64,000 nucleotides of DNA. It comes from Scyliorhinus canicula (taxonomy: Eukaryota). The stretch lies in contig NC_052158.1 of NCBI RefSeq assembly GCF_902713615.1, positions 17,976,546 to 18,040,545 on the forward strand, in the 5' to 3' direction. This document shows, piece by piece, positions 1-64,000 of the stretch. Positions within the stretch are counted from its first letter, which is position 1. Each line of letters opens with the position of its first letter. Below the pieces are notes generated by a model. The model did no database searches and was not told the origin of the DNA. It was given only the letters and a program-made list of their open reading frames with translations. The position numbers and the translations under genes were made by a program.

Positions 1-109
1 GAGAACACCCCAAGTGAGGAGAGAGAGAGATGGGAAGCGCAGGGTGCAGCCAAAGGGGCTGATAATGTTTGGAGACGAGAGGATAAGGTGATAGCACCGG
101 AATGCCCTA

Positions 110-640
110 TTGGAATTACACCATGGGCTCTCGCATGTGGGTAGAGAGGCCATGATAACCAGCTTAGGTAGAGAATGGTGGTGGAAAGCGATGGGAAGAG
201 ACATAGCCAGACACTGTCACCGATGCGTGATATGTGCGCAACACAACCCTGGTAAACCCATAAAAATTAAAATGGGACACCAGCCCAGACCCAAGGGTCC
301 CTGGGAACACCTGCAAATGGATTTCACAGGGCCACTACCACAATCCCATGGAAAAACGTATTGTCTGGTCATCATAGACCAATTCACCCAGTGGGTAGAA
401 GCATTCCCTACCAGACGTTGTACTGCTACCACGGTAGCCAGAATATTGGCAGAGGAAGTAATCCCTAGATGGGGAGTACCCCAACAAATTGATTCGGACC
501 AGGGGACACACTTCACTGGGAAAGTGATAAAAACAGTATGTAAGCTGATGGGGATAAAACAAAAATTCCATATCCCCTATCATCCACAGAGTTCAGGGAT
601 GGTGGAACGTATGAATAGAACACTTAAGAATACATTAGCT
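110..640 (+). mobile_element. Endogenous retrovirus (class I/epsilon-like) pol integrase fragment, C-terminally deleted
   Basis: HHCC zinc finger (HHGLSH...CVIC) and DDE core (HLQMDF, WVEAFP, IDSDQGTHF, YHPQSSGMVERMNRTLK). Integrase similarity stops near 640, just before a purine tract. Confidence 0.85.
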
Positions 641-654
641 ACCAGGAGGGGGGG

Positions 655-1365
655 ATTGGGGATTGGGATTATGGCTCAACAAAGGGAGCCATACAGGAAG
701 ATTAAGAAATACATAAATGCAGGACACGACTTGAATAAAGCTGACTTCAGCCAAGGTGTACACAATGATATGCTAATACGAATATCTTGGGCCATTTCCT
801 AAAACAAAGGGACAATCGATACTGCTTTCTTGCTGCTACCTGTAACCTGTAAAATCTCTTTAACTATAACTATATGTAAATGGCAAAACGCTTACAAATA
901 GCGATGTACAATCTATAAAATGTTTAAAGATAACAAGGTGATAATTGTTTTGTATCTGGGCTCATTGTAAATCCTCTTTAACTATAACCATGTGTAAATG
1001 GCAAAACACTTACAAATAGCGATGTACAATGGATAAAATGTTTAAAGATAACAAGGTGATAATTGTTTTGTATCTGGGCTCATTGTAAATCCTCTTTAAC
1101 TATAACCATGTGTAAATGGCAAAACACTTACAAATAGCGATGTACAGTGTATAAAATGTTTAAAGATAACAAGGTGATAATTGTTTTATATCTGGGCTCA
1201 TTGTGAACCCAAAGTATAAAATGAATGACGGCCATTCAAACCATGTGAAAAGTTGGCTACCGAACCGCGGGGTACGTACGCTTTCTCCCGAAGCTTTGTG
1301 TAACAATAAACTGCACTGATTGAACACAGCAAGTCTGACTCCCGAAGTGGTTGATTTTCACCACA
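655..1365 (+). mobile_element. Putative ERV 3' LTR
   Basis: Follows a PPT-like run (ag then a G-run, 644-655). Contains 3 x 118 bp U3-like repeats, TATAAA at 1215-1220 and AATAAA at 1305-1310, and ends ...CACCACA at 1365. Sequence matching the copy-4 upstream region (47001 onward) resumes at about 1369. Confidence 0.65.
848..1204 (+). repeat. 3 x 118 bp tandem repeat within the putative LTR U3
   Basis: Near-identical units start at 848, 966 and 1084. Confidence 0.95.
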
Positions 1366-2084
1366 TCACAGCACAAACACTTTAATTCAGTCAGAGGCAA
1401 CAACAAATTACATTTATATAGCGCCTTCAATGCAGTAAAACATCCAAAGGGACTCGACAGCAGCGTCAATCAGACAACAATATTTGAGACTGAATCTGTT
1501 CTTCTCCCCAAAGGCAGAGAATGTGCAGCATCTGAGAAATGAGCAGCTCCAACACACCATTGTCCCTGTTCACTCCAGTTACAGAAACTCTGCACCAACT
1601 TTCCATCTTCCTGTCCAGAAGCTGATCAGAGAGGTTCCGGCAGGATTGAGGGGGGAAAGATGGGCCCGGATTTAGGAGGGAGAGAGACTCTCCAGGAATT
1701 TGGAGAAGGGGGAGGTTGGAAATGGGGGTGGACATGTTCAAAAAGATGTTTTTTGTCAGAATGAGGGTCAGATGGTGACAGGATGGAGAGAGGATAAGGA
1801 GGGGCTCAGGGATGAGATGGATTTGGAAAGGACTTGGGGGGGGGGGGGGGGGGGAGGGAGAGGAGAGAAACTAGAGAAAGATGTGGGGGTGAAGGGGGGA
1901 TGTTTGGTCAGTGGGTTGGGGGGCAGGAGGTTAGTAACAGAAACAGCTGTAAGGATGGTCTGGATTGTAACTAAGAAAGCCATTGCTGAGTTCCTCACAC
2001 GGGGGGTTGAGGGAGGTGGGGAAAGGGGAGAGAGATTTTTCAAGGGGTGGGTTTGTAGAGAGAGAATAGAAATAATGTTATAAA

Positions 2085-2235
2085 TCTGACTTTATAAAAG
2101 TGAAAAAGCCTCCAGACACAATAAAGGGGTCAGTTTGATTTAATTCCAAAGTTCCTGACACTGAGCGTGTCACTGATCACGTGAAGTGAAATCCAGGAAG
2201 TGGAGCGTTGAGCAGGAATTGACAGTGAAAGAGCG
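2085..2235 (+). promoter_or_regulatory. TRIM copy 1 proximal promoter: IRF-like site, E-box, IRF half-site, ETS site
   Basis: AAAAGTGAAA 2096-2105, TCACGTGA 2177-2184, AAGTGAAA 2184-2191, CAGGAAGTG 2194-2202. The E-box/IRF/ETS core is present upstream of all five copies. Confidence 0.55.
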
Positions 2236-2271
2236 GGAACAGGGAAGGAGAGAGAGACTCTGGGCACTGAG

Positions 2272-5200
2272 ATGGCATCTCCAGATCTCACACAGGAACT
2301 AACCTGTCCCATCTGCCTGGAGATATTCACCCACCCGGTGTCTCTGGAATGTGGACATCATTTCTGCAGCTCCTGCATCTCCCAGAGTTGGCAGAAGGTC
2401 CCGGGAGATGTTTCCTGCCCCCAGTGTCGACAGGTGTTCACCCAGAGGAACGTCAGGCCCGCTCGGACCCTCATTAACATCGTGGAGAAGTTCAGAGAGG
2501 TGAAGGTGACACAGCCACAGGAGGAGTTTTACTGTCAGGAACACGAGGAGAAGCTGAAACTCTTCTGTGAAGTGGAGCAGAGAGCGATCTGTGTGGACTG
2601 CTGGAGTTCAGAACATCAAACTCACAAAGATTTACATATCAAAGAGGCTGTTCACATATACAAGGTATTGGATTTCTGCTGCTGGCGAAGGGAGACAGGG
2701 AAGAGGTGAGGAATGGAGGGAGGGTTGTACAGTGTGGGGAGGGAGAGGGGAGGCAAGAGGGAGTGGGGTAGGGACAGGGAGGGGGAGAGTGCCAGAGGGG
2801 TGATGGTGGAGACATCTTTAAAGATGAACACAAAGCGACCTGTCTGTTGTGTGGGATGTCCAGAGCTCATAAGACGCACAGTGTGATCCCAATAAAGGAG
2901 GCAGCCCAGATATACAAGGTACTGGATCACTGCTACTGACACAGGTAGATGGGGAAGAGGGACAGGGTGTAAGTCACAGAGAGAGGGAGTGTTTGTAGAA
3001 TGAGGGGAGGAGAAGAGAGAGCGGGAGAGACAGGGGTAGGGAAGGGGAGAGGGATGTTGAAAGAGGAGAGGGTTGGAGCATGTAGAGGATTGATTGAGGA
3101 GGGGAATTAACCTGGAGGAGGATAATTGCAATAAACAGAATTAACCCACAGTTTCTACTTTGTTTATTGAGTGTAATCAATGCTGAGAATATCTCCTTCT
3201 CTACCTCACTGGTCTAACTCTTTAATAACAGCAAACCCCTCCAGAAGGTGACAATGATTGTTTCCTTTGACAAACCCATTTGTGTCCTTTCTGTCTCAGA
3301 ACAAGTTAGAAACATCATTGGAAACTGTGCAGAAGCAAATGGACCTCAGTCTTCACAGTAAAAGAGAACGAGAGGATGGGATTTTCCACATGAAGGTAGG
3401 AGAATGTCCTTTAGGCTTTGTGTAAACTTCCCTGTGTTTGTTATTCAGAGTGAGTGAGCTTATCACACGGTCAGAGAGAGAGTTTTACTGAATAAAATGC
3501 TGCTGCTCCAAAGTACACTGTGGGCTGCTCCCTGAACTGCAATATAAGGGAGCGTCTGTAAATTGCAGATTATTATAACAATGTGTAAATGTCTTAATTT
3601 CTCCCTCCAGTCAATCCCATCAATTGATTAAATACATTTTGTCTGTAACTCACTCCCAGGTATCCATTATTCTATATATAAACCATCTGAACTCTTCGAT
3701 TAGATTCCAGTCTGATACTCACTCCCAGGTATCCATTATTCTATATGTCAACCATCTGAATTCCACAAACAGATTGCACAGTGACTCAGCCCTTGATGTC
3801 TATTATTTCATAATTAACCACTGGAATCACTTTACAATGATTGTTTGTAACTCAGTCCCACATACCCAATATTCCATCAAACTGTTCAGCCGGCAGTGAG
3901 CTGTTATTATTTGTTATTCGTCCTGGATATAAATTTTTATCCCTATATCCCAGTGGACAGAGACCAGGGACACTGGGTTTATAAACATTGTTTATTCCGT
4001 TCTGTATTCAATCTGTTCCAGGCTGAAGTTGACAGACTGAGAAATGAAATCAACAGTGAATTTGAAAAGATGCACAAGTTCCTGTTTGAGAAGGAGGAGC
4101 TGATGAAAGCAGAGTTGGAGAGAAAAAGCAATAAAATATTCGAGGAAATGGAGAACAATTTCTCCAAAACCATGGATGAAATGTCTTCTCTTGAAGGAGC
4201 AATAAGAGATCTTAAATCGAGACTGGAGGTACAAGAGGCCCCAGAGTTCCTCAAGGTACAAAATCTCTTTGTCTTGTCCAGTGAAACATTCCAGAGACGG
4301 AGGGCGGGCACTCTGACCTTTAACCTCTGGGTTTGGATTAGGCCTCAGTCTGATTGGTTGGATGATTGTCTCTTTGTGCTGTCAGTAAGGGTCCAATGGG
4401 AAATGAGGTAAGATAATCTCAGTGTGATTCCTATACACAGTGTAACCACGGCACTGATTGACGATTGGTCTCCAAGAGAGCTGGGCTGGGAACTGGAGAT
4501 GTTTACACTGCTGCAGATGGAGTTCTACTGAGATCTGCTGAGGACGGGTTAAAGTGCATTATTGCAGGGGTGATGGAGCTATGGTTAGAGAGATAAGAAT
4601 GGGAGCAGGTGAGGGTAGAACACCCAGCTGGACAACAGCGGAGAGGCGATGGAGGAGGATGGCGTGATCGACCGTGTCAAAGGCTGCAGACAGACCGAGA
4701 ATAATGAGGAGGGAAAGTTTGTAAGGATGGGTTTTTTGGGGAGAGGGGTGAAGATGTAGATTTAAATGAGAGAGAGTCAACACCTGAAGAGATTAAACAG
4801 TTTCCAATCCCAGCTAAAATAGGGACCAGGAGCGGAGGTTGGGAGATTAGTAGTTTTTGGGAATAGGATGGAGGGGACAGGAGGTTGGTCTGATGGACAA
4901 GATGAGCTCCGAGAGGGAATGAAAGGAAAAAGTAAAAGTTATTTTCTAACTGAAATCTTGGTCTCTCAATTTCTACTCGAGATTTACAACAAGAACTCTT
5001 TAATCTGATTCGATCATTTCTATTCTGTTCCTTTCCCCTCAGGATATTCAAGACCTATTGATGAGGTAAGCAGATATAAAGAAACAGTTTTGTGATGTGA
5101 TCACTGCTGTCTCTCTAACACACACTGATTTCCAGACCTGTTTTTACAGGAGTCAGATGGAGTTTCACAAGCCTGGAACTGTCTCCACTCAGTTACCTGT

Positions 5201-8200
5201 GGCTATCGCTGGTGAACCATTCAAATATATCAAAGTGTGGAGGGAAATGAGAGCAGTGATTTCACCAGGTATCATTCTCTGTATATTACTGTCTCCCTGA
5301 TGTTATCCACGTGATTAATGAGGTTTGACACACTGATGAAATGATTAGAAGATCAGAAGGAATAAGAACAGGAGTGGTCCAGCCCAGTGAACCTGCTCTG
5401 ATTTTTGATAAGATCATCTCTGATCTGATTGGGGCCTTTACTCCACTTTCCTGCCTGTCCCAGATGACCCTTAACCCCCCTGTTAATCAACAATCTCTCG
5501 AACTCGATCATGAATCAATGACCCAGCCTCTGCTGCTCTCTGTGGTAGAGAATTCCAAAGACTAATATCCCTCTCCGAGAAGGAATTCCTCCTCATCTCT
5601 GTCTTCAATAGACGGCTCCTTCATTTGATGCTGTGTCACCGACACCTCGATTGGCTCAGAGATCAAACATCCTCCCAGTATCTACCCTGGTGAAGGAATC
5701 CCCTCAGAATGTTATGTTTCAATAAGATCACCTCTTATTCTTCTAAACTCCAGTGAGTACAGACCCAACCAGCTCAACCTTTCCTCATAAGGCAATCCCT
5801 TCATCCCAGGAATCAGCCCAGTGAACCTTCTCTGAACTCTGTCCAATGACAGTCTCTCCCTCCTGATGTAAGGAGATCAGATCTGAACACAGTACTCAAG
5901 CTGCAGTCTCACCAATCCCCTGTAAAGTTGGAGCAAGTCTTCCCTACTTTACACTCCATCCCTTTCCAATAAAGGCCAACATTCCATTTGTTTTCCTCAT
6001 TCCTTGCTGTCCCTGGAGACTAACTTTTAGTGATTGATGTAGAAGGTCCCCCAGATCCCTCTGTACTGCAGCATTCTGCTGTCTCTTTCTATTGAAATAA
6101 TTTGCTGCTTTTCTATTCTTCCTGCCAAGGTGGACAACCTCCCATTTTCCCACATTATACTCCATCTGCTAAATCTTTGTCCACTCACTTAACCGGTCTA
6201 TATCCCTCCGCAGACACTTTGTATCCTCCTCACAACTTCCCAACCTCACTTTGTGGCATCAGTAAATTTGGCTACAGCATATTCGGTTTCTTCATCCAAT
6301 CAGGAATATTGATCATAAATAGTTGTATCCCCATCACTGATCAGTAATCTCGGGAATTTGGAAAGATTACCACCAATGCATCCACTTTCTCTCCAGCCCC
6401 TCCTTTAACATCCTGGGATGCAGGACATCAGGTCCAGGGGACGAGTTGTCTTTAATCCCATCGCTTTTCCAGATACTTTTTCTCTGGTGATCATGATTGT
6501 TTTAAGTTTGTCCCTCCCTTTTCCCTCCTGCTTTTCCCTAACACTGGATGACCCCAGGTGTTGTTCTTTGTATATTGTTGGGCATTTTTCTTTCCCCAGG
6601 TTATAAGAAAACATTTGTTTAACGATATTTTGACATTTCTGAGGGACATTGCCAGACCTCAGCACAGAGCACCGATTGGTCCCCACATGCCCCGTTGTCA
6701 AGACGGATACTCTTCCCCTCACTCCGTATACCAGTTACCATGACTACATTATATCCCCTCTGTGACCAAGGATAGGAACTCCCAACTTAGGCAGACATCA
6801 CCTTCTGTCTCTCCCTCAGCACTTTGCCTTGCTGTGAATGGAATTCAGTTCAGAGAAGTGTGAGGTTAATGTATTGGGAGGGGGAAGATATGACAAGGGA
6901 ATAGACAATAAGTGGTAAGATAGTGAGAGGCGTGGAGGAACAGAGGGAGATTTGAGTTTATGTCCACAGATTCAGGATAGGTGGATAAAGTGGTGACGCT
7001 AACACACCGGATATTTTCCTGTACTGACCACAGAATAGAAAATAAGAGCAGAGAGGTAATGTAGGAACTTTATTAAACATTAGTCTACAGCTAGAGCACT
7101 TTGTATCTTTCTGGTCAGTGTGCTGGAGAGGTTACCGAGGAGATTAGAAATAGAAATAGAAAATCGCTTATTGTCACGAGTAGGCTTCAATGAAGTTACT
7201 GTGAAAAGCCCCTAGTCGCCACACTCCGGCGCCTGTCCGGGGAGGCTGGTACGGGAATCGAACCGTGCTGCTGGCCTGCTTGGTTTGCTTTAAAGGCCAG
7301 CGATTTAGCCCAGTGAGCTAAACCAGCCCAGATTAATGAGGGTGTTGGATGGATCAGAGAATTTGAGTTCTGCGTTATGATTGGATAGATTGGGATTGTT
7401 TTCATTGGATCTGAGAAGGCTGAGGGGAGATTTAATTGAGGTATATAAAATTAGGAGTGTCCAGATAGAGTGGAAAGGAAATCCCGAGTCCCATTGCCTC
7501 GGGGTCCCTGACCAGGGAGAATAGATACAGGGTTAGAGGGAGGAGGATTAAAGGGATTATTTTCACACACAATGTGGTCTGGATCTATGAGTCACAGGTT
7601 GATAGAGGCAGAAACCCTCATAACATTTATAAAGTAATCAGATCTGCATTGAAAGTGCCGTAACCAAAAGAGTTACGAAGCAGAAACTGGAAACCGGGAT
7701 TGGGCTGGAGAATTCTTTTTCAGCCGAATCTCACAGGTTGGTCTGAAATTGCCTCTTCTTATGAATCCCAGAATATTTAAAAAAAAGCAGGTGACCGTTC
7801 GGGCCATTGTGTTCCTGCTAGCTCACTGCAAGATCAACTCACCCAGAGCCATTCCTTCACCTTTTTCTGTGTAGCTCTGCAGATTTAAGTTCTTCAGTTA
7901 ATGATTCAATTCCATATAAAAACTGTGATCCTAAACATTCGCTGTGTGAAAAGGTTTTCCCTCATGCTAATGTGGCTTCTTTTGTCAATCAATTTAAATT
8001 CTGTGTCCTCTGGTTCTCTTCTCTCAGGGGAACCACCTCAGCTTCTCCAATCTGTGTCCGTAACTGAAGTTCCACAGCTCAGGAACCATTGTGGTGAATA
8101 TTTCCTGCAGTCTCTCTAATGCCCTCAAAGTGTGTTGCCCAGATCAGAGTTGAGGGTTAACCAGTGTTTTATACAGATATAACTTTGTCACTCTATTCTG

Positions 8201-11200
8201 TGTTAATAAAGCCTAAGATGCTGCATTCTTTATTAACCACTCTCTCTCCTTGTCCTGTCACCGCTAATTGTGAAATGATATCCTGTGCATCAAGGTTTAG
8301 GTCATTAATTTACATCAGGAAAGTCAGAACCCTTTGAATACCAATGTATATCTATCTTCAGTCTGAACAAGCAACAACTGTCATTCACCCCGTTTCATAT
8401 CCATGTTGCTACTGTCCTCGTTATTCTGTATATTTTCTATGTTTCTGCCTGTTAGGGTGACTGTTCCCCTGTTGCCAGAGACTAGGGAACATACGAGGAG
8501 GTTAAAGGGCAAAACCGTGTATTGAGATATTGAAGTTATTTCTCTGTCATTTAGATGTAAATTTTCCACTGGGATCACTCCTTCCAGCTCTACAGCCCCC
8601 TTGTCCTGACTGAGATCTCGGAGGGGGGTGTAGGGCTGGAGGAGGAGAGCCCACTCCCTTGTCCTGGCTGAGATCTCGGAGGGGGGTGTAGGGCTGGAGG
8701 AGGAGAGCCCACCCCCTTGTCCTGGCTGAGATCTCGGAGGGGTGCTGTAGGGCTGGAGGAGGAGAGCCCACCCCCTTGTCCTGACTGAGATCTCGGAGAG
8801 GGGTGTAGGGCTGGTGGAAGTTACAGAGATACTGACTGGGGGGAATGCGGTGTATACGTTTAAGTTTGAGATATGTCTGGGTCAGAAGGCGATGGAATGG
8901 AATTCCCAGTGGGAATGTAGCTGTTGTCCGTGTTATCTCATCACTGAGTCAGAAAGCTGTAGATTTCTGTCCCATTCCAGAATATGGAGCAGGAAGTCCA
9001 GACTGACAATCCCAGCGCAGTACTGAGGAAGTGGCAGCACGGTGGCCTAGTGATTCGCACAGTTGCTTCTCAGCTCCATGGTCCCAGGTTCGATTCCCCG
9101 CTGGGTCACTGTCTGTGCCGACTCTGCACGTTCTCCGCGTGTCTGTGTGGGTTTCCTCCGGGTGCTCCGGTTTGCTCCCACAGTCCCAAGATGTGCAGGT
9201 GAGGTGGACTGGCCGTGATAAGTTGCCCTTTAGGCCGGTACAGACTTATTGGGCCGAATGGCCTCATTCTGCACTGTACATTCTATGATCTGTGATCTAT
9301 GAAGTGCTGCAGTGTTGGAGGAGCCTCTTTCAGATGAGACTTTACACCTTCTCAGCTGGAGGGCAATGATCCAGTGGCTGGAGTTTGAAGAGGAGGAGGA
9401 GAGCCCACCCCCTTGTCCTGACTGAGATCTCGGAGCGGTGTGTAGGACTCGAGGGCGAGAGCTCAGCCCCTTGTCCTGACTGAGATCTCGGAGGGGGGTG
9501 CAGGGCTGGAGGAGGAGAACCCACCCCCTTTTCCTGACTGAGATCTCGGAGGGGGTATAGGGCTGGAGGAGGAGAGCTTACCCCCTTGTCCTGACTGAGA
9601 TCTCGGAGGGGGGTTTAGGGCTGGAGGAGGAGAGCCCACCCCCTTATCCTGACTGAGATCTCGGAGGGGGGTAGGGCTGGAGGAGGTGACAGAGATAGGG
9701 GGCGCGATTCTCCGCTCCCCACGCTGGGAGGGAGAATCGCGGGAGGGCCGGGTGACTAATTTCACACCCCCCCGGCGCCCCCCGCAATTCTCCCACCCCC
9801 CCGGCTCGGAAAAAGCGCTGCTCGCCATTTTTCACAGCGACCGGCGACTCTCCGACCCGGATGGGCCGAGCGGCCGGCCGTTCGCGACCGTTTCACGGCG
9901 GCGGTAACCACACCTGGTCACTGCCGTCGTGTAATCGCCTTAAGATGCCCGTTTGGGGCTTGTAGGGGGCCTGGTGGGGACTGAGCACCACAACTGTTCT
10001 CGGGAGGAGACAGGCCCACAATCGGTGCCCACCGATGGTCGGGCTGGCGTCTCAATGGGACGCAATATTTCCCCTCCGCCGCCCCGCAAGATCAAGCCCC
10101 CACGTCTTGCGGGGCGGCTGAGGGGAAGACGGCAACTGCGCATGCGCGTCTGACATCACATAGGCGCCGCCGACGCGTCATTCTCGGCGCGCCGCCTTAA
10201 CGCAAGCTTCAAGGCCCAGCAGTTGAAAATAAAGGAGCGCCGCTCCTAGCCCCCCGGGTGGGGGTGAATACGCGCCCAGGATGTGGGCAGTGAGAATTTT
10301 AAGTTCGAGGCATTGCTGGGTTCAAAGCTGATGAGGATCAGTGAGCACTGGGGGGGCTGAAATTATCAACAGGGGACAACCAGTGTCAGATTCCAGTAGA
10401 TTGAGCTCAGGGCGGTGACTGACTTCCTACAACTTGTCTTAACCAAGGTCCTGTACTGGAGGGAGATCTTTATTCTCAGTAAATTGATGCTGATCTGAGC
10501 TGAGTGAACGGGGCTGAGGGAATGGGGAGAAATTTCTTCAGACACTCTGTCCCTGAGCTTCCACAGTTCCTGGGCTGAGGAAAGTGGTGATGTCCCATCA
10601 CCGTCTGCACATGTCTCGTCATTCACTTCTGTTTTTCTCACAGTAACAGCTTCCCAATCATGTTCTCTTCCAGTTCCAGCATCTCTCACCCTGGACCCAG
10701 AGACAGCACACAACAAACTCATCATTTCCCAGGATCTGACTAGTGTGAGGTACGGAAATGAGGAGCAAGATCTCCCAGAACATCCGGGAAGATTTGATAA
10801 ATATGTGTACGTTTTGAGCTCCCAGAGTTTCACATCAGGGAGACACTACTGGGAGGTGGGTCTTGGAAACAAACCTTACTGGATTGTGGGTGTCTGCAGA
10901 GAGTCTGTCAACAGGAAAGGAAATATCACAGAGTCACCTGAGAATGGATTCTGGGTCATCGCCTGGCTTTCTGGCGGCAAATCATTGAAATTCCTGGATG
11001 TCATCTCGCAGCTAAAAGTGAAACCCCGGAAGTTGGGAATTTACCTGGATTATGAGGGAGGACAGGTATCATTTTACGATGCTGAGGACATGTCTCACCT
11101 GTACACCTTCACTGACACATTCACCGAGAAACTCTACCCCATCTTTAATCCCTGTAATAATAAGTCTGGTAATAACTCTGAGCCACTCACACTGCTCTCT

Positions 11201-11206
11201 GGGTAA
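2272..11206 (+). CDS. TRIM E3 ligase copy 1 (RING-Bbox2-CC-PRY/SPRY, TRIM39/TRIM27/A33-like), intact, about 465 aa
   Basis: Exons 2272-2664, 3300-3395, 4022-4255, 5043-5065, 5150-5268, 10674-11206; all introns GT-AG; 1398 nt in frame. C3HC4 RING, B-box2, LTLDPETA, GRHYWEV and LDYEGG motifs. Confidence 0.92.
3641..3790 (+). repeat. 69-bp minisatellite, about 2 units (copy 1 intron 2)
   Basis: Unit gtctgtaactcactcccaggtatccattattctatatataaaccatctgaacccctcgattagattcca. Confidence 0.85.
5340..6520 (-). mobile_element. Decayed CR1-clade LINE 3' fragment in intron 5 (also about 21960-23740, 38213-39290, 51950-53110)
   Basis: MEYNVGKWEVVHLGRKN...VQRDLG...NGMLAFI is typical CR1 ORF2 C-terminal sequence. 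Confidence 0.8.
6830..7720 (+). mobile_element. Highly decayed CR1-like LINE fragment (present in each unit)
   Basis: CR1-like 3' motifs such as ggctgaggggagatttaattgaggtatataaaatt and aacatttataaag. Confidence 0.55.
7147..7329 (-). mobile_element. tRNA-derived SINE, copy 1-specific insertion
   Basis: Minus-strand A/B boxes (ggtttagctcactgg, ggttcgattcc), tttcta-type tail, TSD agatta at 7141-7146 and 7330-7335. The site is empty in copies 2-4. Confidence 0.85.
8596..8830 (+). repeat. 58-bp GC-rich minisatellite, about 4 units
   Basis: Unit ccccttgtcctgactgagatctcggaggggggtgtagggctggaggaggagagccca. Confidence 0.9.
9033..9300 (+). mobile_element. V-SINE/HE1-like SINE (paralogous copy at 41650-41915)
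   Basis: tRNA-like head ggcagcacggtggc...ggttcgattcc plus V domain gtgggtttcctccgggtgctccggttt. Confidence 0.85.
9391..9690 (+). repeat. 58-bp minisatellite, about 5 units
   Basis: Same unit as the array at 8596. Confidence 0.9.
9700..10277. mobile_element. Non-autonomous Harbinger-type MITE (right TIR partly deleted)
   Basis: Left TIR gggcgcgattctccgctccc, 3-bp TSD agg, homologous to 42259-42878. Confidence 0.75.
10674..11206 (+). CDS. TRIM copy 1 terminal exon, PRY/SPRY (B30.2) domain
   Basis: Acceptor ttccag at 10668-10673; VPASLTLDPETA...GRHYWEV...LDYEGG...EKLYP; stop ends at 11206; AATAAA at 11504-11509. Confidence 0.93.
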
Positions 11207-11924
11207 CGCAGTGGGACACGTTTTGGGAGGTCGGAGTTTTAGTGAGAAGCCTGATTCCCTGTCTGAACAGCTCATGTTGTCCTGATTCTCTGCTGTGTAC
11301 TGTCAGGGGGTGAGTGTGTTTCTGTATTGTTTATTCTGTAAATTTAACTCAGATTCTCCACCCATCCCACTGTCCCGATCTCAATATAATGGGACCCATA
11401 AACACTGGACTGGTATAGAATGAAGCAAAATCTCCTGAATTGTGGTAACTGTGCCCAGCTCTCGAACAATTCGCTCTGAATCTTTATTTTGTTTCCTCCC
11501 TTGAATAAATATTTTATTTGAAGACGGGACTGACACCTGGTGTGATGATTATTGATTCAGTGAATGAGCAGAAAGAATGTTTTTTCACTCCTGTATGGGA
11601 TGTGGGTGTCACTGGCTGAGCCCTCGTTACCCATCCGTAATTGCCTTTGAGAAAGTGGTGTAGGTACACCCACTGTGCTGTTAGGGAGGGAGTTCCAGGA
11701 TTTGGACCCAGCGACAGTGAAGGAACGGCCGATGTGTTTCCAAGTCAGGATGGTGAGTGACTGGAAGGGAACCTCCAGGTGGTGGTATCAGGAATGAGAA
11801 TATCAGAATAGGTTCCGGAGTAGGACCTGTGACCATTCGGGAAGATCCTGTCTGAACATCAACATCGACTCCACTTTCCCATCCTATCCCTTCATTCCCT
11901 TTGTACTCAGGAATATATAGATCT

Positions 11925-12495
11925 CTGTGTTGAATATACTCACTGACATCTCGCTGAGAGAGAGAATTCCAAAGATTCACAACTCTCTCTGAGGGAAGGA
12001 ATTTCTCCTCATCTCAGTCTGAAATGGACGGCCCCTTATCCTGATTCTGTGACCCCTCGTTCTAGACCAGTCTCAGCATCTACCCTGTCAGGATCTCTGA
12101 GAATTGTATATGTTTCAATAAGATCATCTCTTATTCTTCTAAACTTCAAAGAATATAGAGCCATCCAACTGAATCCTTCCTCATATCGGAAAACCCTTTC
12201 ATCCCAAGAATCAATTCCGTGAACCTTCATTGCTCCCTCTAAGGTAAGTATATGTTTCCTCAGGTAAGGAGACTGAAACTGTCCACAGTCCTCCAGCTGT
12301 GTCCACACTCGATCCCTGTTACATTGCAGCAAGACTTATTCTCTTATACTCCAACCCCATTGTAATAAAGGCTAAGATACCATTAACCTCCCTAATTGTT
12401 CACTGTATCTGCTTGTTAACTTTCTCTGCTTCATGGATACACAAATCCCTCTGATTCCCAACATTTACAAGTCTCTCATCTTTAGAAAATATCCT
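11925..12495 (-). mobile_element. CR1-clade LINE 3' fragment (paralogues about 26930-27490 and 57460-57985)
   Basis: LEDCGQFQSPYLRKHILTLEG...RRIRDDLIETY is CR1 ORF2 tail sequence. Confidence 0.75.
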
Positions 12496-12499
12496 GAGA

Positions 12500-15400
12500 T
12501 CCTGATGTCCAAGAGGCTGATTTGACAGAAGCTGTTGGTATTGAGCTGCGGCAGTCTGTGGCACCATTCAGTTAGCTCATAACTGATCCATATCCGAAAT
12601 GTAGACCAGAACGTCACGTGATGGGAGCGTGCCAAAATTCCCTGGATGTGGGAGTCATGGCCGAGCATCCCAATCAGACTGTGATGGCTGGCCACTGGGC
12701 CTGAACACTGCCGGAGGCAACACCAGACACACAGCAGCCGAGATCTGAACACCCAGGGGATGGGCCCCAACACCGGGGACATGTCCATGGCCGGAGGGTG
12801 GGTGAGTTCGATGGGGAGGGGACCAGCACCCGGTCCAGGTACAGTTATGTGCAGGAGTCAGGGGTACAGGTCTGGGGTCCGTTGAGGGGTTGGGGGGGGG
12901 GGGGGGGGGGGGCGTTGGGCTCGATCGGGATGTGTGGAATCTCGCAGGCCACAGCCGACATGTCCATCCGACAGGTCACGGGAGCCCTGTTTGCCCAGGT
13001 GGAAAACTACCTCAAGTTTGACAAGGACCCAGCCGATCAAAATGCCCAGGCAGCAGGATTCTCCGCTGTCGCCGGGATGCCCCAGGTCCAGGGGCTGATA
13101 GACTGCACGGATGTCGCCTTGCGTGCACCAGGCCAGCTGGGAGTGCCCTACATCAACAGGAAGAGGTTCCACTCCCTGAACGTGGAACTCGTGTCTGATC
13201 ACCACATGCAGATCATGCACGTGTCTGCACGCTTCCCAGGGAGTGTGCACGACAGCTAAATCCTGGGGTAGTCAGACGTTCCCGGCCTCTTTGAGGACCA
13301 CCCCAGGATGGCGGCTGGCTCTTGGGGATCATGGGTACCCGCTGAGGACCTGGCTAATGACACCAGTATGGAGACCCGGTACAACGAGGCTAATGTGGCC
13401 ACTCGAGCTGCAATGGAGTGGTCCATCGGACTGCTTCAATGCTCTCCCGATGCCTCGGCCGGTCTGGTGATGCCCTGCACACCCCCTGGAGGGTCACCCG
13501 CTTTGTGGTGGTCTGATGTGTTCTCCACAACCTGACACAGGAGCAGGGTGAAGGTAGGGATGAGGAACCTGTGGCCAACTCCGAGGTGGAGGTGACAAGG
13601 ACGAGGGTGATGAGGAGGCGCTGGACCAGCAGGGGTTGAAGGACCAGCCGGAGGCTGCAGGACAGGCAGCAGCGGCCAGGATCCGGCCAGCCTGGAGGGC
13701 CAGGAAGTCCCAAATACCCACTTCACATCGGGTGTGGCCTCTTTCATCATCGCAACCTTCCTCCCATTTCTCACTCACCCAGGGTATCACATCAGGGTGC
13801 TGGAGCTGTGTCGGCACCGTCAGCCGGTCACTGTCGAGGACAGAAGGTGATGATAACCCACAGAGAGCTGAGCGTAGGTGCTCCTCAATGTAGTCTGACC
13901 CCCGGCCACTCTGCTGAGTGCTCGCCCAGACCCATCACCTGGTTGGTGTGTGTGTGGGGTGGGGGGGGGGGGGGTGTTGGTGCATGTCTGGAGAGATGGG
14001 CTAAGGGTTCGGAGGTCACCCACATTGCGGAGGAAAGTGATAGAGGTGTTATACTGGTTGTGGTGAACGGTTTATAATGTTTCACAGGCGTCCAACAGTG
14101 CCCAACCCTCCCGATGGTACCGCCCCACTCTCCCTTCCACCCACTCACACCCCCTACCCACCCCCCCTCTCTCTCTCTCTCTCTCTCTCCCCCCCCCCCC
14201 CCCCCCCCCCCCCCAGTGCCCTCTCAGTGACCCTCAATGTGCTTAGCCTTCCTTGTTCTGCCGCTACGGTGTATCCCCAGGATTATAAATCAGAGTTGGA
14301 GGCAGCCAGCTGCTTACCATGCCCCGTGACCTTCGATGCCCCTGACAGGCATCCTCTGGGGGCTCTGTGGCCAGAGGACCCCGGTGACTTGTCAGCGCCA
14401 CATGCACGGCCCTGTCCCTTGTGCTGACCCCAAGACGCGGCCTCATCAGATGAGTGAAACCCGGGGGAGCTGGTGGGCCACCATCCCCAATTCAGGGTAG
14501 GGGTCTGGGTTGGTACCCAGCGACCCTTCCTCCTGGTCGGTGCCCATAGGGCACTGCGGCTCGAGCCCCTCCGCTGTCTGGCCCTGCCAGCCCTGGCACC
14601 CCGATGTCTGCACCATCCTGTTGACGCCCTCGGCGATGTTCCTCAGTGACTGGGCAATGCTCTGCCGTGCCCTGGCAATGCCCACCCGCGACTGGGACAA
14701 GCTCCGCCGCGTCTCGGATATTCCCATCTGAGAGTGGGACATGACCCGCAAAACCTCATCACGTTCAGTTTGATATTGGATCACATCCCACAGCAAGGCA
14801 GACATATTGCCGAAGCCCTCAGCCATGACCGTTACAAACTGCGTGATGCCTTGGACACCTTCATTACTGCTGCTCACGTTGTGCACCAGGCTCTCCACTG
14901 CGGTCGCCACCCTAGCAGTGTTGGCCTCAGTGCCACCCATTACCGGCGACATCTTCTGTGACCAGAGCCTCTGGTACTCCTCCAATTGGCTATGGTGCTG
15001 CTGGAGAGTTGCTGACATCTCCCTCTGAATGTCTCGAACGTTCCCCAACATCTCCATCAGCTCCGGGATAGCCTGGTCATAGACTCAGCATCAGGCTGGG
15101 AACCAGCTGGGTCCTGGGATCCATCAGACCTCAGGCTGCTGTCTCTCCTGATGGACATCAGCAGCTGTGTGATGCTCACCACATTGTGCCCCAGAGGCCT
15201 GACCGCTAACGTTGCCCAGCGAGGTGTGTGTTTCTGCGCTGGTAGCGGGTGGGGATGGCAGTGTGCCGCGTCGATTGTGGTATCCACGGAGCTGTCCTCC
15301 AAGGTGGTCTCATGGGAGGCAGGGGACGGGACCACCCCAGATGGCAGGGTACTGTCGGCTAGAGGACCTGTGGGAGAATGGACACGTGGTCAATGGGAGG

Positions 15401-16381
15401 GATGGAGGACCTGAGGGAGAATGGACACGTGGTCAATGGGAGGGATGGAGGACCTGAGGGAGAATGGACACGTGGTCAATGGGAGGGATAGATGACCTGA
15501 GGGAGAATGGACACGTGGTCAATGGGAGGGATGGAGGACCTGAAGGAGAATGGACAAGTGGTCAATGGGAGGGATAGATGACCTGTGGGAGAATGGACAC
15601 GTGGTCAATGGGAGGGATGGAGGACCTGTGGGAGAATGGACACGTGGTCAATGGGAGGGATGGAGGACCTGAGGGAGAATGGACACGTGGCCAATGGGAG
15701 GGATGGAGGACCTGAGGGAGAATGGACACGTGGACAATGGGAGGGATGGAGTACCTGAGGGAGGATGGACACATGGGCAATGGGAGGGATGGAAGACCTG
15801 AGGGAGAATGGACACGTGGTCAATGGGAGGGATGGAGGACCTGAGGGAGAACGGACACGTGGTCAATGGGAGGGATGGAGGACCTGAGGGAGAACGGACA
15901 CGTGGTCGATGGGAGGGATGGAGGACCTGCGAGAGAATGGACATGTGGTCAATGGGAGGGATGGAGGACCTGAGGGAGAATGGAAACGTGGTCAATGGGA
16001 GGGATGGAGGACCTGCGGGAGAACGGACACGTGGTCAATGGGAAGGATGGAGGACCTGCGAGAGAATGGACATGTGATCAGTGGCATTGAGGGGTCAGCG
16101 TGTGTGACAGGGCATCATCAGGCATATGTGTGGCCCACAGTAGTTGGGGTGGGGGTGTTAAAGAAGGGAGATGGGGGTGAAGGGTAGGGATTGAAGGGAG
16201 GGTTGCGGTGATAGATGCTCGCTTGGGGGCGAAAAGGTCTTGGGAAGGAGGGGGGTAGGGGTAGTGTCCACTCACCCGTGCTGCCCAGTGTAGATCTTTG
16301 ACCTTCTTGCGGCAATGGAGGCCAGTCCTCCTGGTCACGCTTCCCGAGCTGACAACCACTGCCACTTCATCCCAGGCAGCA
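12500..16381. mobile_element. Decayed PIF/Harbinger DNA transposon: DDE transposase on +, Myb/SANT gene on -
   Basis: + strand GLIDCTDV, NRKRFHSLNVELV, ARFPGSVHDS then TAA at 13257-13259, LGDHGYPL..WLMTP. Minus strand SGSVTRRTGLHCRKKVKDL. Confidence 0.85.
15361..16078 (+). repeat. 43-bp minisatellite, about 16-17 units, most containing CACGTG
   Basis: Unit ggaggacctgagggagaatggacacgtggtcaatgggagggat. Confidence 0.95.
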
Positions 16382-16714
16382 GGGTAGCATGGTGGTTAGC
16401 ATAAATGCTTCACAGCTCCAGGGTCCCAGGTTCGATTCCCGGCTGGGTCACTGTCTGTGTGGAGTCTGCACGTCCTCCCCCTGTGTGCGTGGGTTTCCTC
16501 CGGGTGCTCCGGTTTCCTCCCACAGTCCAAAGATGTGCGGGTTAGGTGGATTGGCCATGCTAAATTGCCCGTAGTGTAAAGTAAGGTTAAGGGGGGGGTT
16601 GTTGGGTTACGGGTATAGGGTAGATACGTGGGTTTGAGTAGGGTGATCATGGCTCGGCACAACATTGAGGGCCGAAGGGCCTGTTCTGTGCTGTACTGTT
16701 CTATGTTCTATGTT
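16375..16714 (+). mobile_element. V-SINE/HE1-like SINE with CR1-type tail
   Basis: A/B boxes, V domain, tail ggccgaagggcctgttctgtgctgtactgttctatgttcta. Confidence 0.9.
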
Positions 16715-17142
16715 AAGTCTGTGCTGACATGTGGAGGAAAGACCTGCCCGACCTACTTAATCCCATTTGCCAGTACTTGACCCATAGCAATGAATATTAT
16801 GACGTGCCAAGGGCTCACCCAGCTGCTTCTTACACGACGTGAGGCAACCCTCCTCTACCACCCTCCCTGGCAGTGCATTCCAGACCGTCACCACCCTCTG
16901 GGTACTCACATCTCCTCTAAACCTCCTGCCGCTCACCTTCAACTTGTGTCCCCTCGTGTCTGACCCTTAAACTGAGGTGACCAGCTGTTCCCTACCCACC
17001 CTGCCCATGCCCCTCATAATCAGTCAGAGCTGACAGCAAATGACAATTATACAGCACCTTTAATGTAGTTAGCATACGACAGGCATCTCAATGTTAGTGA
17101 CAGAGAAATTCCAGATGTGGAGATGGACTGGGGTGGGCACAG

Positions 17143-17405
17143 TGATGCACAATCAATGGACACGAAACGTCGATAAAGTCCGAACGATAGGCTTTAATAC
17201 ACAAGAAGTGGACCCGGTAGCAGACGTACAGAAGAGTGGCAGACTGCTGGGGTACACGGATTCTTATACCCCGCATCGTAGGCGGAGCTACCTACCTCTC
17301 AGCTGAGAGGCACATGACATACCTGGGCCAATGGGCAGCGAGTCCTCTGCACCAATGGCAGCTCACACTTCCAGGTACCGTAATACCCCTAGTCATACTA
17401 CCAAA
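17143..17405 (-). mobile_element. Short solo LTR (Gypsy-like)
   Basis: Ends TGATGCA...TACTACCAAA (near TG..CA); near-TSD cacag/gacag; minus-strand TATAAG and ATTAAA. Interrupts a gggcacag^taagaa repeat. Confidence 0.55.
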
Positions 17406-18311
17406 GACAGTAAGAATCTCACAACACCAGGTTAATGTCGAACAGGTTTGTTTCAAATTACAAGCTTTCAGAGTGCTGATCCAGTTCATTTTGATTAAAT
17501 CTGTTGGTCTTTAACCTGGTGTTTAAAGAAATTCAAGAGCTCCCTATTGTCCCCTAGCAACATTTCCTCCCCTGTCAGCAGAGCAGCTCCCCCCACCCCT
17601 CCCCCCATTAGCAGCACCACAATCACAATCCCCCCATACCAAGCTTATCACCTGCTCACCTCCCACTGCGCTTCCGTAAACCAGCTCACCTAGCTAGCCT
17701 GGTAGCTCCCGCCCATGGCGCCAGACACCCTATCTCCCTATTGTTCTCCCTCCCATCCCCCCCCCAACTCGGACATACATATTCAGAGCATCACAGTCCC
17801 CAGTAAACAAATAGCAAACAGTAGAAAAATCCTTCCATCCATCACCCACCAGTATAGTTACATAACTTTTCTGAGCAACTGCTCAAACATCTTAACAAAA
17901 TGAAAATCAAAGAAAAAGGGAGGGCCAAAAAAAAATAGAAAAATAAACAAGCACTCCATATCCAAGACCTCACATGGACTTTAACCTGGTGTTTATAGAA
18001 ATTCAAGAACTCCTCCCTTCTTTGTGTTGAGGGAGTGGGGGGGGGGGGGGGGAGAGATTTGCAGGGGAGATAAGGGTATTTATGACTGGTGTGGTTCACA
18101 GAGAACAGGAATTAATGTTATAAATCTGACTTTATAAAAATGAAAAAGGCTCCAGACACAATAAAGGGGTCAGTTTGATTTAGTTACAAAGTTGCTGACA
18201 CTGAGTGTGTCACTGATCACGTGAAGTGAAATCCAGGAAGTGCAGAGCTGAACAGGAATTGACAGTGAAAGAGCTGGAACAGGGAAGGAGAGAGAGACTC
18301 TGGGCACTGAG

Positions 18312-21300
18312 ATGGCATCTCCAGATCTCACACAGGAACTAACCTGTCCCATCTGTCTGGAGATATTCACCCACCCGGTGTCTCTGGAATGTGGACATAA
18401 TTTCTGCAGCTCCTGCATCTCCCAGAGTTGGCAGAAGGTCCCGGGAGATGTTTCCTGCCCCCAGTGTCGACAGGTCTTCACCCAGAGGAACGTCAGGCCC
18501 GCTCGGACCCTGAGTAACGTCGTGGAGAAGTTCAGAGAGGTGAAGGTGACACAGCCACAGGAGGAGTTTTACTGTCAGGAACACGAGGAGAAGCTGAAAC
18601 TCTTCTGTGAAGATGAACACAAAGCGATCTGTCTGGTGTGTGGGATGTCCAGAGCTCATAAGACGCACAGTGTGATCCCAATAAAGGAGGCAGCCCAGAT
18701 ATACAAGGTACTGGATCACTGCTCCTGGCACAGGTAGATGGGGAAGAGGGACAGGGTGTAAGTCACAGAGAGAGAGAGTGTTTGTAGAATGTGGGGAGGG
18801 GAAGAGAGAGCGGGAGAGACAGAGATAGGAAAGGGGAGAGGGATGTTGAAATAGGAGAGGGTTGAAGCAAGTAGAGGATTGATTGAGGAGGGGAATTAAC
18901 CTGGAGAAGGATATTTGCAATAAACAGAATTAACCCACAGCTTCTACTTTGTTTATTGAGTGTAATGAATCCTGAGAATATCTCCTTCTCTACCTCACTG
19001 GTCTAACCCTATTTAAAAACAGCAAAACCCTCCAGAAGGTGACAATGATTGTTTCCTTTGACAAACCCATTTGTGTCCTTTCTGTCTCAGAACAAGTTAG
19101 AAACATCATTGGAAACTCTGCAGAAGCAAATGGACCTCAGTCTTCACAGTAAAAGAGAACGAGAGGATGGGATTTTCCACATGAAGGTAGGAGAGTGTCC
19201 TTTAGGCTTTGTGTAAACTTCCCTGTGTTTGTTATTGAGAGTGAGTGAGCTCCTCACACAGTCAGAGAGAGAGTTTTACTGAATAAAATGCTGCTGCTCT
19301 AAAGTACACTGCGGGCTGCTCCCTGAACTGCAATATAAGGGAGCGTCTGTAAATTGCAGATTATTATGACAGTGTGAAAATGTATTATTTTCTCTCTCAA
19401 GCCAATCCCATCGATTGATGAAATAAATCATGTCTGTAACTCACTGCCGGAGATCTATTATTCTCTCTATAAACCATCTGAACCCCTCGATTAAATTCCA
19501 GTCTGTAACTCACTCCTAGGAATCCATTGTTCTATTTTTAAACCATCTGAAACCCTCGATTAGACTCCAGTCTGTAACTCACTCCCAGGTATCCATTATT
19601 CTATATATAAACCATCTGAACCCCTCGATTAGATTCGAGTCTGTAACTCACTCCCAGGTATCCATTATTCTATATATAAACCATCTGAACCCCTCGATTA
19701 GACTCCAGTCTGTAACTCACTCCCAGGCATCCATTATTCTATATATAAACCATCTGAACCCTTCGATTAGATTCCAGTCTGTAACTCACTCCCAGGTATC
19801 CATTATTCCATATATAACCATCTGAACCCCTCGATTAGATTCCAGTCTGTAACTCACTCCCAGGTGTCCATTATTCTATATATAAACCATCTGAACCCCT
19901 CGATTAGATTCCAGTCTGTAACTCACTCCCAGATATCCATTATTCGTTATATAAACCATCTGAACCCCTCGATTAGATTCCAGTCTGTAACTCACTTCCA
20001 GGTATCCATTATTCGTTATATAAACCATCTGAACCCCTCGATTAGATTCCAGTCTGTAACTCACTCCCAGGTGTCCATTATTCTATATATAAACCATCTG
20101 AACCCCTCGATTAGATTCCAGTCTGTAACTCACTCCCCGGTATCCATTATTCGTTATATAAACCATCTGAACCCCTCGATTAGATTCCAGTCTGTAACTC
20201 ACTCCCAGGTATCCATTATTCTATATATAAACCAACTGAACCCCTCGATTAGATTCCAGTCTGTAACACACTCCCAGGTATCCATTATTCTCTATATAAA
20301 CCATCTGAACCCCTCGATTAGATTCCAGTCTGTAACCTACTCCCAGGTATCCATTATTCTATTTTCAACCATTTGAACCCTTTGATTATATTCTAGTCTG
20401 TAACTCTCTCCTTAATATTCTTATTTAGGATTAACCATTGGAATCACTTTACAATGTTTGTTTGTAACTCACTCCCACATAGCCAATATTCCATCAAACT
20501 GTTCAGCCGGCAGTGAGCTGTTATTATTTGTTATCCTTGCTGGATATAAATTTTTATCCCTATATCCCAGTGGACAGAGACCAGGGACACTGGGATTATA
20601 AACATTGTTTATTCCGTTCTGTATTCAATCTGTTCCAGGCTGAAGTTGACAGACTGAGAAATGAAATCAACAGTGAATTTGAAAAGATGCACAAGTTCCT
20701 GTTTGAGAAGGAGGAGCTGATGAAAGCAGAGTTGGAGAGAAAAAGCAATAAAATATTCGAGGAAATGGAGAACAATTTAACCAAAACCATGGATGAAATG
20801 TCTTCTCTTGAAGCAGCAATAAGAGATCTTAAATCGAGGCTGGAGGTACAAGAGGCTCCAGAGTTCCTCAAGGTACAAAATCTCTTTGTCTTGTGCAGTG
20901 AAACATTCCAGAGACTGAGGGCGGGCACTCTGACCTTTAACCTCTGGGTTTGGTTTAGGCCTCAGTCTGATTGGTTGGATGATTGTCTCTTTGTGCTGTC
21001 AGTAAGGGTCCAATGGGAAATGAGGTGAGATAATCTCAGTGTGATTCCGATACACAGTTTAACCACGGCACTGATTGATGATTGGACTCCGAGAGAGCTG
21101 GGCTGGGAACTGGAGATGTTTACAATGCTGCAGATGGAGTTCTACTGAGATCTGCTGAGGATGGGTGAAAGTGCATTATTGCAGGGGTGATGGAGATATG
21201 GTTAGAGAGATAAGAATGGGAGCGGGTGAGGGTAGAACACCCAGCTGGACAACAGTGGATAGGCGGTGGAGGAGGATGGTGTGATCGACCGTGTCAAAGG

Positions 21301-21887
21301 CTGCAGACTGACCGAGAATAATGAGGAGGGAAAGTTTGTAAGGATGGGTTTTTTAGGGCGATGGGTGATTATGTAGATTTAAATGACAGAGAGAGACAAC
21401 AGCTGAAGAGATGAAACAGTTTCCAATCCCAGCTAACATGGGGACCAGGAGGGGAGGTTGGGAGATCAGTAGTTTTTGGGAATAGGATGGAGGGGACAGG
21501 AGGTGGGTCTGATGGACAAAATGAGCTGCGAGAGGGAATGAAAGGAAAAAGTAAAAGTTATTTTCTAATTGAAATCTTGGTCTCTCAAATTCTACTCGAG
21601 ATTTACAACAAGAACTCTTTAATCTGACTCGATCATGTCTATTCTGTTTCTTTCCCCTCAGGATATTCAAGACCTGTTGATGAGGTAAGCAGGTATAAAG
21701 AAACAGTTTTGTGATGTGATCACTGCTGTCTCTCTAACACACACTGATTTCCAGACCTGTTTTTACAGGAGTCAGATGGAGTTTCACAAGCCTGGAACTG
21801 TCTCCACTCAGTTACCTGTGGATATCGCTGGTGAACCAGTCAAATACATCAAAGTGTGGAGGGAAATGAGAGCAGTGATTTCACCAG
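18312..21887 (+). pseudogene. TRIM copy 2: intact RING-Bbox-CC exons, PRY/SPRY exon deleted (truncated gene or pseudogene)
   Basis: Exons 18312-18707, 19091-19186, 20639-20872, 21662-21684, 21769-21887 are open and GT-AG. At about 26871 the pre-exon-6 intron joins directly to post-gene sequence. Confidence 0.85.
19432..20410 (+). repeat. 69-bp minisatellite, about 14 units (copy 2 intron 2)
   Basis: 23-aa periodicity in ORF 19864-20376. Confidence 0.95.
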
Positions 21888-22184
21888 GTATCATTCTCTG
21901 TATATTACTGTCTCCCTGCTGTTATCCACGTGATTAATGAGGTTTGACACACTGATGAAATGATTAGAAGATCAGAAGGAATAAGAACAGGAGTGGTCCA
22001 GCCCAGTAAACCTGCTCTGATTTTTGATAAGATTATGTCTGATCTAATTGTGGCCTTTACTCCACTTTCCTGCCTGTCCCAGATGACCCTTAACCCCGTT
22101 GATCAACAATCTATGGAACTTGGTCATGAATCAATGACCCAGCCTCTGCTGCTCTCTGTGGGAGAGAATTCCAAAGACTAATAT

Positions 22185-22794
22185 TGTGAATGCGTGTCTA
22201 ATTCACTTGTCTCTCAGTCCGGAAGAAACGATCTCGAACACGTCCGTACTTCAGAATATTCTTTATTGCGATCGGGCCTCTCTCTAGGTATTCCAAAGAA
22301 ACACCTCTCTGAGAGTGCCAAAGTCTTGCTCAAAGCACCCCTCTTTTATATGTTTTTTAAGGGGTTGTCCCTTATATTCACTTGAACTTGCCCACACTTC
22401 AAAGCATAGTTTGGTTATTACAATAGTTCCAGTACATGATTTTACAGACTTTGAGGTTATCTATTGGCACATGATAATGTAGCAGTTTTAGCTTAATTAA
22501 TAAATGTTAGCTATAGTTGCAAGCGGCTCCCATATTTCATATCTCGTCATCCGGCCATGCGCCTTGTTTCTCAAGGCTGTTTGGCTCATAGTCATGAGTC
22601 GGTTCACGACTTCAAATATCACTCCCTTCTCTGAGCATCCTTCAATGGCTTCAATAACACATTCCTCTACTCTGAGCAAATCCATTCTCCTTCAATGGCT
22701 TCAATAACACATTCTTTTAATTTGTGATTTTCCACTAATGTATCCCGGTCATTCTGGCTTGTTCTAGCTATTAACCCTTGCTTCACATCCTCAC
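22185..22794 (-). mobile_element. Solo LTR, copy 2-specific, antisense in intron 5
   Basis: About 610 bp absent from the other copies. Ends tgtgaatg...catcctcac, flanked by tat. Minus-strand TATAAAA near 22344-22350 and AATAAA at 22262-22267. Internal 26-bp direct repeat. Confidence 0.7.
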
Positions 22795-24141
22795 TATCCC
22801 TCTCCGAGAAGGAATTCCTCCTCAACTCTGTCTTCAATAGAGGCCCCTTCATTTGATGCTGTGTCACCGACACCTCGATTGGCCCAGAGATCAAACATCC
22901 TCCCAGCATCGACCCTGGTGAAGGAATCCCCTCAGAATGTTATGTTTCAATAAGATAACCTCTTATTCTTCTAAACTCCAGTGAGTACAGACCCAACCAG
23001 CTCAACCTTTCCTCATAAGACAATCCCTTCATCCCAGGAATCAGCCCAGTGAACCTTCTCTGAACTGTGTCCAATGAGAGTCTCTCCCTCCTGATGTAAG
23101 GAGATCAGATCTGAACACAGTACTCAAGCTGCAGTCTCACCAATCCCCTGAAATGTTGGAGCAAGTCTTCCCTACTTTACACTCCATCCCTTTTCCAATA
23201 AAGGCCAACATTCCATTTGTTTTCCTCATTCCTTGCTGCACCTGGACACTAACTTTTAGTGATTGATGTACAAGGTCCCCCAGATCCCTCTGTACTGCAG
23301 CATTCTGCTGTCTCTTTCTATTGAAATAATTTGCTGCTTTTCTATTCTTCCTGCCCAGGTGGACAACCTCCCATTTTCCCACATTATACTCCATCTGCTA
23401 AATCTTTGTCCACTCACTTAACCGGTCTATATCCCTTCGCAGACATTTTGTATCCACCTCACAACTTCCCGACCTAACTTTGTGGCATCAGTAAATTTGG
23501 CTCCAGTATATTCGGTTTCTTCATCCAATCAGGAATATTGATCATAAATAGTTGTATTCCCATCAGTGATCAGTAATCTCGGGAATTTGGAAATATTACA
23601 ACCAATGCATCTACTTTCTCTCCAGCCCCTCCTTTAAAATCCTGGGATGCAGGACATCAGGTCCAGGGGACAAGTTGCCTTAAGTCCCATCAGTTTTCCA
23701 GATATTTTTTCTCTGGTGATCATGATTGTTTAAAGTTTATCTCTCCGTTTTCCTTCCTGCTTTTCCCGAACACTGGATGACACCAGGTGTTGTTCTCTGT
23801 ATATTGTTGGGCATTTTTTCTTTCCCCAGGTTATCGGAAAACATTTATTTAACGATATTTTGAAATTTCTTAGGGACATTGCCAGACCTCAGCACAGAGC
23901 ACTGATTGCCCCCCACATGCCCCGTTGCTGAGACTGATACACTTCCCCTCACTCCGTACACCAGTTACCATGACTACATTATATCCCCTCTGTGACCAAG
24001 GACAGGAACTCCCAACTTAGGCAGACTTCACCTTCTGTCTCTCCCTCAGCACTTTGTCTTGCTGTGAATGGAATTCAGTTCAGAGAAGTGTGAGGTTCAT
24101 GTATTGGGAGGGGGAAGATATGGCAAGGGAATGGACAATAA

Positions 24142-24336
24142 TAATAGGGGCTGGTTTAGCTCACTCGGCTAAATCACTGGCTTTTAAAGCAGACCAAGCA
24201 GGCCAGCAGCACGGTTCGATTCCCGTACCAGCCTCCCCAGACAGGCGCCGGAATATGGCGACTAGGGGTTTTTCACAGTAACTTCATTGAAGCCTACTCG
24301 TGACAATAAGCGATTTTCATTTCATTTTTCATTTTT
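24142..24336 (+). mobile_element. tRNA-derived SINE, copy 2-specific (same family as 7147-7329)
   Basis: A/B boxes, tttca-type tail, TSD caataa. Confidence 0.85.
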
Positions 24337-25895
24337 CAATAAGTGGTAAGATAGTGAGAGGTGTGGAGGAACAGAGGGAGATTTGAGTTTATGTCCACAG
24401 ATTCAGGACAGGTGGAAAAAGTGGTGATGATAACACACCGGATATTTTCCTGTACTGACCACGGAATAGAAAATAAGCGCTGGGAGGTAATGTCGGAACT
24501 TTAGAAAACACGTTAGTCCACAGCTAGAGTACTTTATATCTTTCTGGTCAGTGTGTTGGAGAGGTTACCGAGGAGATTAATGAGGGTGTTGGCTGGTTCA
24601 GAGAACTTGAGTTCTGCGTTATGATTGGATAGACTGGGGTTGTTTTCATTGGATCAGAGGAGGCTGAGGGGAGATTTAATTGAGGTGTATAAAGTTAGGA
24701 GTGTCCAGATAGAGTGGAATGGAAATCCCGAGTCCCATTGCCTCGGGTTCCCTGATCAGGGAGAATAGATACAGGGTAAGAGGGAGGAGGGTTAAAGGGA
24801 TTATTTTCACACACACTGTGGTCTAGATCTAGGAGTCACAGACTGAAAGGTTGATAGAGGCAGAAACCCTCATAACATTTATAAAGTAATCAGATCTGCA
24901 CTGAAAGTGCCGTAACCAAAAGAGTTACGGAGCAGAAACTGGAAACCGGGATTGGGCTGGAGAATTCTATTTCAGCCGAATCTCACATATTGCTCTGAAA
25001 TTGCCTCTTTTTGTGAATTCCAGAATGTTTAAAAAAACAAGAGGTGACCATTCGGCCCATTGTGTTCCTGCTAGCTCACTGCAAGACCAACTCACCCAGG
25101 GCCATTCCTTCACCTTTTTCTCTGTCGCTCTGCAGATTTAAGTTCTTCAGTTAATGATTCAATTCCATATGAAAGCTGTGATTGAATCTGATTCCACCAC
25201 AGTGCATTCCTGATCCTAAACACTCGCTGTGTGAAAAGGATTTTCCTCACGTTAATATGGCTTCTTTTGTCAATCAGTTTAAATTCTGTGTCCTCTGGTT
25301 CTCTTCTCTCAGTAGAACCACCTCAGCTTCTCCAATCTGTGTTCGTAACTGAAGTTCCTCCTCCAAGGAACCATCGCGTTGATTGTTTCCTGCACACTCT
25401 CTCTAATGCCCTCACATCCTCCCTCAAAGTGTGTTGCCCATATCAGAGTTGAGGGTTAACCAGTGTTGTATACAGATATAACTTTGTCACTCTATTCTGT
25501 GTTAATAAAGCCTAAGATGCTGCATTCTTTATTAACCACTCTCTCTCCTTGTCCTGTCACCGCTAATTGTGAAATGATATCCTGTGCATCAAGGTTTAGG
25601 TCATTAATTTACATCAGGAAAGTCAGAACCCTTTGAATACCAATGTATATCTATCTTCAGTCTGAACAAGCAACAACTGTCATTCACCCCGTTTCATATC
25701 CATGTTGCTACTGTCCTCGTTATTCTGTATATTTTCTATGTTTCTGCCTGTTAGGGTGACTGTTCCCCTGTTGCCACGGAGACCAGGGAACATACGAGGA
25801 GGTTAAAGAGCAAAACCGTGTATTGAGATATTGAAGTTATTTCTCTGTCATTTAGATGTCAATTTTCCACCAGGGTCACTCCTTCCAGCTCATCA

Positions 25896-26240
25896 ACCCC
25901 CTTGTCCTGACTGAGATCTCGGAGGGGGGTGTAGTGCTGGAGGAGGAGAGCCCACCCCCTTGTCCTGACTGAGATCTCGGAGGGGGGTGTAGGGCTGGAG
26001 GAGAAGAGCCCACCCCCTTGTCCTGACTGAGATCTCGGAGTGGGGTGTAGGGCTGGAGGAGGAGAGCCCACCCCCTTGTCCTGACTGAGATCTCGGAGTG
26101 GGGTGTAGGGCTGGAGGAGGAGAGCCCACCCCCTTGTCCTGACTGAGATCTCGGAGGGGGTGTAGGGCTGGAGGAGGAGATCCCACCCCCTTGTCCTGGC
26201 TGAGATCTCGGAGGGGGGTGTAGGGCTGGAGGAAGTTACA
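25896..26240 (+). repeat. 58-bp minisatellite, about 6 units
   Basis: Same unit as the array at 8596. Confidence 0.9.
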
Positions 26241-27494
26241 GAGATACTGGCTGGGGGGGGGGGGAATGCCGTGTAGACATTTACGTTTGAGATATGTCTG
26301 GGTCAGAAGGCGATGACGGTCAGTGAGAATGGGGTCTTGGGAACGGGGAAGGTTAGGAGGATCATGGGGGGGGGGGGGGGGATGTGGTTGGTGATGGGTG
26401 TATGGGTCTTGGTGGAAGTTATGACTGTGGGCAGCAGAATTTGGATGATCTCACGCTTCCGTTTCGGGTTCCACGTTGAAAATAAATGAACGCACATCCA
26501 GACTCCCCCTTGACTGTTGTGCACAAAGCAGTGAGACAGTTAATGTTTCAATCCCATTCACAAATTGAAAAACGTGTCAACACTGTCCAAAAAATGTCAC
26601 AACAGGCTGGACACAGGGCGGTGACCGAGTTCCTACAATTTGGCTTCACCGAGGTCCTGTACTGGAGAGAGATCTTTATTCTCAGTGAATTGATGCTGAT
26701 CTGTGCTGGGTGAATGGAGCTGAGGGAATGGGGAGGAATTTCTTCAGACACTCTGTCCCTGAGCTTCCACAGTTCCTGGGCTGAGGGAAGGGGTGATGTC
26801 CCATCACCGTCTGTACACGTCTCGTCATTCACTCCTGTTTTTCTCACAGTAACAGCTTCCCAATCATGTTCCCATCCTATCCCTTCATTCCCTTTGTACT
26901 CAGGAATATATCGCTCTCTGTGTTGAATATACTCACTGACATCTCATCGAGAGAGAGGATTCCAAAGATTCACAACTCTCTCTGAGGGAAGGAATTTTTC
27001 CTCATCTCAGTCTTAAATGGACGACCCCTTATCCTGATTCTGTGACCCCCTCGTTCTAGACCAGTCTCAGCATCTACCCTGTCAGGGTCTCTGAGAATTG
27101 TATTTGTTTCAATAGGATCATCTCTTATTCTTCTGAACTTCAAAGAATATAGAGCCATCCAACTCAATCCTTCCTCATTTCGGAAAACCCTTTCATTGCA
27201 AGAATCAATTCCGTGAACCTTCATTGCTCCCTCTAAGGTAAGTATATGTTTCCTCAGGTAAGGAGACTGAAACTGTCCACAGTCCTCCAGCTGTGTCCAC
27301 ACTCAATCCCTGTTACATTGCAGCGAGACTTATTCTCTTATACTTCAACCCCATTGTAATAAAGGCTAAGATACCATTAACCTCCCTAATTGTTCACTGT
27401 ATCTGCTTGTTAACTTTCTCTGCTTCATGGATACACAAATCCCTCTGATTCCCAACATTTACAAGTCTCTCATCTTTTAAAAATATCCTGAGAT

Positions 27495-30400
27495 CCTCAT
27501 GTCAAAGTGGCTGAATTGACAGAAGCTGTTGGTATTGAGCTCCGGCAGTCTGTGGCACCATTCAGTTAGCTCATAACTGATCCATATCCGAAATGTAGAC
27601 CAGAACGTCACGTGATGGGAGCGTGCCAAAATTCCCTGGATGTGGGAGTCATTGCCGAGCATCCCAAACAGACTGTGATGGCTGGCCACTGGGCCTGAAC
27701 ACTGCCGGAGGCAACACCAGACACACAGCAGCCGAGATCTGAACACCCAGGGGATGGGTCCCAGCACCGGGGACATGTCCACGGCCGGAGGGTGGGTGAG
27801 TTCGATGGGGAAGGGACCAGCACCCGGTCCAGGTACAGTTATGTGCAGGAGTCAGGGGTACAGGTCTGGGGTCCGTTGAGGGGGGGCCCGTTGGGCTCGA
27901 TCGGGATGTGTGGATTCTCACAGGCCACAGCCGACATGTCCATCTGACAGGTCACGGGAGCCCTGTTTGCCCAGGAGGAAAACTACCTCAAGTTTGACAA
28001 GGACCCAGCCGATCAAAATGCCCAGGCAGCAGGATTCTCCGCTGTCGCCGGGATGCCTCAGGTCCAGGGGCTGATAGACTGCACGGATGTCGCCTTGCGC
28101 GCACCAGGCCAGCTGGGAGTGCCCTACATCAACAGGAAGAGGTTCCACTCCCTGAACGTGGAACTCGTGTCTGATCACCACATGCAGATCATGCACGTGT
28201 CTGCACGCTTCCCAAGGAGTGTGCACGACAGCCACATCCTGGGGCAGTCAGACGTCCCCGGCCTATTTGAGGACCACCCCAGGATGGCGGCTGGCTCTTG
28301 GGGATCATGGGTACCCGCTGAGGACCTGGCTAATGACACCAGTATGGAGACCCGGTACAACGAGGCTAATGTGGCCACTCGAGCTGCAATGGAGTGGTCC
28401 ATCGGACTGCTTCAATGCCCTCCCGATGCCTCGGCCGGTCTGGTGGTGCCCTGCACACCCCCTGGAGGGTCACCCGCTTTGTGGGGTCTGATGTGTTCTC
28501 CACAACCTGACACAGGAGCAGGGTGAAGGTAGGGGATGAGGAACCTGTGGCCAACTCCGAGGTGGAGGTGACAAGGACGAGGGTGATGAGGAGGCGCTGG
28601 ACCAGCAGGGGCTGGAGGACCAGCCGGAGGCTGCAGGACAGGCAGCAGCGGCCAGGATCCGGCCAGCCTGGAGGGCCCAGGAAGGCCCAAATACCCACTT
28701 CACACAGGGTGTGGCTTCTTTCATCATCGCAACCTTCCTCCCATTTCTCACCCTCCCAGGGTATCACATCAGGGTGCTGGAGCTGTGTCGGCACCGTCAG
28801 CGGCTCACTGTCGAGGACAGAAGGTGATGATAACCCACAGAGAGCTGAGCGTTGGTGTTCCTCAGTGTAGTCTGACCCCCGGCCTCTCTGCTGAGTGCTC
28901 GCCCAGACCCATCACCTGCACGCGGGGTTGGTGTGTATGGTGGAGGGCGGGGGGTGGGGGGGGGGGGGGGGGCTGTTGGTGCATGTCTGGAGAGTTGGGC
29001 CAAGGGTTCGGAGGTCACCCACATTCGGAGGAAAGTGATAGAGGTGTTATACTGGTTGTGGTGAGGGGTTTTTAATGTTTCACAGGCGTCCAACAGTGCC
29101 CAACTCTCCCGATGGTACCGCCCCACGTCTCGTCTCGGATATTCGGTACCGCGTCTCGGATATTCCCATCTGAGAGTGGGACATGACCCGCAAAACTTCA
29201 TCACGTTCAGTTTGATATTGGATCACATCCCACAGCAAGGCAGACATATTGCTGAAGCCCTCAGCCATGACCGTTACAAACTGCGTGATGCCTTGGACAC
29301 CTTCATTACTGAAGCTGACGTTGTGCACCAGGCTCTCCACTGCGGTCGCCACCCTAGCAGTGTTGGCCTCAGTGCCACGCATTACCGGCGACATCTTCTG
29401 CGACCATAGCCTCTGGTACTCCTCCAATTGGCTATGGTCCTGCTGGAGAGTCGCTGACATCTCCCTCTGAATGTCTCGAACGTTCCCCAACATCTCCATC
29501 AGCTCCGGGATGGCCTGGTCATAGACTCAGCATCAGGCTGGGAACCAGCTGGGTCCTGGGATCCATCAGACCTCAGGCTGCTGTCTCTCCTGATGGACAT
29601 CAGCAGCTGTGTGATGCTCACCACATTGTGCCCCAGAGGCCTGACCGCTAACGTTGCCCAGCGAGGTGTGTGTTTCTGCGCTGGTAGAGGGTGGGGATGA
29701 CAGTGTGCCGCGTCGATTGTGGCATCCACGGAGCTGCTCTCCTAGATGGTCTCATGGGAGGCAGGGGACCGGACCACCCCAGATGGCAGGGTACTGTCGG
29801 CTGGAGGACCTGTGGGAGAATGGACACGTGGTCAATGGGAGGGATGGAGGACCTGTGGGAGAATGGACACGTGGTCAATGGGAGGGTTGGAGGTCCTGAG
29901 GGAGAATGGACACGTGGTCAATGGGAGGGATGGAGGACCTGAGGGAGAATGGGCACGTGGTCAATGGGAGGGTTGGAGGACCTGTGGGAGAATGGACACG
30001 TGGTCAATGGGAGGGATGGAGGACCTGAGGGAGAATGGACACGTGGTCAATGGGAGGGTTGGAGGACCTGTGGGAGAATGGACACGTGGTCAATGGGAGG
30101 GATGGAGGACCTGAGGGAGAATGGGCACGTGGTCAATGGGAGTGAGGGGTCAGCATGTGTGTCAGGGCATCGTCAGGCATACGTGTGGCCCACAGTAGTT
30201 GGGGGGAGCTGGAAAGAAAGGGAGATGGGGGTGAAGGGTGGGGGGTTGAAGGGAGGGTTGCGGTGATAGATGCTCGCTTGGGGGCGGAAGGATCTTGGGA
30301 AGGGGGGGGGGTAGGGGTAGTGTCCACTCACCCGTGCTGCCCAGTGTAGATCATTGACCTTCTTGCGGCACTGGAGGCCAGTCCTCCTGGTCACGCTTCC

Positions 30401-30861
30401 CGAGCTGACAACCACTGCCACTTCATCCCAGGCAGCAGTGGCTGCCCTGTGCCTCACCCTCCGGGAGTCTTGGGGAAACAGGACATCCCTTCTGGCCTTG
30501 ACTCCAGCCAGGAACCTCCCCAGGTCCGAGTCTCCAAGCCTTGGGGCCGGACGACTCAGCAGCATGGCTGCCAGCTGAGTGGGGTTGGCTGTACGAGATG
30601 TTTAAGTGCTGCTCAACCTTGTTAGCGGGTGGGGGGGGGGGGAGGGGTGGGGGGGGGGGTGGGGGGGGGGGGGTGGCTGATGAGCGCGGTCCCGGTGAAT
30701 CGGCTGGCGATCCTTCATTTGCGTTGTGAAGTCCGTTAGGTCCTCGTTAAGTGGATCAATTAACGTTGTATTGCGTTTCCAGCCTCGCCAGGCTAGATGC
30801 CAGGAAGCTCGCAGCAGTTCCCGCTCGCTACCACACTCGGAAACCTCCAGAGAATCACACC
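27495..30861. mobile_element. Decayed PIF/Harbinger transposon (duplicate of 12500-16381) retaining the Myb/SANT N-terminus and right TIR
   Basis: Transposase motifs at 28053-28400. Minus-strand ORF 30173-30565 PAPRLGDSDL...AWDEVA...QCRKKVNDL. End agaatcacaccc resembles the MITE TIR. Confidence 0.85.
29803..30140 (+). repeat. 43-bp minisatellite, about 8 units
   Basis: Same unit as the array at 15361. Confidence 0.95.
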
Positions 30862-31238
30862 CTTTGTTTCACAGAATCAGACAGTGCAGAACAGGCCATT
30901 CAGCCCATCAAGTCTGTGCTGACATGTGGAGAAAAGCCCTGCCCGACCGACCTAATCCCATTACCAGTACGTGACCCATAGCAATGAATATTATGACGTG
31001 CCAAGGGCTCACCCAGCTGCTTCTTACAGGATGTGAGGCAACCCGCCTCTACCACCCTCCCTGGCAGTGCATTCCAGACCGTCACCACCCTCTGGGTACT
31101 CACATCTCCTCTAAACCTCCTGCCCCTCACCTTCAACTTGTGTTCCCTCGTGTCTGACCGTTAAACTGAGGGACCAGCTGTTCCCTACCCACCCTGCCCA
31201 TGCCCCTCATAATCAGTCAGAGCTGACAGCAAATGACA

Positions 31239-31670
31239 TTTATTTTGTTTTAAACATTTTATTAGGGTATTTATAGTTTTTATTATAATAACAATAACAA
31301 CAACATGAACAGAGTATATTAGACATTTCCATCCTTGACACCTCCGGACGAACCCGAACATTGACCCTCTTAGGGCGAACTTTATTTTCTCCAGACTGAG
31401 AAACCCAGCCATGTCGCTAACCCAGGTCTCTGCACTCGGAGGCTTCCAGTCCCTCCACATCAACTGTATCCGTCTCCAAGCTACCAGGGAGGCAAAGGCT
31501 AAAATGTCAGCCTCTCTCGCACCTGGACTCCCGGCTCTCCAACACTCCAAAGATCGCCATCTCTGGACTCGGCACCACCATTGTTTTAAGTACCGTGGAC
31601 ATGACATCAGCGAAACCTTGGCAAAAGCTTCTAAGCTTCAGGCATGCCCAAAACATGTGGACATGATTTG

Positions 31671-31705
<35 letters not shown>

Positions 31706-34514
31706 CTCGCCTCACAACCTGTCCTCTATCCCAAAAAACCTGTTCATCTGGGCCACTCTCCTGTGTGCCCGTTGGACTACCTTAAATTGTATCAGGCTGA
31801 GTCTGGCACATGATCAGGATGTTAACCCGACCTAAGGCATCCGCCCACAGCCCCGCCTCTATCTCTCCCCCTAGCTCATCTTCCCACCTGCCCTTTAGCT
31901 CCTCTATCTGAATTTCCTCCAACTCCATAAGCTCTTTGTAAATATCCGATACCTTCCCCTCTCCCTCCCCCATTCTGGAAACTACCCTGTCCTATATCCC
32001 ACGTGGTGCAGGAGCGGGAAGGTCGGAACCTGCCTTCTCAAAAAATCCCATACCTGCAGATACCTAAAACCATTCCCTGCTGGCAGTTCAAATTTCTCCT
32101 CCAAATCCTTCAAACAGGGGAAGCTCCCATCTATAAATAAATCTCCCATCCTCTCAATCCCTGCTCTCTGCCATTTCCCGAAACCTTCCATCTAGCCTTC
32201 CCGGTACAAACCGATGGTTATTGTAAATCGGGGCCCAGACCGATGCTCCCTCCGCTCTCCTATATTTCCTTCACTGCTCCCAGACTCTCAGGGCCGCCAC
32301 CACCACCGGGCTTGTGGAGTACCGGGGCCGGTGAGAACGGCAGAGGTGCTGTAATCAGTGCCCCCAGATTTGTGTCCTTGCATGATGCCGCCTCTACACT
32401 CACTCCCACACCGAACCCCTACCCCAGTACCCACTTCCTAATCATGGCTATATTTGCCACCCAGTAGTAGTTACAGACGTTCGGCCGTGCCAACCTACCC
32501 TCCACCCGACTACACTCCAGCAACACTTTCTTCACTCGTGGGGGTTTACCCGCCCACACAAAGCCCGAAATCACCCTATTTATAAAGCTGGGGAGACACT
32601 GAAAAACAAACAGAAATCTGGGGAGGACCGTCATTTTTACGGTCTGTCCCCTCCCCGCCAGTGACAGCGGGAGCATGTCCCATCTCCCAAAGTCCTCCTT
32701 CATCTGCTCCACAAACCGGGACAAGTTTAACTTGTGCAGTGTCTCCCATTCCCGAGCCACCTGGATTCCCAGATAGCGAAAGCTCCTTCCCACCATTCTA
32801 AACGGCAGCTCTCGCAGTCTCCTCTCCTGCCCCCGCGACTGAATCGCGAACATCTCACTTTTCCCCATATTCAATTTCTACCCCGAAAACCGACGTAAAT
32901 CCCCGAGGATCCGCATAATCTCCCCCATCCCCCCTAACGGGTCAGAAATATACAGGAGCAGGTCGTCCACATAAAGCGAGATTCAGTGTTCCCCCCAACA
33001 CAGACCAGCCCATTCCAGTTCCTAGAAGCTCTTAACGCCTTTGCCAATGGCTCTATGGCCAGAGGGAGAGGTCACACCCTTGCCTTGTCCCCCGGTGCAG
33101 CTTAAAATAGCCCGACATCAGCCGATTCGTTCGCACGCTTACTACTGGTGCCTGATACAGCAACCGCACCCAATCAATGAAGCCCTGTCCAAACCCAAAC
33201 CTTCCTAACACCTTCCACTCCACCCGGTCAAAGGCCATCTCCACGTCCATTGCAACCACCATCTCCATTTCGCCCCCCCCCCCCCCCCCCCCCCCACTCT
33301 GAGGGCATCATGATAACGTTTAGGAGCCTTCCAACATTGGCCCAGAGTTGCCTGCCCTTCACAAACCCCATCTCTTCTTCCCCGATCAGCTCCGGAACAC
33401 AGTCCTCTATCCTTGTGGCCAAAATTGTAGCCAGCAGTTTGGCGTCCACATTCAATAGGGAGATTGGCCTGTATGACCTGCAGAGCTCAGGGTCCTTCTC
33501 CCACTTTAGAATCAATGAGATCGAGGCCGGTGACATTGTTGGGGAAAGGGCACCTCGCTCCCTTGCCTCATTAAATGTCCTCACCAGCAGCAGGCCCAAC
33601 ATCTCCGAGAACTTCTTTTAAAATTTCAGTGGGTAGCCATCCAGGCCCGGGGCCTCACCCGACTGCATGCCCTCCAGCCCGTCCATTATTTCCTCAATTT
33701 CAATTGGGGCCCCCAACCCTTCCACCAATCCTTCCACCATCTTCAGGAACTTTAACTGACCCAGGTACTGCCTCATCCCCTCCAACCCAGCCGGGGGTTC
33801 CGACTCACATAACTTGCTATAAAACTCCTTAAACACCTCACTCACCCCCACTGGGTCCAGAACCCCATTCCCACCTCTGTCCATTACTCTCCCTATCTCC
33901 CTGGCCTCCTCCCTTTTCCTCAGCTGCCGTGCTAGCATCCTCCTGGCCTTCTCCCCATAATCACATACCGCCCCCCTCGCCTCCTGCTATTGCTGCAATG
34001 CCTTCCCTGTAGATAACAGGCCAAACTCCATCTGTAGCCTCTGCCGCTCCCTCAGTAACCCCACCTCTGGAACCCCCGAATATCTCTTATCCACCTGGAG
34101 TATTTCCCCAACCAACCTATCCCTCTGTGCTCGTTCCGCCTTTTCTCATTGGGCTGATATCGAGATTAGCTCCCCCCTAACCACTGCCTTCAGAGCTTCG
34201 CACTCCGTTGCTGCCGAGACGTCCCCCCGTGTCATTTATTTCCAAATAGTTCTGGATAGACTTGCTCACCCGCCCACACACCCCCTCATCTGCTAATAGT
34301 CCCACATACAACCTCCATAACGGGCGCTGCCCTCTCTCTTTACTCACCCGTAAATCCACCCAAAGTGAGGCATGGTCCGACACAGCGATCGGCAAATACT
34401 CGGTATCAACCACCCCCGCCAGTAACGCCGTGCTCAGGTAGTCGATCCGAGAATATACTTTGTGGACATGGGAGAAAAAAGAAAACTCCTTCACTCTTGG
34501 CCGTCCAAACCTCC
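31239..34514 (-). mobile_element. 5'-truncated L1-clade LINE (decayed ORF2: EN C-terminus, RT, C-terminal region, A-rich tail)
   Basis: FSFFSHVHKVYSRIDY and SDH (APE endonuclease); YRPISLLNVDAK, AFDRVEW, RGTRQGC, LYVDDLLL, FRYLGI (RT). AATAAA and A-rich 3' end near 31239-31295. Absent at the paralogous site near 17045. Confidence 0.92.
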
Positions 34515-34547
34515 GTGTGACGGACAAATGATTGTCCATCATTTGTG

Positions 34548-35413
34548 GACACTGGGGGCAGGAAACATCTCCCGGGACCTTCTGCCAACTCTGGGAGATG
34601 CAGGAGCTGCAGAAATGATGTCCACATTCCAGAGACACCGGATTGGGTGAATATCTCCAGACAGATGGGACAGGTTAGTTCCTGTGTGAGATCTGGAGAT
34701 GCCATCTCAGTGCCCAGAGTCTCTCTCTCCTTCCCTGTTCCAGCTCTTTCACTTTCAATTCCTGTTCAGTTCTGCACTTCCTGGATTTCACTTCACGTGA
34801 TCAGTGACACACTCAGTGTCAGCAACTTTGGAATTAAATCAAACTGACCCCGTTATTGTGTCTGGAGCCTTTTTTACTTTTATAAATTCAGCTTTCTCAC
34901 ATTATTTCTCTTCTCTCTCTACAAACCTACCCCTTGAAAACTCTCTCTCCCCTTTCCCCACCTCCCTCAACTCCCCCGTGTGAGGAACTCAGCAATGGCT
35001 TTCTTAGTTACAATCCAGACCATCCTTACAGCTGTTTCTGTTACTAACCTCCTGCCCCCCAACCCACTGACCAAACATCCCCCCTTCACCCCCACATCTT
35101 TCTCTAGTTTCTCTCCTCACCCTCCCCCCAAGTCCTTTCCAAATCTATCTCATCCCTGAGCCCCTCCTTATCCTCTCTCCACCCTGTCACCATCTGACCC
35201 TCATTCTGACAAAAAACATCTTTTTGAACATGTCCACCCCCATTTCCAACCTCCCCCTTCTCCAAATTCCTGGAGAGTCTCCCTCTCTCCCTCCCAAATC
35301 CGGGCCCATCTTTTCCCCCCTCAATCCTGCCGGAACCTCTCTGATCAGCTTCTGGACAGGAAGATGGAAAGTTGCTGCAGAGTTTAGGTAACACACACAC
35401 ACAGACACCCAGA
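34548..35413 (-). pseudogene. Inverted promoter and RING half of TRIM copy 3 exon 1
   Basis: Minus-strand ATG at 34705, [20 protein letters not shown], +1 frameshift near 34642, RING continues to CPQC at 34548. The upstream region matches that of copy 5. Confidence 0.9.
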
Positions 35414-36334
35414 GGAACGTCAGGCCCGCTCGGACCCTGAGTAACGTCGTGGAGAAGTTCAGAGAGGTGAAGGTGACACAGCCACAGGAGGAGTTTTACT
35501 GTCAGGATCACGAGGAGAAGCTGAAACTCTTCTGTGAAGATGAACACAAAGCGATCTGTGTGGTGTGTGGGATGTCCAGAGCTCATAAGACGCACAGTGT
35601 GATCCCAATAAAGGAGGCAGCCCAGATATACAAGGTACTGGATCACTGCTCCTGGCACAGGTAGATGGGGAAGAGGGGCAGGGTGTAAGTCACAGAGAGA
35701 GAGAGTGTTTGTAGAATGTGGGGAGGGGAAGAGAGGGCAGGAGAGACCGGGATAGGGAAGGGGAGAGGGATGTTGAAAGAGGAGAGGGTTGGAGCGAGTA
35801 GAGGATTGATTGAGGAGGGGAATTAACCTTGAGGAGGATAACTGCAATAAACAGAATTAACCCACAGCTTCTACTTTGTTTATTGAGTGTAATCAATCCT
35901 GAGAATATCTCCTTCTCTACCTCACTGGCCTCACTCTATTTAAACCCTCCAGAAGGTGACAATGATTGTTTCCTTTGACAAACCCATTTGTGTCCTTTCT
36001 GTCTCAGAACAAGTTAGAAACATCATTGGAAACTCTGCAGAAGCAAATGGACCTCAGTCTTCACAGTAAAAGAGAACGAGAGGATGGGATTTTCCACATG
36101 AAGGTAGGAGAGTGTCCTTTAGGCTTTGTGTAAACTTCCCTGTGTTTGTTATTGAGAGTGAGTGAGCTTCTCACACAGTCAGAGAGAGAGTTTTACTGAA
36201 TAAAATGCTGCTGCTCCAAAGTACATTGCGGGCTGCTCCCTGAACTGCAATATAAATTTCAGATTATGATAACAATGTGAAAGTGTCTTAATTTCTCTCT
36301 CAAGCCAATCCCATCGATTGATGTAATAAATCAT

Positions 36335-36670
36335 GTCTTTAACTCATTCCCGGGGATCTATTATTCTATATATAAACCATCTGAGCCCCTCGATTAGAGT
36401 CCAGTCTGTAACTCACTCCCAGGTATCCATTATTCTATATATAAACCATCTGAACCCCTCGATTCGATTCCAGTCTGTAACTCACTCCCAGGTATCCATT
36501 ATTCTATATATAAACCATCTGAACCCTTCGATTAGAGTCCAGTCTGTAACTCACTCCCAGGTATCCATTATTCTATATATAAACCATCTGAACCCCTCGA
36601 TTATATTCCAGTCTGTAACTCACTCCCAGGTATCCATTCTGAATTCCACAATTAGATTCCACTCAGTCAC
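36335..36670 (+). repeat. 69-bp minisatellite, about 4-5 units (copy 3 intron 2)
   Basis: Same 69-bp unit. Confidence 0.9.
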
Positions 36671-39600
36671 TCAGCCCTTGATGTCTATTATTTCATAATT
36701 AACTACTGGAATCACTTTATAATGTTTGTTTGCAACTCACTCCCACATACCCAATATTTCATCAAACTGTTCAGCCGGCAGTGAGCTGTTATTATTAGTT
36801 ATTCTTATTGGATATAAATTTTTATCCTATATCCCAGTGGAGAGAGACCAGGGACACTGGGATAATAAACATTGTTTATTCCGTTCTGTCTTCAATCTGC
36901 TCCAGGCTGAAGTTGACAGACTGAGAAATGAAATCAACAGTGAATTTGAAAAGATGCACAAGTTCCTGTTTGAGAAGGAGGAGCTGATGAAAGCAGAGTT
37001 GGAGAGAAAAAGCAATAAAATATTCGAGGAAATGGAGAAGAATTTAACCAAAACCATGGATGAAATGTCTTCTCTTGAAGGAGCAATAAGAGATCTTAAA
37101 TCGAGGCTGGAGGTACAACTGGCCCCAGAGTTCCTCAAGGTACAAAATCTTTGTCTTGTCCAGTGAAACATTCCAGAGACTGAGGGTGGGCACTCTGACC
37201 TTTAACCTCTGGGTTTGGTTTAGGCCTCAATCTGATTGGTTGGATGATTGTCTCTTTGTGCTGTCAGTAAGGGTCCAATGGGAAATGAGGTGAGATAATC
37301 TCAGTGTGATTCCTATACACAGCGTAACCACGGCACTGATTGATGATTGGACTCCGAGAGAGCTGGGCTGGGAACTGGAGATGTTTACACTGCTGCAGAT
37401 GGAGTTCTACTGAGATCTGCTGAGGACGGGTTAAAGTGCATTATTGCAGGGGAGATGGAGCTATGGTTAGAGAGATAACTGAGGGTAGAACGCCCAGCTG
37501 GACAACAGTGGAGGGGCGATGGAGGAGGATGGCGTGATCGACCGTGTCAAAGGCTGCAGACTGATCGAGAATAATGAGGAGGGAAAGTTTGTAAGGATGG
37601 GTTTTTTGGGGAGAGGGGTGAAGATGTAGATTTAAATGAGAGAGAGGGACAACAGCTGAAGAGATGAAACAGTTTCCAATCCCAGCTAACATGGGGACCA
37701 GGAGGGGAGGTTGGGAGATGAGTAGTTTTTGGGAATAGGATGGAGGGGACAGGAAGTGGGTCTCATGGACAAGATGAGCCCCGAGAGGGAATGAAAGGAA
37801 AAAGTAAAAGTTATTTTCTAACTGAAATCTTGGTCTCTCAATTTGTACTCGAGATTTACAACAAGAACTCTTTAATCTGACTCGATCATATCTATTCTGT
37901 TTCTTTCCCATCAGGATATTCAAGAGCTGTTGATGAGGTAAACAGATAAAAAGAAACAGTTTTGTGATGTGATCACTGCTGTCTCTCTAACACACACTGA
38001 TTTCCAGACCTGTTTTTACAGGAGTCAGATGGAGTTTCACAAGCCTGGAACTGTCTCCACTCAGTTACCTGTGGCTATCGCTGGTGAACCAGTCAAATAC
38101 ATCAAAGTGTGGAGGGAAATGAGAGCAGTGATTTCACCAGGTATCATTCTCTGTATATTACTGTCTCCCTGCTGTTATCCACGTGATTAATGAGGTTTGA
38201 CACACTGATGAAATGATCAGAAGATCAGAAGGAATAAGAACAGGAGTGGTCCAGCCCAGTGAACCTGCTCTGAGTTTTGATCAGATCATGTCTGATCTGA
38301 TTGGGGCCTTTACTCCACTTTCCTGCCTGTCGCAGATGACCCTTAACCCCCCTGTTAATCAACAATCTATGGAACTTGGTCTGTCTTCAATAGAGGCCCC
38401 TTCATGTAATGCTGTGTCACCTACACCTCGATTGGCCCGGAGATCAAACATCCTCCCAGCATCTACCCTGGTGAAGGAATCCCCTCAGAATGTCATGTTT
38501 CAATAAGATAACCTCTTATTCTTCTAAACTCCAGTGAGTATAGACCCAACAAGCTCACCTTTCCTCATCCCAGGAATCAGCCAGTGAACCTTCTCTGAAC
38601 TCTGTCCAATGAGAGTCTCTCCCTCCTGATGTAAGGAGATCAGATCTGAACACAGTACTCAAGCTGCAGTCTCACCAATCCCCTGTAAAGTTGGAGCAAG
38701 TCTTCCCCACTTTACACTCCTTCCCTTTTCCAATAAAGGCCAACATTCCATTTCTTTCCCACATTCCTTGCTGCACCTGGACACTAGCTTTTAGTGATTG
38801 ATGTACAAGGTCCCCCAGATCCCTCTGTACTGCAGCATTCTGCTGTCTCTTTCTATTGAAATAATTTGCTGCTTTTCTATTCTTCCTGCCAAGGTGGGCG
38901 AACCTCCCATTTTCCCACATTATACTCCATCTGGTAAATCTTTGTCCACTCACTTAACCGGTCTATATCCCGCAGACACTTTGTATCCTCCTCACAACTT
39001 CCCAACCTCACTTTGTGGCATCAGAAAATTTGGCTCCAGCATATTCGATTTCTTCATCCAATCAGGAATATTGATCATAAATAGTTGTATCCCCATCACT
39101 GATCAATAATCTTGGGGATTTGCAAAGATTACAACCAATGCATCCACTTTCTCTCCAGCCCCTCCTTTAAAATCCTGGGATTACGGACATCAGGTCCAGG
39201 GGACAAGTTGCCTTTAATCCCGTTAGTTTTGCAGATATTTTTTCTCTGGTGATCATGATTGTTCAAAATGTATCCCTCCCTTTTCCCTCCTGCTTTTCCC
39301 CAACACTGGATGACCCCAGGTGTTGTTCTCTGTATATTGTTGGGTATTTTTCTTTCCCCAGGTTATAAGAAAACATTTGTTTAACGATATTTTGACATTT
39401 CTGAGGGACATTGCCAGACCTCAGCACAGAGCACCGATTGGTCCCCACATGCCCCGTTGCTAAGACTGATACACTTCCCCTCACTCCGTACACCAGTCAC
39501 CATGACTACACTCTGTCCCCTTCTGTGGCCAAGAACAGGAACGCCCAACTTAGGCAGACATCACCTTCTGTCTCTCCCTCAGCACTTTGCCTTGCTGTGA

Positions 39601-41215
39601 ATGGAATTCAGTTCAGAGAAGTGTGAGGTTAATGTATTGGGAGAGGGAAGATATGACAAGGGAATAGCCAATAAGTGGTAAGATAGTGAGAGGTGTGGGG
39701 GAATAGAGGGAGATTTGAGTTTATGTCCACAGATTCAGGACAGGTGGATAAAGTGGTGACGCTAACACACCGGATATTTTCCTGTACTGACCACGGAATA
39801 GAAAATAAGCGCTGCGAGGTAATGTCGGAACTTTAGAAAACACGTTAGTCCACAGCTAGAGTACTTTATATCTTTCTGGTCAGTGTGTTGGAGAAGTTAC
39901 CGAGGAGATTAATGAGGGTGTTGGATGGTTCAGAGAACTTGAGTTCTGCGTTATGATTGGATAGATTGGGCTTGTTTTCATTGGATCAGAGGAGGCTGAG
40001 GGGAGATTTAATTGAGGTGTATAAAATTAGGAATGTCCAGATAGAGTGGAAAGGAAATCCCGAGTCCCATTGCCTCGGGGTCCCTGATCAGGGAGAATAG
40101 ATACAGGGTAAGAGGGAGGAGGGTTAAAGGGATTATTTTCACACACAATGTGGCCTGGATCTAGGACTCACAGACTGAAAGGTTGAGAGAGGCAGAAACC
40201 CTCATAACATTTATAAAGTAATCAGATCTACAGTGAAAGTGCCGTAACCAAAAGAGTTACGGAGCAGAAACTGGAAACCGGGATTGGGCTGGAGAATTCT
40301 ATTTCAGCCGAATCTCACAGGTTGGTCTGAAATTGCCTCTTTCTGTGAATCCCAGAATATTTACAAAACGAGAAGTGACCATTCGGCCCATTGTATTCCT
40401 GCTAGCTCACCAACTTACCCAGGGCCATTCCTTCACCTTTTTCTCTGTCGCTCTGCAGATTTAAGTTCTTCAGTTAATGATTCAATTCCATATGAAAGCT
40501 GTGATTGAATCTGATTCCACCACAGTGCATTCCTGATCCTAAACACTCGCTGTGTGAAAAGGTTTTCCCTCACGATAATGTGGCTTCTTTTGTCAGTCAG
40601 TTTAAATTATGTGTCCTCTGGTTCTCTTCTCTCAGGGGAACTACCTCAGCTTCTCCAATCTGTGTCCGTAACTGAATTTCCTCCTCCCAGGAATCATTGT
40701 GGTGAATGTTTCCTGCTCTCTCTCTCTAATGCCCTCACATCCTCCCTCAAAGTGTGTTCCCAGAACAGAGTTGAGGGTTAACCAGTGTTTATACAGATAT
40801 AACTTTGTCACTCTATTCTGTGTTAATAAAGCCTAAGATGCTGCATTCTTTATTGACCACTCTCTCTCCTTGTCCTGTCACCCCTAATTGTGAAATGATA
40901 TCCTGTGCATCAAGGTTTAGGTTGTTAATTTACATCAGGAAAGTCAGAAACTTTTGAACACCAATGTGTATCTCTCTTCAGTCTGAACAAGCAACAACTG
41001 TCATTCACCCCGTTTCATATCCATGTTGCTACTGTCCTCGTTATTCTGTATATTTTCTATGTTTCTGCCTGTTAGGGTGACTGTTCCCCTGTTGCCAGAG
41101 ACTAGGGAACATACGAGGAGGTTAAAGAGCAAAACCGTGTATTGAGATATTGAAGTTATTTCTCTGTCATTTAGATGTCAATTTTCCACCAGGGTCACTC
41201 CTTCCAGCTCTACAG

Positions 41216-42245
41216 CCCCCTTGTCCTGACTGAGATCTCGGAGGGGGTGTAGGGCTGGAGGAGGAGAGCCCACCCCCTTGTCCTGGCTGAGATCTCGGAG
41301 GGGGTTGTAGGGCTGGAGGAGGAGAGCCCACCCCCTTGTCCTGACTGAGATCTCGGAGGGGGATGTAGGGTTGGAGGAGGAGAGCCCACCCCCTTGTCCT
41401 GGCTGAGATCTCAGAGGGGGGTGTAGGGCTGGAGGAAGTTACAGAGATACTGGCTGGGAGGATGCCGTGTAGACATTTAAGTTTGAGATATGTCTGGGTC
41501 AGAAGGCGATGGAATGGAATTCCCAGTGGGAATGTAGCTGTTGTCCGTGTTATCTCATCACTGAGTCAGAAAGCTGTAGATTTTTGTCCCATTCCAGAAT
41601 CTGGAGCAGGAAGTCCAGACTGACAATCCCAGCGCAGTACTGAGGAAGTGGCAGCACGGTGGCCTAGTGGTTCACACAGTTGCTTCACAGCTCCAGGGTC
41701 CCAGGTTCGATTCCCGGCTGGGTCACTGTCTGTGCGGAGTCTGCACGTTCTCCCCGTGTCTGCATGGGTTTCCTCCGGGTGCTCCGGTTTCCTCCCACAG
41801 TCCAAAGATGTGCAGGTTAGGTGGATTGGCCGTGATAAATTGCCCTTTAGGCCGGTACAGACTCACTGGGCCGAATGGCCTCATTCTGCACTGTACATTC
41901 TATGATCTGTGATCTATGAAGTGCTGCAGTGTTGGAGGAGCCTCTTTCCGATGAGACTTTCCACCTTTTCAGCTGGAGGGCAATGATCCAGTGGCTGGAG
42001 TTTGAAGAGGAGGAGGAGAGCCCACCCCCTTATCCTGACTGAGATCTCGGAGGGGGGTGTAGGGCTGGAGGAGGAGAACCCACCCCCTTTTCCTGACTGA
42101 GATCTCGGAGGGGGTATAGGGCTGGAGGAGGAGAGCTTACCCCCTTGTCCTGACTGAGATCTCGGAGGGGGGTTTAGGGCTGGAGGAGGAGAGCCCACCC
42201 CCTTATCCTGACTGAGATCTCGGAGGGGGGTAGGGCTGGAGGAGG
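41216..42245 (+). repeat. Two 58-bp minisatellite arrays (41216-41440, 42010-42245) flanking a V-SINE
   Basis: Same layout as in copy 1. Confidence 0.85.
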
Positions 42246-42258
42246 TGACAGAGATAGG

Positions 42259-42878
42259 GGGCGCGATTCTCCGCTCCCCACGCCGGGAAGGAGAATCGCG
42301 GGAGGGCTGGGCGACTAATTTCACGCCCCCCTTGGCGCTCCCCGCGATTCTCCCACCCCCTCGCTCGGAAAAATCGGCGCTCGCTGTTTTTCACAGCGAC
42401 CGGCGATTCTTCGACCCGGATGGGCCGAGCGCCCGGCCGTTCGCGACCGTTTCACGACGGCAGAAACTACACCTGGTCGCTGCCGTCGTGAAATCGCCGT
42501 AAGATGCCCGTTTGGGGCTTGTAGGGGGCCTGGTGGGGACTGAGCACCACGACTGTTCTCGGGAGGGGACAGGCCCGCAATCGGTGCCCACCGATGGTCG
42601 GGCTGGCGTCTCAACGGGACGCAATTTTTCCCCTCCGCCGCCCCGTTAGATCAAGCCGCCATGTCTTGCGGGACGGCTGAGGGGAAGACGGCAACCGTGC
42701 ATGCGCGGGTCGGAGCCGCAAGTATCAAGGCCCGGCGGCCGAGAATAAAGGAGCGCCGCTCCTAGCCCCCCGGGTGGGGGTGAATACGGTGAGAGGAGCG
42801 GCCTCCGAGGCCGTTGTGAAACTCGGCCGAGTTCACGACGGCCTTCAAGATTTTTCCCGGGAGCGGAGAATCTCGCCC
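42259..42878. mobile_element. Harbinger-type MITE with both TIRs
   Basis: TIRs gggcgcgattctccgctccc and gggagcggagaatctcgccc (19/20 match); TSD agg at 42256-42258 and 42879-42881. Confidence 0.85.
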
Positions 42879-43274
42879 AGGGTGTGGGCAGTGAGAATTT
42901 TAAGATCGAGGCATTGCTGAGTTCAAAGCTGATGAGCATCAGTGAGCACTGGGGGGGCTGAAATTATCAACAGGGGACAACCAGTGTCAGATTCCAGTAG
43001 ATTGAGTTCAGGGCGGTGACCGACTTCCTACAACTTGTCTTAACCGAGGTCCTGTACTGGAGAGAGATCTTTATTCTCAGTGAATTGATGCTGATCTGTG
43101 CTGGGTGAACGGAGCTGAGGGAATGGGGAGGAATTTCTTCAGACACTCTGTCCCTGAGCTTCCACAGTTCCTGGGCTGAGGAAAGTGGTGATGTCCCATC
43201 ACCGCCTGTACACGTCTCGTCATTCACTCCTGTTTTTCTCTCAGTAACAGCTTCCCAATCATGTTCTCTTCCAG

Positions 43275-43810
43275 TTCCAGCATCTCTCACCCTGGACCCA
43301 GAGACAGCACACAACCAACTCATCATTTCCCAGGATCTGACTATTGTGAGGTTTGTGGACAGGGTCCTTATTGCCCTTCCCAATAATCCAGAGAGATTTG
43401 ATAATTACTTGTATGTTTTGAGCTCCCAGAGTTTCACATCAGGGAGACACTACTGGGAGGTGGGTCTTGGAAACAAACCTCTCTGGATTGTGGGTGTCTG
43501 CAGAGAGTCTGTCAACAGGAAAGCGGGGATCACACATTCACCTGAGAATGGATTCTGGGTCATCGCCCGGCTTCCTGACTGCAAATCATTGAAAATCCCG
43601 GATGTCATCTCCCAGCTGAAAGTGAAACCCCGGAAGTTGGGAATTTACCTGGATTATGAGGGAGGACAGGTATCATTTTACGATGCTGAGGACATGTCTC
43701 ACCTGTACACCTTCACTGACACATTCACTGAGAAACTCTATCCCATCTTTAATCCCTGTAATAATAACTCTGGTAATAACCCTGAGCCACTCACACTGCT
43801 CTCTGGGTAA
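43275..43810 (+). CDS. TRIM copy 3 terminal exon, intact PRY/SPRY domain
   Basis: Open frame VPASLTLDPETA...EPLTLLSG*, 536 nt. Confidence 0.75.
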
Positions 43811-44544
43811 CGCAGTGGGACACGTTTTGGGAGGTCGGAGTTTTAGTGAGAAGCCTGATTCACTGTCTGAACAGCTCATGTTGTCCTGATTCTCTGCTGT
43901 GTGCTGTCAGGGGGTGAGTGTGTTTCTGTATTGTTTATTCTGTAAATTTAACTCAGATTCTCCACCCATCCCACTGTCCCGATCTCAATCTAATGGGGCC
44001 CATAAACACTGGGCTGGTATAGAATGAAGCATAATCTCCTGAATTGTGGTAACTGTGCCCAGCTCTCGAACAATTCATTGTGAATCTTTATTTTGTTTCC
44101 TCCCTTGAATAAATATTTTATTTGAAGACGGGGCTGACACCTGGTGTGATGATTATTGATTCAGTGAATGAGCAGAAAGAATGTTTTTTCACTCCTGTAT
44201 GGGATGTGGGTGTCGCTGGCTGAGCCCTCGTTGCCCATCCCTAATTGCCCTTGAGAAGCTGGTGTAGGTACATCCACAGTGCAGTTAGGGATGGAGTTCC
44301 AGGATTTGACCCAGCAACAGTGAAGGAATGGCCGATATGTTTCCAAGTCAGGATGGTGAGTGACTGGAAGGGAACCTCCAGGTGGTGGTATCAGGAATGA
44401 GAATATCAGAATAGGTTCCGGAGTAGGACATGTGACCATTTGGGAAGATCCTGTCTGAACATCAACATCGACTCCACTTTCCCATCCTATCCCTTCATTC
44501 CCTTTGTACTCAGGAATATATCATTCTCGGTGTTGAATATACTC

Positions 44545-45120
44545 ACGGACGTCTCACTGAGGTGGAGCTCAGCTTCAGGGCCATGGTAACGGTGGCAATA
44601 CCGTTGTCACCGAGGGGATATACGGAGAGCCCGGGTGTACAGTCCACGGTTAGGGTGTGGAACCAGCTGAGGAGACACTTTAGGATGGAGGGGATGTCGG
44701 TGCTAATACTGTTGTGTGTGAACCACGGATTCAAACCGGGGGAGACGGATGGCATGTACAGGAGGTGGAGAGAGGTGGGGTTGATGAGGGCGAGGGAATT
44801 ATATTTGAAGGCGAGGTTCGCCAGTCTGGAAGAGCTGTGGGAGAGGGTAGAGTTCCCGAGGGGGGAGTGATTTTAGGTATTTCCAAGTGAGGGGCTTTGC
44901 ACGGAAGGTGTGGAAAGAGTTCCCCAGGCTGCCGAAGTCGCCCTATTGGAACGGCTGCTGCTTCCGGACATGGAGGAGGAGGGTAGGATTGGGGACATAT
45001 TGGGGGAGCAGGGAGAATGCACATGGTAAGGATTAAGGAGAAATGGGAGGAGGAGTTGGGGGTAGATAGGGGAGTTGGGAATGAGGCGCTGGGTGGGGTG
45101 CATTTGACCTCTTGTGCGCG
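44545..45120 (+). mobile_element. L1-clade ORF2 C-terminal fragment
   Basis: SPGVQSTVRVWNQLRRHF...; homologous to 58440-59010. Confidence 0.7.
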
Positions 45121-45121
45121 G

Positions 45122-45314
45122 ATGAGTTACAGACTGGCATCTATGCGAGGGGTTCAGATGGTTTATATATAGAATAATGGATATCTGGGAGTGAGTTACA
45201 GACTGGAATCTAATTGAGGGGTTCAGATGGTGTAAATATAGAATAATGGATACCTGGGAGTGAGTTACAGACTGGAATCTAATCGAGGGGTTCAGATGGT
45301 TTATATATAGAATA
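45122..45314 (-). repeat. Inverted 69-bp minisatellite, about 3 units
   Basis: Reverse complement of the intron-2 unit. Confidence 0.9.
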
Positions 45315-45317
45315 GTA

Positions 45318-45625
45318 AGCAGCACGGCAACACAGTGGTTAGCACTGTTGCTACACAGTTCTAGGGCCCCAGGTGCAATTCCCTGCTTGGGCCACTGTCT
45401 GTGTGGAGTCTGCACGATCTCCCTGTGTCTGCGTGGATTTCCTCCGGGTGCTCCAGTTTCCTCCGACAAGTCCCGAAAGATGTGCTGTTAGGTAATTTGA
45501 ACATTCTGAATTCTTCATCTGTGTACCCGAACAGGCGCCAGAATGTGGCGACTAGGGGCTTTGGTAACTTCATTGCAGTGTTAATGTAAGCGGACTTGTG
45601 ACAATAATAAATATTATTGTTATTA
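45318..45625 (+). mobile_element. V-SINE subfamily with an alternative 3' tail (paralogue 59416-59730)
   Basis: V domain followed by acaggcgccagaatgtggcgactaggggc...gtgacaataa and a tta-rich end. Confidence 0.85.
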
Positions 45626-45697
45626 TATTTATGGCCTCACTCAATCCCATCTCCAACCGAAAGGCAGCTGACAGTGCAAGTGGTCATTCACAGTACT

Positions 45698-45715
45698 GCC
45701 AGTAGATGGCGGCGC
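45698..45715 (+). promoter_or_regulatory. Candidate CTCF site
   Basis: GCCAGTAGATGGCGGCGC matches the CCASYAGRKGGCRS core. Confidence 0.55.
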
Positions 45716-46829
45716 TGTTCCATGTAAAGCCCTTCCAGCCAACATGGGGAAAGTGTGGGTCAGGATGAGAGAGATCAAGGGGGGGATTTCGGGAAGCGCT
45801 TCTTCACACAAAGGTTATAAAACAAAGGTGAGTAAATGTGGTTCAGATACAGACCAGCTGTGAGCAAACTGAATGGTGGATCAGCCTGGAGGCACTCGAT
45901 ACCCATCACCTTTTGTAAAATTATCCATTTTGACATGGGGATCTCAGGATATTTTTAAAAGCTGAGAGACTTGTAAATATTGGGAGACGGAAGGATTTGT
46001 GTATCCATGAAGTAGAATTTTTTTTTAATGTATTTTATTCCAAATAAATTCAATAATACAAAAACAAGCAACCTGGGGAACATTCCCTCCAGCACACAAT
46101 GTTACAATCTGTGCAAATGTTTCCATTTTACACATTCCACCCCCCTCGTGATGAACAATTCCTCAAACGTGGCCACAGACGATCCCCACCGTTTGGGGAT
46201 CAGAATCCCCTCCGATATGGGAGTTACTGAGGAATCCAATAGGGAATTCAGGAGAAACATCTTTACCCAGAGCGGGATTAGAATGAGGAGGTCACTGCCG
46301 TTCACTGGGAACAGGGCAGGGGATGGGGTAAAATAGTGGGAGTGTGTCCTTGCCACCAGTTCAGTGCTGGACTCACTCTGACTGGGTTTGGGGATGGATA
46401 CGAGGCCCTTGTTTCAGGTGAAGCAACATTTTAAAGTCTGGGCTCGATGGCAGCATTTACACTCACAGTGACTCCCAGTGGGAGTCAATGGAAAGGGATA
46501 TTGTCCAGAGTGTTCAACAAGAGGCTGATTCACTGTCTCCCATTGAGTGCTGCCACCCCAGTCGAATATCCTATTAATGAGCATCACTGTCTCAGTAACA
46601 TGTCTTGTGAGATGATCACAAACTGTGGGTGAGGCAACAGCAGAATCAGCTTCACGGTTTGTTCAAACTAACAGAAGATTAACAAGCGGATGGAGCAGGA
46701 GGTGAACAGGAATTTAAAGATGTTATTGGGCAGTCGATATCCCAGCTCCTGATGTGTAAATGTGATCGAGTGACTGACAGAGCCTGTCCCTTCATCACTC
46801 TCCAGTAAATGGAAGCTCTGCACAGCTAG

Positions 46830-46960
46830 GGTGCGTGTGTGTGTCAGGGTCTGTGTTTGTGTGTGTGTGCGTGAGGGTGTGTGTGTGTCAGGGTCTGTGT
46901 TTGCATGTGTGAGGGTGTGTGTGTGTCAGGGTCTTGGTCTGTGTGTGTGTGTCTGTGAGG
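46830..46960 (+). repeat. Compound (GT)n microsatellite
   Basis: gtgtgt runs interspersed with cagggtct. Confidence 0.85.
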
Positions 46961-47904
46961 GTCTCTGACTGGGACTGGAGACCCCCCTGAGGACAGTTTC
47001 CAGCACAAACACTTTGATTCAGTCAGAGGCAACAACAAGTTACATTTATATAGCACCTTCAATGCAGGAAAACAGCCAAAGGGACTCGACAGCAGCGTCA
47101 ATCAGACAACAATATTTGAGACTGAATCTGTTCTTCGAGACGCTTCTCCCCAAAGGCAGAGAATGTGCAGCATCTGAGAAATGAGCAGCTCCAACACACC
47201 ATTGTTCCTGTTCACTCCAGTTACAGAAACTCTGCACCAACTTTCCATCTTCCTGTCCAGAAGCTGATCAGAGAGCTTCCGGCAGGATTGCGGGGGAAAA
47301 GATGGGACCGGATTTGGGAGGGAGAGAGACTCTCCAGGAATTTGGAGAACAAGGGGGAGGTAGGAGATGGGGGTGGACATTTTCAAAAAGATGTTTTTTG
47401 TGAGAATGAGGGTCAGATGGTGACAGGGTGGAGAGAGGATAAGGAGGGGCTCAGGGATCAAATGGATTTGGAAAGGAATTGGGGGGAGGGTGAGGAGAGA
47501 AAGTAGAGAAAGATGTGGGGGTGAAGGGGGGATGTTTGGTCAGTGGGTTGGGGGGCAGGAGGTTAGTAACAGAAACAGCTGTAAGGATGGTCTGGATTGT
47601 AACTAAGAAAGCCATTGCTGAGTTCCTCACACGGGGGAGTTGAGGGAGGTGGGGAAAGGGGAGAGAGAGTTTTCAAGGGGTGGGTTTGTAGAGAGAGAAG
47701 AGAAATACTGTTATAAATCTGACTTTATAAAAGTGAGAAAGGCTCCAGACACAATAAAGGGGTCAGTTTGATTTAATTCCAAAGTTCCTGACACTGAGCG
47801 TGTCACTGATCACGTGAAGTGAAATCCAGGAAGTGCAGAGCTGAACAGGAATTGACAGTGAAAGAGCGGGAACAGGGAAGGAGAGAGAGACTCTGGGCAC
47901 TGAG

Positions 47905-50900
47905 ATGGCATCTCCAGATCTCACACAGGAACTAACCTGTCCCATCTGTCTGGAGATATTCACCCACCCGGTGTTTCTGGAATGTGGACATCATTTCTGC
48001 AGCTCCTGCATCTCCCAGAGTTGGCAGAAGGTCCCGGGAGATGTTTCCTGCCCCCAGTGTCGACAGGTCTTCACCCAGAGGAACGTCAGGCCCGCTCGGA
48101 CCCTCATTAACATCGTGGAGAAGTTCAGAGAGGTGAAGGTGACACAGCCACAGGAGGAGTTTTACTGTCAGGAACACGAGGAGAAGCTGAAACTCTTCTG
48201 CGAAGATGAACACAAAGCGATCTGTGTGGTGTGTGGGATGTCCAGAGCTCATAAGACGCACAGTGTGATCCCAATAAAGGAGGCAGCCCAGATATACAAG
48301 GTACTGGATCACTGCTCCTGGCACAGGTAGATGGGGAAGAGGGACAGGGTGTAAGTCACAGAGGGAGAGAGTGTTTGTAGAATGTGGGGAGGGGAAGAGA
48401 GGGCGGGAGAGACAGGGATAGGGAAGGGGAGAGGGATGTTGAAAGAGGAGAGGGTTGGAGCGAGTAGAGGATTGATTGAGGAGGGGAATTAACCTGGAGG
48501 AGGATAATTGTAATAAATAGAATTAACCCACAGCTTCTACTTTGTTTATTGAGTGTAATCAATCCTGAGAATATCTCCTTATCTACCTCACTGGCCTCAC
48601 TCTATTTAAAAACAGCAAACTCTGCCAGAAGGTGACAATGATTGTTTCCTTTGACAAATCCATTTGTGTCCTTTCTGTCTCAGAACAAGTTAGAAACATC
48701 ATTGGAAACTCTGCAGAAGCAAATGGACCTCAGTCTTCACAGTAAAAGAGAACGAGAGGATGAGATTTTCCACATGAAGGTAGGAGAGTGTCCTTTAGGC
48801 TTTGTGTAAACTTCCCTGTGTTTGTTATTGAGAGTGAGTGAGCTCCTCACACAGTCAGAGAGAGTTTTACTGAATAAAATCCAAAGTACACTGCGGGCTG
48901 CTCCCTGAACTGCAATATAAGGGACCGTCTGTAAATTGCAGATTATTATAACAATGTTTAACTGTATTATTTTCTCTCTCAAGCCAATCCCATCGATTGA
49001 TGAAATAAATCATGTCTGTAACTCACTCCCGGGGATCCATTATTCTATATATGAACCATCGATTAGAATCCCCTCGATTAGATTCCAGTCTGTAACTCAC
49101 TCCCAGGAATCCATTATTCTATATATAAACCATCTCAACCCCTCGATTAGATTCCAGTCTGTAACTCACTCCCAGGAATCCATTATTCTATATATAAACC
49201 ATCTCAACCCCTCGATTAGATTCCAGTCTGTAACTCACTCCCAGGTATCCATTATTCTATATATAAACCATCTCAACCCCTCGATACGATTCCAGTCTGT
49301 AACTCACTCCCAGGTATCCATTATTCTATATATAAACCATCTGAACCCCTCGATTAGATTCCAGTCTGTAACTCACTCCCAGGTATCCATTATTCTATAT
49401 ATAAACCATATGAATCCCTCGATTCGATTCCAGTCTGTAACTCACTCCCAGGTATCCATTATTCTATATATAAACCATCTCAACCCCTCGATTCGATTCC
49501 AGTCTGTAACTCACTCCCAGGTATCCATTATTCTATATAAAAACCATCTATACCCCTCGATTAGATTCCAGTCTGTAACTCACTCCCAGGTATCCATTAT
49601 TCTATTTTTAAACCATCTCAACTCCTCGATTCGATTCCAGTCTGTAACTCACTCCCAGGTATCCATTATTCTATATATAAACCATCTGAACCCCTCGATT
49701 AGATTCCAGTCTGTAACTCACTCCCAGATATCCATTATTCTATATATAAACCATCTGAACCCCTCGATTAGATTCCAGTCTGTAACTCACTCCCAGGTAT
49801 ACATTATTCTATATATAAACCATCTCAACCCCTCGATTCGATTCCAGTCTGTAACTCACTCCCAGGTATACATTATTCTATATATAAACCATCTCAACCC
49901 CTCGATTCGATTCCAGTCTGTAACTCACTCCCAGGTATCCATTATTCTATATAAAAACCATCTATACCCCTCGATTAGATTCCAGTCTGTAACTCACTCC
50001 CAGGTATCCATTATTCTATATATAAACCATCTGAACCCCTCGATTCGATTCCAGTCTGTAACTCACTCCCAGGTATCCATTATTCTATATATAAACCATC
50101 TCAACCCCTCGATTCGATTCCAGTCTGTAACTCACTCCCAGGTATCCATTATTCTATATATAACCCATCTATACCCCTCGATTAGATTCCAGTCTGTAAC
50201 TCACTCCCAGGTATCCATTATTCTATATATAAACCATCTATACCCCTCGATTAGATTCCAGTGTGCAACTCACTCCCAGGTATCCATTATTCTATATATA
50301 ATCCATCTGAACTTCTCGATTAGATTCCAGTCTGTAACTCACCCCCAGGCATCCATTATTCTATATATAAACCATCTGCATTCCGCGATTAGATTCCACT
50401 CAGTGACTCAGTCCTTGATGCCTATTATTTAATAATAAACTATTGGAATCACTATATCATGTTTGTAACTCAGTCCCACATAGCTAAAGTTCCATCAAAC
50501 TGTTCAGCAGACAGTGGGCTGATATTGTTTGTTATCCTTGCTGGATATAAATTTTTATCCCTATATCCCAGTGGACAGAGACCATGGAGACTGGGATTAT
50601 AAACGTTGTTTATTCCGTTCTGTCTTCAATCTGCTCCAGGCTGAAGTTGACAGACTGAGAAATGAAATCAACAGTGAATTTGAAAAGATGCACAAGTTCC
50701 TGTTTGAGAAGGAGGAGCTGATGAAAGCAGAGTTGGAGAGAAAAAGCAATAAAATATTCGAGGAAATGGAGAACAATTTAACCAAAACCATGGATAAAAT
50801 GTCTTCTCTTGAAGCAGCAATAAGAGATCTTAAATCGAGGCTGGAGGTACAACTGGCCCCAGAGTTCCTCAAGGTACAAAATCTCTTTGTCTTGTCCAGT

Positions 50901-53900
50901 GAAACATTCCAGAGACTGAGGGCAGGGACTCTGACCTTTCACCTCTTGGTTTGGATTAGGCCTCAGTCTGATTGGTTGGATGAGTGTCTCTTTGTGCTGT
51001 CAGTAAGGGTCCAATGGGAAATGAGGTGAGATAATCTCAGTGTGATTCCTATACACAGCGTAACCACGGCGCTGATTGATGATTGGACTCAGAGAGAGCT
51101 GGGCTGGGAACTGGAGATGTTTACACTGCTGCAGATGGAGTTCTACTGAGATCTGCTGAGGATGGGTTAAAGTGCATTATTGCAGGGGAGATGGAGCTAT
51201 TGTTAGAGAGATAAGAATGGGAGCGGGTGAGGGTAGAACACCCAGCTGGACAACAGTGGAGAGGAGATGGAGGAGGATGGCGTGATTGACCGTGTCAAAG
51301 GCTGCAGGCAGACCGAGAATAATGAGGAGGGAAAGTTTGTAAGGATGGGTTTTTTGGGGAGAGGGGTGAAGATGTAGATTTAAATGAGAGAGAGAGAGAC
51401 AACACCTGAAGAGATCCCAGCTAACATGGGGGCCAGGAGCGGAGGTTGGGAGATCAGTAGTTTTGGGAATAGGATGGAGGGGACAGGAAGTGGGTCTTAT
51501 GGACAAGATGAGCTCCAAGAGGGAATGAAAGGAAAAAGTAAAAGTTATTTTCTAACTGAAATCTTGGTCTCTCAATTTATACTCGAGATTTACAACAAGA
51601 ATTCTTTAATCTGATTCGATCATTTCTATTCTGTTCCTTTCCCCTCAGGATATTCAAGACCTGTTGATGAGGTAAGCAGATATAAAGAAACAGTTTTGTG
51701 ATGTGATCACTGCTGTCTCTCTAACACACACTGATTTCCAGTCCTGTTTTTACAGGAGTCAGATGGAGTTTCACAAGCCTGGAACTGTCTCCACTCAGTT
51801 ACCTGTGGCTATCGCTGGTGAACCATTCAAATACATCAAAGTGTGGAGGGAAATGAGAGCAGTGATTTCACCAGGTATCATTCTCTGTATATTACTGTCT
51901 CCCTGCTGTTATCCACGTGATTAATGAGGTTAGACACACTGATGAAATGATCAGAAGATCAGAAGGAATAAGAACAGGAGTGGTCCAGCCCAGTGAACCG
52001 GCTCTTATTTTTGATCAGATCATGTCTGATCTAATTGGGGCCTTTGCTCCACTTTCCTGCCTGTCCCAGATGACCCTTAACCCCTTGTTGATGAACAATC
52101 TATGGAACTTGGTCATGAATCAATGACCCAGCCTCTGCTGCTCTCTGTGGTACAGAATTCCAAAGACTAATATCCCTCTCCGAGAAGGAATTCCTCCTCA
52201 TCTCTGTCTTCAATAGAGGCCCCTTCATTTGATGCTGTGTCACCTACACCTCGATTGGCCCAGAGATCAATCGTCCTCCCAACATCTACCCTGGTGAAGG
52301 AATCCCCTCAGAATGTTATGTTTCAATAAGATAACCTCTTATTCTTCTAAACTCCAGTGAGTACAGACCCAACCAGCTCAACCTTTCCTCATAAGTCAAT
52401 CCCTTCATCCCAGGAATCAGCCCAGTGAACCTTCTCTGAACTCTGTCCAATGAGAGTGTCTCCCTCCTGATGTAAGGAGATCAGATCTGAACACAGTACT
52501 CAAGCTGCAGTCTCACCAATCCCCTGTAAAGTTGGAGCAAGTCTTCCCTACTTTACACTCCATCCCTTTTCCAATAAAGGCCAACATTCCATTTGCTTTC
52601 CTCATTCCTTGCTGTACCTGGACACTAACTTTTAGTGATTGATGTACAAGGTCCCCCAGATCCCTCTGTACTGCAGCATTCTGCTGTCTCTTTCTATTGA
52701 AATAATTTGCTGCTTTTCTATTCTTCCTGCCAAGGTGGACAACCTCCCATTTTCCCACATTATACTCCATCTGCTAAATCTTTGTCCACTCACTTAACCG
52801 GTCTATATCCCTCCGCAGACACTTTGTATCCTCCTCACAACTTCCCAACCTCGCTTTGTGGCATCAGAACATTTGGCTCCAGCATATTCAGTTTCTTCAT
52901 CCAATCAGGAATATTGATCATAAAAAGTTGTATCCCCATCACTGATCAGTAATCTCGGGAATTTGCAAAGATTACAACCAATGAATCCACTTTCTCTCCC
53001 GCCCCTCCTTTAAAATCCTGGGATGCAGGACATCAGGTCCAGGGGACAAGTTGCCTTTAATCCTGTTAGTTTTGCAGATATTTTTTCTCTGGTGATCATG
53101 ATTGTTCACAATTTATCCCTCCTGCTTTTCCCCAACACTGGATGACCCCATGTGTTGTTCTGTGTATGTTGTTGGGTATTTTTCTTTCCCCAGGTAATAG
53201 GAAAACATTTATTTAACGATATTTTGACATTTCTGAGGGACTTTGCCAGACCTCAGCACTGAGCACTGATTGGTCCCCACATGCCCCGTTGCTATGACTG
53301 ATACTCTTCCCCTCACTCCGTACACCAGTTACCATGACTACATTATATCCCCTTCTGTGGCCAAGGACAGGAACTCCCAACTTAGGCAGACATCACCTTC
53401 TGTCTCTCCCTCAGCACTTTGCCTTGCTGTGAATGGAATTCAGTTCAGAGAAGTGTGTGGTTAATGTATTGGGAGGGGGAAGATATGACAAGGGAATAGC
53501 CAATAAGTGGTAAGATAGTGAGAGGTGTGGAGGAACAGAGGGAGATTTGAATTTATGTCCACAGATTCAGGACAGGTGGATAAGGTGGTGAAGATAACAC
53601 ACCGGATATTTTCCTGGACTGACCACGGAATAGAAAATAAGCGCTGGGAGCTAATGTCGGAACTTTAGAAAACACGTTAGTCCACAGCTAGAGCACTTTG
53701 TATCTTTCCGGTCAGTGTGTTGGAGAGGTTACCGAGGAGATTAATGAGGGTGTTGGCTGGTTCAGAGAACTTGAGTTCTGAGTTATGATTGGATGGATTG
53801 GGATTGTTTTCATTGGATCAGAGGAGACTGAGGGGAGATTTAATTGAGGTGTATAAAATTAGGAGTGTCCAGATAGAGTGGAAAGGAAATCCCGAGTCCC

Positions 53901-56763
53901 ATTGCCTCGGGGTCCCTGATCAGAGAGAATAGATACAGGGTAAGAGGGAGGAGGGTTAAAGAGAATATTTTCACTCAGAATGTGGTCTGAATCTGGAACT
54001 CACAGCCTGAAAGGGTGTTGGAGGCAGAAACCCTGGTAACATTTATAAAGTAATCAGATCTGCACTGAAAGTGCCGTAACCGACTGAGTTACGGAGCAGA
54101 AACTGGAAACCGGGATTGGGCTGGAGAATTATTTTTCAGCCGAATCTCACAGGTTGGTCTGAAATTGCCTCTTTCTATGAATCCCAGACTGTTTACAAAC
54201 TGAGAGGTGACCATTCGGCCCATTGTGTTCCTGCTAGCTCACTGCAAGACCAACTCACCCAGGGCCATTCCTTCACCTTTTTCTCTGTCGCTCTGCAGAT
54301 TTAAGTTCTTCAGTTAATGATTCAATTCCATATGAAAGCTGTGATTGAATCTGATTCCAATACAGTGCATTCCTGATCCTAAACACTCGCTGTGTGAATA
54401 GGTTTTCCCTCACGCTAATGAGGCTTCTTTTGTCAATCAGTTTAAATTCTGTGTCCTCTGGTTCTCTTCTCTCAGGGGAACCACCTCAGCTTCTCCAAAC
54501 TGTGTCCGTAACTGAATTTCCTCCTCCCAGGAATCATTGTGGTGAATGTTTCCTGCACTCTCTCTAATGCCCTCACATCCTCCCTCAGAGCGTGTTCCCA
54601 GATCAGAATTGAGGGTTAACCAGTGTTTATACAGATATAACTTTGTCACTCTATTCTGTGTTAATAAAGCCTAAGATGCTGCATTCTTTATTAGCCACTC
54701 TCTCTCTCCTTGTCCTGTCACCGCTAATTGTGAAATGATATCCTGTGCATCAAGATTTGGGTCATTAATTTACATCAGGAAAGTCAGAACCCTTTGAATA
54801 CCAATGTATATCTATCTTCAGTCTGAACAAGCAACAACTGTCATTCACCCCGTTTCATATCCATGTTGCTACTGTCCTCGTTATTCTGTATATTTTCTAT
54901 GTTTCTGCCTGTTAGGGTGACTGTTCCCCTGTTGCCACGGAGACTAGGGAACATACGAGGAGGTTAAAGAGCAAAACCGTGTATTGAGATATTGAAGTTA
55001 TTTCTCTGTCATTCAGATGTCAATTTTCCACCGGGATCACTCCTTCCAGCTCTACAGCCCCCTTGTCCTGGCTGAGATCTCAGAGGGGGGTGTAGGGCTG
55101 GAGGAGGAGAGCCCACCCACTTGTCCTGACTGAGATCTCAGAGGGGGGTGTAGGGCTGGAGGAGGAGAGCCCACCCACTTGTCCTGACTGAGATCTCAGA
55201 GGGGGGTAGGGCTGGAGGAGGAGAGCCCACCCCCTTGTCCTGACTGAGATCTCAGAGGGGGGTAGGGCTGGAGGAGGAGAGCCCACCCCCTTGTCCTGAC
55301 TGAGATCTCAGAGGGGGGTGTAGGGCTGGAGGAGGAGAGCCCACCCACTTGTCCTGGCTGAGATCTCGGAGGGGGGTGTAGGGCTGGAGGAGGAGAGCCC
55401 ACCCCCTTGTCCTGGCTGAGATCTCGGAGGGGGGTGTAGGGCTGGAGGAGGAGAGCCCACCCCCTTGTCCTGGCTGAGATCTCGTAGGGGGTTGTTGGGC
55501 TGGAGGAGGTGACAGAGATAGGGGGCGTGATTTTCGGCTCCCCACGCCGGGTGGGAGAATCGCGGGAGGGCCGGGCGACTAATTTCACGCCCCCCCCCCC
55601 CCCGCGATTCTCCCACCCACCCGCTCGGAAGAATCGCAGTTCGCCGTTTTTCACGGCAACCGGCGATTCTCCGACCCGGATGGGCCGAGCACCCGGCCGT
55701 TCGGGACCATTTCACGACGGCGGCAACCACACCTGGTCGCTGCCATCGTGAAAACGCCATAAGATGCCCGTTTGAAACTTGGCCGAGTTCACGACGGCCT
55801 TCACGATTTTTCCCGGGAGCGGAGAATCTCGTCCAGGGTGTGGGCAGTGAGAATTCAAAGTTCGAGTCATGTCTGGGTTCAAAGCTGATGAGGATCAGTG
55901 AGCACTGTGGGGGCTGAAATTATCAACAGGTGACAACCAGTGTCAGTATCCAGTAGATTGAGTTCAGGGCGGTGACTGACTTCCTACAACTTGTCTTAAC
56001 CGAGGTCCTGGACTGGAGAGAGATCTTTATTCTCAGTGAATTGATGCTGATCTGCGCTGGGTGAATGGAGCTGAGGGAATGGGGAGGAATTTCTTCAGAC
56101 ACTCTGTCCCTGAGCTTCCACAGTTCCTGGGCTGAGGAAAGTGGTGATGTCCCATCACCGTCTGTACACGTCCCGTCATTCACTCCTATTTTTCTCACAG
56201 TAACAGCTTCCCAATCATGTTCTCTTCCAGTTCCAGCATCTCTCACCCTGGACCCAGTGACAGCAAACAACCTACTCATCATTTCCCAGGATCTGACTAG
56301 TGTGAGGGACGGAAATGAGGAGCAAGCTCGACCTGATCATCCGGGAAGATTTGATAAACGCTTCTATGTGTTGAGTTCCCAGAGTTTCACGTCAGGGAGA
56401 CACTACTGGGAGGTGGGCCTTGGAAACAAACCTCGCTGGATTGTGGGTGTCTGCAGAGAGTCTGTCAACAGGAAAGAACTAATCATTCCTTCACCTGAGA
56501 ATGGATTCTGGGTCATCGCCCGGCTTCCTGACTGCAAATCATTGAAAATCCCGGATGCCATCTCGCAGCTGAAAGTGAAACCCCGGAAGTTGGGAATTTA
56601 CCTGGATTATGAGGGAGGACAGGTATCATTTTACGATGCTGAGGACATGTCTCACCTGTACACCTTCACTGACACATTCACTGAGAAACTCTACCCCATC
56701 TTTAGTCCCTGTTATAATATCTTTGGTAAAAACCCTGACCCACTCACACTGCTCTCTGGGTAA
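47905..56763 (+). CDS. TRIM E3 ligase copy 4 (RING-Bbox2-CC-PRY/SPRY), intact, about 466 aa
   Basis: Exons 47905-48300, 48684-48779, 50640-50873, 51649-51671, 51756-51874, 56231-56763; GT-AG; 1401 nt in frame. AATAAA at 57061-57066. Confidence 0.93.
49014..50410 (+). repeat. 69-bp minisatellite, about 20 units (copy 4 intron 2)
   Basis: Accounts for the 498-aa ORF with a 23-aa period. Confidence 0.97.
55057..55510 (+). repeat. 58-bp minisatellite, single array of about 8 units
   Basis: Same unit as the array at 8596. Confidence 0.9.
55523..55834. mobile_element. Harbinger-type MITE, internally deleted
   Basis: Degenerate TIRs, TSD agg. Confidence 0.75.
56231..56763 (+). CDS. TRIM copy 4 terminal exon, PRY/SPRY domain
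   Basis: VPASLTLDPVTANN...GRHYWEV...LDYEGG...DPLTLLSG*. Confidence 0.93.
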
Positions 56764-57989
56764 CGCAGTGGGACACGTTTTGGGAGGTCGGAGTTTTAGT
56801 AAGAAGCCTGATTCACTGTCTGAACAGCTCATGTTGTCCTGATTCTCTGCTGTGTGCTGTCAGGGGGTGAGTGTGTTTCTGTATTGTTTATTCTGTAAAT
56901 TTAACTCAGATTCTCCACCCATCCCACTGTCCCGATCTCAATCTAATGGGACCCATAAACACTGGGCTGGTATAGAATGAAGCAAAATCTCCTGAATTGA
57001 TGTAACTGTGCCCAGCTCTCGAACAATTCATTGTGAATCTTTATTTTGTTTCCTCCCTTGAATAAATATTTTATTTGAAGACGGGACTGACACCTGATGT
57101 GATGATTATTGATTCAGTGAATGAGCAGAAAGAATATTTTTCCACTCCTGTATGGGATGTGGGTGTCGCTGGCTGAGTCCTCTTTGCCCATCCCTAATTG
57201 GCCTTGAGAAGGTGGTGTAGGTACACCCACAGTGCTGTTAGGGAGGGTGTTCCAGGATTTGGACCCAGCGACAGTGAAGGAACGGCCGATATGTTTCCAA
57301 GTCAGGATGGTGAGTGACTGGAAGGGAACCTCCAGGGGGTGGTATCAGGAAAGAGAATATCAGAATAGGTTCCGGAGTACGACATGTGACCATTCGGGAA
57401 GATCCTGTCTGAACATCAACACCGACTCCACTTTCCCATCCTATCCCTTCATTCCCTTTGTACTCAGGAATATATCGATCTCTGTGTTGAATATACTCAC
57501 TGACATCTCGCCGAGAGAGAGAATTCCAAAGATTCCAAACTCTCTCTGCGGAAGGAATTTCTCCTCATCTCAGTCTTAAATGGACGACCCCTTATCCTGA
57601 TTCTGTGACCCCTCGTTCTAGACCAATCTCAGCATCTACCCTGTCAGGATCTCTTAGAATTGTATATGTTTCAATAAGATCATCTCTCATTCTTCTAAAC
57701 TTCAAAGAATATAGAGCCATCCAACTCAATCCCTCCTCATATCGGAAACCCTTTCATCCCAAGAATCAATTCCGTGAACCTTCATTGCTCCCTCTAAGGT
57801 AAGTATATGTTTCCTCAGGTAAGGAGACTGAAACTGTCCACAGCCCTCCAGCTGTGTCCACACTCAATCCCTGTTACATTGCAGCAAGACTTATTCTCTG
57901 ATACTCCAACCCCATTGTAATAAAGGCTAAGATACCATTTCCCTCCCTGATTGTTCACTGTATCTGCTTGTTACCTTTCTCTGCTTCAG

Positions 57990-59010
57990 TGTATTTCGGG
58001 GTGTTGCCATTTAGGGTAGGTGGGGATAGGTTTAGGTATCTGGGGGTCCAGGTAACAGGGGAGGGGGCGACAATGCATAAGTGGAACTTAACAAAGTTGG
58101 TGGAGGAGATAAAGGAGGACTTTAGGATGTGGGATACACAGCGCCTGATGCTGGAGGGAAAGGTCCAAGTGGTTAAGGTGAATGTCTTGCCAAGGTTTTT
58201 ATTTGGATTTCAGATGCTCCCGATTTTTATTCCGAAGGCCTACTTCCGGAGTTTGGTCAATGTAATTTGGGAGTTTATTTGGGCGGGGAAGGTGCCAAGG
58301 GTGAAGTGGGCCCTGATACAGAGACAGGGAGAGAAAGGGGACTTGGCGTTACCGAACCTGCTGTACTATTATTGGGCGGTGAATGTGGAGAAAGTGAGGT
58401 GATAGTGGGAGGGAGAGAGGCCGGAATGGGTTAGGATGGAGGAGGAGTCCTGTAGGGGGCCCAGCTTCAGGGCCATGGTAACGGTGGCACTACCGTTGTC
58501 ACCGAGGGGATATACGGAGAGCCCGGGTGTACAGTCCACGGTTAGGGTGTGGAACCAGCTGAGGAGACACTTTAGGATGGAGGGGATGTCGGTGCTAATA
58601 CTGTTGTGTGTGAACCACGGATTCAAACCGGGGGAGACGGATGGCATGTACAGGAGGTGGGGAGAGGTGGGGTTGATGAGGGCCAGGGATTTATATTTGG
58701 AGGAGAGGTTCTCCAGTCTGGAAGAGATGCGGGAGAGGGTAGAGTTCCCGAGGGGGGAGTGATTTTAGGTATTTCCAAGTGAGGGGCTTTGCATGGAAGG
58801 TGTGGAAAGGGTTCCCCAGGCTGCCGAAGTCGCCCTATTGGAACGGCTGCTGCTTCCGGACATGGAGGAGGAGGGTAGGATTGGAGACATATTGGGGGAG
58901 CAGGGGGAATGCACATGGTGAGGATTAAGGAGAAATGGGAGGAGGAGTTGGGGGAAGATAGAGGAGTGTGGAGTGAGGGCTGGGCGGGGTGAATTTGATC
59001 TTTTGTGCGT
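57990..59010 (+). mobile_element. L1-clade ORF2 fragment
   Basis: FRYLGVQV...GKVQVVKVNVLPRFLF...FIWAGKVPRV...LPNLLYYYWA. Confidence 0.85.
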
Positions 59011-59012
59011 TA

Positions 59013-59413
59013 ATGAGTTACAGGCTGGCATCTAATCGAGGTGTTCAGATGGTTTATATATAGAATAATGGATACCTGGGTGTGAGTTACAGACTGGAAT
59101 CTAATCGAGGGGTTCAGATGGTTTATATATAGAATAATGGATACCTGGGTGTGAGTTACAGACTGGAATCTAATTGAGGGGTTCAGATGGTTTATATATA
59201 GAATAATGGATACCTGGGAGTGAGTTACAGACTGGAATCTAATCAAGGGGTTCAGATGGTTTATATATAGAATAATGGATATCTGGGAGTGAGTTACAGA
59301 CCGGAATCTAATTGAGGGGTTCACCTGGTTTATATATAGAATAATGGATACCTGGGAGTGAGTTACAGAGTGGAATCTAATCGAGGGGTTCAGATGGTTT
59401 ATATATAGAATAG
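59013..59413 (-). repeat. Inverted 69-bp minisatellite, about 6 units
   Basis: Reverse complement of the intron-2 unit. Confidence 0.9.
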
Positions 59414-59796
59414 TGGGTAGCACTGTAGCACAGTGGTTAGCACTGTTGCTACACAGTTCCAGGGTTCCAGGTGCAATTCCCTGCTTGGGCCACTGCCAGT
59501 GTGGAGTCTGCACGTTCTCCCTGTGTCTGTGTGGGTTTCCTCCGGGTGCTCCGGTTTCCTCCCACAAGTCCCGAAAGATGTGCTGTTAGGTAATTTGGAC
59601 ATTCTGAATTCTCCCTCTGTGTACCCAAACAGGCTCCAGAACGTGGCAACTAGTGGCTCTTCACAGTAACTTCATTGCTGTGTTAATGTAAGCCTACTGG
59701 TGACAATAATAAAGATTATTATTATATTTATGGTTTCACTCAATCTGGTCTCCAACTGAAAGGCAGCTGACAGTGCAAGTGGTCATTCACAACACT

Positions 59797-59814
59797 GCCA
59801 GCAGATGGCGGCGC
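59797..59814 (+). promoter_or_regulatory. Candidate CTCF site
   Basis: GCCAGCAGATGGCGGCGC is a near-consensus CTCF core. Confidence 0.6.
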
Positions 59815-60761
59815 TGCTCCACGTAAAGCCCTTCCAGCCAACATGGAGAAAGTGTGGATCAGGGTGAGAGATCAAGGGGGGGATTTCAGGAAGCGTTTCT
59901 TCACACAAAGGTTATAAAACCAAGGCGAGTAAATGTGGTTCAGATACAGACCAGCTGTGAGCTAACTGAATGGTGCAACAGGCTGGAGGGGCTCAATACC
60001 CAACACCTTTTGATAAAATTATCACTTTGACATGAGGATCTCAGGATATTTTTAAAAGCTGAGAGACTTGTAAATATTGGGAGACGGAAGGATTTGTGTC
60101 TCCATGAAGCAGAGAACGTTTATTTTAATGTATTTCATTCCAAATAAATTCAATAATGGGAAAACAAGCAACCTGGGGAACATTCCCCCCAGCACACAAT
60201 GTTACAATCTGTACAAATGTTTCTATTTTACACATTTCCCCCCCCCCACCTCACGACGAACAATTCCTCAAACGTGGCCACCGACGATCCCCACCGTTTG
60301 GGGATCAGAATCCCCTCCGATATGGGAGTCACTGAGAAATCCAATCGGAAATTAAGGAGAAACATCTTTACCCAGAGCGGGATTAGAATGAGGAGGTCAC
60401 TGCCGTTCACTGGGAACAGGGCAGGGGACGGGGGTAAAATAGAGGGAGTGGGTCCTTGCCACCAGTTCAGTGCTGGACTCACTCTGACTGGGTTTGGGGA
60501 TGGATACGAGGCCCTTGTTTCAGGTGAAGCAACATTTTAAAGTCTGGGCTCGATGGCAGCATTTACACTCACAGTGACTCCCAGTGGGAGTCCTGATGTG
60601 TAAATGTGATCTGGTGGCTGACAGAGCCTGTCCCTTCATCACTCTCCAGTAAATGGAAGCTCTGCCCAGCTAGGATGTGTGTGTCTGTGTCTGGGTGTCT
60701 GTGTGTGTGTGTTACCTAAACTCTGCAGCAACTTTCCATATTCCTGTCCAGAAGCTGATCA

Positions 60762-61087
60762 TAGAACAGTACAGCACAGAACAGGCCCTTCGGCCCTCGA
60801 TGTTGTGCCGAGCAATGATCACCCTACTTAAACCCACGTAACCCGTATACCCGTAACCCAACAATCCCCCCATGAACCTTACACTACGGGCAATTTAGCA
60901 TGGCCAATCCACCTAACCCGCACATCTTTGGACTGTGGGAGGAAACCGGAGCACCCGGAGGAAACCCACGCACACACAGGGAGAACGTGCAGACTCCACA
61001 CAGACAGTGACCCAGCCGGGAATAGAACCTGGGACCCTGGAGCTGTGAAGCATTGATGCTAACCACCATGCTACCGTGAGGCCCCAA
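60762..61087 (-). mobile_element. V-SINE/HE1-like SINE, copy 5-specific insertion upstream of the gene
   Basis: Reverse complement of the 16375 family. Interrupts gaagctgatcagagagg, with a possible atca TSD. Confidence 0.88.
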
Positions 61088-61724
61088 ATCAGAGAGGTTC
61101 CGGCAGGATTGAGGGGGGAAAAGATGGGCCCGGATTTGGGAGGGAGAGAGAGAGACTCTCCAGGAATTTGGAGAACAAGGGCGAGGTTGGAGATGGGGGT
61201 GGACATGTTCAAAAATATGTTTTTTGTGAGAATGAGGGTCAGACGGTGACAGGGTGGAGAGAGGATAAGGAGGGGCTCAGGGATGAGATAGATTTGGAAA
61301 GGACATGGGGGGAGGGGAGGAGAGAAACTAGAGAAAGATGTGGGGGTGAAGGGGGGATGTTTGGTCAGTGGGTTGGGAGGGGCAGGAGGTTAGTAACAGA
61401 AACAGCTGTAAGGATGGTCTGGACTAAGAAAGCTATTGCTGAGTTCCTCACACGGGGGAGTTGAGGGAGGTGGGGAAAGGTGAGAGAGAGTTTTCAAGGG
61501 GTAGGTTTGTAGAGAGAGAAGAGCAATATGTTATAAATCTGACTTTATAAAAGTGAAAAAGGGTCCAGACACAATAAAGGGGTCAGTTTGATTCAATACC
61601 AAAGTTGCTGACACTGAGTGTGTCACTGATCACGTGAAGTGAAATCCAGGAAGTGCAGAACTGAACAGGAATTGAAAGTGAAAGAGCTGGAACAGGGACC
61701 GAGAGAGAGACTCTGGGCACTGAG

Positions 61725-62599
61725 ATGGCATCTCCAGATCACACACAGGAACTAACCTGTCCCATCTGTCTGGAGATATTCACCCACCCGGTGTCTCTGG
61801 AATGTGGACATCATTTCTGCAGCTCCTGCATCTCCCAGAGTTGGCAGAAGGTACCGTGAGATGTTTCCTGCCCCCAGTGTCGACAGGTCTTCACCCAGAG
61901 GAACGTCAGGCCCGCTCGGACCCTCATTAACATCGTGGAGAAGGTCAGAGAGGTGAAGGTGACGCAGCCACAGGAGGAGTTTTAGTGTCAGGAACACGAG
62001 GAGAAGCTGAAACTCTTCTGTGAAGATGAACACAAAGCGATCTGTGTGGTGTGTGGGATGTCCAGAGCTCATAAGACGCACAGTGTGATCCCAATAAAGG
62101 AGGCAGCCCAGATATACAAGGTACTGGATCACTGCTACTGGCACAGGTAGATGGGGAAGAGGGACAGGGTGTAAGTCACAGAGAGAGAGAGTGTTTGTAG
62201 AATGTGGGGAGGGGAAGAGAGGGCTGGAGAGACAGGGATAGGGAAGGGAAGAGGGATGTTGAAAGAGGAGAGGGTTGGAGCGAGTAGAGGATTGATTGAG
62301 GAGGGGAATTAACCTGGAGGAGGATAATTGCAATAAACAGAATTAACCCACAGCTTCTACTTTGTTTATTGAGTGTAATCAATCCTGAGAATATCTCCTT
62401 CTCTATCTCACTGGTCTAACTCTATTTAAACACAGCAAACTCCTCCAGAAGGTGACAATGATTGTTTCCTTTGACAAACCAATTTCTGTCCTTTCTGTCT
62501 CAGAACAAGTTAGAAACATCATTGGAAACTCTGCAGAAGCAAATGGACCTCAGTCTTCACAGTAAAAGAGAACGAGAGGATGGGATTTTCCACATTAAG
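61725..62599 (+). pseudogene. TRIM copy 5 pseudogene (exons 1-2 in window, continues past the window end)
   Basis: Exon 1 61725-62120 has in-frame TGA at 61857-61859 (codon 45) and TAG at 61983-61985 (codon 87). Exon 2 is 62504-62599. Confidence 0.88.
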
Positions 62600-62873
62600 G
62601 TAGGAGAATGTCCTTTAGGCTTTGTGTAAACTTCCCTGTGTTTGTTATTGAGAGTGAGTGAGCTCCTCACACAGTCAGAGAGAGAGTTTTACTGAATAAG
62701 ATGCTGCTGCTCCAAAGTACACTGCGGGTTGCTCCCTGAACTGCAATATAAGGGACCGTCTGTAAATTGCAGATTATTATAACAAAGTGTAAATGTCTTA
62801 TTTTCTCTCTCAAGCCAACCCATCGATTGATGAAATAAATCTTGTCCATCACTCACTCCCGTGTTTCCATTAT

Positions 62874-63070
62874 AAAGGCAAATTACTGCGGATGCTGGAA
62901 TCTGAAACAAAAGGGAAAATACTGGAAAATCTCAGCAAGTCTGGCAACATCTGGAGGGAGAGAAAAGAGCTAACGTTTCGAGTCCTATAACTCTTTGTCA
63001 AAGCTCTTTCCTCTCCCTACAGATGCTGCCAGACTTGCTGAGATTTTCCAGCATTTTCCCTTTCGTCCCA
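62874..63070. mobile_element. Penelope-like palindromic short element
   Basis: Inverted arms of about 50 bp; 12-bp TSD tgtttccattat at 62862-62873 and 63071-63082. Confidence 0.65.
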
Positions 63071-63885
63071 TGTTTCCATTATTCTACATATAAACCATCT
63101 GAACCCCTCGATTAGATTCCAGTCTGTAACTCGCTTCCAGATATCCATTATTCTATATATAAACCATCTGAACCCCTCGATTAGATTCCAGTCTGTAACT
63201 CACTCCCAGGTATCCATTATTCTATATATAAACCATCTGAACCCCTCGATTAGATTCGTCTGTAACTCACTCCCAGGTATCCTTTATTCTATATATAAAC
63301 CATCTGAACCCCTCGATTAGATTCGTCTGTAACTCACTCACAGGTATCCATTATTCTATATATAATCCATCTGAACCCCTTGATTAGATTCCAGTGTGTA
63401 ACTCACTCCCAGGGATCCACTATTCTATATATAAACCATCTGAACCCCTTAATTAGCTTCCAGTGTAACTCATTCCCAGGTATCCATTATTTTATATATA
63501 ATCCATCTGAACCCCTCGATTAGATTCCAGTCTGTAACTCACTCCCAGGTATCCATTATTCTATATATAAACCATCTGAACCCCTCGATTAGATTCCAGT
63601 CTGTAACTCACTCCCAGGGATCCACTATTCTATATATAAACCATCTGAACCCCTCGATTAGATTCCAGTCTGCATCCCACTCTCAGGTTTCCATTATTCC
63701 ATATATAAACAATCTCAACCCCTCGGATTAGATTCCAGTCTGTAACTCACTCCCAAGAATCCATTATTCTATATATAAACCAACTGAACCCTTCAATTAG
63801 ATTCCAGTCTGTAACTCACTCCCAGGTATCCATTATTCCATATGTAAACCATCTGAATTCCACAATTAGATTCCACTTAGTGACT
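63071..63885 (+). repeat. 69-bp minisatellite, about 12 units (copy 5 intron 2)
   Basis: Same 69-bp unit. Confidence 0.95.
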
Positions 63886-64000
63886 CAGCCCTTGATGTCT
63901 ATTATTTCATAATTAACCACTGGAATCACTTTACAATGTTTGTTTGTAACTCACTCCCACATAGCCAATATTCCATCAAACTGTTCAGCAGACAGTGGGC

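Follow-up and report, generated by a model that had tools for sequence, protein, structure and literature searches.

The window, that is the whole stretch of 64,000 nucleotides from Scyliorhinus canicula that was analysed, probably belongs to a large tandem array located on a single chromosome. Array, birth-and-death evolution, segment exchange and loop diversification are judged jointly here, and the genes are predicted to encode class-IV TRIM E3 ligases. Five tandem units (A-E) of 13-16 kb, which contain copies of a TRIM ubiquitin-ligase gene, were identified by self-BLAST of the window with 90-96% identity. A preceding sequence-only reading had proposed these five paralogous units, and all peptides quoted there were found on the plus strand at the positions assigned to them.

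Gene units and domain architecture

The genes have six exons with canonical splice sites, among them an exon 4 of 23 bp, and the architecture RING/B-box/coiled-coil/PRY-SPRY. An early exon model, in which a "TCFY" segment was read through the acceptor of exon 5, was overturned by the RefSeq model P0155, the 23-bp exon 4 and the RNA joints. The coordinates of all features are listed in the table.

Genes A and D are intact, and three of the five units (B, C and E) are broken. Gene A matches P0155 ("zinc-binding protein A33-like"), whose acceptor of exon 6 lies 30 nt further upstream. The second half of its B-box is a graft, in which the spacing from the last Cys to the His is one residue shorter; the native copy of this half is stranded within intron 1 (2820-2918). 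Gene B lacks the PRY/SPRY exon due to a 1.2-kb deletion. An upstream alternative acceptor is kept and would give a 25-codon tail. In gene C, exon 1 is split, and its 5' half, which encodes the RING, is inverted and frameshifted by a 1-bp insertion. The inverted segment adjoins a LINE-like element. RefSeq model P0152 fuses exons 1-5 of gene B in frame to the remainder of gene C, which yields a protein of 711 residues with two B-box/coiled-coil modules. Exon 1 of unit E contains two in-frame stop codons (61857-61859 and 61983-61985), and the remainder of this unit lies beyond the edge of the window. Outside the exons the units are about 94-95% identical. The expectation that the RBCC exons are nearly identical among the units does not hold for those of A with its grafted half B-box, of C with its split and inverted exon 1, and of E with its two stops. 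Retroelements and transposons crowd the array.

Features of the TRIM units in the window
Feature	Position	Strand	Details
Gene A, intact, 465 aa	2272-11206	+	exons 2272-2664, 3300-3395, 4022-4255, 5043-5065, 5150-5268, 10674-11206
Gene A graft	2573-2920	+	divergent B-box second half and intron start
Gene B, exons 1-5 intact	18312-21887	+	18312-18707, 19091-19186, 20639-20872, 21662-21684, 21769-21887
Unit B, junction of 1.2-kb deletion	26849-26871	+	exon 6 removed; equivalent to A 10666-11875
Unit C, inverted segment	34544-35392	-	promoter region and first 161 bp of exon 1; ATG at 34705 (minus); 1-bp insertion
Gene C, remainder	35405-43810	+	3' part of exon 1 35405/35407-35634; 36008-36103, 36906-37139, 37915-37937, 38022-38140, 43275-43810
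Gene D, intact, 466 aa	47905-56763	+	exons 47905-48300, 48684-48779, 50640-50873, 51649-51671, 51756-51874, 56231-56763
Gene D, 3' UTR	56764-57079	+	AATAAA at 57061; RNA contig ends at 57079
Unit E, pseudogene	61725-62599	+	exon 1 61725-62120, exon 2 62504-62599
SPRY coding exons	A 10674-11206, C 43275-43810, D 56231-56763	+	
Loop v1 (beta2-beta3), hypervariable	A 10751-10810	+	C about 43352-43414, D 56308-56367
Hypervariable single codon KPxW	56434-56436	+	D SPRY residue 68; 7 states in 14 paralogues
Loop v2, hypervariable	56476-56490	+	D residues 82-86; A 10919-10933
Loop v3, hypervariable	56518-56556	+	D residues 96-108; A 10961-10999
Loop v4, hypervariable	56704-56739	+	D residues 158-169; A 11147-11182

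All four features of class-IV TRIM proteins (RING, B-box 2, coiled coil and PRY/SPRY) are predicted from Pfam matches and structural models. The RING profiles PF15227, PF13445 and PF00097 match residues 12-52 of A, B and D, with all eight zinc ligands kept, and the type 2 B-box profile PF00643 matches residues 84-124 of the exon-1 open reading frames. Exon 3 alone gave no Pfam match; in the AF2 model of P0155, residues 123-231 form a continuous helix of 109 residues, which is followed by shorter linker helices and corresponds to the coiled coil. PF13765 (PRY) and PF00622 (SPRY) match the last exons of A, C and D; in B this exon is deleted. The B30.2 (SPRY) model has a pLDDT of 94.4, and its best structural match is the PRYSPRY domain of TRIM21 (PDB 2iwg; TM 0.90, rmsd 1.5 Å, 41% identity).

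Variation and probable selection in the B30.2 loops

The SPRY exons of A, C and D share 97.0-98.4% identity over the 124 framework codons but only 73-77% over the 53-54 patch codons; these values come from three nucleotide sequences, and the limits of the patches were fixed after inspection of the data. This confirms that variation is concentrated in discrete patches within a nearly identical framework. Uniformly spread substitutions had been named beforehand as evidence against this pattern. In a 7-kb three-way alignment 31 of the 60 columns of the v1 patch are variable, against an average of 4.9 and a second-highest count of 15 (binomial 2e-18). In the confident B30.2 model all five patches lie in loops between the strands, in agreement with their proposed assignment to loops of the ligand-binding type, including v1. 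The loop between beta2 and beta3 of B30.2 corresponds to VL1/v1 (PMC2657112). The same positions are hypervariable across 14 catshark paralogues, where the entropy is 0.62 outside the strands and 0.15 within them.

Pairwise NG86 comparison of the three SPRY exons yielded loop dN/dS values of 0.59, 1.14 and 0.59. For the framework, dN is 0.004-0.014 and dS is 0.05-0.06; the latter equals the intron divergence of 0.053-0.061. Compared to the intron rate, the loop dN of 0.29 is about fivefold and pN of the whole exon 1.5-fold (p 0.01-0.02). Between the loops of A and D, 17 nonsynonymous and 1 synonymous single-hit codons plus 8 multi-hit codons were counted, which is a marginal result (p 0.058). 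The v1 patch of C shows an excess of silent changes (p 7e-4). The low loop dN/dS values result from the multi-hit codons and from the older v1 cassette of C, both of which inflate the loop dS. We also considered that all loops are old cassettes; this was ruled out, because the silent excess occurs only in pairs with C and is absent between A and D. The sequence-only reading had postulated positive selection in the loops and had named a dN/dS at or below 1 as evidence against it. Two of the three pairs gave such values, whereas the elevated loop dN argues for selection. As the loop dN/dS is not above 1 in all pairs, positive selection is not proven in the classical sense. Diversification of the loops is supported, and positive selection at the codon level is only partly shown.

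Exchange among paralogues is indicated by PHI-type tests (p<0.001), also inside the single SPRY exon; the full-length version of the test included RefSeq models of which some may combine parts of different units. Copy-specific runs of differences are also seen in the introns. The v1 variant of C is common to paralogue P0167, and C's v1 is an older imported cassette, which partly explains the low loop dN/dS. Gene conversion thus also contributes to the loop pattern. The dN/dS range of 0.6-1.1, the raised number of silent changes in C's v1, the conversion-like runs throughout the introns and the presence of three pseudogenes among five units would likewise suit loops that are merely unconstrained, in which old neutral variation was moved or left unerased by gene conversion, without positive selection. 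We consider this unlikely, because the loops reach a dN that is fivefold the divergence of the introns, because the loops of A and D differ in 25 amino acids with 1 clean silent change, because all loop indels in the 14 paralogues are in frame, and because the variation lies on the known binding face and is not equal in every loop.

A more far-reaching version of the exchange, which we put forward tentatively, is that the array is a library of germline cassettes, in which gene conversion would reshuffle loop segments and half B-boxes between paralogues, of which there are more than 15. The broken units B, C and E would remain as sources of segments or be brought back into use by read-through splicing, compare the B-C RefSeq model. 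If this were true, the shark's repertoire of B30.2 specificities would be combinatorial, and its genes would not be a set in which each evolves independently.

Expression and possible ligands

Gene D is transcribed and spliced in line with its exon model: RNA reads join 51671 to 51756 and 51874 to 56231 with GT..AG joints, and an RNA contig of 408 nt is 100% identical to D from v1 through v3. Expression of D was low in the two runs that were read. For exon 6 of C, an RNA index search recovered a fraction of 0.25-0.47 of the sampled words, these being framework words common to the paralogues. A protein search with the SPRY domain only yielded no transcript-derived family members. IRF-like AAGTGAAA motifs precede exon 1 in every unit. 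A strict ISRE or GAS element was not found upstream of exon 1 in units A-E; of all units, only C and E, which are both broken, have the canonical ISRE core GAAAGTGAAA upstream of exon 1. A scan for promoters and terminators of the bacterial type, which is not applicable to this DNA, gave no hits.

The diversifying pressure could be real but non-viral, with endogenous retroelements, germline proteins or self proteins as ligands. A33 and nuclear factor 7 are amphibian oocyte or egg proteins, and the automatic annotation labels the group as A33-like, TRIM39-like and nuclear factor 7-like. These names, the density of retroelements and transposons in the array and the outcome of the scan for strict ISRE and GAS elements would fit such ligands; we nevertheless regard them as quite improbable, since gene names are homology labels and not functions, since the IRF-like motifs are present upstream of each exon 1, and since the well-studied multigene sets of class-IV TRIMs with hypervariable loops have all been connected with the sensing or restriction of viruses (PMC2657112, PMC3137616).

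It is highly improbable that the tandem units are an artefact of the assembly, in which alleles were collapsed or stacked: the units are highly similar and Logan DNA contigs contain no more than about 45% of the words sampled from unit D, but the units differ by 5-6% and by unit-specific deletions, an inversion, transposon insertions and minisatellite copy numbers, D is matched at at least 97% in 28 of 30 bins by DNA contigs from a different study and exactly by spliced RNA, and S. torazame also has many paralogues.

Origin of the array and relation to known TRIM families

In the family tree all eight S. torazame copies form one clade, and so do all three Mustelus copies. These species-specific clades and the three broken units, in which birth and death is directly visible, support the proposed lineage-specific amplification and birth-and-death evolution. 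The closest mammalian matches in the SPRY search were TRIM69. In a comparison by names and identities, the SPRY identity to coelacanth "TRIM39-like" and mammalian TRIM69 proteins is about 51-53%; amphibian TRIM39 reached 44% in the full-length search. None of these matches was TRIM5.

According to the mechanism that we favour, the array would grow by duplication of units, which would be lost by deletion, inversion and stop codons, and paralogues would swap segments by gene conversion or unequal recombination. Purifying selection would preserve the RBCC part and the beta-sandwich of B30.2. On the ligand face, the loops would be kept different between copies, by rapid amino-acid replacement as in A versus D, and by retention or import of old cassettes as in C's v1. 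TRIM5alpha and TRIM21 bind a ligand and then ubiquitinate it or signal from it. By analogy, the intact copies would each recognise their own variant of a rapidly evolving ligand, which most plausibly is a protein of a pathogen, and would then ubiquitinate it or signal from it.

Primate TRIM5alpha resides in the TRIM6/34/5/22 tandem cluster, which shows gain and loss of copies, and the four hypervariable regions v1-v4 of its B30.2 domain form its specificity surface. It has the same domain architecture as the catshark genes; the catshark array contains many more near-identical copies, and capsid binding and restriction are known from TRIM5alpha. TRIM21 is located outside any such array of paralogues and binds the conserved IgG Fc. 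Its PRYSPRY domain is the same beta-sandwich, in which variable loops form the ligand pocket, and the catshark copies differ precisely in these loops.

In kind, the array is close to the teleost sets btr (trim39/bloodthirsty-like), finTRIM (ftr) and hltr (trim35-like), which likewise are RBCC-B30.2 genes in amplified arrays (PMC2657112, PMC3137616). In these sets the loops of B30.2 are hypervariable and positively selected, VL1 (beta2-beta3) most of all, recombination was detected inside this domain, and certain copies have no B30.2 (PMC2657112, PMC3137616). In contrast to the teleost sets, the catshark expansion is independent and Scyliorhinus-specific, and the evidence for selection presented here comes from pairwise comparisons and from the intron rate. 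finTRIMs were reported to be teleost-specific, and a counterpart was not found in the elephant shark (PMC2657112). A full-text literature search found no paper that describes shark arrays of this kind. The genes are already contained in RefSeq under automatic names, and the gain is therefore one of interpretation and not the discovery of a new type of system.

In teleosts and mammals, amplification of class-IV TRIM genes together with diversifying B30.2 loops is already documented, and some of the families concerned are linked to antiviral defence. The catshark array would extend this strategy of innate immunity to cartilaginous fish, as an independent expansion in Scyliorhinus. For comparative immunologists it would be a compact locus that shows duplication, pseudogenisation and the exchange of cassettes side by side.

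Organization of the array

Self-comparison of the window yielded five tandem units (A to E) of 13-16 kb each with 90-96% identity. Pfam assigned RING and B-box domains to the exon-1 ORFs, and PRY and SPRY to three last exons; the peptides quoted in the sequence-only reading were all located on the plus strand, at three sites. The array's chromosome comprises 163.5 Mb (Scyliorhinus canicula assembly GCA_902713615.2). The S. canicula family members that a protein search returned with a recorded contig all mapped to this chromosome, with the exception of a partial model placed on a 5-kb contig. The RefSeq counterpart of gene A is protein P0155, named 'zinc-binding protein A33-like'; source names for the family vary (A33-like, TRIM39-like, nuclear factor 7-like, TRIM69-like).

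The exon search was guided by the 478-aa paralogue P0010 and refined by locating the 23-bp exon 4 and by comparison with P0155. The genes consist of six exons (393/396, 96, 234, 23, 119 and 533/536 bp) with canonical GT..AG at every splice site. The reads of RNA run X24 were confined to the exons and 3' UTR of D, and their GT..AG joints lie exactly at 51671/51756 and 51874/56231. In RNA run X14, one contig links D exons 3 to 6, and another RNA contig is 100% identical to D over loops v1 to v3. The gene has the architecture of an E3 ligase; in a full-length model, the B-box is followed by a 109-residue helix, the usual TRIM coiled coil. The 23 bases directly 5' of exon 5 could be an old exon-4 duplicate now supplying the acceptor, or chance.

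Features of the array (window positions)
Feature	Unit	Position	Remark
Unit start	A	near 1.4 kb	conceptually intact, 465 aa
Unit start	B	near 18.1 kb	exons 1-5 intact; exon 6 removed by 1.2-kb deletion
Unit start	C	near 34.5 kb	1-bp insertion
Unit start	D	near 47.0 kb	conceptually intact, 466 aa; transcribed, spliced
Unit start	E	near 61.1 kb	exon 1 with two in-frame stops
Quoted peptides	A, C, D	10.7-11.2, 43.3-43.8, 56.3-56.8 kb	plus strand
Stranded native copy of the B-box half-exon	A	2820-2918
Inversion	C	34544-35392	spans the promoter region plus the initial 161 bp of exon 1 and carries the 1-bp insertion; adjoins LINE-like element
RefSeq model P0152	B, C	18312-43810	711 aa
23 bases before exon 5	A, B, C, D	5127-5149, 21746-21768, 37999-38021, 51733-51755	~70% like exon 4
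AATAAA	D	57061	RNA contig stops at 57079
ISRE-like core GAAAGTGAAA	C	34746-34756	minus strand
ISRE-like core GAAAGTGAAA	E	61670-61684
D loops v1 to v3 matched by P0203	D	56200-56709	98.8% identity
Integrase ORF (rve + Integrase_H2C2), then 118-bp triple tandem repeat		110-1204	retroelement; ~1 kb upstream of gene A
DDE_Tnp_4 fragments		12798-13259, 28053-28526	Harbinger-type transposase; only in spacers following A and B
43-bp minisatellite		15362-16084, 29802-30142	adjoins DDE_Tnp_4 fragments
69-bp minisatellite, intron 2	A to E	3641-3775, 19432-20411, 36335-36638, 49014-50414, 63066-63875	very uneven copy number: 2, 14, 4.4, 20, 12
69-bp minisatellite, inverted		45123-45314, 59014-59416	downstream of C and D
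High-depth segments	D	55400-55799, 57200-57399	intron 5; 3' flank

The two high-depth segments are covered extremely deeply by both DNA and RNA runs and are therefore high-copy interspersed repeats.

In unit A, the second half of the B-box and ~150 bp of the next intron diverge sharply from B to E; this B-box type also occurs in paralogues P0164 and P0167. Unit B retains an upstream alternative acceptor, which would yield a 25-codon tail. Exons 2-6 of unit C are open, and P0152 fuses B exons 1-5 in frame to the truncated exon 1 and exons 2-6 of C. In this model B exon 5 is spliced to an AG created at the C inversion junction (exon start 35405); the product of this predicted transcript would contain two B-box/coiled-coil modules in frame.

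Variation and selection in the B30.2 loops

The array and the focus of its variation on loops are real. Outside the exons, A, C and D diverge from one another by 0.051-0.058. As the sequence-only reading had claimed, variation in the SPRY exon is concentrated in the patches, whose codons are 73-77% identical vs 97.0-98.4% in the framework. The v1 window has 31 variable columns out of 60 (mean window 4.9, next-highest 15). An AlphaFold model of the D domain (pLDDT 94.4; TM 0.90 to TRIM21 PRYSPRY) places all patches between strands, at residues 27-45 (the beta2-beta3 loop, VL1/v1), 63-68, 76-91, 98-118 and 159-170. In a comparison of 14 S. canicula paralogues, strand positions have an entropy of 0.15 vs 0.62 for the rest, residue 68 has seven states, and loop indels are without exception in frame. 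RefSeq protein P0203 shares D's v1 to v3 loops and differs in the coiled coil and C-terminal end, which suggests a very recent duplicate of the D SPRY exon elsewhere on the chromosome.

Selection was assessed with three nucleotide sequences only and with patch limits chosen after data inspection, which gave omega values of 0.07-0.24 for the framework (dN 0.004-0.014, dS 0.05-0.06), 0.59-1.14 for the patches (dN 0.29, dS 0.26-0.49) and 0.3-0.8 for the RBCC exons (dN 0.015, dS 0.02-0.05). The loop ratio is thus formally at or below 1 in two of three pairs, the outcome that the sequence-only reading had named as refuting its claim, and above 1 in the third. Loop dS is inflated because of multi-hit codons and C's v1 loop. 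The former (8-13 per pair in the patches) raise dS because path averaging books part of each as synonymous. In the latter, the A-C pair has clean silent changes in 4 of 9 same-amino-acid codons, compared with 5 of the 142 outside this loop (p 7e-4). A silent excess is also present in the C-D pair (p 0.008); none is seen for A vs D (1/16). C's v1 contains a 3-bp insertion, the variant recurs in P0167, and the loop is an older cassette. Single-hit codons of the A-D loops contain 17 nonsynonymous changes vs 1 synonymous (p 0.058). In every pair, whole-exon nonsynonymous divergence is 1.5-fold the intron rate (Poisson p 0.01-0.02), and loop dN is about five-fold above it. Divergence above the intron rate favours diversifying selection, without proving it.

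Recombination, phylogeny and function

Copy-specific differences are clustered, introns included (329 runs vs 390 expected; p<0.0002 even without exon 6), and the alignments at these sites are clean. A PHI-type compatibility test gave p<0.0005 for 12 full-length paralogues, some RefSeq models covering several units and being possibly chimeric; the same test on the SPRY exon alone (14 paralogues), which is free of that problem, gave p<0.001. All four pairings of loop variants were found for v1/v2 and for v3/v4.

In a tree of 35 chosen full-length shark proteins, whose deeper branches are blurred by recombination, all eight S. torazame copies group together in a clade (99) placed among the S. 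canicula copies, and all three Mustelus copies form another (99). Lamniform sharks fall into two older lineages; within the chosen set, Heterodontus, Pristiophorus and Heptranchias contribute one sequence each. The two clades support the lineage-specific expansion suggested earlier; taken as a whole, the tree indicates amplification within individual species, concerted evolution of the copies, or a combination of the two.

IRF-like AAGTGAAA motifs occur 5' of exon 1 in every unit; a strict ISRE was found upstream of exon 1 in none. The ISRE-like core GAAAGTGAAA, ~45 bp upstream of the ATG, is confined to C and E, both of them broken units; the other three units (A, B and D) carry GACAGTGAAA at this position. 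A ligand, an antiviral role and an interferon response are putative.

The teleost finTRIM, btr (trim39-like) and hltr (trim35-like) sets form arrays with hypervariable B30.2 loops (hotspot VL1), recombination within B30.2 and some copies without B30.2 (PMC2657112, PMC3137616). The catshark array resembles them in all these respects, including a copy lacking B30.2. A full-text literature search found no description of shark TRIM arrays. The array evolves by birth-and-death together with exchange among paralogues, and diversity is kept up in the binding loops.

Follow-up and report, generated by a model that had tools for sequence, protein, structure and literature searches.

A stretch of 64,000 nucleotides of Scyliorhinus canicula sequence (the window) contains five tandem copies of a TRIM gene with the domain order RING-B-box2-coiled-coil-PRY/SPRY, located by a 23-nt anchor at positions 2550, 18590, 35517, 48183, and 62003. 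The first copy raises the question of how one gene could come to hold two versions of the second half of its B-box2, and of what such a gene encodes. Copy 1 is already annotated as XP_038672739.1, with a gene span of 8,935 nt (2272-11206), in a family named "zinc-binding protein A33-like" by NCBI, and our model is identical to the annotated protein except for 10 amino acids at one acceptor. Three of the five copies in the window (2, 3, and 5) are visibly broken. Copy 1 retains six intact exons with intact splice sites; with the donor at 2664 it has an intact open reading frame of 465 amino acids. Comparison with Pfam placed the RING domain at residues 12-52 (zf-C3HC4_4, 50.4 bits; zf-RING_UBOX, 46 bits) and found SPRY (79.4 bits) and PRY (31.7 bits) in the last exon. 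With its N-terminal RING, B-box type 2, and C-terminal PRY/SPRY (B30.2), all detected by Pfam, copy 1 is a class IV (C-IV) TRIM. Exons 2-5, which would include the coiled coil, align to the matching part of XP_038672709.1. Outside the altered region the gene is composed of the following parts.

2272-2572, forward strand: part of exon 1 common to all copies, with the start codon, the RING, and the first half of B-box2 (C-x2-H-x7-C), from translation and Pfam (RING, zf-B_box); 97-100% identity to copies 2, 4, and 5
3300-3395, forward strand: exon 2, 96 nt, with a premature TAG at 3307-3309 if the 2705 donor is used
4022-4255, forward strand: exon 3, 234 nt, predicted coiled coil; the loose end of RNA contig sequence (X9) behind 3396 matches its start
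5043-5065, forward strand: exon 4, 23 nt
5150-5268, forward strand: exon 5, 119 nt
10674-11206, forward strand: last exon, with PRY/SPRY (Pfam PRY, SPRY) and the stop codon; the NCBI acceptor is 30 nt farther upstream

Comparison of the five copies showed that only copy 1 diverges after ...TTCTGTGAAG (2572), where it reads 31 codons (VEQRAICVDCWSSEHQTH...HIYK) followed by GT at 2665, while the other copies read 32 native codons (...IYK) and are without the extra piece. This piece, which the initial annotation had described as an in-frame insert of about 250 bp beginning at 2573, is exactly 251 nt long. It can be placed at either 2573-2823 or 2570-2820, because AAG occurs at both 2570-2572 and 2821-2823. 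The piece consists of an in-frame half B-box and about 156 nt of intron, in agreement with the roughly 155 bp of homologous, diverged intron proposed earlier. Its identity to the native half-exon and intron start is 67-69% by blastn, and that of its intron part to the native intron start is 72% in a gapped global alignment, with several indels. Behind it the native half resumes at 2824 (or 2821, depending on the placement), stranded in intron 1 with its own donor at 2919-2920, just as had been noticed at first. The stranded half is identical to the other copies at 93 of 96 positions, and about 97% identical to the working halves of this type, called A below; from the consensus quoted in the initial annotation it departs in three residues (I>T, V>L, V>L). 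The altered region can be divided as follows.

2570-2572, forward strand: left AAG microhomology, up to which copy 1 agrees with the A-type copies
2573-2664, forward strand: second half of B-box2 in the B-type form, with 31 codons if counting starts at 2572 and the core CVDCWSSEHQTH; recognized by identity to other B-type proteins
2665-2823, forward strand: B-type start of intron 1, about 156 nt, ending in AAG (2821-2823), with the weak homologous donor AAG/GTATTG at 2664/2665; 67-72% identity to the native intron start
2824-2918, forward strand: second half of B-box2 in the A-type form, read in the frame from 2823 and stranded in the intron, where it keeps a GT donor at 2919-2920; it matches copies 2-5 at 93 of 96 positions

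Tandem arrays of copies that are 95-99% identical misassemble easily, and a chimeric join of reads from two paralogues could in principle have produced this arrangement. The junctions were found in DNA contigs of two independent studies (2019 and 2024; P1 and P2). In X1 one contig spans 2543-2838, and in X2 overlapping contigs cover 2543-2652, 2623-2799, and 2774-2850. These short-read contigs from both studies hold the left junction and continue through the insert into the stranded half, and the left junction is also present in an RNA contig. Because the contigs of two independent DNA studies span the junctions, the structure of copy 1 is not an assembly artefact, an explanation that we consider very improbable.

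The two half-exon units in copy 1 are homologous, adjacent, and in the same orientation, as would be expected if about 250 nt of copy 1 had been duplicated in place and the first unit had then diverged. Yet the units differ by about 30%, while the flanks of copy 1 differ by only 1-5% from the sister copies, and the first unit is the B-type half of other genes, at 31 of 31 residues. The divergence of the units versus the flanks, together with this match, refutes a local duplication. The same contrast between flanks that are 95-99% identical to the other copies and an insert that is only 67-72% identical shows that the insert did not arise in place. No closer match to the extra piece was found elsewhere within the window, as the initial annotation had stated. 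The divergent paralogue that it had suspected as the source is, however, represented by three S. canicula proteins, all encoded on the chromosome of copy 1, which carry the same 31-amino acid half (XP_038672972.1, 31/31; XP_038672708.1, 31/31; XP_038672728.1, 30/31).

The search with a full-length Cetorhinus protein as the query reached relatives of this half in other sharks. The B half of copy 1 shares 28/31 residues with Mustelus, 26-27/31 with Cetorhinus and Carcharodon, and 24/31 with Pristiophorus; XP_078073540.1 of Mustelus and XP_078422807.1 of Cetorhinus are B-type genes. The A type is present in S. torazame, Mustelus, Cetorhinus, and Heptranchias. Judged by these comparisons, the family has two old types of B-box half, type A with a five-residue loop and type B with the core CVDCWSSEHQTH, which is one residue shorter. 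In the canonical motif C-x2-H-x7-C-x7-C-x2-C-x5-H-x2-H, the x5 spacing is found in the A type (C-GMSRA-H), while the B type has four residues there (C-WSSE-H). The earlier statement that the insert keeps its zinc ligands is correct for all four ligands of the second half, but their spacing is C-x2-C-x4-H-x2-H, with x4 in place of x5. The B-type x4 spacing represents a variant finger and not a broken one, as all eight ligands are present and x4 is conserved in several shark species. Both forms are recognized by Pfam zf-B_box well above its cut-off of 24.1 bits, copy 1 (B type) scoring 39.1-41.6 bits and copy 4 (A type) 45.6-48.1 bits. The best alignments of the A-type B-box are to those of TRIM41, TRIM39, TRIM21, and Xnf7 (E values of 6e-12 to 2e-8), while the B type fits solved B-boxes much less well (best E value 3.6e-7), and the nearest B-like cores were found only in cartilaginous fishes (Callorhinchus and stingray proteins). 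Searches of the literature found no description of such a two-type B-box island.

These relatives bear directly on the proposal of the initial annotation that a one-off graft had created a new chimeric B-box2 in copy 1, possibly with new assembly partners. It is true that the structure is real and that the switch point lies inside the B-box. The residues that differ would also fall, by the register of the zinc ligands, on the dimer and trimer contacts of TRIM5alpha B-box2 (W117, L118, E120, R121, T130, and L132; PMC4936894). However, the same composite is found in three S. canicula genes and in Mustelus, and close variants, with the same first half throughout, are found in lamniform sharks and a sawshark. 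In at least five shark species, a conserved gene set has this B-box as its normal form, with the shared first half followed by the B-type second half. The only RNA contig that covers the insert, described below, also lacks the in-frame splice. Because the same composite is normal in other S. canicula and shark genes, the B-box of copy 1 is not new; rather, copy 1 switched between two existing types, and we regard the origin of a novel domain as improbable.

The distribution of the two types is confined to a short island. Within the island, the identity is 81-90% within a type across orders, but only 48-58% between types within a species, while copy 1 (B) and XP_038672709.1 (A) share 98-99% identity in the remaining sequence. 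The tree calculated without the island groups the sequences by taxon, and a constraint placing all B-type sequences in one clade is rejected (delta lnL 307, p-AU 1.5e-46), while the island-only tree shows the A/B split with support of 97/96, and the grouping by species is rejected (p-AU 3e-6); these p-values are formally weakened by the fact that the A and B groups were named after viewing the alignment, although the effect is very large. The read-through model XP_038672973.1 has a B-type unit at residue 94 and an A-type unit at residue 583, and in Cetorhinus and Mustelus proteins of the two types have neighboring accession numbers, which indicates that A and B units adjoin one another. The left edge of the island varies by lineage, being at codon 101 in Scyliorhinus and Mustelus and at CV[V/D]C in lamniforms, and in one Pristiophorus protein the left of the island is of type B and the right of type A. 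This is the pattern that would be expected from repeated conversion with varying end points.

Taken together, the data are best explained by copy 1 being an A/B recombinant of the "zinc-binding protein A33-like" TRIM array with one illegitimate junction, whose output is probably mostly frameshifted, a reading to which we assign a probability of roughly three in four. The array outside the island of about 31 codons and the adjoining intron start is kept nearly identical within species by recombination, while the island has remained divided into two forms from before the divergence of the shark orders. In copy 1, a B-type half exon with about 156 nt of its intron is joined at the 3-nt AAG to an A-type gene at codon 101, so that the A-type half was left inside intron 1. 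The 5′ flank of copy 1 is closest to copy 4, and its 3′ flank is 1-3% farther from copies 2-4 than those are from each other.

Two routes could lead to this product. An A-type gene broken at codon 101 could have been repaired by invasion of a B-type copy through the shared upstream sequence, with about 250 nt copied before closure by end joining. Alternatively, a single illegitimate join could have linked intron 1 of a B-type gene to codon 101 of the A-type gene that follows it, with loss of the DNA in between. The two routes match the data equally well, and are not separable because the parent or donor of the insert is known at the protein level only (31/31), copy 1 being the sole B-type genomic DNA that was read. 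The one-ended conversion or template switching suggested by the initial annotation is in this respect reasonable as a homology-guided switch with a 3-nt join, but a single illegitimate join fits equally. A simple, two-ended ectopic gene conversion, which brings no gain in length, does not describe copy 1, where 251 nt were added and the native half was kept downstream. The out-of-register junction has microhomology, AAG at 2570-2572 and 2821-2823, although 3 nt are weak evidence when taken alone.

It is also conceivable that the B-plus-A tandem is older, having arisen once and then spread by duplication of the array to all or most B-type copies of this genome. The depth of the contigs, which give no copy number and limit such readings accordingly, points in both directions. 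In X1 the unbroken contig 2543-2838 has a depth of 18.8, about one-fifth of the summed depth of the shared exon (about 100), which resembles four B-type copies among roughly 20, and low-depth branches (about 3) start only after 2838; the joining of a second sequence context at 2774 in X2 can also be counted in favor of an older tandem. On the other hand, the depth in X2 falls from 16.1 in the B exon to 8.3 in the copy-1-like intron and 3.8 at the copy-1-like right junction, which suits about four B-type exons, only one of them with the right junction of copy 1. The stranded half, still 97% identical to working A halves, likewise argues against great age. We consider an older tandem rather unlikely, and the recombination in copy 1 was probably recent. 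The related possibility that copy 1 is an outgroup with an ancestral tandem was rejected, as its upstream sequence is nested among the A-type copies (97.8-99.2% identity to copy 4).

The output of copy 1 depends on the donor that ends its first exon. A 2664>3300 splice was to be expected from the initial annotation, but this joint was not seen in X9, the sole RNA assembly examined. The only RNA contig that covers 2573-2664 extends over 2543-2703 and is joined GT..AG to 3298 (cut +2), which corresponds to 2705>3300, with a depth of 5.7; it is one assembled contig from one run presumed to be RNA, contigs drop minor isoforms, and it may derive from another B-type copy with the same intron start. 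This joint adds one further feature.

2665-2705, forward strand: 41-nt exon extension in RNA (X9 contig), with the donor GAG/GTGAGG at 2705/2706 and the acceptor at 3299/3300

The 2705>3300 joint shifts the frame and gives 147 codons, with a stop at codon 148 in exon 2. Just beyond the 2705 donor there is an in-frame TGA at 2707-2709 (ORF 2272-2709), as the initial annotation had reported. The 2705 donor is near consensus and the 2664 donor is weak, with scores of 6.2 (2705), 0.5 (2664), and 0.3 (2918) on a rough splice-site matrix. The A-type transcripts of other copies use the 2918 donor (joint 2916>3298, cut +2, depth 42.7). In about 17 likely RNA runs, 7-8 of 20 sampled words over 2556-2840 were found, which is compatible with transcription of the B-type exon in many samples, but blind to the choice between 2664 and 2705. 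An A-type message from copy 1 made by skipping the B half was rejected, as there is no GT-AG pair at the four possible cut positions, and skipping via GT(2572)...AG(2823) would shift the frame.

The output of copy 1 is thus probably mostly a frameshifted message, an expected target of nonsense-mediated decay, with the 465-amino acid B-type protein as a minor share at most. A productive in-frame isoform could still be made, as the NCBI model XP_038672739.1 uses the 2664 donor. A different view is that the event was just a disabling lesion and that copy 1 has joined copies 2, 3, and 5 as a young pseudogene, with transcripts frameshifted via the 2705 donor. This view is consistent with the X9 joint at 2705>3300 and the absence there of one at 2664, with the stop at codon 148, with the near-consensus site at 2705 against the weak one at 2664, and with the three visibly broken copies among the five in the window. 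At the same time, the six intact exons and splice sites would suit a working gene as well as a recent lesion, an equally weak homologous donor is the one used in the A-type copies, although decoys with better scores lie farther on, the NCBI model is in frame, and the 2705>3300 joint comes from a single contig of a single run. We see the chances of this view as evenly balanced.

Considered alone, copy 1 adds another recombination scar to an array of immune genes that evolves by birth and death, and RefSeq already contains its protein. Its interest lies in what it points to, an array that holds two versions of the B-box, distinct across shark orders, while the remainder is homogenized. Copy 1 shows one physical way of changing the B-box type, by shuffling of parts within the array and not by making a new protein, and the competing 2705 donor is a concrete case of recombination altering splice choice. 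We tentatively suggest, as a possibility that is more doubtful than probable, that selection has maintained the second half of B-box2 as an old cassette with two states, while all other differences among the members of the array are erased by recombination. As the A and B types differ on the surface that forms the contacts between B-boxes in TRIM5alpha, they may define assembly groups that do not co-polymerize. If so, one array could support two lattices kept apart from each other, or be spared poisoning by its broken copies, and copy 1 would be a gene caught moving from one assembly group to the other. Control of co-assembly by the types would add a new layer of specificity in TRIM arrays, beyond the PRY/SPRY loops on which interest has centered until now.

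The shark genes resemble the class IV TRIMs (A33, Xnf7, TRIM39, TRIM21, and TRIM41) in domain order and exon plan, with the RING and B-box both encoded by the first exon, a second exon of 96 nt, a fourth of 23 nt, and PRY/SPRY in the last. The A-type core has the usual class IV form, while the B-type half differs from it in a zinc loop that is one residue shorter (C-x2-C-x4-H) and a Trp directly after the second Cys. In TRIM5alpha B-box2, residues W117, L118, E120, R121, T130, and L132 build the dimer and trimer contacts of the hexagonal lattice (Wagner et al. 2016, PMC4936894), and mutating such contact residues abolishes or weakens restriction (PMC4936894). The stretch in which types A and B diverge would include the equivalents of all these residues, as aligned by the zinc-ligand register and not by a structure. 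The position of the TRIM5alpha Trp is, however, V in both shark types, and the shark genes are not TRIM5 orthologues. As a rearrangement, copy 1 shares with FoSTeS/MMBIR or homology-started repair (reviewed in PMC4888836) one in-register side and an out-of-register join at 3-nt microhomology, and the product is similarly a short local duplication of homologous sequence. With a B-type gene immediately upstream of an A-type gene, however, a plain deletion closed by one microhomology join would yield the same product. Finally, the array resembles immune arrays in which concerted evolution spares a protected island, with the shark flanks grouping by species and the island by type. Diversity in TRIM arrays is usually reported in the ligand-binding PRY/SPRY loops, while the shark island is half of a zinc finger in the protein scaffold.

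The 23-nt anchor of exon 1 occurred five times on the plus strand (at 2550, 18590, 35517, 48183 and 62003), where none would be expected by chance, and repeat families spaced 12.7–16.9 kb apart confirmed a tandem array of five gene copies in the window. Each array copy is a class IV TRIM gene; in Pfam, the RING and B-box domains fall in exon 1 and PRY/SPRY falls in the last exon. Copy 1 is already annotated: the S. canicula protein XP_038672739.1 differs from the model of copy 1 by only 10 residues, at an alternative acceptor, and the 8,935-nt span of its gene is that of 2272–11206. Another S. canicula protein, XP_038672709.1, is named 'zinc-binding protein A33-like' and shares 93% identity with the copy 1 model. 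Exon 1 of copy 5 contains two in-frame stops (61857–61859 and 61983–61985, codons 45 and 87 from the ATG at 61725), so this copy is a pseudogene despite 96% identity to the family protein. Copy 3 (35407–35634) lacks its first ~56 codons in the plus orientation, and an inverted RING-coding piece (minus strand, 34498–34705) is located ~700 nt upstream. No PRY/SPRY exon of copy 2 was found in 21886–34498 by tblastn with the family protein. An open reading frame just upstream of copy 1 (110–802) resembles a retroviral or retrotransposon integrase, and the gene copies differ widely in the copy number of a 69-bp minisatellite of intron 2.

Features of copy 1 and minisatellites of the array
Copy 1, inserted piece: 31 in-frame codons, a GT at 2665, then ~156 nt of intron-like sequence
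2824–2918: native half B-box of copy 1, downstream of the insert, with its own donor at 2919
3559–3778, 19345–20471, 36248–36754 and 48932–50200 (approximate): 69-bp minisatellite, intron 2
15228–16215 and 29670–30270: 43-bp minisatellite

Among the five copies, only copy 1 carries 251 extra bases after position 2572, which are flanked on both sides by AAG (2570–2572 and 2821–2823). With 67–69% identity by blastn, the native half-exon and intron start are diverged homologues of the extra piece, whose intron part is 72% identical to the native intron start in a gapped alignment; nothing closer was found in the window, in agreement with the claim of the initial annotation that no donor is present there. 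Compared with the other copies, the stranded native half matches at 93 of 96 positions. Upstream, copy 1 is nested among the other copies (97.8% to copy 4 over 503 nt), and the homology of its 5′ flank to copy 4 extends back to ~1407. The two units differ by ~30% while the flanks of copy 1 are 95–99% identical to the other copies, which excludes that the insert arose by duplication in place and later diverged. The inserted half retains the zinc ligands, as had been proposed, but one loop is a residue shorter (C-x2-C-x4-H), and the B-box of copy 1 scored 39–42 bits in Pfam against a cut-off of 24.1.

DNA contigs from two data sets of different studies were mapped over 2200–3420. In the 2024 data a single contig (2543–2838) passed through the left junction and the whole insert into the stranded half, while the 2019 data gave overlapping contigs (2543–2652, 2623–2799 and 2774–2850). 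As 31-mer graphs predict, every contig begins exactly 30 nt ahead of the first base specific to the insert. Because contigs of both data sets cover the insert, an assembly artefact is very unlikely, and the proposed insert with a stranded native half is confirmed. Contig depth was ~16–19 over the exon with the inserted half, versus ~50–100 over shared exon sequence; these depths, which are not copy numbers, suggest that a minority of family copies carries this exon. Position 2690 is A in both DNA runs and G in the window and in the RNA contig. One 2019 contig has 45 unrelated letters before 2774, which points to a second context, an allele or a paralogue, for the end of the inserted intron fragment.

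A library-wide search with exon 1 returned a Callorhinchus and a stingray protein whose second B-box half is similar; follow-up searches from these reached a Cetorhinus protein, which as a new query gave a set of shark proteins with the half found in the insert. Two forms of the second half of B-box2 were thus distinguished, the A type and the B type of the copy 1 insert, which differ over an island of ~31 codons.

Identity to the B-type half of copy 1
S. canicula XP_038672972.1: 31/31
S. canicula XP_038672708.1: 31/31
S. canicula XP_038672728.1: 30/31
Mustelus asterias: 28/31
Cetorhinus and Carcharodon: 26–27/31
Pristiophorus: 24/31

The three S. canicula proteins, encoded on the same chromosome as copy 1, bear out the suggested origin from a divergent paralogue, and the donor type exists and is old. 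On the other hand, the B-box2 of copy 1 is not a new chimera, since the B-type half is already present in other S. canicula and shark proteins. The A type is present in S. torazame, Mustelus, Cetorhinus and Heptranchias, and the two types share, without exception, the same B-box first half and the same start of exon 2. The read-through model XP_038672973.1 (S. canicula, 1156 aa) contains a B-type unit (residue 94) and then an A-type unit (residue 583), which indicates that B-type and A-type genes adjoin in that order; in Cetorhinus and Mustelus the A and B proteins have adjacent accession numbers. XP_038672708.1 (B type) and XP_038672709.1 (A type) are annotated as isoforms X1 and X2 of one gene, differ in exons 1–4 and share the 3′ exons; most likely they use the first exons of two adjoining array units rather than one exon alternatively spliced.

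The island is 81–90% identical within a type across orders versus 48–58% between types in one species, while outside it the proteins cluster by species; identity between copy 1 (B) and XP_038672709.1 (A) reaches 98% over the 100 N-terminal residues and 99% over the coiled coil. The island-free tree recovered lamniforms (99/99) and Scyliorhinus (98/98) as clades, with A and B types mixed, and the island-only tree split A from B at 97/96. Forcing the B type together in the former cost 307 log-likelihood units (p-AU 1.5e-46), and species grouping was rejected in the latter (p-AU 3e-6); as the groups were named after the alignment had been inspected, these p-values are descriptive, though the effect is large. 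The left edge of the island varies by lineage, falling at codon 101 in Scyliorhinus and Mustelus and further along in lamniforms, and a Pristiophorus japonicus protein, UniRef100_UPI00398E4FE3, is recombinant within the island, because the left part of its second B-box half (residues ~96–140) is of the B type (CVDCWSSEHQTH) and the right part of the A type (NVIPIK...). Both observations are expected from repeated conversion with differing end points. The length of this protein (961 aa) suggests a read-through model of two array units. In full-text literature searches, neither this array nor the B-box dimorphism was found described, and this old two-state island inside an otherwise homogenised array is the more interesting by-product of the analysis.

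Copy 1 is probably either a gene moved from A to B type or a B-type 5′ part fused to an A-type body, with the scar kept. One junction cannot be seen, since A-type and B-type genes hardly differ upstream of codon 101, and the second is the out-of-register join at AAG. A break could have been repaired by invasion of a B-type copy, synthesis of ~250 nt and closure by end joining; this is the idea of the initial annotation and a known kind of event (review PMC4888836). Alternatively, one illegitimate join could have deleted the DNA between a B-type intron 1 and codon 101 of the next A-type gene. The flanks pull weakly both ways: the first 100 codons are closest to the A-type copy 4, and the 3′ flank is 1–3% further from copies 2–4 than these are from each other. 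Hence, templated repair and a single join would both fit, at equal odds. Since the stranded half is still almost the same as working A halves, the event was probably recent relative to the A/B split. The finding adds one more case, in a gene that is already annotated, to a known type of event.

With the donor at 2664, used in the NCBI model, copy 1 encodes an intact protein of 465 aa and every splice site is canonical, while the 2918 donor brings the frame to a stop at codon 146; the in-frame TGA at 2707–2709 was confirmed. In a third run, guessed to be RNA, GT..AG joints confirmed spliced RNA. The expected 2664>3300 joint was absent from its contigs, which drop minor isoforms; instead, a single contig on the B-type half ran from 2543 to 2703/2705 and was joined to exon 2 at 3300 (depth 5.7). 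The A-type exon 1 of other copies was joined from 2918 (depth 42.7), and no contig covered 2733–2814. The 2705 site (GAG|GTGAGG) is near consensus; by a rough scoring matrix, AAG|GTATTG and AAG|GTACTG, the homologous donors, are weak. The 2705/2706 donor leads to a stop at codon 148 (TAG of exon 2, 3307–3309), and by the 50–55-nt rule this form is a predicted target of nonsense-mediated decay. The evidence for this splice is one contig of one run, which may derive from another B-type copy whose intron begins identically, and the chance that copy 1 is mostly unproductive is about one in two. Overall, the interpretation in the initial annotation is partly supported: the source type and the stranding were right, while the protein novelty and the expected splice were not.

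The oligomer interface of TRIM5alpha B-box2 consists of three layers: Glu102 and Lys103 at the top, Trp117 with Leu105, Leu106, Leu118 and Leu132 in the middle, and Glu120 and Arg121 at the bottom, with a hydrogen bond of Thr30 in the text and T130A in the mutant table (Wagner et al., PMC4936894). When aligned by zinc ligands, the island would, we infer, span the equivalents of residues 117–132. At such equivalent positions, the A and B types have V against D (L118), GM against W with one residue missing (E120/R121), V against D (T130), and P against H (L132), while the first-half residues are the same in both. The A type is far closer than the B type to mainstream class IV B-boxes, with best PDB matches of E 6e-12 (TRIM41) and 3.6e-7, respectively. 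By analogy with TRIM5alpha, the functional idea of the initial annotation, on oligomerisation partners, is reasonable for the A/B dimorphism as a whole, and not for copy 1 as a novelty.

Follow-up and report, generated by a model that had tools for sequence, protein, structure and literature searches.

Introduction

Earlier cell-culture work by Gilbert et al. in 2002 and Symer et al. in 2002 reportedly dealt with L1-mediated rearrangements. During human L1 integration, cDNA ends can join distal breaks with inversions and deletions, and the junctions carry templated or untemplated insertions (PMC11702581; PMC13526784; PMC7058536 / 10.1101/179705). The locus described here, a disrupted gene (copy 3) in a five-copy tandem array of TRIM immune genes of the catshark Scyliorhinus canicula, resembles these cases: what appears to be a TPRT-extended, 5'-truncated cDNA has been attached to a DNA end that is not its own reciprocal, there is deletion and inversion of target DNA, and the joins bear short stretches of microhomology or extra nucleotides. 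The human cases are somatic or experimental, from cell models and cancers, whereas this one lies in a shark germline assembly; it is small (0.87 kb inverted), falls inside one gene of an immune array and is one that we infer to be a single event.

Twin priming was reportedly described by Ostertag and Kazazian in 2001 as the origin of L1 5' inversion. A further paper addresses the process (PMC2837659). Copy 3 is like it in having an inversion that accompanies L1 integration and in which the reciprocal target end takes part, but a twin-primed L1 is internally inverted and TSD-flanked, whereas the L1 at copy 3 is colinear from residue ~190 and the inverted DNA is that of the host. FoSTeS/MMBIR and polymerase-theta-type templated insertions are forms of microhomology-mediated template switching or end joining. 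Copy 3 recalls them in its 8-bp microhomology at one junction, in the hairpin of snap-back type within the patchwork filler of the other, and in its pattern of deletion, inversion and deletion; it differs in that one junction is an L1 cDNA end and the inverted segment leaves no duplicate. The TRIMCyp genes of owl monkey and macaque are TRIM5-CypA fusions that arose by L1-mediated CypA retrotransposition, with a cellular cDNA inserted downstream and spliced in frame, its working domain replacing SPRY. Here too a TRIM gene and L1 machinery are involved and TRIM N-terminal coding sequence is followed by foreign coding sequence, but copy 3 has had its own 5' end flipped onto a dead L1 fragment, with no ATG-initiated frame and no domain gained.

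Organization of the TRIM array and of copy 3

The window, which is the whole 64,000-nt stretch of DNA analysed, contains five TRIM copies that are ~95% identical. Class IV TRIM genes carry RING, B-box2, coiled coil and PRY/SPRY; the assignment to this class was made here on the order of RING, B-box and PRY/SPRY. Pfam matches zf-C3HC4_4 and zf-B_box in copy 4 exon 1, and in copies 3 and 4 the last exon matches PRY and SPRY. Copy 3 is now split head to head: its promoter, ATG and RING point toward an L1, and its B-box-to-SPRY exons are promoterless. The parts of copy 3 are as follows.

34548..35413, minus strand: inverted copy 3 segment, from blastn of the window against itself and a Pfam RING match
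Distal upstream region within 34548..35413: (CA)n tract
34884-34879, minus strand: TATA-like box, in the inverted segment
34756-34746, minus strand: ISRE-like motif GAAAGTGAAAG, in the inverted segment
34705-34703, minus strand: ATG of copy 3, in the inverted segment
35406..35413: 8-bp inverted microhomology cacccaga, at the right junction
35414..35634, plus strand: remainder of copy 3 exon 1 (linker, B-box2), in its original orientation, frame open
43245..43810, plus strand: PRY/SPRY exon of copy 3, open frame

Promoter sequence makes up ~700 bp of the inverted segment. The 5'UTR and the ATG follow, and the RING is complete: codons 1-52 are present, and with them all eight zinc ligands. In the self-blastn, 34544-35392 aligns on the opposite strand with copy 4 (48065-47220, 95.2%), copy 1 (2432-1578, 94.3%), copy 5 (61885-61088, 95.0%) and copy 2 (18472-18100, 95.2%), and 35406-35700 lies on the same strand as copy 2 (99.0%), copy 4 (97.6%) and copy 5 (96.9%). 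A sequence-only reading of this DNA had proposed that ~860 bp of promoter and RING are inverted and that the ISRE-bearing promoter is aimed into the L1; the opposite-strand matches to four paralogues at ~95% bear out the former, and the minus-strand position of the ISRE-like motif, facing the L1, the latter. The +1 indel that it had placed near 34642 in the RING is also present: copy 3 reads ATT at 34642-34644, against GT in the four other copies, a difference of +1 nt plus one substitution that gives a +1 frameshift. Private substitutions occupy 9 of 783 sites (1.1%) in the inverted part of copy 3 and ~1% in the direct part, the latter by our own tally of sites.

The exon 1 donor of copy 3 is at 35635 and matches a spliced RNA-like contig of paralogues. 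Because the frame of the PRY/SPRY exon is open, the downstream part of copy 3 is not decayed. In the neighbouring unit, copy 2 has lost its own SPRY exon.

A 5'-truncated L1 at the copy 2/3 boundary

Three consecutive features lead from the end of the copy-2 unit to the inverted exon.

30910..31243, no strand assigned: target flank, end of the copy-2 unit, 95.5% identical to 16715-17050
31244..34517, minus strand: 5'-truncated L1, 3274 bp (3.27 kb), from tblastn with full-length L1 ORF2 relatives
34518..34547: filler, 26-30 nt long, that separates the L1 5' end from the inverted exon

On the homology of its ORF2, with APE-type endonuclease and reverse transcriptase, the element is assigned to the L1-clade LINEs. 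It spans ORF2 from ~residue 190 (human R182) almost to the C-terminus, and its tblastn alignments are colinear with L1 ORF2 relatives of 1140-1269 aa over residues ~190-1253. Human L1 ORF2p provides the only PDB matches at E below 1e-13, with one marginal other chain at E = 0.003, and Pfam RVT_1 also matches. All ORF2 pieces are colinear on the minus strand, with no internal L1 inversion among them, and twin priming is thereby ruled out. The frame changes at least four times (near 34225, 33290, 33060 and 32327). At the 5' limit, loose ends of other L1 copies fall at 34514 and 34517, in agreement with the protein alignments. The 3' end carries an AATAAA (31263-31258) and an A-rich end at 31244, the element ending ...AAAACAAA; the tail is short, and the target, ATTTAT/A, is a loose match to TTTT/AA.

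The last bases of the target flank, ACATTTAT (31236-31243), form the start of a SINE-like repeat that runs on unbroken at the copy 1/2 junction (17043 onward). At 31243 this repeat is cut by the L1 3' end and does not resume (aligned with 17043, 1410 and 47043). The L1 is found solely at the copy 2/3 unit boundary, indicating that it arrived after the duplications.

Junctions of the inverted segment

The right junction was read with copy 5 as the ancestral proxy. There, TCTGGGTG occupies 60690-60697, upstream of the promoter, and CACCCAGA is present in exon 1 of every copy; in copy 3 the upstream and exon homologies overlap by exactly 8 bp, 35406-35413, which is the cacccaga already noted at the right breakpoint and, reverse-complemented, upstream of copy 5 at ~60690. 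The exon bases lost are GGTCTT, or GACAGGTCTT when 34544-34547 is counted as filler. The small loss earlier put at ~10 bp is therefore real and amounts to 6-10 bp, and the inversion breakpoints lie only 6-10 bp apart in the original exon. There is no L1 endonuclease-type motif at the exon breakpoint, a point against a single L1-coupled event. A conversion tract was also considered, but just three clustered sites (35439-35446) are exclusive to copies 2 and 3, too few to make a case for a double-strand break there.

At the left junction, L1 homology runs to 34517, after which come the filler and the antisense exon, so that this breakpoint does meet the 5'-truncated L1 through filler, as had been claimed. 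The filler is shorter than the ~33 bp first given, since L1 homology reaches 34517; its limits are 34518-34543/47, depending on whether 34544-34547 belongs to it. Its 9-bp hairpin, acaaatgat (34524-34532) and atcatttgt (34538-34546), exceeds chance expectation (P = 0.0004 for random 30-mers drawn from the window). The second pair offered as evidence that the filler is made of hairpins, tccgt/acgga, has only 5 bp, half of them within the L1, and we judge it to be at chance level by estimate rather than computation.

The beginning of the filler, 34518-34531 (TGACGGACAAATGA), resembles the target flank at 31224-31236 (TGACAGCAAATGA) with P ~0.01-0.02, matching over 14 nt with one mismatch and a 1-nt gap; the next bases of the target, CA, are unmatched. 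These first 14 nt could be a degenerate TSD, which makes the earlier statement that no TSD is visible doubtful. A second stretch, 34526-34543, resembles the exon at 34612-34628 (P = 0.03). All such similarities linking the filler, the target flank and the exon (P = 0.01-0.06) are offered here only as weak leads.

Contigs of two DNA runs and one RNA-like run, plus one raw RNA run, were mapped to 33900-35900 at 98% likeness. Among the matches listed, all differences reported over the segment are paralogue alleles, and in each of the three contig runs the contig that joins 34544 and 35406 on opposite strands is the normal, uninverted exon 1 of a paralogue. At the junctions and at the +1 indel the contigs thus report on paralogues rather than on copy 3; the indel and the other private alleles of copy 3 occur in none of the contigs mapped, among the matches listed. 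With the same scope, the RNA-like run has no contig across 34517/34548. The raw RNA run has 0 reads over the whole of 33900-35900 and is hence silent on junction transcription. Four words sampled from the left junction (34492-34578) are in none of the listed runs. Independent junction support was found neither in public-run contigs nor by junction words, ORF look-ups or homology search, which counts against the preferred single event.

The RING-L1 reading frame

A minus-strand ORF of 153 aa (34638-34177) comprises the second half of the RING, the filler and then L1 endonuclease sequence (SRIDY...SDH). The frame in which the RING was said to continue into the endonuclease is thus real, extending 114 codons into L1 ORF2 sequence to a stop at 34177, but it has no ATG (the start called by the ORF tool is GTG) and takes in only the last ~57 residues of the endonuclease domain (from R182 in human ORF2p), about a quarter of its ~240 residues. 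The ATG frame of copy 3 shifts after codon 20 (34642-34644) and stops after 99 codons. The in-frame reading of RING into L1 is a 1-in-3 coincidence. A homology search with the 153-aa ORF gave zero matches, and exact look-ups of three junction-spanning ORFs found none on record.

A TRIMCyp-like fusion gene is an expressed gene in which an ATG-initiated open frame runs from TRIM N-terminal domains into a complete foreign domain; copy 3 has no such frame. The description of the locus as a failed fusion of this type finds no support either, with no ATG, a partial endonuclease, the stop at 34177 and at least four frame changes in the L1. The L1 is sense-oriented relative to the ISRE-like motif at 34756-34746, and its AATAAA (31263-31258) would probably end a promoter-driven transcript before copy 2.

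A probable single L1-coupled rearrangement

The arrangement suggests that copy 3 was probably broken by one complex rearrangement, an L1-integration-coupled deletion plus inversion. The L1 would have been reverse-transcribed from a nick at ATTTAT/A (31243/31244), within the SINE-like repeat that lies between genes, downstream of copy 2, and its cDNA would have halted within the endonuclease-coding region (34517). After a short patchwork of inserted nucleotides, the cDNA end would have joined the antisense strand of copy 3 exon 1 instead of its own target. Exon 1 back to a site ~0.87 kb upstream would have been retained inverted, the far end of this stretch being sealed to the exon 1 remainder through the 8-bp inverted microhomology. 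Besides the 6-10 bp of exon, the event would have removed the intergenic stretch that ran from the L1 target to the upstream site, at least ~100 bp; the ancestral state of the copy 2/3 boundary is kept in no other unit, so that we infer both this deletion and its size.

The joining could have been end joining of an excised, flipped fragment (two or three breaks) or replicative or snap-back template switching, with the reciprocal end, once resected, folding onto the 8-bp inverted repeat. The junction sequences are compatible with both. Of the original proposal that an L1 integration was resolved by template switching, the coupling to L1 is favoured by the closeness of the breakpoints, and template switching is one of the two resolutions that the sequence fits. 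In its hairpin and weak likeness to both flanks the filler recalls templated insertions.

In the assembly the L1 5' end is joined to DNA other than the far side of its own target, the mark of an insertion-coupled rearrangement. It lies 26-30 nt from the inversion breakpoint, whose partner was 6-10 bp off in the original exon, and on these distances a single event is the best account; it is breakpoint closeness alone that would assign all junctions to one event. By our rough reckoning, independent events would fall this close together (roughly 10-30 bp in a span of 1-2 kb) with a chance of ~1%. The rival history, in which ordinary insertion of the L1 with a TSD was followed by inversion and deletion at the L1 5' junction, or in which the order was reversed, seems to us unlikely. 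The resemblance of the filler's first 14 nt to the 13-nt target flank by the L1 3' end (P ~0.01-0.02) speaks for it: if real, this TSD-like start may mark a normally completed L1 insertion and would favour a history in two steps or a variant of template switching. The 9-bp palindrome could also have been a fragile site, and perhaps a hairpin-forming junction or a regenerated endonuclease site supplied the later breakpoint. Such a history requires a breakpoint only a few bp from the edge of the TSD. The TSD-like match is inexact, with one mismatch and a 1-nt gap in 14 nt, and of marginal significance, and private divergence is about equal in the inverted (9/783 sites) and direct (~1%) parts.

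That the 0.87-kb segment was misoriented in assembly, or is a chimera of paralogous copies, we regard as decidedly improbable, even though a ~95% identical tandem array is hard to assemble, neither junction is backed by an independent run or gene call, and the private alleles of copy 3, the +1 indel included, are absent from the mapped contigs among the matches listed. The runs mapped are mostly repeated sequence, so their silence weighs little; there are zero N gaps, the segment is much shorter than one long read and, unlike fold-back read artefacts, is inverted without duplication, and a hairpin-bearing filler of 26-30 nt, an 8-bp microhomology and a 6-10 bp loss are not inventions of an assembler. 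Least credible of all is a functional or once functional chimeric gene, in which an interferon-responsive TRIM promoter drives a RING-L1 protein or a regulatory RNA. The retained ISRE-like motif and TATA-like box, the correctly oriented L1 AATAAA and the 114 open codons into ORF2 would suit it. Against this stand the shift of the ATG frame after codon 20, the absence of about three quarters of the endonuclease domain, the stop at 34177 with at least four frame changes in the L1, and the lack of an RNA contig over 34517/34548 (among the matches listed) and of a similar protein in the homology search.

Implications

With the single L1-coupled rearrangement as the preferred history, copy 3 is most likely a split pseudogene or gene remnant, killed by rearrangement, and no new fusion gene. 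It is a long shot that the flipped promoter, with its ISRE-like motif, is active and yields an interferon-driven, polyadenylated chimeric RNA, the stranded half of copy 3 being possibly rescued from copy 2. Were this so, the RNA would consist of TRIM 5'UTR and RING followed by 3.3 kb of sense L1 ORF2 sequence and might serve the array or the L1 family as a regulatory transcript or a source of small RNAs, and the open B-box-to-SPRY half of copy 3 would be rescued by read-through from the SPRY-less copy 2.

L1-coupled deletion and inversion is a kind of event already documented for human L1. For annotation, the value of the locus is that copy 3 should be recorded as a split pseudogene rather than a fusion gene; it raises no new question. 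If the junctions hold, it would be a clean example from the germline of a cartilaginous fish, resolved to the base pair, of a process characterised in human cancers and L1 over-expression models: an L1 integration intermediate undergoes recombination with DNA close by, inverting and deleting sequence of the host. Copy 3 would then illustrate one route by which members are lost from fast-evolving TRIM arrays.

The TRIM array

The window contains five tandem units of ~14.5 kb, each with one class IV TRIM gene (self-blastn). Exon 1 encodes the RING and B-box, the last exon encodes PRY and SPRY (Pfam), and exon 2 is found in all five copies. At the copy 1/2 junction (17047–18100), ~1 kb of unrelated sequence, holding 39-bp direct repeats (17505–17543, 17975–18013) and a G16 run, replaces the distal 0.48 kb of the copy 2 promoter. 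In copies 4 and 1, a shared insertion of ~350 bp separates the promoter from the GT-rich upstream site (46866–47220; 1369–1578). It includes the start of a SINE-like repeat and is absent from copies 3 and 5; copy 5 carries a 320-bp SINE-like insert instead (60757–61078). An older plus-strand L1 ORF2 fragment, partially deleted in copy 3, is present in both copies 4 and 3 (57968–58897; 44565–44999) and therefore predates the duplication of those two units.

Structure of the inverted segment

The rearrangement is located where units 2 and 3 meet, and divides exon 1 of copy 3 between the two strands. Positions 34544–35392 align with all four other copies in reverse orientation (94–95% identity), and positions 35406–35700 match copies 2, 4 and 5 on the same strand at 97–99% (self-blastn). 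The features are as follows.

~700 bp upstream, minus strand: (GT)n tract, start of the inverted piece read in sense
34884–34879, minus strand: TATA-like box, within the inverted piece
34756–34746, minus strand: ISRE-like GAAAGTGAAAG, within the inverted piece
34705–34703, minus strand: ATG, within the inverted piece
Inverted piece, minus strand: RING codons 1–52, ending just past the last CPQC zinc pair
31263–31258, minus strand: AATAAA at the L1 3' end
31244, minus strand: L1 3' terminus, ...AAAACAAA
Plus strand, still open in copy 3: B-box part of exon 1; exon 2 (36008); PRY/SPRY exon (43245–43810)

Relative to the other copies, GGTCTT has been lost where the two parts of the exon meet, or GACAGGTCTT if the mismatched tgtg at 34544–34547 is assigned to the filler that separates the exon from the L1. 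In the original exon, 6–10 bp separated the two inversion breakpoints, one of which is 26–30 nt away from the L1 5' end. Substitutions private to copy 3 amount to ~1.1% in the inverted and direct parts alike. Four lie within 12 bp (34887–34898) and abolish one of two TATA-like boxes, the distal one (TTATAAATCTGACTTTATAAAA elsewhere in the array). Three sites at 35439–35446, 33–40 bp right of the exon breakpoint, are common only to copies 2 and 3 and may mark a short conversion patch.

At the right junction, copy 5 carries TCTGGGTG at 60690–60697, exactly where its homology to the inverted piece ends, and the reverse complement CACCCAGA occurs in exon 1 of every copy, exactly where direct homology starts. 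The two homologies overlap on 35406–35413 in copy 3, and chance would hardly give an 8-bp overlap at an alignment-fixed junction (probability about 4 to the power −8, our own arithmetic). The corresponding site of copy 4 has a related, imperfect GT-rich sequence and a 354-bp insertion, so copy 5 stands in for the ancestral state.

The L1 element and the filler

Between 34512 and 31347, minus-strand pieces are colinear with residues ~190–1253 of full-length L1 ORF2 proteins, with frame changes near 34225, 33290, 33060 and 32327; among solved structures, the significant matches are to human L1 ORF2p only. Contigs of other L1 copies diverge from the window at 34514 and 34517, and of the D-P-W-R-F motif conserved in protein relatives the element keeps R-R-F only, which together place the 5' truncation at 34517; this corresponds to R182 of human ORF2p and leaves roughly the final 57 residues of the endonuclease domain. 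The target flank (30910–31243) and the end of unit 1 (16715–17050) share 95.5% identity, and the last bases of the flank, ACATTTAT, start a SINE-like repeat that runs on at 17043, 1410 and 47043 and is broken off at the L1; the L1 thus appears to have inserted at an ATTTAT/A site. The copy 2/3 boundary lacks the remainder of this repeat as well as all sequence up to the TCTGGGTG site, probably at least ~100 bp judging from copies 4 and 5.

The filler, TGACGGACAAATGATTGTCCATCATT(TGTG), spans 26–30 nt between 34517 and the exon. It contains a 9-bp inverted repeat (34524–34532/34538–34546), as do 0.04% of random 30-mers from the window; a second hairpin proposed earlier, tccgt/acgga, is just 5 bp and lies half within the L1. 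The first 14 nt, located where a target-site duplication (TSD) is expected, resemble 13 nt of target flank (31224–31236; one mismatch, one gap; P about 0.01–0.02). Filler 34526–34543 resembles exon 34612–34628 (two gaps, P = 0.03), as does the flank (P = 0.06). All three weak resemblances contain AAATGA and are not independent; we regard them as no more than leads towards a template-switch path. The sequence-only reading had the inversion right; its L1 limit moves to 34517, its ~33-nt filler shortens to 26–30 nt, and its statement that no TSD is visible is made doubtful by the TSD-like 14 nt.

Coding consequences

The ATG frame shifts after codon 20, where copy 3 has ATT vs GT in the others (34642–34644), and ends after 99 codons. 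Another frame (34638–34177) takes in the second half of the RING, the filler and, within the L1, a quarter of the endonuclease domain; its only start is a GTG and it ends at a stop, and in-frame joining of RING and L1 is a 1-in-3 event. Copy 2 (window 26614–26877) lacks a PRY/SPRY exon, as 10671–11876 of copy 1 is unmatched there, and copy 3 (35414–43810) lacks a forward promoter and RING while its B-box, exon 2 and PRY/SPRY exons are open. The defects of these neighbours are complementary, and a hybrid read-through transcript is conceivable.

Independent support

Contigs from three runs, two of DNA and one RNA-like, were compared at 98% likeness. Among the contigs listed, differences from the window are paralogue alleles in all three runs, and those that connect 34544 and 35406, on opposite strands and 6 nt apart, are uninverted paralogue exon 1. 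Contig depths (30–50 over TRIM sequence, 500–1400 over L1) suggest that these sets are mostly multi-copy sequence, so their silence on copy 3 and the +1 indel says little. Run X6 behaves as RNA: among the contigs listed it shows normal paralogue mRNA only, in a 568-nt contig (depth 640) that begins near the 34753 equivalent, close to the ISRE-like motif, and has donor 35634 spliced to exon 2 (36008). The single raw RNA run gave 0 reads.

Origin of the rearrangement

L1-coupled inversion, as first proposed, is the best reading and is held with somewhat better than even confidence. Breakpoints 6–10 bp apart with the L1 5' end 26–30 nt away require no coincidence if they arose in a single event; a two-step history is considered unlikely. 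Twin priming is ruled out because the L1 is colinear. Misassembly of the copy 3 segment would fit the lack of independent support for the junctions in public runs or records, where left-junction words are absent from the runs listed, junction-spanning ORFs are not on record in exact look-ups and a homology search with the RING–L1 ORF gave no match. However, the assembled sequence has no gaps, and palindromic filler, 8-bp microhomology, a small deletion and inversion without duplication are signatures of repair, not of assembler behaviour, making misassembly improbable. The interpretation of the sequence-only reading is thus supported in part: its TRIMCyp-like fusion, which it took to have failed, is not supported, nothing in the reading frames suggests a working fusion, and a functional chimera is very improbable.

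In an L1-coupled single event, the L1 cDNA end would fail to rejoin its own target and join nearby DNA. We infer two possible routes. By break-and-rejoin, a second break in exon 1, together with the L1 nick, would free the intervening fragment, which would then flip; inserted nucleotides would link its exon end to the cDNA, and its other end, once resected as far as the 8-bp microhomology, would be sealed to the remainder of exon 1. By a replicative, snap-back route, requiring only the L1-induced break, the reciprocal end would be resected and the minus-strand tail fold back, so that upstream-site CACCCAGA pairs with exon 1 TCTGGGTG on the same strand; the tail would be extended and the loop opened beside the exon breakpoint. 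Alternatively, the nascent strand may have switched template twice. In human data, L1 cDNA intermediates recombine with distal breaks; the products show inversions and deletions, with short insertions or microhomology where the ends meet (PMC11702581, PMC13526784, 10.1101/179705). On the favoured reading, the copy 3 rearrangement belongs to this known kind of L1-mediated rearrangement, and it is most likely a pseudogenising scar.
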